From positions 15,564,001 to 15,628,000 of the forward strand of contig CM075988.1 in NCBI GenBank assembly GCA_038087875.1: a stretch of DNA of 64,000 nucleotides, read 5' to 3'. The DNA comes from Malacoraja senta. Taxonomy: Eukaryota. The number at the start of each line of letters is the position of its first letter. Within the stretch, counting starts at the first letter, position 1. The position numbers and the translations under genes were made by a program. Positions 1 through 64,000 of the stretch are shown piece after piece. Below the pieces are notes generated by a model. The model was not told the origin of the DNA, did no database searches, and was given only the letters and a program-made list of their open reading frames with translations.

Positions 1-748
1 GAGTCTGCATTGGCCATTTTGATCATTCACTGAATGGAGACAGCAAATATAATAGCATGGAGGTTCAGCGACTGGACACAGTCTGAGATCTGGACTGTTG
101 ATTCAGAGACAAAAGTTTGCATCCTACCATGGTAGCTGGGGAATTTTTGAAATCTGGTCCAGTCTCACATATAAAAATTGTGAATCTACTGGATTGTCAG
201 AAAAAACGTCTGGTATCATAAGTAGCCTTTTGGGAAGGAAATCTGCTGACCTAGATCTAAAGAAGGGTCCCGACTTGAAACGTCATACATCCTTTTTCTC
301 CAGAGATGCTGCCTGACCCGCTGTTACTCCAGCATTTTCTGTCTACCCGTTGACATATCCTGGCTTGTATGTAACACCAGAGCCACCAAGATAGTTGATT
401 CTCAATTGAGGAGCAATTAAGCATAAGTAGAAGCATAAAATACTTGATTTGCCAGTTAAAGATACATCCAATTAGTGAATACATTAAAAATAATCAATAT
501 TTTATGACTGGTTAGTTTGTAAATAGTGACTGTTCAGTGCTCAGCTTCATAACAAAAATTCATGTGTAAAAGCCATACAAATGTACGTGTAAAAAAACAT
601 CGACTCCTGACATGGATATGATGGGCCAAATGGCCTCATTCATTGCTGTAATTTTTCATTTTTCACCTGTGTAGTTACCATCTGCTTTTCCACCGTTTGC
701 TCAAGATTCCTGTTTTTACATCATTGAAGTAATTGCATTAGTACTTGC

Positions 749-814
749 CTGGAGATAACTGTTTCCAGCTGGATCATCAAGAATAAGGTGAGCTTCTTTT
801 TTAACCAGCATAAT
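749..814 (-). CDS. ZPR1: ZPR1 exon 13 (final exon lies left of the window)
   Basis: IMLVKKEAHLILDDPAGNSYLQ, then GCAAGT (GC-type donor); the 13 exons total 1209 nt = 403 codons in frame. Confidence 0.92.
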
Positions 815-1958
815 CTGAAGGGGGATATCATAATTCAAAATGTTTATTACAAGCACAAAAATATCAAAATGATCCACAAAAAAATAACAGCTACATGCAA
901 TTGAGGAATCCTGATGAATGAAAAATGTGACTCATTCTTTGAAGTGGGTCATCCTTTCTAGGTGCGTACAGAACCCGGCATTTCAACCCTATATAATGAA
1001 TTGATTCAGTACATCATGAGATTGTACCAAATCCAAAAGGAAGCATGAACAATAGTTTTAATAATCTTGCAGAATTAATGGAAGATTGTTCCATCCAGAT
1101 CACTATGGACAAATGGCTCATATCACAGTGAAATATATGATGGATGAATATATGATAAAAGGGGACAAAATGGATACGGTGAACTGGCTCAGAACCGGTT
1201 TTAGTCATACCCAGCTGGGATTTAAGATGCATGGGCTTGAACCATTTTCTCTATTCTATCACCCAGTACAAGTGGAGGTTTATTGAGCTTCAAAGATTTT
1301 ATTTTCTTTGTGAGCAGCTACAGTGGCAGGTACCAGGCCCCCTCACTTTACAATTTGCTTTGTTTGACTGTCCTTTACAGAAGAACAGAAAGTCCTGTAA
1401 ACATTATACTGCTAGAATTAGGAACATGGTTCACATAAAGCCCAATCATGAGGAAAAGTACAAACTTTGCAATCACCACAGTTACTCTTGTTATGATATA
1501 TTATTTTTAAGCAAAGTAATCACTGGTCCTTGGTTTGGTACTAGCTTCCAGTGTAATCAGTGTACCCGCCAGACTTCATTCATACAAGATGAACTGCAGC
1601 AATACTCAGTTGCAGTTTTACAGTGACATTCTGCCATTGTGCATACTCTGAGTAAACGGAACTGGATATCTACATTACTTTGGAAACACAAGAGACTGTA
1701 TATGCTGGAATCTTGTATGAAAAATAAACTGCTGGAGGAACTTAGCGAGTCAGGCAGCATCTGTGAAGGGACATGGGCAGATAACGTTTCAGTCTGAAGA
1801 AGGGTCCCGACCTGAAACGCGCCGTCCATTTCCCTCCATGGATGCTGCCTGATCCCAAAGCCAAGTTCTCCCAGCTGTTGGTTTTTATACATCATTCGTT
1901 TACTTGGATTTTTTTTAATTAAAAAAAATAAAACACAAAATGCAAATAAAAACTTTAC

Positions 1959-2048
1959 CTCATTCAACTTGTCTGCAAATTCTTTAAGTTGTACATATTT
2001 TTCAGGAACATTGCTGTCTCCTCCATAAAATGGGTTCTTTGCCACAAT
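1959..2048 (-). CDS. ZPR1: ZPR1 exon 12
   Basis: IVAKNPFYGGDSNVPEKYVQLKEFADKLNE; AG/GT; 90 nt. Confidence 0.92.
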
Positions 2049-3185
2049 CTAATACAAATGAGAAAATATGAAAGCCTTTTTTTCCAGTGTTTCAATCCAC
2101 AAAAGCCATCATATTGTTAACAATATTTAACAAAACAAAAGTTGATTCACAAGTAACCTTACAGTTTTTTCCATTTGCTCCCTTGTTCTTGCCGGTCGGT
2201 GATTGCCTTACTGTCAGTACTTCAATAAAAATCATGCAAGATCACTAGAATTATAATGTTCTAGTATCCTCTCTCACTCCAAGATTACACTGCTCACTCT
2301 GACAGTGGAACATTTCAGATTTATTTCTGCTACAAATTGAGCAGACTAATATATATTTCAGGATTCATATTCTTGCTTCTGATACGCGAGCATGGATATG
2401 ATTTTATAAACCTCAAATGTTTATAAAACCCCAAGGGACATAGAGAGGTGAATAGTTCATTTTTTCCCCTAGGGCAGAGAAGTCTCAAACTAGAGTGCAT
2501 AGATTTAAGCTGAGAGGGGAAAGATTTAAAGGAGAATTGAAGGGCAGGTTTCTCCACACAGAGGACGGTGGGCATATAAAATGAGCTACCAGAGGATGTG
2601 GTAGAGGCGAGTACAATTACAATATTTAAAAAGACATGAAAGTATTTAGATTGTGCACTTTAATTCATATGTTTTGGTATTGCCTCGTTTCATAAATTAT
2701 TCCAAACATTTCTCGTCAAGTCAACATTATTTGTCACATACACATACAAGATGTGCAGTGACATTAAAGTGGCAATGCCTGCAGATTGTGCAAAAACAAA
2801 ACAGAACCAGTATTTACATTTTAGAATTTTTTTTTTTTTTTTTAAAGACACACAACAAATTAGTCTCTGGTGAGATAAGAGTTTACAGTCCTGATGGCCT
2901 GTGGGAAGAAGCTCCGTCTCATCCTCTCTGTTTTCACAGCGTAGCAGCTGGAACAGTCCGTTGCTGGGGTGGTAGGGGTCCCTCATTATGTTGCTGGCTC
3001 TGGATCTGCACCTCCTGGTGTATAGGTCCTGCAGGAGTTGAGCGTAGTTCCCACAGAGTGTTCAGTGAAAATATTCTTCCTGCTGATGCTTCCCATTGAT
3101 CATTAGTTTGAAATTTTTGATATCAGTTACTTTTTGGGGGGACTGCTAGAGGGGAGGAGCAAAACCATTTCCTTCCCTTGAAGAT

Positions 3186-3670
3186 AGGCACAAATGCTGG
3201 AGTATCTCAGCGCGACAGGCAGCATCTCTGGATAGAAGGAATGGGTGACGTTTAGGGTTGAGACCTTTCTTCAGACTGAGAGTCACGGGAGAGGGAGACA
3301 CAGATAAAGAATGTAAGGTGTGAAAACGAGATATCAAAGGGTACGAAGTTCAAAGAAAATGTAGAATAGATCATTGTTAGCTAGGGGAGGGTAACAACGA
3401 ACCATACAAAGATAAAAATGTAATCAAGAGGACAGTCAGACTGGTCGGAGAACTATGATGGGGGAAGGTATGGAAAGAGAGGGAAAGCAAGGGTTACTTG
3501 AAGTTAGAGAAGTTGATATTCATACCGCTGGGTTGTAAGCTGCCCAACCAAAATATGAGGTGCTGTTCCTCCAATTTGCATTGGGCCTCACTCCGACAGT
3601 GGAGGAGGGCCAGGACAGAAAGGTATGGGAATGGGCGGTGGAGTTAGTGTTTATCAACCGGGTGATCGCC
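3186..3670 (-). mobile_element. Penelope-like retroelement 3' fragment (GIY-YIG C-terminus plus terminal repeat)
   Basis: Minus strand encodes LLHCRSEAQCKLEEQHLIFWLGSLQPSGMNINFSNFK*, followed by the ctgaagaa...aaacgtc/gatgctgcctg terminal repeat. Confidence 0.75.
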
Positions 3671-3793
3671 TTCCCTTCCCTTTCCTTTCCCTTCTCTTCC
3701 ATAAAAGCTGCAGCACAAGGACCCACGATAACCTTTGTTATGTATCCTTGCACTTCACACCTGAAAGTTAGTGAGACTATAAAAGGTAATTAC

Positions 3794-3904
3794 CAATTCT
3801 TTTATATCTGTCAACAGTCCTTCCAAGGTAGTAAACTTTCCTCCAAGAATTCCCATGCCCAACTCAAATTCCAGCTCTGGAATAGATACGAAGCAGGTTT
3901 CAGA
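3794..3904 (-). CDS. ZPR1: ZPR1 exon 11
   Basis: [41 protein letters not shown]; 111 nt. Confidence 0.95.
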
Positions 3905-4107
3905 CTGAAAAACAAGGACATAATTAAAAGCATGGCCACTAAATGCACAGGACATTTGCAAATAACATTTTGAAAAAGTTTAGGGATAAATGTAAAATTA
4001 TAAAATTATAAACCAGGTTAAATGTACAAATGCAAGTAGGTTGCCCATCTTACAAAAAAACTCAACATCCAAGTACTCTAACCGGTGGCACTATAAAGAT
4101 GGTATAC

Positions 4108-4197
4108 CTTGAGCAGGTCCCTGGTCAGGTCCGATGGGTCTGTAATCCGTAATGTGATTTTGGTACCCAAAGCTTCAGTAGCTCCTCCTGACTTAAC
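4108..4197 (-). CDS. ZPR1: ZPR1 exon 10
   Basis: [34 protein letters not shown]; 90 nt. Confidence 0.95.
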
Positions 4198-4629
4198 CTA
4201 CAATTAGAAAAATACTCTGATGAATATGAGTGTATAATTCCAGCTTTTCATTTTTTTCTTACTTTCATTCATCCCAATCCCCTCACCTGAAGATGGTACC
4301 ATCCACAGGGTGGGTGTTTTGCCTTTAACACCACATTCAAGTACCCTTGTGGGCACATCAGGGAGCAATGCAGACTACTTTACTAAAATGTGCAACACAA
4401 TCAACAATGCATGCAAACATTGCAACACAAGCCACTAAAGGTCATTGGTTTTCTCACCTTTTAACAGAAGGACATAAAAGATCACTTGTATCTACCCGTT
4501 TAGTACCCACTAGAATAAATTGAACAGTGCATTGACCAGATTAGAATCAGAACACAAGCAAATTGTTAGCAGCTCTTGCCAATATGCTAGTCAATAATTC
4601 AACTCAACATACTACTCAATTCTACCAAG

Positions 4630-4905
4630 AATAAAGGGGAGGCCATTTAAAACTGAGATGAGAAAAACTTTTTCACTCATAGAGTTGTGAATTTGTGGAA
4701 TTCTCTGCCACAGAAGGCAGCAGAGGCCAATTCACTGGATGAATTTAAAAGAGAGTTAGATAGAGCTCTAGCGGCTAGTGGAATCAAGGGATATGAGGAG
4801 AAGGCAGGCACGGGTTACTGATTTTGGATGATCAGCCGTGATCACAATGAATGGCGGTGCAGGCTCGAAAGGTCAAATGGCCTCCTCCTGCACCTATTTT
4901 ATGTG
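4630..4905 (+). mobile_element. CR1 LINE 3' fragment
   Basis: Aligns by eye with the 3' end (10140-10420) of the large CR1 copy. Confidence 0.8.
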
Positions 4906-5266
4906 TAACATCCCCTGTGAGGTTTAATACATTTTAATGGTATCTCGAGGACAAAGGAAGAAGTGCCTTATTATTACAGCGTAAACACAAGTACATCAAT
5001 GAACATGTACACCTGCAACTCCTCACAAATCTTTGAATCTGTGTATTGGTGATGGAAAGACCAGTTACCCATAGTTATTCGTAATTTCATTAGTCCACAC
5101 CAGTTTTGTCAGTAACTGTGGATAAGATCACCAGATGCTCCACTTGCTTCTGGTTCAGGGTACAGGAAGAATTAGAGGGGAATCAATGCCTTTACAAAAT
5201 AAAGAACAGGAGGGGTAAAATAAATATACACACATTAAAAACCTGAGCCAACTAGTAAAGATTTAC

Positions 5267-5337
5267 CTCATTGGTCCGGTGTCCACATGCTTCACAGTTT
5301 GTTGCCATGATGATCACCTCCTTGAAGTGTGGGATTT
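5267..5337 (-). CDS. ZPR1: ZPR1 exon 9
   Basis: (Q)[23 protein letters not shown]; 71 nt. Confidence 0.95.
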
Positions 5338-6929
5338 CTGGAAGCCTTTGGTAAAGGAAGCCACTGACAGGACTCCAGATCAAGACTCAATTCCAAAAAT
5401 ATTAACAATGTAATTGCAAGATAGGCAGTGAGTCTGCCGTGCATGGGCTTGCCAGCGATTAATTGTTTGAATTTAGTTTATTTACAAAAGTTTTGTTTAT
5501 TTGTGACAAGCAGGAACTGAAATAATTATTCCAAGGACACGGTGAAGTAGTCTGAAATGAATTCAAAGTTCTCCGTTTCTGACCATAAAACTATTTGGGA
5601 AATAAAACAGTTGGAAGATAAAGCTGAATACTGCTACTTTGACTATTGTTATAGGCTACTACGGATGTGATGCATGAATAGCCAAGTCATTACAGGTTTT
5701 GCCATTTCAAGTCCTGCCAAGCATGCAGGCACATTACTTTTCAGATCACTTTAATTACATCTCCTCAAAATGTAAAAAAAATGGGAAACACATTGACCAG
5801 TAACCACCTCCCTCCAGAGATCAAGCACCTTAAAATAGGACTTGCAGTTCTTGCTAATGTGGGACAAGCTGAAATTCTTTCATAAATATACTATGATATG
5901 TTCACATTTGAAAACATTAACTTGTCTTTTCCATTCCTGATGTTGATTGATCTTTTAAGTGATTCCAGAATGTTGCCTTATTTCCAATGTATTCTGAAGC
6001 TTTAATCTCAAAATGTCACATTTTCACCCACATTATTTGTTCGGAAATATTTCAGATTAATTAAGTCAAAGCATATTATGGAGTGATGCATTAGTTTATC
6101 GCTGGACATTGTAGTTAGTTACCAGTAAATAAAGAGTAAATGAACAACGAAGACCTGGTGAATCACAGGCCGACTTGCCCTTCTGCGCCATATTTGTGTA
6201 GTCATACTAAGCCCAGTAATGTGCAATTGGTCTGTGCCCCAATACAATGATAATGTTTTCCTTTCCCAAAGACACACTGGCTTGTCTAGCTCACCATTCC
6301 AAACAGCAACACTATGCCATGTCGGAAGGAACTGCAGATGCTCGTTTAAACCGAAGATAAGACACAAAAAGCTGGTGTAACTCAGCGGATCAGGCAGCAT
6401 CTCTGGAGGAAAGGAGTAGGTGACGTTTCGGGTCGACATCCTTCAGACTCAGTCTCGACCCAAAACTATTCCTTTTCGCCAGAGATGCTGCCTGAGCCGC
6501 TGAGATCCTCCAGCCTTTAGTGTCTAGCAACACTATCCTACCACCATCAGGTTGCCACCCACGATTGCTAACATAGTACTCTAACAAAAATGATTAGATT
6601 AATGGTGGGGCTTGTTATTGGTGCGATAATGACAAGTCCAGCCATTTCCTCTGTATGGACTGAAATGAATGAAAGAGGAAAAATAAAATATAACACACGA
6701 TCTGACAATTTTGAAACTACTGCAGTTCTTAAAGTGGCTGTTGTTACAGTCAGAAGAAAAAATCCTGAAGGTAATATTTCAGGACATTCAGAAACAATTC
6801 ATTAGGTTTTATTCCGCCGAAACATTATCTGTTCAAATGTTCTTGTCCAACAGTAATCACTTCAGCCTCCTCCAAGCCAACTCATTTCCTCTATATTTAC
6901 CTTAAATAAAAATGGCACCCATTTTATCT

Positions 6930-9900
6930 TCATAACACCAATTAGCTGGGAATTCCTCACAGCTTCATGGCATGTCGGCACAAACGATGTCGGAAAGAAG
7001 GGGATGAATATTCTGCAGCGTGACTTTAGAGAGCTCGGAAAAATGCTGAAAAGCAGGACCTCCAGGGTTGTTATCTCCGGTTTGCTTCCAGTTCCTCGTG
7101 CTGGCGAGAGCAGGAACAGGGAGATACGGGACCTGAACGTGTGGCTCAGGAACTGGTGCACGGGGCAGGGATTTAGATTCTTAGATCACTGGGATCTGTT
7201 TTGGGGTAAGGGGGAACTGTACAAAAGGGACGGATTGCATCTTAACAGGTGTGGGACCAGCATTCTGGCAGGCAGGTTTGCCACTGCTACACGGGTGGTT
7301 TTAAACTGAATAAGGGGGGTGGGGTGTCAAATGGGATAGTGGAGGATGGAGTTAAAGGGAAAGGGTTTCTTAAATGTGTGAGCGTAGAGACAGAGGAGTG
7401 TAAAATGAGGGTAGAAGCAATAGGTAGCAAGGTGAAAAGTAAAAGTGGAAGACAGACAAAACCAGGGCAAAAATCAAAAAGGGCCACTTTTCAACATAAT
7501 TGTATAAGGGGTAAGAGTGTTGTAAAAACAAGCCTGAAGGCTTTGTGTCTCAATGCAAGGAGTATTCGTAATAAGGTGGATGAGTTGAATGTGCAGATAG
7601 CTATTAATGACTATGATATAGTTGGGATCACGGAGACATGGCTCCAGGGTGACCAAGGCTGGGAGCTGAACATCCAGGGATATTCAATATTCAGGAGGGA
7701 TAGAGAGAAAGGAAAAGGAGGTGGGGTAGCATTGATGATTAGAGAGGAGATTAACGCAATGGAAAGGAAGGACATTGGGTTCGAGGATGTGGAATCGGTA
7801 TGGGTAGAGCTGCGAAACACTAAGGGGCAGAAAACGCTGGTGGGTGTTGTGTACAGGCCACCTAACAGTAGTAGTGAAGTTGGAGATGGTATCAAACAGG
7901 AAATTAGAAATGCGTGCGACAAAGGCAAAACAGTTATAATGGGTGACTTCAATCTACATATAGATTGGGTGAATCAAATTGGCAGGGGTGCTGAGGAAGA
8001 GGATTTCTTGGAATGTATGCGGGATAGTTATCTAAATCAACATGTAGAGGAACCAACGAGAGAGCAGGCTATTTTAGACTGGGTATTGAGTAATGAGGAA
8101 GGGTTAGTTAGCAGTCTTGTTGTACGTGCCCCCTTGGGCAAGAGTGACCATAATATGGTTGAGTTCTTCATTAGGATGGAGAGTGACATTGTTAATTCAG
8201 AAACAATGGTTCTGAACTTAAAGAAAGGTAACTTTGAGGGTATGAGACATGAATTGGCCATGATTGACTGGCAATTAATTCTAAAAGGGTTGACGGTGGA
8301 CATGCAATGGAAGACATTTAAAGACTGCATGGATGAACTACAAAAATTGTTCATCCCAGTTTGGCAAAAGAATAAATCAGGGAAGGTAGTGCATCCGTGG
8401 ATAACATGGGAAATCAGGGATGGTATCAAAGCGAAAGATGATGCGTACAAATTAGCCAGAAAAAGCAGCATACCAGAGGACTGGGAGAAATTCAGAGACC
8501 AGCAGAGGAGGACAAATGGCTTAATTAGGAAAGGAAAAATAGATTATGAAAGAAAACTGGCAGGGAACATAAAAACTGACTGCAAAAGTTTTTATAAATA
8601 TGTAAAAAGAAAGAGATTAGTTAAAACAAATGTAGGTCCCTTGCAGTCAGAAACAGGTGAGTTGATCATGGGGAACAAGGATATGGCGGACCAATTGAAT
8701 AACTACTTTGGTTCCGTCTTCACTAAGGAAGACATAAATAATCTGCCGGAAATAGCAGGGGACCGCGGGTCAAAGGAGTTGGAGGAATTGAGTGAAATCC
8801 AGGTTAGTCGGGAAGTGGTTTTGGGTAAATTGAATGGATTAAAGGCCGATAAATCCCCAGGGCCAGATAGGCTGCATCCCAGAGTACTTAAGGAAGTAGC
8901 TCCAGAAATAGTGGATGCATTAGTAATAATCTTTCAAAATTCTTTAGATTCTGGAGTAGTTCCTGAGGATTGGCGGGTAGCAAACGTAACCCCACTTTTT
9001 AAGAAGGGAGAGAGAAAACGGGGAATTACAGACCAGTTAGTCTAACATCGGTAGTGGGGAAACTGCTAGAGTCAGTTATTAAAGATGGGATAGCAGCACA
9101 TTTGGAAAGTGGTGAAATCATTGGACAAAGTCAGCATGGATTTACGAAAGGTAAATCATGTCTGACGAATCTTATAGAATTTTTCGAGGATGTAACTAGT
9201 AGCGTGGATAGGGGAGAACCAGTGGATGTGGTGTATCTGGACTTCCAGAAGGCTTTCGACAAGGTCCCACATAAGAGATTAGTATACAAACTTAAAGCAC
9301 ATGGCATTGGGGGTTCACTATTGATGTGGATAGAGAACTGGCTGGCAAACAGGAAGCAAAGAGTAGGAGTAAACGGGTCCTTTTCACAATGGCAGGCAGT
9401 GACTAGTGGGGTACCGCAAGGCTCAGTGCTGGGACCCCAGCTATTTACAATATATATTAATGACCTGGATGAGGGAATTGAAGGCAATATCTCCAAGTTT
9501 GCGGATGACACTAAGCTGGGGGGCAGTGTTAGCTGTGAGGAGGATGCTAGGAGACTGCAAGGTGACTTGGATAGGCTGGGTGAGTGGGCAAATGTTTGGC
9601 AGATGCAGTATAATGTGGATAAATGTGAGGTTATCCATTTTGGTGGCAAAAACAGGAAAGCAGACTATTTTCTAAATGGTGGCCGACTAGGAAAAGGGGA
9701 GATGCAGCGAGACCTGGGTGTCATGGTACACCAGTCATTGAAAGTAGGCATGCAGGTGCAGCAGGCAGTGAAGAAAGCGAATGGTATGTTAGCTTTCATA
9801 GCAAAAGGATTTGAGTATAGGAGCAGGGAGGTTCTACTGCAGTTGTACAGGGTCTTGATGAGACCACACCTGGAGTATTGCGTACAGTTTTGGTCTCCAA

Positions 9901-10435
9901 ATCTGAGGAAGGACATTATTGCCATGGAGGGAGTGCAGAGAAGGTTCACCAGACTGATTCCTGGGATGTCAGGACTGTCTTATGAAGAAAGACTGGATAG
10001 ACTTGGTTTATACTCTCTAGAATTTAGGAGATTGAGAGGGGATCTTATAGAAACTTACAAAATTCTTAAGGGGTTGGACAGGCTAGATGCAGGAAGATTG
10101 CTCCCGATGTTGGGGAAGTCCAGGACAAGGGGTCACAGCTTAAGGATAAGGGGGAAATCCTTTAAAACCGAGATGAGAAGAACTTTTTTCACACAGAGAG
10201 TGGTGAATCTCTGGAACTCTCTGCCACAGAGGGTAGTCGAGGCCAGTTCATTGGCTATATTTAAGAGGGAGCTAGATGTGGCCCTTGTGGCTAAAGGGAT
10301 CAGAGGGTATGGAGAGAAGGCAGGTACGGGATACTGAGTTGGATGATCAGCCATGATCATATTGAATGGCGGTGCAGGCTCGAAGGGCCGAATGGCCTAC
10401 TCCTGCACCTAATTTCTATGTTTCTATGTTTCTAT
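6930..10435 (+). mobile_element. 5'-truncated CR1-clade LINE: esterase-type ORF1 remnant plus APE-RT ORF2 with one frameshift near 9010
   Basis: ORF1 has HVGTND and DGLHLN (SGNH esterase blocks); ORF2 has LNARSI, GITETW, MGDFN, SDHN, then QHGF, GVPQGSVLGP, FADD; (TTTCTATG)n tail; 11-bp TSD ccattttatct at 6919-6929 and 10436-10446. Confidence 0.95.
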
Positions 10436-10958
10436 CCATTTTATCTGAGAATTCCTCGCATTCAGGTAGAAAGATCCGTTTCTCACAAGAATAAAATCTT
10501 GAACATAGGTCAGGCCAGGAGACGTAATCCAACATTTTACAGTCCCAAGAGATATCTGTACCCATGAATAGTTACACACATATCCACTACCACTATAATA
10601 TCCACTATATTATAATCCATAGGTCTGTGTTCACAAATATTCTTGCCAGCAAACAATGCAAATGTATTTGCAGATAAGATCCCATACAGCTTGATACTCT
10701 TAAAATTGTTTAGGATTGTGTAAAGAATGCTTCTGAAGCAAAGTTTTGAGAGAACAAGAAGCAAAGGCACTTACACCATCCATCAAATGCAATAAGTGGA
10801 TGAAAGAAAATGTCAAAAGATTTTATATAGATTTGTACTTTTTAAACAAAATAACTTGAATAAAATTAATATGTCCAACATTTAACCTTTGCTGAACAAT
10901 ATAATCCACCCTACAGCTTCATTCCGACCTGCAATTTCACACACGTGTAAAAGGATAC

Positions 10959-11025
10959 GTACTAGCTTCATATTGGTTTCAGCAGGCGCATTGCATTCTG
11001 GACAGTTGGTAGGAAATTTCAGCAC
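10959..11025 (-). CDS. ZPR1: ZPR1 exon 8
   Basis: [22 protein letters not shown] (second zinc finger CxxC); followed by U12-type donor GTATCCTTT. Confidence 0.95.
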
Positions 11026-11232
11026 CTATAGGAAAGAGTGAAAATGTCTTAATTTATCAACACAATTCCCCTTCTTCCTTCCACACTGCCAAATTACTAT
11101 GTGATCATTTCCCGTGTTGCTGGTTGAGCGCATTTTTACTGAGTGATTAAACTCCATCTCAATGGAAGATCCTATGCAAGAGAATGAACCAGTCAATACA
11201 TTTTATTTTGAAGTCCTCACAGAAAAACGTAC

Positions 11233-11286
11233 TTCATTTCTTAAATCTGCTATGGTATTTTCAGTCTTCTCCTCTTGTGCACATTC
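11233..11286 (-). CDS. ZPR1: ZPR1 exon 7
   Basis: ECAQEEKTENTIADLRNE; AG/GT; 54 nt; DLRNE linker motif. Confidence 0.88.
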
Positions 11287-11599
11287 CTGTAAAGAGAGCA
11301 AACAAATTAAAAATGATCGTTGGCAATCAGACTTCATTTTGTTTTCATCGTCATTGTTTAGCCAGGCTGCTCAATGGTCCCATTGTAAATGGCTACTGAA
11401 CAATTGAAAATCGAGTCTAGGTTGCCTTCACCTCCAAGGATGGTTGAATCTGGGCTCTATTCAGGACCTCCACAATCAGTTTTGGAAATTAATCTCTGTA
11501 ATGGCCACACAAAATAAATATTTTTGAAGACTGTATCCAAGAATGTGCCAAGAATTGGAGTTTTAAAAAAAATTGTCATGACGCAACTACTAATGTAAG

Positions 11600-12440
11600 A
11601 ACATAGAAATAGGAGCAATTTGAGCCGCCTCTATCATTTATTAAGATCATGATGGATTGTCTACATCAGCTCCGTTTTCCAGCACTGTTCCCATATCCCT
11701 TGATTGCCAATGTCCAGAAATCAATTGACCTCTACTTTAAATGAATCAATGCATGAGCCTCTACAGCCCCTCGGGGTTGAAATTTCAGATGCCTCACCAT
11801 CCTGTGAAGAGATTTCCCCTCATTTCAGTCTTAAATGGCCGATTACTGAATTTCTCAACCCAGGAAACATCTTCACTGCATCAAATCCTTTAAGAAATCA
11901 GCATGTTTTGGTGAGACCTCTCATTCTTCTACACTCTGACGGATGCAATGCCAGTCCACTCACTTGGTCCTTATCTGGCAAACTCATCAGCCCTGGAACC
12001 TACTCGGTTAATCTTTCTTTTGTATGGAGACCAAAACTGTACACAATTCTCCAGTTGCAATCTCACAAGAGTCCCTACATTAAGACTCCTTTCACATTCA
12101 AAATAACATTTGCCCACTTAATTGCTTGCTGCCCCTTCAGCAACTAAGGCCCTTTAAACATCAACACTGCAGATTAACAAACACTTTACATTTATTTTAC
12201 ATACACCAGAGTGAGTAACCTCACATTTTCTACACTATATTCCATCCACCATGTTCTCATGCACAGCTTTTTCATATCCCTTGAAGCCTCTCTGTATGCT
12301 CCTTCATATTCACAATGCCACCCTAGTTTAGCACTATCAATAATGTGAAAAATAAGATTAGTTCCCCTTGGCCAAAACCTTAACATAGATCGTGAATAGC
12401 TGGGGCCAAAGCGCTGATCCCTGTGGTACCTCACTAACTT
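11600..12440 (-). mobile_element. Old degraded CR1-type RT fragment
   Basis: Decayed similarity to the RT and 3'UTR of the CR1 copy (reverse strand shows remnants of GVPQGS.LGP and the ttctatg tail). Confidence 0.55.
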
Positions 12441-13021
12441 GTTACCAGATCAAACAGTTTACTCAAATGCACTCAGAGGAAGCCAGCCAGGCAAACGAGG
12501 AAGAAAGGAAGGAAGGAATAAAACAGGAATTATACAGATTGAAATGGAGATGCCAAGTTATTCGTGGAGTTTCTACCTATATTGGTTCCTAGGTACCATG
12601 AATGATATATACAAGGGAATTGCAGTTTCATTAATGTACAGAGGTTCTCCTCTACTTTGAGCCAAACCCATTGCAGCTGGTGAAGGCCCCTCCACCAATG
12701 AGTCTAAGATTAACTCTTATTTAAAAAAAGACCATCAGAAATGACACACTGTAAAACATAGCTGTTGTCCAGTATACGTTCTTCAGTATGTTATTTTCAG
12801 TTATAGGCATCCCCTTGAATATTTGCCTGAGCTTACTTGAATGGATTTTACAAGGGGGGGGGGGGGGGGGGGGGCGTTTAGAATGTTTTCAGTCGGAAGT
12901 CCACCAATCGTTGGCCACTTCCAATTCATTAAATTAGTGATCAAAACCAACGATCTCAAGCACACAATTAACAATACGCTAATAATTTAGCCTACATACA
13001 CACCTGTGAAATTGTGCCTAC

Positions 13022-13144
13022 CTGGATTCCCAACATACTGTCCTGTTTAGCATCTCGTTTGTAATAAGTAACTGTTAAGGCCTCATCTTTCTGAGGGGTA
13101 TACGGATTTTCAATAAAGCTGTTCCCAGAAGGATCATCAATAAT
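13022..13144 (-). CDS. ZPR1: ZPR1 exon 6
   Basis: [45 protein letters not shown]; 123 nt. Confidence 0.95.
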
Positions 13145-13582
13145 CTGTACAAGGTAAAAGAAACAATAAATAAATAAATAAATCATCGTTTGGTGCTCAT
13201 CACATCATATCGTAATCTACACCATTCCCTTTGATATTAAACGTGGTGATTTCAGTCCTTATATTATTCAAAAATGTCTATTTATACAAATCCTGTCCTG
13301 TCCTCTGGTAGGCAGATGAAGTAGTAAAGAAGGCTGTCACAGATCTGGGCATTGTTCAAGAGTCAGGAAGTCATGATGCTACTCTATAGGACTTTCATTT
13401 GAATTATTGTGTACATTTCTGTTCCGCCCATTACTGGAAGGATGTGGAGGACTTTGAAGAAGATGCAGAGGAGGTTTGCCAGAATGCTACGTGGATCAGT
13501 GGGTATTAGCTATAAGAGGATGGAAAAACTTGAATTGTTTTAATTGAAGCATTGGAGGCTGAGAGGAAACATGATACAAATA

Positions 13583-15193
13583 CAGTGCATTCAGAAAGTA
13601 TTCAGACCCCTTCACTTTTTCCACACTTTACGTTACAGCCTTATTCTAAAATGGATTAAATTCTTTCTTTTTTATCATCAATCTACACACAATACCACAT
13701 AATTAAAAAAAAGAAACATGTGTTTAGAAATTTTTGCCAAGTTATAAAAAAGAAATAACTGAAATATCACACTTACATAAGTATTCAGACCCTTTACTCA
13801 GTACTTCGTTGAGGCACCTTTGGCAGCAATTACAGCCTCAAGTCTTCTTGGGTATGACGCTACAAGCTTGGCACACCCTCAAGCTCTGTCAGGTTGGATG
13901 GGGAGCATCGATGCACAGTTATTTTCATGTCCCTCCAGAGATGTTCGATTGGGTTCAAGTCCAGGCTCTGGCTGGGCCACTCAAGGACATTCACAGACTT
14001 GTCACAAAGCCACTCCTGCATTGTCTTGGCTGTGTGCTTAGGGTCATTGTCTTGTCATGACCTTTGGGTCATTGAAGGTGAACCTCCGCCCCAGTCTGAG
14101 GTCCAAAACGCTCTGGAGCAGGATTTCATCAAGGATCTCTCTGTACTTTGCTGCGTTCATCTTTCCCTCAATCCTGACTAGTCTCCCAGTTCCTGCCGTT
14201 GTAAAACACCCCACAGCATGATGCTACCACCCCCATGCTTCACCGTAGGTATGGTATTGGCAGGGTGATGAGCAGTGCCTGTTTTCCTCCCGACGTGACG
14301 CTTGGCATTCAGGACAAAGAGTTCAATCTTGGTTTCATCAGACCAGAGAATCTTGTTTCTCATGGTCTGAGAGTCCTTTAGGTGCCTTTTGGCAAACTCC
14401 AAGCGGGCTGTCATGTGCCTTTTACTGAGGAGTGGCTTCTGTCTGGCCACTCTACCATAAAGGCCTGATTGGTGGAGTGCTGCAGATATAGCTGTCCTTC
14501 CAGAAGGTTCTCCCATCTCCACAGAGGAACTCTGGAGCTCTATCAGAGTGACCATCGGATTCTTGGTCACCTCCCTGACCAAGGCCCTTCTCCCCCGATT
14601 GCTCAGTTTGGCCGAGTGGCCAGCTCTATGAAGAGTCCTGGTGGTTCCAAAGTTCTTCCATTTAAGAATGACGGAGGCCACTGTGCTTTTTCGGTCCTGC
14701 AATGTTGCAGAAATTGTTTTATACCCTTCCCCAGATCTGTGTCTTGACACAATCCTGTCTCGGAGGTCTACGGACAATTCCTTTGTCTTCATGGCTTGGT
14801 TTTTGCTGACATGCACTGTCAACTGTGGGTCCTTATATAGTCAGGTGTGCGCCTTTCCAAATCATGTCCAATCAATTTAATTTACCACTGGTGAACTCCA
14901 ATCAAGTTGTAGAAACATCTCAAGGATAATCAATGGAAACAGGATGAACCTAAGCTCAGTTTTGAGTGTCATAGCAAAAGGGTCTGAATTCTTATGTAAA
15001 TGTGATATTTCAGTTATTTCTTTTTAATCACTTTGCAATATTTTCCAAACAACTGTTTTTCGCTTCATCAGTCTGGGGTATTGTGTGTTGATTGATGATT
15101 TAAAAAAAAGAATTTAAACCATTTTTAAATAAAGCTGTAATGCAACAAAATGCAGAAAAAGTGAAGGGGTCTGAATACTTTCTGAATGCACTG
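13583..15193 (-). mobile_element. Tc1-family DNA transposon, IR/DR type, disrupted transposase
   Basis: TA target duplications; TIRs start cagtgcattcagaaagtattcagacccc, ~215 bp long with an inner direct repeat; ORF 14178-14822 has KTKELSVDLRDRIV (paired-like HTH), WSDETK and [13 protein letters not shown]. Confidence 0.95.
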
Positions 15194-15317
15194 TATATAA
15201 AATTATGAGACATAGATAGGGTAGACAGCCCACGTGCAAAATGTGAAATCAAACACGGTCCCACCGTAAGAAAATCAGCAGTGACACACCACAACAGACA
15301 GGCAGCACGTCATTTAC

Positions 15318-15404
15318 CAATGTGAAGGGAGTCTCGACTTCCTTCAACTTCTTTAGCTTCTCAATGAATTCCTCAACCTTGGAAGCCACTTCCGGATTGG
15401 TAGC
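15318..15404 (-). CDS. ZPR1: ZPR1 exon 5
   Basis: ATNPEVASKVEEFIEKLKKLKEVETPFTL; AG/GT; 87 nt. Confidence 0.93.
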
Positions 15405-15787
15405 CTGCAATCGTAGAGGCACACAGTTAAACAAATATTTTATTAGGTCACGTTTACGAATAAATGGCATGATATAGATTTAGGAGCTGTTGGCAATGTT
15501 CAAAGTTAACTGAAGTCTGGATTACTGCTTTCACATCAAGGGATGGAATTCAGCATGTTGAGACTACAAGCTTTTTATCTGATAGCTAATCTCTTATCGC
15601 TAGCTTCTAATCTCTCCATTTTGTTTCCAATGGTGTTCATTTAGTGGTTTGAATGATGGGGGTGGTTTTGATTGAACAGATGTGAAACACACATTCAGAA
15701 CTGAATCAAGTTTCTTGCATTTAGTGTGAAACTAGTTCTGTAAAGCCCAAACGCAAGGGAAATACCCTACTATTCAAAAGCACTTAC

Positions 15788-15858
15788 CTTCCTTATAGGC
15801 TGCTCTTGCTCCAAACCCCCAATTGCTCTGTCGATTATACCCTCGATAGTAGAAAGAG
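15788..15858 (-). CDS. ZPR1: ZPR1 exon 4
   Basis: (A)LSTIEGIIDRAIGGLEQEQPIRK; AG/GT; 71 nt, restores phase. Confidence 0.95.
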
Positions 15859-16251
15859 CTGCAGAAACAGAATAGTTCAGTATGAGAACTAATTCTTCAG
15901 TTTGTTAAAAACAGTGAATCATTGACAAATCCACACATAATCCTTGAAACACCTTAACTTCATACACTTATAGAATTAAACACTTCAATCATATCTTCAT
16001 TCAGCCCGTATGTTATTAAAGCAAATATTCCCGAGGCCTACAACAGACAATCCCAAGAAAGACAAAGTGCAGGAGTAACCTAGTGGGTCAAGCAGCATCC
16101 CTGGAGAACATGAATAGGTGACATTTTGGGTCAGGAACCTATTTCCGACTAAAGATATGACACCAGGCTGACACCATCATGCCCAACTCCCTAAGTAACT
16201 TCAGTTGTGAATTTTACAGGGATTTATTGGTTAATCCAATGGTAGCCTTAC

Positions 16252-16342
16252 CTCCTTTCTGCGTAAATGGTGGAATCTCAAAATCAAGTTCAGGGATTCT
16301 GGCCGTGGCACTGTCAGCTTTCACAACCTCGCGATTTAGGTC
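16252..16342 (-). CDS. ZPR1: ZPR1 exon 3
   Basis: [34 protein letters not shown]; 91 nt. Confidence 0.95.
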
Positions 16343-17193
16343 CTGCGCAGTACAATAAAGCAGGAATAATAATGTCAGATTAAGTCTGAGAATGTAAATG
16401 AGAGTTAATCAATATCAATGTGGCATTTTTCCCTGTAATTATATGTCCCAGTATTATATCTCAGCCTATAAGCTATTTAACTTGAAAGAATCATAGCCAC
16501 ATGTATAATGTCCTTTCAGAATAACCACATGGAAAATAACACTGTGCTCCAATCAAAGAATGTGATCTAATATGCATCCTCAGGATTTAAAACTATTTAG
16601 TGTCATTTCCACCCTAGCAACACAAACCAGGAACTAAGCCCAAACTTTGACTAAACACATCAACAACAATTATTTATAATGCACCAGAAATGGAGCAAAT
16701 CATCAAAATGTTTCACAGGAGTGGCGAATACACCCAAAGATTTCACTGCAGGCCAGGTAATCAAGCATTAGAGCAGATGACAAAGCCTGGCCAAAGCAGC
16801 ATGTTTCAAGTAGCCTTGTATTAGGAGAAAAGTGAAGAATCAAAAGTGGAAGAATTAGTGAGGATTGTCATTATGAGAGCTTGAGGCACGATAGGCAAGC
16901 ATGAGCAATCAAAATCTGGGATGCTGCAGATGGTAATATTAAAGGGGCACAGAGATCTATAGGGCTTTAGCACTGAAGCAGATTTCAGAGATGGGGGTAG
17001 GGACACAAAAGTAACTTGCAAATAAAGTATTTTCTTTTTTAATCCGGGACACAACACAGAGCCCTTGACTGAAATAACTGGGCTGCAGCAATTTACACAT
17101 TAGAAAATGGGCTGCAGCAATTTAATGACTTTATTTACATAGGAGGCCAGATTAAAGAGCATTGAAATGGTCAAAGAGCTAACGTTAAATGGT

Positions 17194-17499
17194 ACACAAA
17201 TATGCTGGAGAAACTCAGCGGGTGCAGCAGCATCTATGGAGCGAAGGAAATAGGTAACGTTTTGGGCCGAAACCCTTCTTCAGACTGACTGTCACCAGGC
17301 TGACACCATCATGCCCAACTCCCTAAGTAACTTCAGTTGTGAATTTTACAGGGATTTATTGGTTAATCCAATGGAAGAAGGGTTTCGGCCCAAAACGTTA
17401 CCTATTTCCTTCGCTCCATAGATGCTGCTGCACCCGCTGAGTTTCTCCAGCATTTTTGTGTACCTTCGATTTTCCAGCATCTGCAGTTCCTTCTTTAAC
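17194..17499. mobile_element. Inverted pair of Penelope-type terminal repeats with captured intronic sequence and 17-bp TSD
   Basis: Arms ~17194-17285 and ~17375-17495 are inverted; TSD agctaacgttaaatggt at 17177-17193 and 17500-17516. Confidence 0.8.
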
Positions 17500-17899
17500 A
17501 GCTAACGTTAAATGGTGGGCGAGGTTTCCAACAGCAGAACTTAAGAGAAGTAAGAGAAACGTAAGATGATATTGTGTAGGTCACAGCAATGGCGTTAACT
17601 TGTGGTCACAAGTAGATCCCCGATAGCCAACTCAAGCTCAACAACGTGTTGGGTTCTAGTCGAGTGAACATTCTGGTAAAACATTCACGTTCACATCAGG
17701 TTGGGACACAGCAGAGAATGATGTTCAAGGTCAGGTTTAGAGTCCAGAGCAAGGCCCTCAACCCGAAATGTCGAATGTTCATTTCTATCCACAGATATTA
17801 CCTGACCCGTTGAGTTCCTATAGCAGCTCTCCTTTTATTTTGATTAGGGGGAAAATAGTTGTCTGGCTTGAGTCAGCTACGCCCAATAGGGTTTTACTT

Positions 17900-18915
17900 T
17901 TCAAAGATTTCAAAGGTCTTTTATTGTCACGTGTACCAATTAAGGTACAGTGATATTCAAATTACCATACAGCCATACTAAAAAAAGCAATAATAGACAA
18001 TTGACACTGGACAGTAGGTGCAGGAGTAGGCCATTTGGCCCTTCGAGCCAGCACCGCCATTCAATGTGATCATGGCTAATCATCCACAATCAGTACCCTG
18101 TTCCTGCCTTCTCACCATATCCCTTGACTCCGCTATCTTTAAGAGCTCTATCCAACTTTCTCTTGAAATAGGCCAGAGAATTGGCCTCCACTGCCTTCTG
18201 AGGCAGTGAATTCCACAGATTCACAACTCTCTGGGTGAAAAGGTTTTTCCTCATCTCCATTCTAAATGGCCTACCCCTTATTCTTAAACTGTGGCCCTGG
18301 TTCTGAACAAGACACACAACTACATAAAAATTAACATAAACATCCACCACAGTGGATTCCCCACATCCCTCACTGTGATGGAAGGCAATAAAGTCCAATC
18401 TTCTTCCTCCTTATTCTCCTGCGGTTGGGGCAATCGAACCATCCGCAGTTGGGGCGATCGAAGCTCGCGCAGCCGGCGGTCGAAGCCTCCGCGATCGGGG
18501 CAGTCGAACCTCCTGTGGCTTGCAGCTTCAATCACAGTGCTCGCAGTCCCGGCTAGAGACAGAGTTGGGAGCTCCAAAGTCAAGTAAGGTTTCGACCAGC
18601 CCCGACCTGTCGATCGCCCGGCGCGGGGAGCTGAGATCCCCCGATGCAGGAGCTTGATCGCCCGACGCGGAGGGCCCGCCACGGGACCCAAGATCGTCCC
18701 GTCAAGGGAAGGATCGAGGCCCCCGACTGCGTGAGAACAATGAAGGGAAGAGATTGAACTTTTTTTCGCCTTCCATCACAGTGAGGAATGTGGAGGAGTC
18801 ACTGTGGTGGATATTTATGTTAAAATGTATTTTGTGTGTTCTGTTGCTTTTTATTAGTATGGCTGTTTGGGAAATCAAATTCCTTGTATGTTGCAAATAA
18901 AGTATGATTATGATT
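17900..18915. repeat. Head-to-head pair of retroelement 3' ends with a CpG-rich centre, interrupted by a CR1 3' fragment (~17993-18305, minus)
   Basis: ccaccacagtg...ctcactgtgatggaaggc (18343-18387) recurs inverted at 18767-18811; outward-facing aataaa plus short tail repeats at both ends. Confidence 0.6.
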
Positions 18916-19409
18916 GGCATGCAAATATTGCCTTTAAATACCCAATTTCTGTTAAAAATTATTAAATCTGCATCCACTATCCTTTCATGAAATACGAGAC
19001 AAACTCATCTCAATTAGGCAACTATTTCTCCTGAGCCACCCCCTGTCGTGGGACAAACAACAATGCCTTGCTATTACCATCTACAACTGTTATTAGCTAA
19101 AAGTGCAGAACAAGGACCAGCCCAAGGCTTTCCTCGTCAAAATAGATCAGCAAAACACTCCATCAAGTTAGATAAGATTTTGGTGATGGTGCAAGTAACA
19201 CAGCTGGTAAAAATGGTTGAACCTGCATTATGATGCACAGTAACAAGTCTCCACGTTGCATATGGTCATGTGATATACTACATAATGTAAAAGTCTCATC
19301 GTGCAGCAAGTTTCAGAAGCAATACAGAAAAGGGTAACAAACTGATAATGGAGTTTGAACATACAATGATGATAGGGTGGAAGTGTCTGGGATTGTTTAT
19401 GAGGCTCAC

Positions 19410-19571
19410 CTGTGTGGAAGAAGCAAGCAGAGTGTACTTCACTCCCTGCTCCTGGATCTTCCCAGCTGACTGTATCTCATTGTTCACACAACCACAGTTT
19501 TCACAGGAAAATGAACTAACAATAATTTCTTTGAAGAACGGAATCTTTGTCAACAGCAACCTGGTCATCCC
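19410..19571 (-). CDS. ZPR1: ZPR1 exon 2
   Basis: [58 protein letters not shown] boundaries; 162 nt. Confidence 0.95.
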
Positions 19572-20049
19572 CTTTAATAGCCAAACACAAATGAAGATAT
19601 TATTGGTCTGCATCATCAATCAAACAAAAAAAAGGTATGTAATTCCCAAGATGAAGCATCTAATGAGTTTAGAACATTACAATAACTAGTCTGCTGCTTT
19701 CCATTTAATAAAGATGACAACAAATTGCAATCTCCATTTGTCTATTCACCAGTATCTGCAGTTCCTTGTTTCTGCTAACCTGTTCCAATTCTTGACAATA
19801 TTCCCCAGGAACAAGTGAACAAAATTAAGAGTGAAAAATATCTGTATTCTGAAACTTCCTCATTATCCCTAACCAACGTCAGCACTCAACCCCCTCCTCT
19901 GCCAGCACCCGCAACCCATCATCAGGCCACATCTGCATTATTCACCCCACAAGATCCCCGCAATTGTCCGTAGACCACATCCTCCATGAATGCCCACTCA
20001 CCTTAAATTTCAATGACAAATCCTCACCACTGCCCATTCTCCATCCATC

Positions 20050-20560
20050 AATATCCTCGCCAACACCAAGGGCCTTAACCCACACCAAACCTGATCCCCA
20101 ACCCCCTAATAATGCCCAGGCCCCTGATCCTCACCCCCTATTAAGGCCAGGCCTCTAACTATCCTTCTCCTCCCCATTAATGCCAGGCCCCTATCTCATC
20201 CCAACCCTCCCCACCCCAATCAATGCCAGGCCTGTAACTCTCACTCCAAATTAATGCCCAGGCCGCCAGCCCTCGCCCTCCCATTAAAGCCCAGGCCGCT
20301 AACCTCACACTCCCATCAATGTCAGGTCTGTAACACTCAATGCCTTGGTCCTAATCCTAATTCCCACTCCAATAATCCCCAGTTTCCCAACTGTCACACT
20401 CCAATTATTGCCCAGAGCCCCCTAACTCTCACCCTCCCATTAATGCCAGGTCTCTAACCCTCAATTAATGCCTTGGCATCTCACCCTCATTCCCACTCCA
20501 TTAATGCCCAGGTCATTAACCCTCCCACAGATGCCAGGCCGCCAACCCTCGCCCCCCGCC
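20050..20560. repeat. Degenerate C-rich minisatellite (~30-bp unit ccattaatgccaggcccctaactctcac) in ZPR1 intron 1
   Basis: Recurrent taatgcc(c)agg cores at roughly 30-bp spacing. Confidence 0.7.
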
Positions 20561-20900
20561 CCGACATCAGCTTCAACCACCCCCCGGGCTCACATTCTGG
20601 AAGCAGTTCATGCACAGACTCTCGATCTGCGTCGGACCGAAATCGTCCGAATCCTCGGCGCTCAGGTCGGGGAAGATCGACCCGGAGCCTGTGCTGACCT
20701 CGCTGGTGCTCAGCGCCATCTCCCCTCCCGTCCCCGTCCCCGTCCTGGTCCTGGTCCTGGTGCTGGTGCCCGGCCTGGTGCAGGGCCACACGCCGCCGCC
20801 TCTCAGTCAGCGCAGCAACGACACTTGCTCCCCTCCACCGCTCCCTGACTGCAGCCACTGCCCCCTCGCCGGGAGGACCAGCCTCGGCAACACTGCAGGC
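20530..20900 (-). promoter_or_regulatory. CpG-island-like promoter/5'UTR of ZPR1 with (GACCAG)n/(GACGGG)n hexamer repeats
   Basis: Local high GC and CpG density around exon 1; hexamer repeats at ~20722-20770 just upstream of the ATG. Confidence 0.6.
20594..20719 (-). CDS. ZPR1: ZPR1 zinc finger protein, coding exon 1 (ATG at 20719)
   Basis: MALSTSEVSTGSGSIFPDLSAEDSDDFGPTQIESLCMNCFQN, then GTGAG donor; matches the ZPR1 N-terminal TEIESLCMNC zinc-finger motif; lies in a CpG-rich patch. Confidence 0.9.
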
Positions 20901-21113
20901 AATAATGTTACACCCTCCTTCAGACCCGAACCGCCCCCTATCCAGAGATGCTGCCTGTCCCGCTTAGTTACTCCAGCTTTTTATATCTATCTTCGATTTA
21001 AACTACCAGTCCTCCCTACACAACTAGGAACTGGAGATGCTAGTTTACAAAAAACCGACACAGGGTGCTGTGAAAAAGCAATTGTTTCATGTTGCATTTA
21101 AGGGATAGTAAAT

Positions 21114-21355
21114 GCAGAGTTTATCCTCCTTGAGAGCAATATAAAGTGCAGATATAAAGTATAATTTATATATAAATTAAAGTATAAAAGTATGATTTTT
21201 AAATGACATGAGAGTAAAAGCTACAAATGTTCATGGAGAATATAAGCAGAGTTTATCCTCCTTGAGAGCAATATAAAGTGCAGATATAAAGTATAATTTA
21301 TATATAAATTAAAGTATAAAAGTATGATTTTTAAATGACATGAGAGTAAAAGCTA
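21114..21355. repeat. 110-bp AT-rich direct repeat, period 132 bp
   Basis: 21114-21223 is identical by eye to 21246-21355. Confidence 0.9.
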
Positions 21356-22102
21356 TTGAAAGGCACTACAGATGCTGGTTTAGACCAAAGATAGAATGAT
21401 AAAATGAAATCATTTTGAGTAACGCAGTGGATCAGGCAGCATCTCTGGGGAAAATGGACAGGTGATATTTTGAAATGGACAGGCTTATAGAAACTGGATA
21501 CCCCACTAGGCTGAATCACTGAAAGATGGTTTGCGGGTGCAGCATTTAGGAAGGCAATTGTTATATTGGCTTTTATTGCAAGAATAATGGGGAGCAAGAA
21601 TTAAGACGTCACATGGAAAGTATACAGGGCCAAAGACTGCGGCTGGTTGACCTCCTTACTCAAGGAAGTGCTGAGTTATTCCAGCACTTTGTGTTTTACT
21701 CAAGATTCCTGCATCTGCAGCACCTTGTGGCTCCAAGGAAGAATATTGTTTGGGAGGAGGAATTGCAACAAAGGCTGTAAACCAGTTTGATTCCGAGAGT
21801 GTGCGATTGTTGCAAGCGATGAGATTGGGCCTATGTTTTCCAGATTTAGAAGAATGAAAGGTGATCACATTGTAACATAAATACATGGCTTGGAAGGGTA
21901 AAAGCAGGCAAGATGTTAAAATAAAAACAGAAATGCTGAAAGCTCATTCAGTCAGGCAGCAACTTTGGAAGATATAAATGGATTTAACATTTTAGTTATG
22001 ACAGTATATCTTTGATCTGAAAGGTTAACTCTTTTTCTCTTTCAGCAGATATTACCTGACCAGCTGATTGTTTCTATATCTGTCATTGTGTAGGTTTCTA
22101 GC

Positions 22103-22430
22103 ATTCAATGTTTATGCCGCTAGGGTGCAGACTGCACCTCATATTCCGCTTGGGCAGTCTGCACCCTAGCGGCATAAACATTGAATTCTCCAATTTCCGG
22201 TAGCCCTTGCTGTCTCCTCCCCTTCTCAGCTCTCCCTCAGCCCTCGGGCTCCTCCTCTTCCTTTTTCCTTTCTTTTCCCTGCCCCCCACCCTACATCAGT
22301 CTGAAGAAGGGTTTTGGCCCAAAACGTTGCCTATTTCCTTCGCTCCATAGATGCTGCTGCACCCGCTGAGTTTCTCCAGCACTTTTGTCTACCTTCGATT
22401 TTCCAGCATTTGCAGTTCCTTCTTAAAAAC
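22103..22430 (+). mobile_element. Penelope-like 3' fragment with 5' snap-back hairpin
   Basis: HLIFRLGSLHPSGINIEFSNFR* then terminal repeat with ctgaagaa core; 22103-22135 is the reverse complement of 22154-22186. Confidence 0.8.
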
Positions 22431-24356
22431 CTTCTCAGCTGATCGGACGATTCACTGCAGCCTCCGGATGTCGTGCTTGGTGGCTGAGCCAAACCATGAT
22501 GGAGAAGGTGTGGACAGACTCTACGATGGCCGTATCGATTTGGCCATCATTGCCTGTGGCAGATTGTGCTTCCTCAGCTGCCGCAAGAAGTACATCCTCT
22601 GTTGTGCCTTTTTGACTGTGGAATTCAATTGACTGTAGACTGCACATCCTCTGGAATTCAATTAGACCCTGCATTTAAAGAGCAACAGAGGTTGCTGTGT
22701 ACCTTAACTTCTCAGGATATCTCAAAAACGTTTGGCATGATTTAACCATCTTATGGCCTTAGTTGCAAAATGGAATGGTGAACAGGTCACCAAAAAAATG
22801 GAATGCCAACAGATGAAGTTAACTTGTTTTTGTGAAAAGGAAATTGTATTAGACAAACTTATTCACATGTGCTATGGATGAGGGGGGCCAGGGATATATT
22901 CTCTTACATCTTCAGAAGGCTTTTGATAAAGTGTCACATCAAAGGTTATTGCAGAAAATATAAATATGATGCTTAAGGTAACATGTTGGCATGGAACTTT
23001 GACTGACCATAAATTGGTCTTTTTCTGATCTGCAAGATGTAACAAGTGATGTGTTATGGGGAGCAACAAGAGATTGCATGTGCTCGAATCTAGAGCAAAA
23101 TAAAAAAAACTGCTGGAGAAAAACAGCAGGTCAAGCAGCATCCGTGGAGAAAAAGAGATGACTTGATGCGGGTTACACAGTGCAAGGAGAAACTAAACAG
23201 AGTGAAGAATATAATGTTACAACTACAGAGAAAGTGCAGATATAAAAGTGAAAGAACTACAATTAGGTAGATTGGAAGGTTGGGAATTCATCATTAGCAT
23301 ATGAGAGGTTCTTTTAAGATTTTAATAACAGCGAGGAAGGCTGCCCTTGAATCTTGCAGTACATGCTTTCAAGATTATCAATATTCTGCTTGATGGATGA
23401 GTGGAGAAGAGAGAATGACTAGGGTGTGAGCAGTCATGATTATTTTGGCTGATTTCCCAAGGCAGCATGAAATGTAGATGGAGTTGATGGGAGGGAGGTT
23501 TGTTTGTGTGTTGGACCGGGCTGCATTCAAAGCTCTGCAGATTCTTAGGGTATTGATCAGAACAGTTGCCACACCAAGGTCGAATATCCCTAGAGTTCTG
23601 AGTAGGTAGAGGCATTGGTGTGCTTTCTTGGTTGTAACAACAGACCAGGGCAACGTTTTGGTGATGTTTACACCTATGACCATCTTCCTTTGCTTCTTCT
23701 TCAATCTATGTCCTTAAGCCTTCCCAAGGTGCCACGACCATGGAACCGGGAACCCGTCCGGAGGACCTGAATGCTCGGTGGACCCGGACCGTTGAGGGAG
23801 GCCACCAGGTGTGGACCCTGCCCGTCCCCGATGATCAGAGAATGGATGAGGAGGGAGCTACTGGAAGGGCCGGTAGGGGGGATAACTGGGGTAATACCTC
23901 CAGCACCTTCAAGGTTGGCTGCAGGAAACGGCCCCGGGGCACAAAGATGGCCGGGCAAGGAGAGGGACATCGGTTCATGGACAATCCGATCTGTTTGAAG
24001 GCAACGGAGGGAGGCCCTGCAGGAGCCTGGGACTTATCTGGATTGGGAGCCATTCCAGTAGACCAAGCGCATGGGTAGACCGGATTTTGGAAATGGCGCC
24101 AAAATATGGCGGCACCTGCATGTGTAAATATGCAAAAAGAATCTCACTGTGCAGTTGCACTTGTGACAAATAAAGCACCATAGAAATAAACTACCAATTA
24201 GTGTAATCACCTTTACACTAATAAAATCCTTAGAAGATTCAACTGTTGGATGTTATCATTATATGTCCTTTGTACCAAAGAATACCTGCTGATTGGAGTT
24301 TGATCCCTTTGGTTGACCATTGGTTGAGTTGGAAACATATTTACGGAAACACATCA

Positions 24357-24530
24357 CAGTTCAGAGTGACAGGATCGTTGGAAGTTCCACGTTGTCTCGG
24401 CATCAGGGAAAGTCCATGAATCAAATACAAACAGACTCATTTGTTATCTGGTGATAAGGAGCCCTTAAAAAGAGAGCATTTGTGGCCTCGGTCACAGAGC
24501 TTCAGGAGGAGGAGTGCAGAGCAGAGGCAG
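24357..24530 (+). promoter_or_regulatory. Promoter and non-coding exon 1 of apoA-IV-like copy 1
   Basis: HNF4-like agggaaagtcca at 24405, inverted GATA pair at 24444/24452, TATA-like ttaaaaa at 24465, donor CAG|GTAAG at 24530; block is alignable with the promoters of copies 2-5. Confidence 0.65.
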
Positions 24531-24871
24531 GTAAGAGGAGCCTTGAGTGCAGCTTCTGTGCTTAATTGAGATGCAATTAAGAAGGCACGGAGTGTTTGTG
24601 CAATTACATATGCATCTGTTCGGCAAACGTTTTTGTGTAAGGTTGTGGTGTTTAGGTAACTGTTTGAAGAAAATCCACTGCATCAAAAATCATTTTCCTA
24701 TTTTCATTCATGTGGCAGGGTACAATTGTGTGGAGTTCAGCGTGAGGCAGGAATACCCAGGAAAATATTCCACATAGAAAAGAATAACTGGTGATAATGG
24801 AATAGGAGTTAAATATTTTTCTTTATTTTCACAGATTTTCTGAACAGTAAAGCAGGCGTTGTGAATCCATC

Positions 24872-24920
24872 ATGCATCTCTGGGCAATCCTTTTGTTAGC
24901 AGCTGCTACTTTGATGACAG
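24872..24920 (+). CDS. APOA4: Apolipoprotein A-IV-like copy 1, signal-peptide exon
   Basis: MHLWAILLLAAATLMT(G); 49 nt, phase-1 GT donor, typical of the exchangeable apolipoprotein family. Confidence 0.8.
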
Positions 24921-25345
24921 GTACGGGTTTTTAAATTTAAGGCTTTGTTTTAAATATACTTGAACTGTTGGGTTTTTTCTATCTCTTTTGAGCTTGTAGA
25001 TTTTGGACAAAAGATCTGCACTCCATCTGTTCAGCCCAGTTTTATGTTCAGACCCTGAGCTCTGAGACCAATGTTTCTTCCCTGGGGAAAGACTTGTTTC
25101 ACAATTCATCCTGGACAAGTTTTAAATCCAGGTCCCAAAAGACAAATGACTTTACTCTAAGAAACATCCAAACTCATCTCCAGGGAGGGATACCAGATTA
25201 TCCCTTTATGGCTTGATGTGATATGGTGAAGTCTCATGGGCCACTGCAAGCTGCTTGTCTGCTAACATCAATTAATGTTAAATATAATGAACTTGTTTCT
25301 GTGTTACCACTCTGAAACCCAACTTTATTTTCTGTTTTCATACAG

Positions 25346-25457
25346 GCTCCCAGGCTGAACTCAGTAGAGAACAAATTCAAGATGCATTCTGGGATTACAT
25401 CGGCCAATTGACCAACAATGACCTAAACGAAGGTTCGGAAATCAGGCAACAACTCAA
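25346..25457 (+). CDS. APOA4: Apolipoprotein A-IV-like copy 1, exon 3
   Basis: SQAELSREQIQDAFWDYIGQLTNNDLNEGSEIRQQL(N); WDY..QL motif; 112 nt. Confidence 0.85.
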
Positions 25458-26406
25458 GTGAGTGTTGGTAGTTGTGTCAGATGCAGCAAAGCTAGAAATG
25501 AGAGAATTAGTAAATGTTTCACAAGTACATTGACTGAGAGATTAAAGTGTGGCTTTCTCTATCTGTTTGAGGCCAAACTGGGATGAGACTGATGTTTGAA
25601 ATAAAGGAAGGTAGACAAAAAATGCTGGAGAAACTCAGCGGGTGAGGCAGCGTCTATGGAGAAAAGGAGTAGGTGACGTTTCAGGTCCAGACACTTCTTC
25701 AGACTGAAATAAAGGAAGTTGCTTGGTGGGGATGGCAGAACAGACTCTCAACAAACTGAAATCTATTCCTGCAACTAAGCGTGATCACTGTATAGAGCTG
25801 TGAGCACATGCAGGTATAGACTCAGACTTTGTAGCAGCACTGCATCAGGCCAGATGCAGCTACAATTAAATATAGAAATGGGAAATGCAGACATAAATAT
25901 AAATGCATGTGCAGGAAGTGTCAGACTACAGATAACGCTAGAGTATACTGTAGTCGAAAACAAAGTTTTGTGCAGTGTATATTACTGCTCCCAGTCACTG
26001 ATGCCCAATTTCTACTCAACATTTGATCTTCATTATAATCTTGATTTTCTTTGAAGTTGGCCACTTGCTCAACTCTAGGACCATTGTATATTTGTACCAT
26101 TAACCATCCCTTTTCCGAAAAAACAGATTATTTGGCAACTCTTTAAACAGCGGAGTTTAAGCAAGCAGTATAATTGTTCTGTTAGAATTATTTAATCCAT
26201 AGCATAAAAGGAGATCTCTATTTATTTGAAATCAATGCCTTATTTTACTACCCAAAATGAAACAGTAGGAGAACAGAATGAATGAAAGACATTAGATGAA
26301 TCTAATCATGTGTTACCAAGGAAGACCTGGAAATAATTCCAAAAGGCTTTCTGATCCAAATGTACTTTCCTAACAAGTTTAAGAAACAATTGTCTCTCTT
26401 TTCCAG

Positions 26407-27316
26407 TCACCTTATCGAGGACAATCTGCAGAGCGTCAATGACTATGCTGAGGATCTCCGACAGAAGTTGACTCCCTTCACAGATGGTCTCCATGAGCAG
26501 GTGACAGTAGACATTGAGAGCCTTCGCCAGCAGATAAGAGAACAGCTGGAAGACCTGAAGGAGAAACTTTCTCCCTTTGCGGAAGGAGTCCATCAGAGAA
26601 TCAGCAGGAACATTGAAGAATTTCATCAGAGGTTGACACCTTACACTGAAGAACTTAGCCAACAGCTGAAGAAGAATGCAGAGGAACTTAGGCAGAGGTT
26701 GACTCCCTTCACTGAAGAGCTTCAGGCCAAACTGGAAGTGAGCGCAGAGAACCTGAGGGAAGTCCTGACTCCCTACGCTGAAGAGCTCCAGATGAAGATC
26801 GATGAAAATATGGACAACATCAAGCAGAATGTGGCTGCCAAAGCTGAAGAATTTCGCTCCAGGTTTGATGAGAATGTCCAGGAGCTGCGCAGTAGCTTGG
26901 CTCCCTACACCGAAGATGTCCAACTGAAAATGAACGAACAGATTGCAGAAATGACCCGGAGGGTGGTGCCTTATGCCGAGATGCTCCAGACAAAGGTCAA
27001 CGAGCATGTGGAAGATCTGAACCAAAGGCTGAGCCCTTACATCGCCGAACTGAAAGTAAAACTTAATGAGAACGTGGGAAGCATGGACCAGAACCTGGCC
27101 CCATACATCGAAAATTTCAACACCAACATCAACCAGAGAATCGAGGAGTTCCATCAGAATGTGGCCCCCTACACTGAGCAGCTGAACAAGATCATCAGTC
27201 AGAATGTGAGGGAGATGCAAGAGAGACTTGCCCTGAATGGAGGCAACGTTCAGCAGGATCTTCAGAACAAGCTCACAACTGTATGGGACGACCTCTGGCA
27301 GAATCTGAAGAACTAA
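26407..27316 (+). CDS. APOA4: Apolipoprotein A-IV-like copy 1, exon 4 (spliced protein 356 aa)
   Basis: Pro-punctuated 22-mer amphipathic repeats (LTPY/LAPY/LSPF); KKNAEELRQRL and VQELRSSLAPY resemble APOA4. Confidence 0.9.
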
Positions 27317-28987
27317 TTGAGAAGTAGAAAGTGACTCAGTTGATCCATGTGTCAGAATAATGGGGTCCTCATTATCTCAAATTATAATATGCTAAATATA
27401 TTTATTTTTTTCAGAGAGGAAAATATAAAAATCAGTGACTGCATTTCTAGAGTTTAATCTGTAAAATATCTGCATTAAAACTTTGAAATGAATTTAATGA
27501 CTAATATGTTTCCTTGCTTTTACTATGTGTTACCAAATAGCTATCTGTAGAATCAATAAAAGAATACAGCACAGATCAAAGCCATTCATCCAGTCAAGTC
27601 TGCACATATCTTTTGGAGTGCACCGCAGTGCATACTATTTTCCCACACAATTCCTCATTTCACTGCAAATATCTCCTTCAAACATTTGTACAATATTATT
27701 TTGAAGGTTTTCATTGAAACCGTATACATCCTCTTCTGTAGAGCATTTGCTGAACACTTGTTTTGAAGTCCTTCATAATGTTTATTGCCCATAATTCAGC
27801 CCAATAATTCAACTATGTCCCAATCGGGAGTCTAATTTATCCTCATTGCTATCTTCTTTATTGTTCCGCTAATAAAGCAAGGAATCCCTTCATGTTTGCA
27901 GCAGCCAACTGAATCTGCCAATTTTTATATTTGGTGCAAAACCCACACAAATGTATTCACCTCATCTATGCCCCTTACCATTTTATAAACATCTATAAGT
28001 CAAGATCATCCCTCAGCCTCCCATAGTCCAGAGAAAAATCCCCCAGCTTATGTAGCTGCAATTTATAGCTCAAACCATCCAGACAGGCTAATGTCTTCAC
28101 TAAAGATAGACACAAAAAGCTGGAGTAACACAATGGGTCAAGCAGCATCCCCAGAGAAAAAGGTGACATTTTCGGGTCGAGAACCTTCTTCAGAGCGAGA
28201 GTCAGGGGAAAGGGAAATGGGAGATGTAGATGGTGGTATAGAGAGATATAGAACAAATTAATTAAAGATATGTAAAAAAGTAATGATGATCAAGGAAAGG
28301 TGGAGCGCACAAAGGTCCATTGTTGGCTGTGGGCTGGGTGATAACGAGTTATACAGACAATGAAACCCAACAGGACAACAGGGAAACTAATACAACGACA
28401 AGTGTGGGGGAGAGAGAGGGGATGCAAGGATTACGTCTTCGCTAATCTGTTTTGCACCCTTTCCATTTTAACGACATCCTTTGTGTTAAGTATCATATGC
28501 CATTTCACCAGCAGATCTATACCTTCATGATTTCTGTTACAATGTTCCTCATTATTTACAACTGCGTTTCTGACAAACAGATTTACTGGAGATATATCTG
28601 GGGAATAGAAAGTCGCATATCCCTTTGTTCATATGCACATGTCTGCTGAACATGCACATTGTTTCCACACCACTTCAGAACTGTGCTTGAGTATCTGATA
28701 TTATACACCATGTATGCTATGGTGGTGTCTATAGATTGGTTCATGCTCTGACGTCAACTCCCTCTTTCATATCAGCTTTTTATTATCCTCCTGCTGGATG
28801 CCTGAAGATCATTAAGATCAAAACATGGAGAGTGGGGGACATAAATCTTTAGTCAGGGAGGAGATAATGAGGCCGGGCTTCTAGGAGGGATTGAAGAGAT
28901 CAGGGAGTGAGAATGGATGTAATTGGTGGGGACAGAGAGTTTGAAGATGGAGATGTCAGGTGAAGCAGAAGATAGGGACACCGTGTG

Positions 28988-29496
28988 CGGACGTGGCGTC
29001 GAAGGACGAGAAGCCGAAGCAAAGAAGTCAAAGCCAAATAGCCGAATGGAAACGAAGCCAAAACGCGAAATAACTGAAAGCATACGAAGCCCAAACGCCA
29101 ACCAACCGAAAGGCTGCGTCGCCTACAAGCAAACTCACCGAATGGCCGCTCTGCCGAAACGCCACCTAACCGAAAGGCTGCGTCGCCTACAAGCCAACTA
29201 ACCGAATGCCGCCCTGCCGAAAAGTCAAATAACAGACATGACGTCGCCGGGGGGCGGGACTTGTCAGCGATTGTGCCAGACCCCCGCATCCATCTCATCA
29301 CTGGCCAGTGGAGACGGGAGGGTGGGGTCATTTTCCCACACAAGGCATTATTTGACTTTTCGGCAGGGCGGCATTCGGTTAGTTGGCTTGTAGGCGACGC
29401 AGCCTTTCGGTTAGGTGGCGTTTCGGCATCGTTTCCATTTGGCTATTTGGCTTCGACTTCTTTGCTTCGGCTTCTCGTCCTTCGACGCCACGTCCG
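28988..29496. mobile_element. Foldback/MITE-like palindromic element with CCGAA-rich internally repeated arms
   Basis: Left arm 28988-29232 and right arm 29349-29496 are near-perfect inverted repeats; termini cggacgtggcgtcgaagg / ccttcgacgccacgtccg. Confidence 0.8.
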
Positions 29497-29499
29497 GGT

Positions 29500-30590
29500 A
29501 CCAGGAACAGGTCAACATCATCAGCCATCACACCGGTTCTGCACTCTGTTCTGGACCATCTGGTTAACAGCAACACAAACATCAGGCTGCTGTTCATCAA
29601 TTACAATGGTGTTTAACACTCCAGTCTCATCAACAAGCTCCAAGACCTGGGCCTCCACCTCCCTTTGCAAATGGATCCCTACCTTGCTCAAGCAAGACCT
29701 CGTTGGCAGACCTCAGTTCACCCACACCCAATACTGTGTGGCTAAGAACAACTATAACGCCATTTATAAATTTGCGAATGACACCACTGTTGTTGGCTGA
29801 ATCACCAGAGGTGATGAATCAGCACACAGGAGAAAGATGGAACCTTTAATTGAGTGGTGCTGTAACAGCAACCTCTCGCTCAATATAAAAAAAAACAAGG
29901 AACTAAATGTTGACTACAGAAACGGGTTGACTACAGAAGACAAGACCATGTGGTGGTTAACATTGGTAGGTTGGTGGTGGAAAGAGGTAGCAGCTTCAGA
30001 TTCTTGGCCATTAGGATCTTGGATAACCCATCCAGGGCCCACCGCATAGATGTAATCATGAAGAAACATAGAAACATAGAAACATAGAAAATAGATGCAG
30101 GAGGAGGCCATTCGGCCCTTCAAGCCAGCACCGCCATTCATTGTGATCATGGCTGATCGTTCCCTATCAATAACCCGTGCCTGCCTTCTCCCCATATCCC
30201 TTGACTCACACCAAGAAGGCACACCATTGCCTCTATTTTCTTAATATTATGCTGATTAATTTAACAAACTTATACTGATGCACTGTAGAAGGTATCCTGA
30301 CTGGATGTATCATGGCCTGGAATGGTAATTCCATCACACATAAATATGAGGGTGCAGAGAGTGGTGGACTCAGCCTATTCCATTGCAGACACAGTCCTCT
30401 TTAACATCGAAAGCATCTACATAAGGCTTTGCCTCAAGAATGCAGCATCCATAGTCAAGGATCTTCACCATCCATGTCATGCCCTCTTCTTGCTGCCACT
30501 AATTGATGGAAATTACAGAAACATGAAGTCCCACACTGTGTGGCTCAGCAACAGCTACTTCCCTACAACGATTAGGTTCTTGAACTGACC
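29500..30590 (+). mobile_element. Degraded Rex1/Babar-like RT fragment with a nested CR1 tail (~30064-30210)
   Basis: Remnants RSTSSAI, LFINYNGV, YCVAKNNYNAIYKFANDTTVVG, WC..NL.LN.KK.KEL.VDYR. Confidence 0.6.
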
Positions 30591-31059
30591 TGCACAACCC
30601 TAATCCTACCTTGTTTTCTAATGGTGCATTCTTACACTAATGTACTGTTTTATGTACAGTCATTTCCTTTTCATGATCTTGTTGAATTTGTGTGTAATAA
30701 AATTAAGAAACATTAAGGCAGGTACATGTATAGGACAGGTTTAGAGGGATATGGGCCAAATGCAGGCATGTGGGACTAGTGTAGATGGGACATGTGGCCG
30801 GTGTGGGCAGGTTGGGCCAAGGGGCCTGTTTCCACACTGTAAGACTCTATGATTCCAATTGATATGTAATTTACATTTTGAGTTTATGTGCCCGTGATGC
30901 TGCTGCAAGCAGATTTTCATTGTACCTGGACCTCACTGCACTTGTGCAAATGTCAATAACTCAACTTGACTTGGGGAGATCAGCAGAATGAGTTCCTGCC
31001 CAGAATGCAGCATTGATTCAAAGTGGTGTTCAACTCTGAACACCAGTTGCCGCCTTACT

Positions 31060-31322
31060 GTGCTTGCTGTGCCAGAGACCCGGGATCGATCTCAACTGAG
31101 GGGGGGCTGTCTGTACGGAGTTTGCACGTTCTCCCCGTGACCGCGTGGGTTTTCTCCGAGATCTTCGGTTTACTCCCACACTCCAAAGATGTACAGGTTT
31201 GTAGGTTAATTGGCTTGGTATAAGTGTAAGATGTGTTAATGTGTCGGGATCGCTGGTCGGCGTGGACTCGGTGGGCCGAAAGGCCTGCTTCCATGCTGTA
31301 TCTCTAAAACTAAAACTAAACT
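31060..31322 (+). mobile_element. V-SINE (HE1-like) tRNA-derived SINE
   Basis: B-box-like ggatcgatc, V-domain ggagtttgcacgttctccccgtg and (AAACT)n tail; related copies at ~32817-33395 and 35658-35965 recur in the amplicon units. Confidence 0.7.
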
Positions 31323-34300
31323 AATTCAGAGAACTGAATGATTCTCAGGCAGGTGAACCCAGAGCCAAGTCCACCGCACTATTAATGACTCAGCCCCGTG
31401 AGTCAAGGTAAAAGGGCAGTGACAAATAATTCAATTATTAGAAGATCAGATTGACATTTCTGTAGTCATAAATAATCACAGGATGATGTGTTACCTCTCT
31501 GCTCCTTATATCCCATCAGTTTAACGATACATGATATATCCCATCTATCATTGTGTCATCAGCAAATTTAACACCATACCTTTATGCAGGTCATTTATGC
31601 AGCACCAATCCCTGTGACACACTAACCATTTTATCTTCCCAATCAGAAAAGGACCATTTTTGCTGACTTGCTCAGCTATCTGTGAACGAGCCAGACTTCA
31701 ATCAAGTACGTTACCAACTCTACTATCAGCCTTTATTTTCCACAACAATATTTGATGTGGCACCTTATCACTTCATCAACTTTGCAGACTTGCGCAATGT
31801 GTCCCATTTTGTTGCATTTGAAGCATTGAGCTTAACCTGAATGTACATTTGTCCTGAACAGATGTCTTGACAACAATAATGTGGTTTCCTGGCTTTTGCA
31901 TAACCTTGTCCCGATGGAGAAGATGTTTCCTCTGCCCCGCAGATTGGCTTAGATACACCACATACATTCATATTTACACCTTGCACAGAACACAACTCCC
32001 TTCGGTTCTTTTATGCCTTTTTCATAGCAATAATAATCCAATGCACTATATTAAATGTGACATCTAGTGTAGTAAAAACCTTGGTTGAATGTGCTCATGT
32101 GTAAGTCTACAAATGCTAAATCTCAGAGGATCCCACAGTTACAGACATGTGCAGATTCTTCCATTCAATGATCTAGTCCTCAATTGCATCTCTTGGCTTT
32201 TGACTCCAGGTACCAGATTTACAACTTTAGACAATTATTGTGGGCACTGGTTTAAAATAGTAATCTAATATTTGACGGCTTCAGTGAGAAGGATGTGAAA
32301 TACCCTATGACGTATCATCTCTTGGATTTAGAATCCAAGTACCAGCTTTATAGCTTTAGACAATTATTTGGGGCACTGTATTAAAGTGGACACCTAATAT
32401 TTGACTGCCTCAGTGAGGATGTCAAATACCCTATGAGATATCAAAAGACTAAGTATCAATGTAGAGGTGTTCAAATCTATTTCTGCTAAAAGAATAGTTC
32501 TCCTGGAGAGTAAATGTACTTATTCTGCTTGCTGTCCCCTCCTCCCAATACTTTATTATATTGTTAACTGAGAAAAGCTATCACCATCTGCTTCAAATAT
32601 GTATTAAACACTTCCTGTGCGTTATCATAGTTTAATGTTCTAATATATACAGCCTGCCATTCTCCTCTAGCACCTTTTGTAGTAACGATTCCCCGCTCAC
32701 TTACTCTGTACTCAGTGCAATAGTTTCTGGATTTCCCAAACTCATTCAGTCTCACTTGCTGTAGCCTTGCCTTAACCCAAATATGTGTGAGCCACCTGAC
32801 ATTGTACTAGCAGCCAGTGGCACAATTAGCAGAGCTACTAGCAGAGCTACTGCCTTACCTGTATGCGGCAAGGGCCACATGGGTATGTGTAAAGTTTGCA
32901 CGTTCTCCCTGTGACCGCATGAGATACCTCCAGGTGCTCCAATTTCCTCCCTATCCCAAAAAGATGCAGGTTGGTAGGTTATTTGTCTACTGCAAGTTAC
33001 TTCTTGTGTGTAGGTGAGTGGTAGAAACTGGGGAAGGTTGATGAGAAAATGGGTGAATTAAAAACATGAGATTAGGTAGGATTAGCGTACATTGATGAGC
33101 TTTTTAGTTTACTTTAGAGATACAGCGTGGAAACAGCCCCGACGACCCACTGTCCACACCGACCAGCGATTCCCGCACATTAACACTACCTTACACACAC
33201 TGGGGACAATTTTACATTTATACATTTATACCAAGCCATTTAAACTATAAACCTGTATGTCTTTGGAATGTAGGTGGAAACCAAAAGGTCTCGGAGAAAA
33301 CCCACACAGGTCACGGGGAGGTCGTACAAACTCCGTACCCGAACCCGGGTTTCTGGCATTGTAAGGCAGTACCTCTTCCGCTACGCCACCGTGCTGCCAT
33401 CTGCAAGGATTCAGAGGGCTAAAGGGCTAGTTTCTGTGCTATCTGTCTCTGTGACTCTATGATAAAGAAGAGGCTTCCAGTGATGATTTACCCTTGCACA
33501 GCTATTTCTACATATGCTACAAATGCTATGACCAAAAACACTGTGTCCTTAAGAATAAGGAATTGGCTTATGTGAACATACTCCTCTGGATAGTTTTGAT
33601 GGTCTTAGCAAATTTTCGACAGCTCAAATGAGGTAAAATAGAATCCTTCCTATTAGGAGGGGGATTGTTAGGCTCATCATGTGTAGGAAGGAACTGCAGA
33701 TGCTGGTTTATGCAGAAGATAGACACAAAATGCTGGAGTAACTCAGTGGGTCAGACAGCATCTCTGGAGAAAACGAATAGTGACCTTTCGAGTCAGAACC
33801 CTCTTCGGACTCATCATGTTTGTTTAAAGGAATTAATTCCTACATCCATATTCTTTCCCCAGGTCAATTTGTTTCCTCTCAACCAATTTATGTAGGGAAT
33901 TTATGTCTACTTCCACCCTCTCTCAGGGTACATTCCAGATCATGGCTACTCATTGTGTAATGATCCCCACATCTCCCCTCTGCTTCCTTTGCCGACTACC
34001 TCAAATCCTCTGGGTGCTGTGTGGGAAGGAAATGCAGATGCTGGTTTAGACCGAAGATAAACACAAAATGCTGGGGTAACTCAGTGGGACAGGCAGCATC
34101 TCTGGAGAGAAGGAATGGGTGATGTTTCAGGTCGATTTACTCCAGCATTTTGTGTCTGCCATTGGGTACTGCCTTCTTGCCAATGGAAACGTTTCCATTA
34201 AGAACACTTCGTAGTAAGTCCATAGAACAATCAAAATCTTATAGATGTTAAAATTGAAGCTGTACAATAACTGTATTGTTTCATATGCCGTTGGTTATCT

Positions 34301-34451
34301 TTTTGTACATTTGCTTCTAACATATTTATTTAAAAAAATAATAATAATTTAAAAAAAATTATAGATGCAATAAATCATGGCCTTTGGACTGAGTTGAAAC
34401 TTGAATGGATTTTGCGCTCTCGTGATTGAGTTGGAGTCATATTTAAGGCAG

Positions 34452-34626
34452 CAGTTCAGAGTGACAGTGTTGTTGGAAGCTCCACGTTCTCTTGGCATTC
34501 AGGGAAAGTCCATGAGTCGAACACAAGTGTGACAGTTTGTTATCAGCCATTGATAAGGTGCCCTTATATAGAGTGAGCGCGAGTTGGCTGACACACAGAG
34601 CTTCAGGAGGAGCATATCTGAGACAG
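34452..34626 (+). promoter_or_regulatory. Promoter and non-coding exon 1 of copy 2 (equivalent TATA boxes at 42708, 50856, 63204)
   Basis: agggaaagtcca at 34501, GATA pair at 34540/34551, TATATAG at 34565, donor CAG|GTAAG at 34626. Confidence 0.7.
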
Positions 34627-35262
34627 GTAAGAGGAGCCCTGAGGCTCACATTGCTCCAACCCAGGCAGCCTGCTTGCTTATCCTTCCAGCGACTATCTCT
34701 GTGGACCGCTGAGTGTTGAGGCAACTGGTCAAGGCAAAGCCGTGGGATTAAGAGTGTGGTTTTCTATTTTCAGTAATGTTACAGGCTATAATTGCAGCTT
34801 GGCAGGCTGCATTCAGGGAAGATATTTTCCCAGGCTGAAATCTTTAGGATCGGTGGTAGAGTTTCAGAATGAGGGCTGGGACATTTAGGACTGAGATAAG
34901 AAAGGATTTTGTCACTTAAAAGTTGGTCTTTGGAATTCTTTACCTTGGAGCACTGTGGAAGCTCAGTCATTGAGTTCATTCAAAATAGGGATGGATAGAT
35001 TTCTGGATGTTCAAAGTTTCGGGCGATATGAGGATAGTAAAATGATGCCTAGAAGGTGAGCCTTAATCTTAATGGCAGGGCATGCTCCAAGGGCGGGGCG
35101 GTCCACTCCTGCTCTGTTTTCTTGTGTTCTTTTTAATGGAGTTCGGAAGGAGACAATTATGCACACCGTGTTTTCAATGAGAATTTAAACCCTGGACTAA
35201 CTGATCTTTATTTTTATGTAGGTTTTCTGCAAAAGTAGAGCAAACAGTTGGAGAACTCCGCT

Positions 35263-35311
35263 ATGTTTCCCAAAGCAATCCTCCTGCTTCTTGCTGCAGT
35301 CTTCGTCCAAG
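35263..35311 (+). CDS. APOA4: Apolipoprotein A-IV-like copy 2, signal-peptide exon
   Basis: MFPKAILLLLAAVFVQ(D), like APOA4 MFLKAVVL; 49 nt. Confidence 0.88.
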
Positions 35312-36038
35312 GTATCAGCTTCAAATATTCCTCATTCCCTCTTTTCTTGCACTTAGACTGTGATTGGGATTTTGTTATCTTCAAGCATTCTTTCTTGAAG
35401 AAGTTCAGATCAGAATTATTTCTTCAAGAATTAAGTTCAGATCAGACTTTTGGAGCCCCATGCATTGTCCTTTCTTCCACACATTAGTTTGCTGGGTGAA
35501 GCTTGCTTCCTCTCCATTCTGATTTTGTGTTAAGCCCAGTTTCCATATATTTAAAGACAAGGGATTTTACCCTTGAATCACGCAGCAGTATTTCCAGTAA
35601 AGAACACTGGTTCTCACCAGGGTCTGGTGAAGTCTTGTAGCCCATCTGTCGTGTAATTTTAGTTTAGGTTAGTTTAGTGATGGGAACAGGGCCTTCGGCC
35701 CACTGAGTCCGCGCCGACCAGCAATCCCCGCACACTAACACTATCCTATACAAAGTAGGGACAATTTACAATTATACCAAGCCAGTTAAACTACAAACCT
35801 GTATATCTTTGGCATGTGGGAGAAAACCTGAGCACCTGAAGAAAGCCCATGCAGGTCATGGGGAGAACATACAAACTCCATGCAGACAGCACCCGTAGTC
35901 AGGATCGAATCCGGGCCTCTGGAGTTATAAGGCTACAGCTCTACCACTACCCCACCGTGCCGCACATATGAGGAGTGGATGCAGGGAAAGTTCCTCTCGT
36001 GTTCCCGTTCTGATTATCTCATTCTTTCTTTCTCACAG

Positions 36039-36165
36039 ACTGTCGGGCTGAGTACAATAGATCTCAGGTTCGTGAATCCTTCTGGAATTACATCAACCAA
36101 TTGGCCGAGGAAGCCAGGGATAGTATAGAACTGATTCAAAGCTCAGAAGTCAGCCAGCAACTCAA
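36039..36165 (+). CDS. APOA4: Apolipoprotein A-IV-like copy 2, exon 3
   Basis: CRAEYNRSQVRESFWNYINQLAEEARDSIELIQSSEVSQQL(N); 127 nt. Confidence 0.9.
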
Positions 36166-37375
36166 GTGAGTATTGGGGATTTGTTAGGGGCAATTGGAAA
36201 AGTTCAACCTCTTTACCCCAGGAAGAATTAAAGAGCCAGGAAAAAATTGTAAACAGTAACTTTGTAACATTGTGAGAAGTTCTTTCTATTTTCCAGATTA
36301 TGAACCTCACCAACATTATTGTCCATCCCTAATTGTTGATAGGCTAAATTAAGAAGTCCGTGAGATCTCAACTATGGACCAACAAGGACATTAGTGAAGC
36401 AGCTGGGTCTTTATGACAATCCACTCACCAGTAACAACACTTATATTTTTAATACCAAATTTACTTAACCACTAAAATTTAAATGCTTTTCAGTGCGAAA
36501 TGAATTCAGAAGCTCAGTCTTCATGGATTTGTTAGACCAGCAGCCTAACAACTGTGCCATATTATTAAGCAATGTTAATGAAGGGGTTTGTTAATGAACA
36601 GGAATGAGATTAAAGAATAAAAGAAGGGGCGTATCCCATTGGGGATGGTAGAACAGATAAGAAGGGTCTTGTCCCAAAACCTCACCCATTCCTTCTATCC
36701 AGAGACGCTGCCTGTCCCGCTGAGTTACTTCAGCATTTTGTGTCTATCTCAGGTAAACAAAACCTGCTTCTACAAAATAACTGATCAATCTCTATCTCTG
36801 TGGGTGGAGAGTGCAGGTACAAATAGGGGAATGAAATGAATAGGTTCAGCTGGAAATATTAATACAGATACAGTTATAAGAATGGCATTTGTGAATGCAG
36901 GCACTGGCACAGGTTAATTCATTTACTTTGAATTGCTAGTTTAGTTTCTAAACCCTAAGAGTATATAACCTTTGCAGTGTTAATCATCCCCTCAGTAATC
37001 TCTCTAAAACGTTATTACCTTACTACTTGTAGAGATTTACCAATCAATGTGAATGCCTTTCCACAATCAGATAACATAAAGCACAGAAGACCATTCAACT
37101 CATTGTGCTTGACTACACTCTTTATTATCCTCTCAAATTGTACCAATTCCGAAAGGACAGAATAAATGAAAGACTTTGGGAGAATCCTAACCTCTCTTCC
37201 CAATAAACATGCTGAGTTAACCTGAAAAGATTTCCTGATCCAAATGTCCTTTCGTTCCCTGAGCTCTGCTTCCCTCTGTAAAACATCTGTTTCAGTCACA
37301 GACTTACGCTGAGCTCTGTCTTAATGTATCTCTTCTCTGTAAAAAGTTTAACAAACAATTGTCTCTCTTTTGCAG

Positions 37376-38285
37376 TCATCTTATCGATGAGAATCTGCAG
37401 AACGTCAATAACTATGCTGAGGATCTCCGACAGAAGTTGACTCCTTTAACAGATGGTCTTCGTGAGAAGATGACAGTAGACATTGACAGCCTTCACCAGC
37501 AGATAAAAGAACAGCTGGAAGACCTGAAAGACAAACTTTCTCCCTTTGCTGATGGAGTCCATCAGAAGATTAGCAATAACATTGAAAAATTTCATCAGAG
37601 GTTGGCACCTTACACTGAAGAACTTAGCCAACAGCTGAAGAAGAATGCGGAGGAACTTAGGCAGAGGTTGACTCCCTTCACTGAAGAGCTTCAGGCCAAA
37701 CTGGAAGTGAGCGCAGAGAACCTGAGGGAAGTCCTGACTCCCTACGCTGAAGAGCTCCAGATGAAGATCGATGCAAATATGGACAACATCAAGCAGAATG
37801 TGGCTGCCAAAGCTGAAGAATTTCGCTCCAGGTTTGATGAGAATGTCCAGGAGCTGCGCAGTAGCTTGGCTCCCTACACCGAAGATGTCCAGCTGAAGAT
37901 GAACCAACAGATTGCAGAAATGACCCGGAGGGTGGTGCCTTATGCCGAGACGCTCCAGACTAAGGTCAACGAGCACGTGGAAGATCTGAACCAAAAGCTG
38001 AACCCTTACATCGCCGAACTGAAAGTAAAACTTAACGAGACCGTGGGAAGCATGGACCAGAACCTGGCCCCATACATCGAAAATTTCAACACCAACATCA
38101 ACCAGAGAATCGAGGAGTTCCATCAGAATGTGGCCCCCTACACTGAGCAGCTGAACAAGATCATCAGTCAGAATGTGAGGGAGATGCAAGAGGGACTTGC
38201 CCTGAATGGAAGCAACGTTCAGCAGGATCTTCAGAACAAGCTCACAACTGTATGGGACGACTTCTGGCAGAATCTGAAGAACTAA
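37376..38285 (+). CDS. APOA4: Apolipoprotein A-IV-like copy 2, exon 4 (protein 361 aa; AATAAA at ~38459)
   Basis: 910-nt exon of 22-mer amphipathic repeats after a ttttgcag acceptor. Confidence 0.92.
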
Positions 38286-41200
38286 TTGAGAAGTAGAAAG
38301 TGACTCAGTCAATCCATGTGTCAGGACAATGGGTCCTCTTGGAGCACAGAAAACAAGATGCATAAATATAACTAGGCTCAATCTATTAATTTTTTGCTGA
38401 GAGGAATATATTAAAATCATTGATTACAATTCCAGAGTGTGAAATGTAAAATACCTGCAATAAAACTTTGAATCATCTTTCAGCTAATAATGTTCCATGA
38501 TTTATTTCATATTCAGATTAGCTTATTGTAATACACAATGGGGTGCGACGAAAGTTCTTGTTTACATGAAGCCCACAAAGCAAACAGTATACCTACAGTA
38601 AAGATTCATACAGCATTAAATACCACGAGTGCAAAACATTAGAAAGGTGAAAGAATGTAGTGCAAAATCAGAACAGCACAAACTAATATTAAAATATAAG
38701 AAGGGAATGGGGTGTGAAGAGGAGGGGTTTTCAGGGGGACATACAGCAGTGGGAAAGAAGCTGGTGTTAATCTGGGATTTCTGAACTATCCAGTTCCTTT
38801 GAAAGGAATGTCCAGGGTGACAAGTGTCCTTGATGATACTTGCAGCCTTCCCGATGCAAAGCACAGGGAGATTGACTGGATGGAGGGAAGTTGTGTGACT
38901 GTGATGGACCAGGCTGTGATGGACCAGGCTGTAACTAGGCTGTGTTCAACCACTCTCTGCGGGGTCAGGTGGGCAAGAACAGAACAGTTGTCATATTCGG
39001 CTGAATCTTAGAAACATAGAAACATAGAAAATAGGTGCAGGAGGAGGCCATTCGGCCCTTCGAGCCAGCACCGCCATTCATTGTGATCATGGCTGATCGT
39101 CCCCAATCAATAACCCGTACCTGCCTTCTCCCCATATCCCTTGATTCCACTAGCTCCTAGAGCTCTATCTAACTCCCGCTTAAATCCACCCAGTGATGGA
39201 CCAGGCTGTCAGACTACTTTCTATAGCACATCTGCAGAAGTTAGAGGTAATCTTTGTGGACATTACAAATCCTCTCTGATGCCTAGGAATGTAAATACAC
39301 TGAAACGCTTTATTGATTACCTCATCGGTGTGAAGGGACCTGGCTAGGTTGCGTGTGATATGGATACCTAGAAAAATGAAGCTGTTGAATATTTCTGCAG
39401 CAACTCAATTACAGAGGTCATGGTTATGTTCACCATTCGCTTCCTTGGGTCTACAACCAACTCTTTCATCTTGCTAAAGTTAAGGGCCAGGTTAATGTCC
39501 TGACATGATAACATTAGGTTCTTGATCTTTTTGCTATACTTTGTCTCACTGTTATTGTAAGTCCAGCCAACAACAGTGATATTGGTGTTGTAGGTAGGCA
39601 CAAAAAGCTGGAGTTACTCAGTGGGTCAGGCAGCATTGCAGGAGAAATGTGACATTTCGGGTTGGGACCTTTTTTTAGAGGTCTGAAGAAGGGTCCCAAC
39701 CCTAAATGTCACCAATTCCTTTTCTCCTGTGATGCTGCCTGACCCGTTGAGTTCCTCCAGTTTTTTGTGTCTATCTTCGGTTTAAACCAGCATCTACAGT
39801 TCCTCCCTACACATATCGTTGTTGCACTTGACTACACAATCATGGGTGTACAAGATACAAGATACAAGATACATTTATTTGTCACATGTGCCAGTTGACA
39901 CAGTGAAATGTGTGGTCACCATACAGCCATACAATAAAAATAAAGAACACAACACACAAGGAGTAGAGCATGGCATTTAGCCCACAACCCTGAGGGCTCC
40001 AGTGTTGAGGGCCAGGGTGGAGGATATGTTATGTGATCAATTCTCATTGACTGAGGTCCACTGGTCAAGAAGTCCAGAAGCCAGTTGCAGATGGAGGCCC
40101 CAAGGCCAAGGTCTAGAGGTTTAAGGATGAGCTTATTCCGTCTTTTATGCCTTTTTCATAGCAATAATAATCCAATGCACTATATTAAATGTGACATCTA
40201 GTGTAGTAAAAACCTTGGTTGAATGTGCTCATGTGTAAGTCTACAAATGCTAAATCTCAGAGGATCCCACAGTTACAGACATGTGCAGATTCTTCCATTC
40301 AATGATCTAGTCCTCAATTGCATCTCTTGGCTTTTGACTCCAGGTACCAGATTTACAGCTTCAGACAATTATTGTGGGCACTGGATTAAAATAGTAATCT
40401 AATATTTGACGGCTTCAGTGAGATGGTTGTGAAATACCATATGACGTATCATCTCTTGGATTTAGAATCCAAGTACCAGCTTTATAGCTTTAGACAATTA
40501 TTTGGGGCACTGTATTAAAGTGGACACCTAATATTTGACTGCCTCAGTGAGAATGTCAAATACCCTATGAGATATCAAAAGACTAAGTATCAATGTAGAG
40601 GTGTTCAAATCTATTTCTGCTAAAAGAATAGTTCTCCTGGAGAGTAAATGTACTTATTCTGCTTGCTGTCCCCTCCTCCCAATACTTTATTATATTGTTA
40701 ACTGAGAAAAGCTATCACCATCTGCTTCAAATATGTATTAAACACTTTCTGTGCATTATCATAGTTTAATATTCTAATATATACAGCCTGCCATTCTCCT
40801 CTAGCACCTTTTGTAGTAACGATTCCCCGCTCACTTACTCTGTACTCAGTGCAATAGTTTTCCGATTTCCCAAACTCATTCAGTCTCACTTGCTGTAGCC
40901 TTGCCTTTACCCCAAATATGTGTGAGCCACCTGACATTGTACTAGCAGCCAGTGGCACAATTAGCAGAGCTACTGCCTTACCTGTAGCGGCAGGGGCCAC
41001 ATGCGTATGTGTAATGTTTGCACGTTCTCCCTGTAACCGCATGAGTTACCTCCAGGTGCTCCAATTTCCTCCCTATCCACAAAAGATGCAGGTTGGTAGG
41101 TTATTTGTTTACTGCAAGTTACCTCTTGTGTGTAGGTGAGTGGTAGAAACTGGGGAAGGTTGATGAGAAAATGGGTGAATTAAAAACATGAGATTAGGTA

Positions 41201-43409
41201 GGATTAGCGTACATTGATGAGCTTTTTAGTTTACTTTAGAGATACAGCGTGGAGTCAGCCCCGACGACCCACTGAGTCCACACCGACCAGCGATCCCCGC
41301 ACATTAACACTACCCTACACACACTGGGGACAATTTTACATTTATACATTTATACCAAGCCATTTAAACTATAAACTTGTATGTCTTTGGAATGTAGGTG
41401 GAAACCAAAAGGTCTCGGAGAAAACCCACACAGGTCACGGGGAGGTCGTACAAACTCCGTATGGGCAAGCACCCGGTGTCATGATCGAACCCGGGTTTCT
41501 GGCATTGTAAGGCAGTACCTCTACCGCTACGCCACCGTGCTGCCACCTGCAAGGATTCAGAGGGCTAAAGGGCTAGTTTCTGTGCTATCTGTCTCTGTGA
41601 CTATGATAAAGAAGAGGCTTCCAGTGATGATTTACCCTTGCACAGCTATTTCTACATATGCTACAAATGCTATGCCAAAAACACTGTGTCCTTAAGAATA
41701 AGGAATTGGCTTATGTGAACATACTCCTCTGGATAATTTTGATGGTCTTAGCAAATTTTCGACAGCTCAAATGAGGTAAAATAGAATCCTTCCTCTTAGG
41801 AGGGGGGTTGTTTGGCTCATCATGTGTAGGAAGGAACTGCAGATGCTGGTTTATGCAGAAGATAGACACAAAATGCTGGAGTAACTCAGTGGGTAAGACA
41901 GCATCTCTGGAGAAAACGAATAGTGACCTTTCGGGTCAGAACCCTTCTTCGGACTCATCATGTTTGTTTAAAGGAATTAATTACTCCATCCATATTCTTT
42001 CCCCAGGTCAATTTGTTTCCTCTCATCCAATTTACGTAGGGAATTAATGTCTACTTCCACCCTCTCTCAGGGTACATTCCAGATCATGGCTACTCATTGT
42101 GTAATGATCCCCACATCTCCCCTCTGCTTCCTTTGCCGACTACCTCAAATCCTCTGGGTGCTGTGTGGGAAGGAATTGCAGATGCCGGTTTAAACCGAAG
42201 ATAAGCACAAAATGCTGGGGTAACTCAACGGGACAGGCAGCATCTCTGGAGAGAAGGAATGGGTGATGTTTCAGGTCGATTTACTCCAGCATTTTGTGTC
42301 TGCCATTGGGTACTGCCTTCTTGCCAATGGAAACGTTTCCATTAAAAACACTTCGTAGTAAGTCCATAGAACAATCAAAATCTTATAGATGTTAAAATTG
42401 AAGCTGTACAATAACTGTATTGTTTCATATGCCGTTGGTTATCTTTTTGTACATTTGATTCTAACAAATTTATTTAAAAATAAATAAAAAATAAATAAAA
42501 ATTATAGATGCAATAAATCATGGCCTTTGGACTGAGTTGAGACTTGAATGGATTTTGCCCTCTCGTGATTGAGTTGGAGTCATATTTAAGGCAGCAGTTC
42601 AGAGTGACAGTGTTGTTGGAAGCTCCACGTTCTCGTGGCATTCAGGGAAAGTCCATGAGTCGAACACAAGTGTGCCAGTTTGTTATCAGCCATTGATAAG
42701 GTGCCCTTATATAGAGTGAGCGCGAGTTGGCTGACACACAGAACTTCAGGAGGAGCATATCTGAGACAGGTAAGAGGAGCCCTGAGGCTCACATTGCTCC
42801 AACCCAGGCAGCCTGCTTGCTTATCCTTCCAGCGACTATCTCTGTGGACCGCTGAGTGTTGAGGCAACTGGTCAAGGCAAAGCCGTGGGATTAAGAGTAT
42901 GGTTTTCTATTTTCAGTAATGTTACAGGTTATAATTGCAGCTTGGCAGGCTGCATTCAGCGAAGATATTTTCCCAGGCTGAAATCTTTAGGATCGGTGGT
43001 AGAGTTTCAGAATGAGGGATGGGCCATTTAGGACTGAGATAAGAAAGGATTTTGTCACTTAAAGGTTGGTAAGTCTTTGGAATTCTTTACCTTGGAGAAC
43101 TGTGGAAGCTCAGTCACTGAGTTCATTCAAAATAGGGATGGATAGATTTCTGGATGTTCAAAGTTTCGGGCCATATGAGGATAGTAAAATGATGCCTAGA
43201 AGGTGAGCCTTAATCTTAATGGCAGGGCATGCTCCAAGGGCTGGGCGGTCCACTCCTGCTCTGTTTTCTTGTGTTCTTTTTAATGGAGTTCGGAAGGAGA
43301 CAATTATGCACACCGTATTTTCAATGAGAATTTAAACCCTGGACTAACTGATCTTTATTTTTATGTAGGTTTTCTGCAAAGGGAGAGCAAACAGTTGGAG
43401 AACTCCGCT

Positions 43410-43458
43410 ATGTTTCCCAAGGCAATCCTCCTGCTTCTTGCCGCAGTCTTGGTCCAAG
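43410..43458 (+). CDS. APOA4: Apolipoprotein A-IV-like copy 3, signal-peptide exon
   Basis: MFPKAILLLLAAVLVQ(D). Confidence 0.88.
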
Positions 43459-44185
43459 GTATCAGCTTCAAATATTCCTCATTCCCTCTTTTCTTGCACT
43501 TTGACTGTGATTGGGATTTTGTTATCTTCAAGCATTCTTTCTTGAAGAAGTTCAGATCAGAATTCTTTCTTCAAGAATTAAGTTCAGATCAGACGTTTGG
43601 AGCCCCATGCATTGTCCTTTCTTCCACACATTAGTTTGCTGGGTGAAGCTTGCTTCCTCTCCATTCTGATTTTGTGTTAAGCCCAGTTTCCATATATTTA
43701 AAGACAAGGGATTTTACCCTTGAATCACGCAGCAGTATTTCCAGTAAAGAACACTGGTTCTCACCAGGATCTGGTGAAGTCTTGTAGCCCATCTGTCGTG
43801 TAATTTTAGTTTAGGTTAGTTTAGTGACGGGAACAGGGCCTTCGGCCCACTGAGTCCGCGCCGACCAGCGATCCCCGCACACTAACACTATCCTATACAA
43901 AGTAGGGACAATTTACAATTATACCAAGCCAGTTAACCTACAAACCTGTATATCTTTGGCATGTGGGAGAAAACCTGAGCACCTGAAGAAAGCCCATGCA
44001 GGTCATGGGGAGAACATACAAACTCCATGCAGACAGCACCCGTAGTCAGGATCGAATCCGGGCCTCTGGAGTTGTAAGGCAACAGCTCTACCACTACCCC
44101 ACCGTGCCGCACATATGAGGAGTGGATGCAGGGAAAGTTCCTCTCGTGTTCCCGTTCTGATTATCTCATTCTTTCTTCCTCACAG

Positions 44186-44312
44186 ACTGTCGGGCTGAGT
44201 ACAATAGAGATCAGGTTCGTGAAGTCTTCTGGAATTACATCAACCAATTGGCCGAGGAAGCCAGGGATAGTGTAGAACTGATTCAAAGCTCAGAAGTCAG
44301 CCAGCAACTCAA
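44186..44312 (+). CDS. APOA4: Apolipoprotein A-IV-like copy 3, exon 3
   Basis: CRAEYNRDQVREVFWNYINQLAEEARDSVELIQSSEVSQQL(N). Confidence 0.9.
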
Positions 44313-45522
44313 GTGAGTATTGGGGATTTGTTAGGGGCAATTGGAAAAGTTCAACCTCTTTACCCCAGGAAGAATTAAAGAGCCAGGAAAAAATTGTAAA
44401 CAGTAACTTTGTAACATTGTGAGAAGTTCTTTCTATTTTCCAGATTATGAACCTCACCAACATTATTGTCCATCCCTAATTGTTGATAGGCTAATTTAAG
44501 AAGTCAGTGAGATCTCAACTATGGACCAACAAGGACATTAGTGAAGCAGCTGGGTCTTTATGACAATCCACTCACCAGTAACAACACTTATATTTTTAAT
44601 ACCAAATTTATTTAACCACTAAAATTTAAATGCTTTTCAGTGCGAAATGAATTCAGAAGCTCAGTCTTCATGGATTTGTTAGACCAGCAGCCTAACAACT
44701 GTGCCATATTATTAAGCAATGTTAATGAAGGGGTTTGTTAATGAACAGGAATGAGATAAAAGAATAAAAGAAGGGGCGTATCCCATTGGGGATGGTAGAA
44801 CAGATAAGAAGGGTCTTGTCCCAAAACCTCACCCATTCCTTCAATCCAGAGACGCTGCCTGTCCCGCTGAGTTACTTCAGCATTTTGTGTCTATCTCAGG
44901 TAAACAAAACCTGCTTCTACAAAAGAACTGATCAATCTCTATCTCTGTGGGTGGAAAGTGCAGGTACAAATAGGGGAATGAAATGAATAGGTTCAGCTGG
45001 AAATATTAATACAGATACAGTTGTAGGAATGGCATTTGTGAATGCAGGCACTGGCGCAGGTTAATTCATTTACTTTGAATTGCTAGTTTAGTTTCTAAAC
45101 CCTAAGAGTATATAATCTTTGCAGTGTTAATCATCCCCTCAGTAATCTCTCTAAAACGTTATTACATTACTACTTGTAGAGTTTTACCAATCAATGTGAA
45201 TGCCTTTCCACAATCAGATAACATAAAGCACAGAAGACCATTCAACTCATTGTGCTTGACTACACTCTTTATTTTCCTCTCAAATTGTACCAATTACGAA
45301 AGGACAGAATAAATGAAAGACTTTGGGAGAATCCTAACCTCTCTTCCCAATAAACATGCTGAGTTAACCTGAAAAGATTTCCTGATCCAAATGTCCTTTC
45401 GTTCCCTGAGCTCTGCTTCCCTCTGTAAAACATCTGTTTCAGTCACAGACTTACGCTGAGCTCTGTCTTAATGTATCTCTTCTCTGTAACAAGTTTAACA
45501 AACAATTGTCTCTCTTTTGCAG

Positions 45523-46432
45523 TCATCTTATCGAGGAGAATCTGCAGAACGTCAATAACTATGCTGAGGATCTCCGACAGAAGTTGACTCCTTTAACAGA
45601 TGGTCTTCGTGAGAAGACGACAGTAGACATTGACAGCCTTCACCAGCAGATAAAAGAACAGCTGGAAGACCTGAAAGACAAACTTTCTCCCTTTGCTGAT
45701 GGAGTCCATCAGAAGATTAGCAATAACATTGAAAAATTTCATCAGAGGTTGGCACCTTACACTGAAGAACTTAGCCAACAGCTGAAGAAGAATGCGGAGG
45801 AACTTAGGCAGAGGTTGACTCCCTTCACTGAAGAGCTTCAGGCCAAACTGGAAGTGAGCGCAGAGAACCTGAGGGAAGTCCTGACTCCCTACGCTGAAGA
45901 GCTCCAGATGAAGATCGATGCAAATATGGACAACATCAAGCAGAATGTGGCTGCCAAAGCTGAAGAATTTCGCTCCAGGTTTGATGAGAATGTCCAGGAG
46001 CTGCGCAGTAGCTTGGCTCCCTACACCGAAGATGTCCAGCTGAAGATGAACCAACAGATTGCAGAAATGACCCGGAGGGTGGTGCCTTTTGCCGAGATGC
46101 TCCAGACAAAGGTCAACGAGCACGTGGAAGATCTGAACCAAAAGCTGAACCCTTACATCGCCGAACTGAAAGTAAAACTTAACGAGACCGTGGGAAGCAT
46201 GGACCAGAACCTGGCCCCATACATCGAAAATCTCAACACCAACATCAACCAGAGAATCGAGGAGTTCCATCAGAATGTGGCCCCCTACACTGAGCAGCTG
46301 AACAAGATCATCAGTCAGAATGTGAGGGAGATGCAAGAGGGACTTGCCCTGAATGGAGGCAACGTTCTGCAGGATCTTCAGAACAAGCTCACAACTGTAT
46401 TTGACGACTTCTGGCAGAATCTGAAGACCTAA
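45523..46432 (+). CDS. APOA4: Apolipoprotein A-IV-like copy 3, exon 4
   Basis: Intact 910-nt exon ending FWQNLKT*. Confidence 0.92.
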
Positions 46433-49400
46433 TTGAGAAGTAGACAGTGACTCACTCAATCCATGTGTCAGGACAATGGGTCTTCTTGGAGCACAGAAAA
46501 CAAGATGCATAAATATAACTAGGCTCAATCTATTTATTTTTTTGCTGAGAGGAATATATTAAAATCATTGATTACAATTCCAGAGTGTGAAATGTAAAAT
46601 ACCTGCAATAAAACTTTGAATCATCTTTCAGCTAATAATGTTCCATGATTTATTTCATATTCAGATTAGCTTATTGTAATACACAATGGGGTGCGACGAA
46701 AGTTCTTGTTTACATGAAGCCCACAAAGCAAACAGTATACCTACAGTAAAGATTCATACAGCATTAAATACCACAAGTGCAAAACATTAGAAAGGTGAAA
46801 GAATGTAGTGCAAAATCAGAATAGCACAAAATAATATTAAAATATAAGAAGGGAATGGGGTGTGAAGAGGAGGTTTTTTTCAGGGGGACGTGCAGCAGTG
46901 GGAAAGAAGCTGGTGTTAATCTGGGATTTCTGAACTATCCAGTTCCTTTGAAAGGAATGTCCAGGGTGACAAGTGTCCTTGATGATACTTGCAGCCTTCC
47001 CGATGCAAAGCACAGGGAGATTGACTGGATGGAGGGAAGTTGTGTGACTGTGATGGACCAGGCTGTGATGGACCAGGCTGTAACTAGGCTGTGTTCAACC
47101 ACTCTCTGCGGGGTCAGGTGGGCAAGAACAGAACAGTTGTCATATTCGGCTGAATCTTAGAAACATAGAAACATAGAAAATAGGTGCAGGAGGAGGCCAT
47201 TCGGCCCTTCGAGCCAGCACCGCCATTCATTGTGATCATGGCTGATCGTCCCCAATCAATAACCCGTACCTGCCTTCTCCCCATATCCCTTGATTCCACT
47301 AGCTCCTAGAGCTCTATCTAACTCCCGCTTAAATCCACCCAGTGATGGACCGGGCTGTCAGACTACTTTCTATAGCACATCTGCAGAAGTTAGAGGTAAT
47401 CTTTGTGGATATTACAAATCCTCTCTGATGCCTAGGAATGTAAATACACTGAAACGCTTTATTGATTACCTCATCGGTGTGAAGGGACCTGGCTAGGTTG
47501 CGTGTGATATGGATACCTAGAAAAATGAAGCTGTTGAATATTTCTGCAGCAACTCAATTACAGAGGTCATGGTTATGTTCACCATTCGCTTCCTTGGGTC
47601 TACAACCAACTCTTTCATCTTGCTAACGTTAAGGGCCAGGTTATTGTCCTGACATGATAACATTAGGTTCTTGATCTTTTTGCTATACTTTGTCTCACTG
47701 TTATTGTAAGTCCAGCCAACAACAGTGATATTGGTGTTGTAGGTAGGCACAAAAAGCTGGAGTTACTCAGTGGGTCAGGCAGCATTGCAGGAGAAATGTG
47801 ACATTTCGGGTTGGGACCTTTTTTTAGAGGTCTGAAGAAGGGTCCCAACCCTAAATGTCACCAATTCCTTTTCTCCTGTGATGCTGCCTGACCCGTTGAG
47901 TTACTCCAGTTTTTTGTGTCTATCTTCGGTTTAAACCAGCATCTACAGTTCCTCCCTACACATATCGTTGTTGCACTTGACTACACAATCATGGGTGTAC
48001 AAGATACAAGATACAAGATACATTTATTTGTCACATGTGCCAGTTGGCACAGTGAAATGTGTGGTCACCATACAGCCATACAATAAAAATAAAGAACACA
48101 ACACACAAGGAGTAGAGCATGGCATTTAGCCCACAACCCTGAGGGCTCCAGTGTTGAGGGCCAGGGTGGAGGATATGTTATGCGATCAATTCTCATTGAC
48201 TGAGGTCCACTGGTCAAGAAGTCTAGAAGCCAGTTGCAGATGGAGGCCCCAAGGCCAAGGTCTAGAGGTTTAAGGATGAGCTTATTCCGTCTTTTATGCC
48301 TTTTTCATAGCAATAATAATCCAATGCATTATATTAAATGTGACATCTAGTGTAGTAAAAACCTTGGTTGAATGTGCTCATGTGTAAGTCTACAAATGCT
48401 AAATCTCAGAGGATCCCACAGTTACAGAGATGTGCAGATTCTTCCATTCAATGATCTAGTCCTCAATTGCATCTCTTGGCTTTGGCTCCAGGTACCAGAT
48501 TTACAGCTTTAGACAATTATTGTGGGCACTGGATTAAAATAGTAATCCAATATTTGACGGCTTCAGTGAGAAGGATGTGAAATACCCTATGACGTATCAT
48601 CTCTTGGATTTAGAATCCAAGTACCAGCTTTATAGCTTTAGACAATTATTTGGGGCACTGTATTAAAGTGGACACCTAATATTTGACTGCCTCAGTGAGG
48701 ATGTCAAATACCCTATGAGATATCAAAAGACTAAGTATCAATGTAGAGGTGTTCAAATCTATTTCTGCTAAAAGAATAGTTCTCCTGGAGAGTAAATGTA
48801 CTTATTCTGCTTGCTGTCCCCTCCTCCCAATACTTTATTATATTGTTAACTGAGAAAAGCTATCACCATCTGCTTCAAATATGTATTAAACACTTCCTGT
48901 GCGTTATCATAGTTTAATATTCTAATATATACAGCCTGCCATTCTCCTCTAGCACCTTTTGTAGTAACGATTCCCCGCTCACTTACTCTGTACTCAGTGC
49001 AATAGTTTTCCGATTTCCCAAACTCATTCAGTCTCACTTGCTGTAGCCTTGCCTTTACCCCAAATATGTGTGAGCCACCTGACATTGTACTAGCAGCAAG
49101 TGGCACAATTAGCAGAGCTACTGCCTTACCTGTAGCGGCAGGGGCCACATGCGTATGTGTAAAGTTTGCACGTTCTCCCTGTAACCGCATGAGTTACCTC
49201 CAGGTGCTCCAATTTCCTCCCTATCCCCAAAAGATGCAGGTTGGTAGGTTATTTGTCTACTGCAAGTTACCTCTTGTGTGTAGGTGAGTGGTAGAAACTG
49301 GGGAAGGTTGATGAGAAAATGGGTGAATTAAAAACATGAGATTAGGTAGGATTAGCGTACATTGATGAGCTTTTTAGTTTACTTTAGAGATACAGCGTGG

Positions 49401-51557
49401 AAACAGCCCCGACGACCCACTGAGTCCACACCGACCAGCGATCCCTGCACATTAACACTACCCTACACACACTGGGGACAATTTTACATTTATACATTTA
49501 TACCAAGCCATTTAAACTATAAACCTGTATGTCTTTGGAATGTAGGTGGAAACCAAAAGGTCTCGGAGAAAACCCACACAGGTCACGGGGAGGTCGTACA
49601 AACTCCGTATGGGCAAGCACCCGGTGTCATGATCGAACCCGGGTTTCTGGCATTGTAAGGCAGTACCTCTACCGCTACGCCACCGTGCTGCCACCTGCAA
49701 GGATTCAGAGGGCTAAAGGGCTAGTTTCTGTGCTATCTGTCTCTGTGACTATGATAAAGAAGAGGCTTCCAGTGATGATTTACCCTTGCACAGCTATTTC
49801 TACATATGCTACAAATGCTATGCCAAAAACACTGTGTCCTTAAGAATAAGGAATTGGCTTATGTGAACATACTCCTCTGGATAATTTTGATGGTCTTAGC
49901 AAATTTTCGACAGCTCAAATGAGGTAAAATAGAATCCTTCCTCTTAGGAGGGGGGTTGTTTGGCTCATCATGTGTAGGAAGGAACTGCAGATGCTGGTTT
50001 ATGCAGAAGATAGACACAAAATGCTGGAGTAATTCAGTGGGTAAGACAGCATCTCTGGAGAAAACGAATAGTGACCTTTCGGGTCAGAACCCTTCTTCGG
50101 ACTCATCATGTTTGTTTAAAGGAATTAATTACTCCATCCATATTCTTTCCCCAGGTCAATTTGATTCCTCTCATCCAATTTACGTAGGGAATTAATGTCT
50201 ACTTCCACCCTCTCTCAGGGTACATTCCAGATCATGGCTACTCATTGTGTAATGATCCCCACATCTCCCCTCTGCTTCCTTTGCCGACTACCTCAAATCC
50301 TCTGGGTGCTGTGTGGGAAGTAATTGCAGATGCCGGTTTAAACCGAAGATAAGCACAAAATGCTGGGGTAACTCAACGGGACAGGCAGCATCTCTGGAGA
50401 GAAGGAATGGGTGATGTTTCAGGTCGATTTACTCCAGCATTTTGTGTCTGCCATTGGGTACTGCCTTCTTGCCAATGGAAACGTTTCCATTAAAAACACT
50501 TCGTAGTAAGTCCATAGAACAATCAAAATCTTATAGATGTTAAAATTGAAGCTGTACAATAACTGTATTGTTTCATATGCCGTTGGTTATCTTTTTGTAC
50601 ATTTGATTCTAACAAATTTATTTAAAAATAAATAAAAAATAAATAAAAATTATAGATGCAATAAATCATGGCCTTTGGACTGAGTTGAGACTTGAATGGA
50701 TTTTGCCCTCTCGTGATTGAGTTGGAGTCATATTTAAGGCAGCAGTTCAGAGTGACAGTGTTGTTGGAAGCTCCACGTTCTCGTGGCATTCAGGGAAAGT
50801 CCATGAGTCGAACACAAGTGTGCCAGTTTGTTATCAGCCATTGATAAGGTGCCCTTATATAGAGTGAGCGCGAGTTGGCTGACACACAGAACTTCAGGAG
50901 GAGCATATCTGAGACAGGTAAGAGGAGCCCTGAGGCTCACATTGCTCCAACCCAGGCAGCCTGCTTGCTTATCCTTCCAGCGACTATCTCTGTGGACCGC
51001 TGAGTGTTGAGGCAACTGGTCAAGGCAAAGCCGTGGGATTAAGAGTATGGTTTTCTATTTTCAGTAATGTTACAGGTTATAATTGCAGCTTGGCAGGCTG
51101 CATTCAGCGAAGATATTTTCCCAGGCTGAAATCTTTAGGATCGGTGGTAGAGTTTCAGAATGAGGGATGGGCCATTTAGGACTGAGATAAGAAAGGATTT
51201 TGTCACTTAAAGGTTGGTAAGTCTTTGGAATTCTTTACCTTGGAGAACTGTGGAAGCTCAGTCACTGAGTTCATTCAAAATAGGGATGGATAGATTTCTG
51301 GATGTTCAAAGTTTCGGGCCATATGAGGATAGTAAAATGATGCCTAGAAGGTGAGCCTTAATCTTAATGGCAGGGCATGCTCCAAGGGCTGGGCGGTCCA
51401 CTCCTGCTCTGTTTTCTTGTGTTCTTTTTAATGGAGTTCGGAAGGAGACAATTATGCACACCGTATTTTCAATGAGAATTTAAACCCTGGACTAACTGAT
51501 CTTTATTTTTATGTAGGTTTTCTGCAAAGGGAGAGCAAACAGTTGGAGAACTCCGCT

Positions 51558-51606
51558 ATGTTTCCCAAGGCAATCCTCCTGCTTCTTGCCGCAGTCTTGG
51601 TCCAAG
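51558..51606 (+). CDS. APOA4: Apolipoprotein A-IV-like copy 4, signal-peptide exon
   Basis: Same as copy 3 at +8148. Confidence 0.88.
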
Positions 51607-52333
51607 GTATCAGCTTCAAATATTCCTCATTCCCTCTTTTCTTGCACTTTGACTGTGATTGGGATTTTGTTATCTTCAAGCATTCTTTCTTGAAGAAGTT
51701 CAGATCAGAATTCTTTCTTCAAGAATTAAGTTCAGATCAGACGTTTGGAGCCCCATGCATTGTCCTTTCTTCCACACATTAGTTTGCTGGGTGAAGCTTG
51801 CTTCCTCTCCATTCTGATTTTGTGTTAAGCCCAGTTTCCATATATTTAAAGACAAGGGATTTTACCCTTGAATCACGCAGCAGTATTTCCAGTAAAGAAC
51901 ACTGGTTCTCACCAGGATCTGGTGAAGTCTTGTAGCCCATCTGTCGTGTAATTTTAGTTTAGGTTAGTTTAGTGACGGGAACAGGGCCTTCGGCCCACTG
52001 AGTCCGCGCCGACCAGCGATCCCCGCACACTAACACTATCCTATACAAAGTAGGGACAATTTACAATTATACCAAGCCAGTTAACCTACAAACCTGTATA
52101 TCTTTGGCATGTGGGAGAAAACCTGAGCACCTGAAGAAAGCCCATGCAGGTCATGGGGAGAACATACAAACTCCATGCAGACAGCACCCGTAGTCAGGAT
52201 CGAATCCGGGCCTCTGGAGTTGTAAGGCAACAGCTCTACCACTACCCCACCGTGCCGCACATATGAGGAGTGGATGCAGGGAAAGTTCCTCTCGTGTTCC
52301 CGTTCTGATTATCTCATTCTTTCTTCCTCACAG

Positions 52334-52460
52334 ACTGTCGGGCTGAGTACAATAGAGATCAGGTTCGTGAAGTCTTCTGGAATTACATCAACCAATTGGC
52401 CGAGGAAGCCAGGGATAGTGTAGAACTGATTCAAAGCTCAGAAGTCAGCCAGCAACTCAA
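52334..52460 (+). CDS. APOA4: Apolipoprotein A-IV-like copy 4, exon 3
   Basis: Same as copy 3 at +8148. Confidence 0.9.
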
Positions 52461-53670
52461 GTGAGTATTGGGGATTTGTTAGGGGCAATTGGAAAAGTTC
52501 AACCTCTTTACCCCAGGAAGAATTAAAGAGCCAGGAAAAAATTGTAAACAGTAACTTTGTAACATTGTGAGAAGTTCTTTCTATTTTCCAGATTATGAAC
52601 CTCACCAACATTATTGTCCATCCCTAATTGTTGATAGGCTAATTTAAGAAGTCAGTGAGATCTCAACTATGGACCAACAAGGACATTAGTGAAGCAGCTG
52701 GGTCTTTATGACAATCCACTCACCAGTAACAACACTTATATTTTTAATACCAAATTTATTTAACCACTAAAATTTAAATGCTTTTCAGTGCGAAATGAAT
52801 TCAGAAGCTCAGTCTTCATGGATTTGTTAGACCAGCAGCCTAACAACTGTGCCATATTATTAAGCAATGTTAATGAAGGGGTTTGTTAATGAACAGGAAT
52901 GTGATAAAAGAATAAAAGAAGGGGCGTATCCCATTGGGGATGGTAGAACAGATAAGAAGGGTCTTGTCCCAAAACCTCACCCATTCCTTCAATCCAGAGA
53001 CGCTGCCTGTCCCGCTGAGTTACTTCAGCATTTTGTGTCTATCTCAGGTAAACAAAACCTGCTTCTACAAAAGAACTGATCAATCTCTATCTCTGTGGGT
53101 GGAAAGTGCAGGTACAAATAGGGGAATGAAATGAATAGGTTCAGCTGGAAATATTAATACAGATACAGTTGTAGGAATGGCATTTGTGAATGCAGGCACT
53201 GGCGCAGGTTAATTCATTTACTTTGAATTGCTAGTTTAGTTTCTAAACCCTAAGAGTATATAATCTTTGCAGTGTTAATCATCCCCTCAGTAATCTCTCT
53301 AAAACGTTATTACCTTACTACTTGTAGAGTTTTACCAATCAATGTGAATGCCTTTCCACAATCAGATAACATAAAGCACAGAAGACCATTCAACTCATTG
53401 TGCTTGACTACACTCTTTATTTTCCTCTCAAATTGTACCAATTACGAAAGGACAGAATAAATGAAAGACTTTGGGAGAATCCTAACCTCTCTTCCCAATA
53501 AACATGCTGAGTTAACCTGAAAAGATTTCCTGATCCAAATGTCCTTTCGTTCCCTGAGCTCTGCTTCCCTCTGTAAAACATCTGTTTCAGTCACAGACTT
53601 ACGCTGAGCTCTGTCTTAATGTATCTCTTCTCTGTAACAAGTTTAACAAACAATTGTCTCTCTTTTGCAG

Positions 53671-54580
53671 TCATCTTATCGAGGAGAATCTGCAGAACGT
53701 CAATAACTATGCTGAGGATCTCCGACAGAAGTTGACTCCTTTAACAGATGGTCTTCGTGAGAAGACGACAGTAGACATTGACAGCCTTCACCAGCAGATA
53801 AAAGAACAGCTGGAAGACCTGAAAGACAATCTTTCTCCCTTTGCTGATGGAGTCCATCAGAAGATTAGCAATAACATTGAAAAATTTCATCAGAGGTTGG
53901 CACCTTACACTGAAGAACTTAGCCAACAGCTGAAGAAGAATGCGGAGGAACTTAGGCAGAGGTTGACTCCCTTCACTGAAGAGCTTCAGGCCAAACTGGA
54001 AGTGAGCGCAGAGAACCTGAGGGAAGTCCTGACTCCCTACGCTGAAGAGCTCCAGATGAAGATCGATGCAAATATGGACAACATCAAGCAGAATGTGGCT
54101 GCCAAAGCTGAAGAATTTCGCTCCAGGTTTGATGAGAATGTCCAGGAGCTGCGCAGTAGCTTGGCTCCCTACACCGAAGATGTCCAGCTGAAGATGAACC
54201 AACAGATTGCAGAAATGACCCGGAGGGTGGTGCCTTTTGCCGAGACGCTCCAGACAAAGGTCAACGAGCACGTGGAAGATCTGAACCAAAAGCTGAACCC
54301 TTACATCGCCGAACTGAAAGTAAAACTTAACGAGACCGTGGGAAGCATGGACCAGAACCTGGCCCCATACATCGAAAATCTCAACACCAACATCAACCAG
54401 AGAATCGAGGAGTTCCATCAGAATGTGGCCCCCTACACTGAGCAGCTGAACAAGATCATCAGTCAGAATGTGAGGGAGATGCAAGAGGGACTTGCCCTGA
54501 ATGGAGGCAACGTTCTGCAGGATCTTCAGAACAAGCTCACAACTGTATTTGACGACTTCTGGCAGAATCTGAAGACCTAA
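53671..54580 (+). CDS. APOA4: Apolipoprotein A-IV-like copy 4, exon 4
   Basis: Intact; differs from copy 3 by K>N (53830) and M>T (54246). Confidence 0.92.
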
Positions 54581-57500
54581 TTGAGAAGTAGACAGTGACT
54601 CACTCAATCCATGTGTCAGGACAATGGGTCTTCTTGGAGCACAGAAAACAAGATGCATAAATATAACTAGGCTCAATCTATTTATTTTTTTGCTGAGAGG
54701 AATATATTAAAATCATTGATTACAATTCCAGAGTGTGAAATGTAAAATACCTGCAATAAAACTTTGAATCATCTTTCAGCTAATAATGTTCCATGATTTA
54801 TTTCATATTCAGATTAGCTTATTGTAATACACAATGGGGTGCGACGAAAGTTCTTGTTTACATGAAGCCCACAAAGCAAACAGTATACCTACAGTAAAGA
54901 TTCATACAGCATTAAATACCACAAGTGCAAAACATTAGAAAGGTGAAAGAATGTAGTGCAAAATCAGAATAGCACAAAATAATATTAAAATATAAGAAGG
55001 GAATGGGGTGTGAAGAGGAGGTTTTTTTCAGGGGGACGTGCAGCAGTGGGAAAGAAGCTGGTGTTAATCTGGGATTTCTGAACTATCCAGTTCCTTTGAA
55101 AGGAATGTCCAGGGTGACAAGTGTCCTTGATGATACTTGCAGCCTTCCCGATGCAAAGCACAGGGAGATTGACTGGATGGAGGGAAGTTGTGTGACTGTG
55201 ATGGACCAGGCTGTGATGGACCAGGCTGTAACTAGGCTGTGTTCAACCACTCTCTGCGGGGTCAGGTGGGCAAGAACAGAACAGTTGTCATATTCGGCTG
55301 AATCTTAGAAACATAGAAACATAGAAAATAGGTGCAGGAGGAGGCCATTCGGCCCTTCGAGCCAGCACCGCCATTCATTGTGATCATGGCTGATCGTCCC
55401 CAATCAATAACCCGTACCTGCCTTCTCCCCATATCCCTTGATTCCACTAGCTCCTAGAGCTCTATCTAACTCCCGCTTAAATCCACCCAGTGATGGACCG
55501 GGCTGTCAGACTACTTTCTATAGCACATCTGCAGAAGTTAGAGGTAATCTTTGTGGATATTACAAATCCTCTCTGATGCCTAGGAATGTAAATACACTGA
55601 AACGCTTTATTGATTACCTCATCGGTGTGAAGGGACCTGGCTAGGTTGCGTGTGATATGGATACCTAGAAAAATGAAGCTGTTGAATATTTCTGCAGCAA
55701 CTCAATTACAGAGGTCATGGTTATGTTCACCATTCGCTTCCTTGGGTCTACAACCAACTCTTTCATCTTGCTAACGTTAAGGGCCAGGTTATTGTCCTGA
55801 CATGATAACATTAGGTTCTTGATCTTTTTGCTATACTTTGTCTCACTGTTATTGTAAGTCCAGCCAACAACAGTGATATTGGTGTTGTAGGTAGGCACAA
55901 AAAGCTGGAGTTACTCAGTGGGTCAGGCAGCATTGCAGGAGAAATGTGACATTTCGGGTTGGGACCTTTTTTTAGAGGTCTGAAGAAGGGTCCCAACCCT
56001 AAATGTCACCAATTCCTTTTCTCCTGTGATGCTGCCTGACCCGTTGAGTTACTCCAGTTTTTTGTGTCTATCTTCGGTTTAAACCAGCATCTACAGTTCC
56101 TCCCTACACATATCGTTGTTGCACTTGACTACACAATCATGGGTGTACAAGATACAAGATACAAGATACATTTATTTGTCACATGTGCCAGTTGGCACAG
56201 TGAAATGTGTGGTCACCATACAGCCATACAATAAAAATAAAGAACACAACACACAAGGAGTAGAGCATGGCATTTAGCCCACAACCCTGAGGGCTCCAGT
56301 GTTGAGGGCCAGGGTGGAGGATATGTTATGCGATCAATTCTCATTGACTGAGGTCCACTGGTCAAGAAGTCTAGAAGCCAGTTGCAGATGGAGGCCCCAA
56401 GGCCAAGGTCTAGAGGTTTAAGGATGAGCTTATTCCGTCTTTTATGCCTTTTTCATAGCAATAATAATCCAATGCATTATATTAAATGTGACATCTAGTG
56501 TAGTAAAAACCTTGGTTGAATGTGCTCATGTGTAAGTCTACAAATGCTAAATCTCAGAGGATCCCACAGTTACAGAGATGTGCAGATTCTTCCATTCAAT
56601 GATCTAGTCCTCAATTGCATCTCTTGGCTTTGGCTCCAGGTACCAGATTTACAGCTTTAGACAATTATTGTGGGCACTGGATTAAAATAGTAATCCAATA
56701 TTTGACGGCTTCAGTGAGAAGGATGTGAAATACCCTATGACGTATCATCTCTTGGATTTAGAATCCAAGTACCAGCTTTATAGCTTTAGACAATTATTTG
56801 GGGCACTGTATTAAAGTGGACACCTAATATTTGACTGCCTCAGTGAGGATGTCAAATACCCTATGAGATATCAAAAGACTAAGTATCAATGTAGAGGTGT
56901 TCAAATCTATTTCTGCTAAAAGAATAGTTCTCCTGGAGAGTAAATGTACTTATTCTGCTTGCTGTCCCCTCCTCCCAATACTTTATTATATTGTTAACTG
57001 AGAAAAGCTATCACCATCTGCTTCAAATATGTATTAAACACTTCCTGTGCGTTATCATAGTTTAATATTCTAATATATACAGCCTGCCATTCTCCTCTAG
57101 CACCTTTTGTAGTAACGATTCCCCGCTCACTTACTCTGTACTCAGTGCAATAGTTTTCCGATTTCCCAAACTCATTCAGTCTCACTTGCTGTAGCCTTGC
57201 CTTTACCCCAAATATGTGTGAGCCACCTGACATTGTACTAGCAGCAAGTGGCACAATTAGCAGAGCTACTGCCTTACCTGTAGCGGCAGGGGCCACATGC
57301 GTATGTGTAAAGTTTGCACGTTCTCCCTGTAACCGCATGAGTTACCTCCAGGTGCTCCAATTTCCTCCCTATCCCCAAAAGATGCAGGTTGGTAGGTTAT
57401 TTGTCTACTGCAAGTTACCTCTTGTGTGTAGGTGAGTGGTAGAAACTGGGGAAGGTTGATGAGAAAATGGGTGAATTAAAAACATGAGATTAGGTAGGAT

Positions 57501-59292
57501 TAGCGTACATTGATGAGCTTTTTAGTTTACTTTAGAGATACAGCGTGGAAACAGCCCCGACGACCCACTGAGTCCACACCGACCAGCGATCCCTGCACAT
57601 TAACACTACCCTACACACACTGGGGACAATTTTACATTTATACATTTATACCAAGCCATTTAAACTATAAACCTGTATGTCTTTGGAATGTAGGTGGAAA
57701 CCAAAAGGTCTCGGAGAAAACCCACACAGGTCACGGGGAGGTCGTACAAACTCCGTATGGGCAAGCACCCGGTGTCATGATCGAACCCGGGTTTCTGGCA
57801 TTGTAAGGCAGTAGCTCTACCGCTATGGCAGCACGGTGGCGTGGCAAGGATTCACGGTGGCAAGGATTCAGAGGGCTAAAGGGCTAGTTTCTGTGCTATC
57901 TGTCTCTGTGACTATGATAAAGAAGAGGCTTCCAGTGATGATTTACCCTTGCGCAGCTATTTCTACATATGCTACAAATGCTATGCCAAAAACACTGTGT
58001 CCTTAAGAATAAGGAATTGGCTTATGTGAACATACTCCTCTGGATAGTTTTGATGATCTTAGCAAATTTTCGACAGCTCAAATGAGGTAAAATAGAATCC
58101 TTCCTCTTAGGAGGGGGATTGTTTGGCTCATCATGTGTAGGAAGGAACTGCAGATGCTGGTTTATGCAGAAGATAGACACAAAATGCTGGAGTAACTCAG
58201 TGGGTCAGACAGCATCTCTGGAGAAAAGGAATAGTGACCTTTCCGGTCAGAACCCTTCTTCGGACTCATCATGTTTGTTTAAAGGAATTAATTCCTCATT
58301 CCATATTCTTTCCCCAGGTCAATTTGTTTCCTCTCATCCAATTTACGTAGGGAATTTATGTCTACTTCCACCCTCTCTCAGGGTACATTCCAGATCATGG
58401 CTACTCATTGTGTAATGATCCCCACATCTCCCCTCTGCTTCCTTTGCCGACTACCTCAAATCCTCTGGGTGCTGTGTGGGAAGGAACTGCAGATGCCGGT
58501 TTAAACCGAAGATAAACACAAAATGCTGGGGTAACTCAACGGGACAGGCAGCATCTCTGGAGAGAAGGAATGGGTGATGTTTCAGGTCGATTTACTGCAG
58601 CATTTTGTGTCTGCCATTGGGTACTGCCTTCTTGCCAATGGAAACGTTTCCATTAAAAACACTTCGTAGTAAGTCCATAGAACAATCAAAATCTTATAGA
58701 TGTTAAAATTGAAGCTGTACAATAACTGTATTGTTTCATATGCCGTTGGTTATCTTTTTGTACATTTGCTTCTAACAAATTTATTTAAAAATAAATAAAA
58801 AATAAATAAAAATTATAGATGCAATAAATCATGGCCTTTGGACTTTATTTATTTTTATTTATTTATTTATTTATTCCGAACAAGTAAAGACATTAAAGAC
58901 ATTGATATTAACAAAATCGAAATTATCAAACAATTGAACATTGCAATCAACATTTACAATTGAGAAGAACAAAATCAAGGTTCCAATGTCCAACTCAGAG
59001 TCTGTACAAGCTCGAAAAGGAGTGAGAAGAAGAATAACTTATTAAATCTCACCCCTTTTCCCCAACACTTCTATCGTATTTAAAAACCAATTCCTTACTA
59101 ATAATAGTACTGCCCTAGGCAATTTCCCATAATACATACAGACACTTATATACATTCAACTATTATGTACATACAATCTTCATATTTGAAGTACCCAACA
59201 TCAGTGAACAATAGTAAACAAGATAAACATCAACAATATTAACAAGATAAACATCAACGATTGTAAACAAGATAAACATCAACCCCCACTTG

Positions 59293-62200
59293 TCAACCAT
59301 CCCCTCCATCCCTGTACCCCTTGAGCATTATTTTTTTATATATCATTTTAAAATGATTCATGTTTGTGCATTGCTTCAATTCCCCGTTCAATTTATTCCA
59401 CACTCCTACTCCACAAACCGAAATACAAAAGGATTTTCTAGTCGTACGGACTTGTTGTTTCTTAAAGTTAAATATTCCTCTTAAATTGTAACCCCCCACA
59501 CGCTCGTTAAATAATTTTTGAATGTTTCCAGGTAAATTTTTATTTTTGGCCCTAAACATTATCTGAGCTGTTTTGAATGTGACCAAATCTTCTAATTTTA
59601 ATAATTTTGACTCTAAAAATAATGGATTTGTATGACCCAGATACTTAGCATTATGGATAATACGAATTGCTCTTTTTTGCATCATGGTTAATGAGTGTAT
59701 CGAATTTTTATAATTATTTCCCCAGACTTCTGTACAATAATTTAAGTAGGGTAAAATTAATGTACAATAAAGAATACGGAGTGATTTGTAATCCAGAGCT
59801 TGCTTGGCTTTGTATAATACAGAGATACTTTTTGATAATTTTAATTTTACATGTTTAATATGTGATTTCCAGCTTATTTTATCGTCAATTATAACCCCAA
59901 GAAATTTATTTTCATGCACTCTTTCAACTTCCACCCCATTTATCTTTATACTTACTAGGGGACTTATTCTACAATTACCAAATAACATTATTTTAGTTTT
60001 ACTCAGATTTAATGAAATTTTATTACTATCAAACCATATTTTCAATTTACCCATTTCTTTTATTATTTTATCCAATAGCCTTTTTAAATTTTCCCCAGAG
60101 CAAAAAATATTTGTATCATCTGCAAACAAAACCAGCCTCAAGACATTGGACACATTACAAATATCATTTATGTACATGATAAATAATTTTGGGCCCAGCA
60201 CTGACCCCTGTGGTACACCACACACAATGTCCAAACATGTAGAATTATGACTACCCAGATTTACAAACTGTTGCCTGTTACTTAAGTAGCTTTTAATCCA
60301 GTCCAGTACTATTCCTCTAATTCCATACCTCTCCAATTTTTTAAATAAAATATCATGATTAATTGTATCAAATGCTTTTTTTATGTCAATGAATATCCCA
60401 GCTGCATATAATTTCTTATCAATGGCGTTTGTGATGTCTTCAATTAATTCTAGTATTGCAAGTGATGTTGATCTATTTGTTCTGAATCCATATTGACTTT
60501 CTGTTAATAATTTATTATTTTCTACAAATTTGTCTAGTCTATTATTAAACATTTTTTCTAATATTTTGGAAAATTGTGGGAGTAAGGAAACAGGTCTATA
60601 GTTTGTAAAATGATGCTTGTTCCCTGTTTTGTATATTGGTATTATTTTTGCTATTTTCATTTTAATTGGAAAAGTGCCGGTCTGGAAGGATAAATTACAG
60701 ATGAATGTTAAAGGTTTGGAGATCCCCTCAATGACCATCTTAACTAGCGACATGTCAATGTCATTGAAATCGGTAGACTTCTTATTTTTACATGTTTTGA
60801 CAATATCCAGCAGTTCTTTCTCTTCTACTGCCGTAAGAAACATAGAGCAGGGATTTCTTTCCACTAATTTCTCAGGTGTTTCTCCAGATGTCCCTGAATC
60901 AGGGATTTGTTTAGCCAGGTCTGGTCCAATATTAACAAAAAAATTATTAAAGCTATTAGCTATATCTTCCATATTGTAAATTTCCTTATCCTTATCAATA
61001 AAATACTTCGGGTAATTTGTTCTCCCCGGACCATTTCGGATAATGCTATTAAGTATGCTCCATATTCTTTTTATATTGTCTTTATTGTCATCTAATTTCT
61101 TCTTATAATAATCTTTCTTGCTTTCTCTTATGATGTAAGTTAATTTATTTTTATACTTTTTATATTTATTTTCTGTATCTTTAGTTCTCTCTCTTATAAA
61201 ATCTCTGTATAGGCCATTTTTTTTTTACAAGCATTTTGTAATCCCTTTGTAATCCATGGACATTTAGTATATTTTGATTTTCTATTATATTCTTTAATTG
61301 GACAATTTTTATCATATAATAACTTAAACATATCAATAAATGTTTCATAAGCACTATCAATGTCTCTTTTTTGGTATATTATATCCCAGTTTTGTGCCAA
61401 TAGATCCTTTTTTAGTGCATTGATAGCTTCCTCCGATCTCACTCTTCTATATTCTATTAATCCGCTTGGTTTGTTGTTCCTGTGGACACCATCATAAACT
61501 ACAAAAACTGGCAGATGGTCACTTATATCATTAATTAATAATCCACTTACTATTTTATTTTCCAAATCATTGTTAAATATATTGTCAATGAGTGTAGCGC
61601 AATGGGAAGTAATTCTACTCGGTCTAGTGATTTTCGGAAATAGACTCATGCTGTACATAGTATTAATAAAATCTTCTGTAAGGTTGTGTTGATTAGGATT
61701 TAGTAGGTCAATATTGAAATCTCCACATAAAAACACTGATTTACTACCTGTTGTTGAAAACATACTCTCCATCCAGCCCCTGAAGATTTCAATACTTGAC
61801 CCCGGTGCCCTATATATACAGCTAATGATTACATTTTTATTTCCACCATTACTTATTTCTATAGTTATACATTCATGCAGATTGTCAACCACAGTTATCA
61901 TATTATCTACTACCTTATAATTCAGAGTTGTATCCACATATAGTGCTACCCCTCCTCCCCCCTTATTTTTTCTATTGATGTAATTGAAGTCATATCCGTC
62001 CATCTCAAAATCAATTCCCTTTTCTTGATTAATCCATGTTTCAGATATTGCGATGACATTGAATGGTTGTGAAAATTTTTGTAAATACTCTTTAATACTA
62101 TTGAAATTCGTATAGAGGCTCCTGCTATTAAAGTGGATAATAGATAATTTGCCTTTTGTATTAATATTCTGATTATACTGCTCCTCTGTGTAGTAGCAGC

Positions 62201-62399
62201 AGATATTTTTGTCGTTAGAATTAAAGTAAAAATTATTGTCCGGGTCTATATCGTATTCCAAATCCTGTAAATTGTGATCGGTATATTCGAATGGTTGTAA
62301 CTTCGGTTGTTCCTTTTCGCTTATTATTTTAGTTACTTGACTTCCATTTCCAGATGTTAATGGCTGAATTCCTTCAGTGTTTTCCCGTTTTATGATCAT
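59293..62399 (-). CDS. LINE ORF2 (endonuclease-reverse transcriptase), split by a 1-nt frameshift in the A10 run at 61217-61226
   Basis: Adding one A joins the 401-aa and 559-aa ORFs through CKKKNGLYRDF...IWSILNSII...IYNMEDIAN into ~1035 aa. Confidence 0.85.
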
Positions 62400-63025
62400 T
62401 GGTATTTGTCCAGGTCTGCAATATCTCTGATGACCAGCACTTTGGCTTCCTCTGGTGTTCCATTTAATTTAATAAAGATTTTACAGTTTGCAGTCCAGGT
62501 ATTTAATATTTTTTTTTGTTTCTTAAGGTATCGTGCTTGTCGGGCTATATCGGCATTTCGTTTTGTTAGGTGCTCATTCATGTATACTTTTGTTCCCTTC
62601 AGCTTTCTTCCTTGTTTTAGGAGACTGACTTTATATTTCCTGCTTACAAACCTTATTATGATGGCAGGTTTGTCATCACTATTTTTAACATCTTTCGATT
62701 TTTTCCTGGGCAGTGGGTGACAAGCCTCGATGTTATCGCAGTCTACTTGTATACCTTTCGACTGCAGGAAGGCCGCCACCTGTTGCTCCGTGGAGCTTGT
62801 GTCCATTTCCCCGGGCTCCCCCCCGTTTTCGTCAGTCACCGCCCGTGCGTATGACCGGGGCTTTATACTGAGCCCGGTAATGATGATGTTGTTCTCTCTG
62901 GTGTACTGCTCCAGATCTGCAACTCTGCCCTCCAGGAACACCAGTCGCCGGTCCTTTTCGGCGCTCTGGATCCGAAGATCCCTTACCTCCGCCACGAGGT
63001 CGAGGATGGCTTTCTGCTGTTTTTT
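62396..63025 (-). CDS. LINE ORF1 C-terminal part (coiled coil plus RRM-like domain)
   Basis: LEQYTRENNIIITG, IEACHPL, PAIIIRF, VYMNEHLT, WTANCKIFIK; stop overlaps the ORF2 start (ATGA). Confidence 0.8.
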   Translation of the reverse strand, partial: KKQQKAILDLVAEVRDLRIQSAEKDRRLVFLEGRVADLEQYTRENNIIITGLSIKPRSYARAVTDENGGEPGEMDTSSTEQQVAAFLQSKGIQVDCDNIEACHPLPRKKSKDVKNSDDKPAIIIRFVSRKYKVSLLKQGRKLKGTKVYMNEHLTKRNADIARQARYLKKQKKILNTWTANCKIFIKLNGTPEEAKVLVIRDIADLDKYQ

Positions 63026-63905
63026 GACTGAGTTGAGACTTGAATGGATTTTGCCCTCTCGTGATTGAGTTGGAGTCATATTTAAGGCAGCAGTTCAGAG
63101 TGACAGTGTTGTTGGAAGCTCCACGTTCTCGTGGCATTCAGGGAAAGTCCATGAGTCGAACACAAGTGTGCCAGTTTGTTATCAGCCATTGATAAGGTGC
63201 CCTTATATAGAGTGAGCGCGAGTTGGCTGACACACAGAGCTTCAGGAGGAGCATATCTGAGACAGGTAAGAGGAGCCCTGAGGCTCACATTGCTCCAACC
63301 CAGGCAGCCTGCTTGCTTATCCTTCCAGCGACTATCTCTGTGGACCGCTGAGTGTTGAGGCAACTGGTCAAGGCAAAGCCGTGGGATTAAGAGTATGGTT
63401 TTCTATTTTCAGTAATGTTACAGGCTATAATTGCAGCTTGGCAGGCTGCATTCAGCGAAGATATTTTCCCAGGCTGAAATCTTTAGGATCGGTGGTAGAG
63501 TTTCAGAATGAGGGATGGGCCATTTAGGACTGAGATAAGAAAGGATTTTGTCACTTAAAGGTTGGTAAGTCTTTGGAATTCTTTACCTTGGAGAACTGTG
63601 GAAGCTCAGTCACTGAGTTCATTCAAAATAGGGATGGATAGATTTCTGGATGTTCAAAGTTTCGGGCGATATGAGGATAGTAAAATGATGCCTAGAAGGT
63701 GAGCCTTAATCTTAATGGCAGGGCATGCTCCAAGGGCTGGGCGGTCCACTCCTGCTCTGTTTTCTTGTGTTCTTTTTAATGGAGTTCGGAAGGAGACAAT
63801 TATGCACACCGTATTTTCAATGAGAATTTAAACCCTGGACTAACTGATCTTTATTTTTATGTAGGTTTTCTGCAAAGGGAGAGCAAACAGTTGGAGAACT
63901 CCGCT

Positions 63906-63954
63906 ATGTTTCCCAAGGCAATCCTCCTGCTTCTTGCCGCAGTCTTGGTCCAAG
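63906..63954 (+). CDS. APOA4: Apolipoprotein A-IV-like copy 5, signal-peptide exon (rest beyond the window)
   Basis: MFPKAILLLLAAVLVQ(D); non-coding exon 1 ends at 63265. Confidence 0.85.
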
Positions 63955-64000
63955 GTATCAGCTTCAAATATTCCTCATTCCCTCTTTTCTTGCACTTAGA

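Follow-up and report, generated by a model that had tools for sequence, protein, structure and literature searches.

In humans, the apolipoprotein genes of the A-IV/A-V group belong to the APOA1/C3/A4/A5 cluster and adjoin ZPR1 (available parts of PMC6523623, PMC11201263 and PMC10887881). The genes of this cluster are single-copy, and both APOA4 and APOA5 have one intron within the signal peptide and another after the first repeat block, as described in the accessible portion of PMC6523623. In cartilaginous fish, surveys have reported no ApoA-V (PMC6854765). In this study, we analyzed a 64-kb stretch of Malacoraja senta DNA (hereafter the window, meaning all 64,000 nucleotides) and found a multi-copy array of A-IV/A-V-group genes next to ZPR1. 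No report of it was found among the titles listed in our literature search, and PMC11612004 likewise contained nothing on the subject. We consider this to be probably a real tandem gene cluster that encodes predicted secreted, exchangeable A-IV/A-V-group apolipoproteins and was shaped by birth-and-death evolution through non-allelic recombination and unequal crossing-over. Confirmation by reads would mean that the simple view of cartilaginous fish as having a single ApoA-I and a single ApoA-IV needs correcting.

Analysis of the plus strand revealed four complete spliced open reading frames (g1-g4) with GT/AG splice sites and without internal stop, encoding 356 residues in g1 and 361 in each of g2, g3 and g4 (49+112+910 and 49+127+910 coding nucleotides per exon, respectively). 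The g1 gene spans 24835-27480 (CDS 24872-24920, 25346-25457 and 26407-27316), and the coding exons of the other genes lie at 35263-35311, 36039-36165 and 37376-38285 (g2), at 43410-43458, 44186-44312 and 45523-46432 (g3), and at 51558-51606, 52334-52460 and 53671-54580 (g4). The polyadenylation signal is AATAAA in g2-g4 (38459, 46607 and 54755) and the variant ATTAAA in g1 (27474). The visible part of g5 comprises a TATA-like box (63204), an exon 1 donor (after 63265) and the signal-peptide exon (63906-63954). The g1 promoter and non-coding exon 1 (24321-24547, plus strand, donor after 24530) were 74% identical over 238 columns to the promoter of g2, whose TATA-like box is at 34565. Putative HNF4-like (24409), GATA-like (24452) and weak TATA-like (24465) motifs were placed in g1 by position, with binding presumed. 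All five plus-strand occurrences of TGATAAG in the window, and five of the six of AAAGTCCA, fell in the five promoters, and the TATA-like box read TTAAAAAG in g1 versus TATATAG in g2-g5. Finally, ZPR1 (5' end at 19299-20719, minus strand; PF03367, E 4e-19) lies head-to-head with the apolipoprotein genes, with two exons mapped by translation and donor site (exon 1 from the ATG at 20719 to 20594, and a second inside 19299-19616). A previous sequence-only reading had described four intact copies, a fifth reaching only to its signal-peptide exon, promoter motifs, polyadenylation signals in copies 1-4 and a neighbouring ZPR1, and all of these were borne out.

In all five copies we predict a first exon that is non-coding and has a conserved donor, which would give each gene four exons. 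With exon 1 so placed, the window genes differ from human APOA4, which has three exons, and share their exon number with human APOA5, which has four. The three-exon APOA4 may be a derived state of mammals. In the window proteins, a single hydrophobic stretch (called from hydrophobicity only) begins at residue 5 and is split by an intron after coding base 49. The second coding intron follows base 161 in g1 and base 176 in g2-g4, past the first repeat block, and this layout of a signal-peptide intron and a later intron matches that given in the available part of PMC6523623. The direction of transcription is different: human APOA4 and APOA5 run towards ZPR1 (gene order from the accessible portion of PMC6523623, side of ZPR1 partly from general background), whereas the window genes run away from it.

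The array in the assembled sequence consists of the old copy g1, three complete units of 8.13-8.15 kb (g2-g4) and one more unit, with g5, that the end of the window truncates. The units start at 32007, 40141, 48290 and 56438 (periods of 8134, 8149 and 8148 bp) and are arranged head-to-tail on the plus strand with identical junctions. Unit 1 with g2 (32007-40140; self-match, gene model and motif positions), unit 2 with g3 (40141-48289) and unit 3 with g4 (48290-56437; both self-match and gene model) are followed by unit 4 with g5 (56438-64000), which is interrupted by a retrotransposon. The self-match in the window extended over 18.7 kb at 98.7% identity, far beyond chance, and the Rfam scan of positions 1-32000 gave no matches. 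Divergence was 1.71% between units 1 and 2, 1.66% between units 1 and 3, and 0.32% between units 2 and 3, with indels of 12 and 22 bp among the units. The 105 biallelic four-way sites included incompatible patterns, with units 1 and 2 set against units 3 and 4 at 6 sites, units 1 and 4 against units 2 and 3 at 12, and units 1 and 3 paired at none. The first 1376 bp were identical between units 3 and 4, which diverged thereafter. Sequencing error as a source of the unit differences was ruled out by shared, clustered alleles and by the indels. Copy number was read from one assembled sequence in this 64-kb window, and the far end of the array lies beyond it. Among 24 sequencing runs listed for positions 30000-39000, 23 contained part of this stretch and 1 contained half or more of its words, with no RNA run in the list; these runs were given no weight for copy number, range or expression. 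The earlier count of at least five gene copies holds for the assembled sequence, while four are secure from sequence alone given the 99.91% identity of the g3 and g4 segments. An amplicon of about 8.15 kb repeated at least four times was recovered as four unit starts; units 1-3 are complete, whereas unit 4 is both split and cut.

With regard to protein family, exon 4 matched PF01442 at 256.5 bits in g1 and 250.8 bits in g2 (curated cut-off 90), the E values for the two genes being 1.9e-76 and 1e-74. Proline spacing in the last exon (33,22,22,22,44,22,22,22,22) was the same in g1-g4. The best solved-structure match was human ApoA-IV (E 1.6e-51, versus 1.7e-21 for ApoA-I), every cluster from the atlas search was of PF01442, and a low-confidence structure model was all-helical (mean pLDDT 54.6, pTM 0.26). 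In the main tree (29 rows, LG+G4), the window genes fell in a clade without ApoA-I, ApoE or the APOE-linked teleost A-IV proteins (98/97), which also appeared in a 50-row quick tree (SH-aLRT 98). Grouping with ApoA-I was rejected (p-AU 1.8e-4). Grouping with A4 and with A5 gave p-AU values of 0.395 and 0.432, and the best tree united A4 and A5 at 36/0. The window genes thus belong to the PF01442 apolipoproteins, within the A-IV/A-V group. The proposed tandem amplification of a lipid-transport-family gene beside ZPR1 is upheld by PF01442, PF03367 and the unit structure, and the label apoA-IV-like stands for the A-IV/A-V group as a whole, but does not separate A-IV from A-V.

Comparison of g1 with the amplicon (92% identity over 1134 bp) showed a marked contrast within the gene. 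Exon 4 of g1 and g2 was 95.6% identical, whereas the upstream intron 3 was 59% identical; synonymous differences amounted to 17.5 of 35 sites in exons 2-3 (dS 0.84, 95% interval 0.43-1.75) versus 13 of 188 (7%) in exon 4 (Fisher p 1.4e-8). This contrast indicates that g1 is a mosaic with a putatively gene-converted exon 4, the predicted tract (26371-27487, plus strand) running from ~35 bp before the end of intron 3 through exon 4 into the start of the 3' UTR. Differences were unevenly spread within exon 4, with 26 in its first 280 nt and 14 in the remaining 630 (p 5e-6). Strong conservation as the cause of the exon-4 similarity was ruled out, as synonymous sites and the flanking intron and UTR were homogenised too. 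Hence g1, formerly described simply as divergent, is so in its promoter, introns and exons 2-3, but not in exon 4.

Unit 4 contains a non-LTR retrotransposon (LINE; 58845-63025, minus strand) of 4181 bp and 33% GC, with a (TAAA)n tail and a 4-bp target duplication, GACT. Its ORF1 is cut at the 5' end, and its endonuclease (PF03372, E 5.9e-9) and reverse transcriptase (PF00078, E 1.4e-38) are in two frames that meet at a homopolymer run near 61217-61226. Its boundaries were set by comparison with unit 3, where the site is empty, as it is in the other units. As judged from these two domains, the simple-repeat tail, the target duplication and the empty homologous sites, this is a LINE insertion. 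The element, which ends 179 bp upstream of the g5 TATA box, was unmentioned by the sequence-only reading.

The tandem cluster could have arisen in four steps. First, an old duplication would have given a g1-type and a g2-type gene. Second, repeated gene conversion would have homogenised the 910-nt exon 4 as the promoter, the signal peptide and exon 3 drifted apart, so that two regulatory and N-terminal modules would drive nearly the same lipid-binding body. Third, tandem duplication of the 8.15-kb segment with the g2-type gene would have been followed by expansion and shuffling through unequal crossing-over. Finally, the LINE would have inserted just upstream of the proximal promoter of g5. 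To judge from family and motifs, each intact copy would give a signal-peptide protein with proline-punctuated 22-residue amphipathic helices that coat lipoproteins, and expression from an HNF4/GATA-type promoter might be expected in gut, liver or yolk sac. The extra copies probably raise output, with proteins diverging near the neutral rate as expected of redundant copies.

A reading compatible with this tandem cluster, which we regard as possible but rather doubtful, is that part of the array is artefactual, the g3 and g4 segments being a single locus that the assembly shows twice, once for each of two haplotypes, with a true window count of four. Tandem arrays are prone to assembly errors of this sort. 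In shifted register, the youngest pair (41402-49549 versus 49550-57697, plus strand) aligned without gaps over 8148 bp and differed by 7 substitutions (0.086% difference), and the g3 and g4 proteins differed at 2 residues. With so few differences this may be either a real recent duplication or an assembly duplicate, and possibly a single locus; the value is within the allelic range for a shark with nucleotide diversity of 0.002 (PMC10587355). However, the other units lie beyond a haplotype explanation, since they diverge by 1.7%, have indels and mosaic tracts and include one with a LINE of its own, and a single gap column between units 2 and 3 suggests an accurate consensus. That the amplification is probably ongoing, as had been proposed, is a conjecture: its youngest pair might be an assembly duplicate, and the 1.7% between g2 and g3 would correspond to a split ~1e7 generations ago if a mutation rate borrowed from a shark is applied.

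The earlier proposal of dosage amplification was also considered, namely that selection favoured more copies because they raised the output of apolipoprotein, and with it lipid transport, in the liver, gut or yolk sac. The connection drawn earlier to the very lipid-rich livers of cartilaginous fish would be speculative. Four ORFs and five proximal promoters are intact, the duplications took whole genes with their flanks, and overexpressing zebrafish ApoA-IVb.1 alters food intake according to the available part of PMC4348566, so dose can matter. However, dosage selection predicts a conserved protein, whereas we sought a purifying signal between g2 and g3 relative to the non-coding rate and saw none in this one pair (16 nonsynonymous and 3 synonymous changes). 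Nonsynonymous divergence (16/855, 1.87%) was similar to non-coding divergence (120/7031, 1.71%; p 0.68), and an omega of 0.4 or below was rejected against the non-coding rate (p 4e-4). The amplicon proteins therefore change as fast as non-coding sequence, and nothing points to selection holding them identical. Moreover, g5 tolerates a LINE at a distance of 179 bp from its TATA box. Adaptive dosage thus appears unlikely, although the four intact ORFs and the conserved g1 promoter block imply some selection for function.

Diversifying selection, with copies specialising in lipid affinity, glycosylation or tissue instead of drifting, seems to us improbable. The dN/dS of ~1.4 for g2-g3, which is based on 19 coding changes in one pair and can be distorted by recombination among copies, points in this direction, as do 13 amino-acid differences (including W352F, Y248F and Q341L) and the number of N-glycosylation sequons (0, 3, 1 and 2 in g1-g4). 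However, the excess was not significant (Fisher p 0.78 versus synonymous and 0.68 versus non-coding changes), so significant positive selection among copies was rejected, and g3 and g4 are nearly identical as proteins.

It is very improbable that g1 is the missing cartilaginous-fish APOA5 counterpart, or an independently evolved functional stand-in, with exon 4 overwritten from APOA4-type neighbours and only promoter, signal peptide and exon 3 left distinct: g1 adjoins ZPR1 as APOA5 does, the last of its introns comes after 49+112 coding bases, at base 161, as human APOA5 intron 3 follows c.161 in the available part of PMC10887881, both of which may be coincidence, and the trees leave both affinities standing (p-AU 0.40 and 0.43), but the unconverted residues 1-54 scored 100 and 92 against two mammal-type A-IV proteins versus 51-62 against six A-V-type ones (other A-IV 23-65), the 5-residue gap of g1 follows the FWDY motif whereas A-V is shortened mainly before it, so that its N-terminus is not of A-V type, the dS of exons 2-3 seems low for a split predating the jawed-vertebrate lineages, and g2-type genes also have four exons. 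If true, a conversion-disguised g1 would explain the absence of ApoA-V from the surveys (PMC6854765), shift the divergence of A-IV from A-V to an earlier date, among early jawed vertebrates, and place one lipid-binding body under two regulatory modules, one of them dosage-amplified.

The tandem cluster looks like ordinary gene-cluster turnover rather than proven adaptation. It would offer a compact example of concerted evolution confined to a single exon, through which old paralogs can go unnoticed in whole-protein trees, and its copy-specific bases and the g5 LINE make copy number, per-copy expression and the effect of a promoter-proximal insertion testable.

Putative conversion of exon 4 between paralogs also distinguishes the window from the human cluster, yet the array is a familiar kind of tandem gene cluster. 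ApoD is a lipocalin, a family distinct from apoA-IV. The teleost ApoD cluster is likewise a case in which a fish gene for the transport of lipid ligands expanded in tandem at the level of a lineage, and, unlike the window array, it was reported with expression and selection evidence (available part of PMC6325677). Among cartilaginous fish, six shark and sawfish proteins named apolipoprotein A-IV-like (Carcharodon, Cetorhinus, Heterodontus, Pristiophorus, Pristis and Stegostoma) were in the same clade as the window genes (100/99), in keeping with the earlier attribution of the array to a cartilaginous fish. They were only 26-41% identical to the window proteins among the best matches listed, and therefore represent probably a paralogous or fast-evolving lineage. 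Among the matches listed in the homologue searches (2 among 1047 candidates, the best 150 of 400 hits, and 10 among 8000 candidates), none exceeded 41% identity; well-known A-IV clusters were missing as well, so this does not indicate an absence of orthologues. A medaka protein of the zebrafish type (P0029) fell outside the window-gene clade, and the apoA-IV genes of zebrafish share synteny with human APOE and not APOA4 in the accessible text of PMC4348566. The amplification had been taken as lineage-specific, which may not hold in view of two gene ids for a related protein in basking shark (292 of 306 residues identical) and of zebrafish, where, in the portion of PMC4348566 at hand, one divergent gene (apoA-IVa) accompanies three close paralogs (apoA-IVb.1, b.2 and b.3), just as g1 accompanies the amplicon genes here.

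We found that apolipoprotein genes of the A-IV/A-V group form an array beside ZPR1, and it seems quite probable that an old pair of such genes would have been kept similar in exon 4, the 910-nt last coding exon, by gene conversion, that one member would then have been amplified together with its flanks, and that the amplified units may be turning over by unequal crossing-over. Self-comparison of the window revealed an 18.7-kb match of 98.7% identity at an offset of 8134 bp, and further, shorter matches at offsets of two and three periods. The units begin at 32007, 40141, 48290 and 56438, with one and the same sequence at all three internal junctions. The sequence-only reading had proposed an amplicon repeated at least four times; four starts were indeed found, but three units are complete (8134, 8149 and 8148 bp) and the fourth is broken at 58844, resuming past a 4181-bp insertion. 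Models predicted from splice signals gave complete ORFs with GT/AG sites for four genes: g1, the old copy (CDS 24872-24920, 25346-25457 and 26407-27316; 356 aa; coding exons of 49, 112 and 910 nt), and g2-g4, the genes of units 1-3 (361 aa each; 49, 127 and 910 nt). The gene of unit 4, g5, appears in the window as promoter, exon 1 and signal-peptide exon only. These models agree with the intact copies 1-4 and partial copy 5 of that reading, which also named the right neighbour. ZPR1 (PF03367 match) is encoded on the minus strand, and some 3.6 kb separate its ATG (20719) from the g1 promoter; the apolipoprotein genes are thus head-to-head with it.

Other repeats were observed around the array. 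Between ZPR1 and g1 (21114-21355), a 132-bp sequence is duplicated in tandem without mismatch (1.8 copies, 100% matches), and between g1 and the array (29033-29500) are 32/64-bp tandem repeats that have an inverted partner and look like a small non-autonomous DNA element. Every unit carries near its start, at the place equivalent to 32187-32443, a 129-bp two-copy tandem repeat (81%). A Tc1/Sleeping Beauty-type transposase fragment (PF25787, PF01498) occupies 14178-14840 on the minus strand, and a CR1-like LINE remnant occupies 6857-10337 on the plus strand, probably inside a ZPR1 intron. The frames of this remnant, shifted relative to one another, encode part of an esterase-like ORF1 (PF13472), an endonuclease and a reverse transcriptase.

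Substitutions amounted to 1.71% between units 1 and 2, 1.66% between units 1 and 3, 0.32% between units 2 and 3 and 1.0-2.3% for pairs with unit 4. Of the biallelic sites present in all four units (105 in total), 6 paired units 1 and 2, 12 paired units 1 and 4 and none paired units 1 and 3, the first two classes occupying separate tracts; these patterns are incompatible with any single tree, which points to unequal exchange among units. Most of the substitutions between units 2 and 3 (19/26) fell within the first 1250 bp, and in a shifted register two adjoining 8148-bp segments (41402-49549 and 49550-57697), carrying g3 and g4 segments, differed at 7 positions (0.086%). This is below the diversity of 0.002 given for the epaulette shark (PMC10587355), and thus the youngest pair represents either a duplication of very recent date or two haplotypes placed in tandem. 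An assembly duplicate, which would be compatible with the conversion and turnover proposed here, is therefore conceivable, if rather unlikely. By our own arithmetic with the mutation rate of the epaulette shark, a different species, of 7e-10 per generation (interval 1.4-14.1e-10; PMC10587355), 0.086% corresponds to about 6e5 and 1.7% to about 1e7 generations, so the bulk of the array need be neither recent nor restricted to a single species. At the position homologous to 33372-33402, at the end of a SINE-like element, unit 4 has a private short inverted segment and a small duplication resembling a template switch; the shifted-register breakpoint of the youngest pair lies near this element.

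The insertion in unit 4 is a minus-strand LINE (58845-63025) with endonuclease and reverse-transcriptase domains. Its ORF1 is truncated at the 5' end, its tail consists of (TAAA)n, and 4 bp of target sequence are duplicated. Unit 3 is empty at the corresponding site, and the LINE marks unit 4 as a distinct locus. It looks young; the endonuclease and reverse-transcriptase frames stay open over long stretches, and GC content is 33% (42% for the window). Its coding halves (424 and 643 codons) join at a homopolymer run, where the break reflects a genuine slip or an error in the consensus. No second copy was found within the window. ORF1 had no Pfam match, and we take it to resemble L2-group (Crack/Daphne-like) elements. 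The LINE ends 179 bp ahead of the g5 TATA-like box, so the proximal motifs are undisturbed and sequence further upstream is displaced by 4.2 kb; any effect on g5 would be a guess.

With respect to selection, comparing g2 with g3 gave 16 nonsynonymous changes (dN 0.019) and 3 synonymous ones (dS 0.013). The nonsynonymous rate (1.87%) equals the non-coding rate (1.71%, 120/7031; p 0.68), and omega values up to 0.4 were rejected against the latter (p 4e-4). For this one pair, the equality speaks against selection that simply favours more of one protein, and the adaptive dosage amplification previously proposed appears unlikely, with the intactness of all four complete ORFs as a counterweight. Diversifying selection among copies is somewhat less likely still, since the g2-g3 excess over neutrality was not significant (p 0.78).

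The description of g1 as one divergent copy was correct for part of the gene. Between g1 and g2, synonymous differences numbered 17.5 at 35 sites in exons 2-3 and 13 at 188 sites in exon 4 (Fisher p 1.4e-8); intron 2 was unalignable and intron 3 aligned at 59%, whereas the last 36 bp of intron 3 were 92% identical and exon 4 was 95.6% identical, with identical runs of 151, 124 and 117 bases. Gene conversion, or a double exchange with the same outcome, thus appears to have been confined to the last exon of g1. Exon-4 differences are spread unevenly, 26 falling within 280 nt and 14 within 630 nt (p 5e-6), which hints at two or more events. The promoter block showed 74% identity. All five plus-strand occurrences of TGATAAG in the window fall in the five promoters; the GATA and TATA labels of such motifs are our assumption. 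Five of the six occurrences of AAAGTCCA, which corresponds to 8 of the 9 bases in the HNF4-specific motif of PMC3384313, also fall there.

Exon 4 matched the PF01442 profile in both g1 (256.5 bits) and g2 (250.8 bits; cut-off 90), and the g1-g4 proteins have prolines at 22-residue spacing. The sole hydrophobic stretch of the window proteins is N-terminal. The best of 37 matched solved sequences was human ApoA-IV (E 1.6e-51), with ApoA-I at 1.7e-21 and ApoE at 1e-10. Trees used 47, then 27, rows hand-picked from about 185 fetched proteins, named from look-ups of 30 rows and homologue searches, some unnamed rows being labelled from our own sequence reading. Under LG+G4, a model less safe with long branches, the window genes and six shark/sawfish 'A-IV-like' proteins formed one clade (100/99) inside the A-IV/A-V group (98/97). 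Grouping with ApoA-I was rejected (p-AU 1.8e-4, LG+G4), and neither tetrapod A-IV (0.395) nor A-V (0.432) was. The apoA-IV-like label therefore holds at the level of the A-IV/A-V group, A-IV not being favoured over A-V; the genes would work like ApoA-IV. Their products are predicted secreted lipoprotein-coating proteins, with gut, liver or yolk sac as presumed sites of synthesis. N-glycosylation sequons number 0, 3, 1 and 2 in g1 to g4, K112N, one of two g3-g4 changes, creating one; a single cysteine (residue 18) is present in g2-g4 and absent from g1. That g1 is a disguised APOA5 is highly improbable: its final intron follows coding base 161, like that of human APOA5 (PMC10887881), it adjoins ZPR1, and the remaining A-IV rows score just 23-65 against its unconverted N-terminus, but the two best A-IV rows score 100 and 92, six A-V-type rows 51-62, and its gap lies at a different place from the A-V-type gap.

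A literature search, covering the top-ranked titles per query, found no description of this array. Human APOA4 (three exons) and APOA5 (four) are described as single genes near ZPR1 (PMC6523623, PMC10887881, PMC11201263), whereas the window has tandem copies. The window genes (24357, plus) point away from ZPR1 (20719, minus), the reverse of the human arrangement, so that one of the lineages would have undergone an inversion. Basking-shark A-IV-like proteins (P0001, P0153), compared as proteins alone, come from at least two gene ids and five accessions and share 292/306 residues, which hints at expansions of related genes elsewhere among cartilaginous fish. The catshark pancreas transcriptome includes apolipoprotein A-IV (PMC4362833). 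The zebrafish genes, which share synteny with APOE, comprise three close apoA-IVb paralogs and one divergent paralog (PMC4348566), and teleost ApoD clusters are expanded (PMC6325677). The locus is a further example of a familiar type of tandem gene cluster, and its most interesting feature is an apparent conversion limited to one exon.
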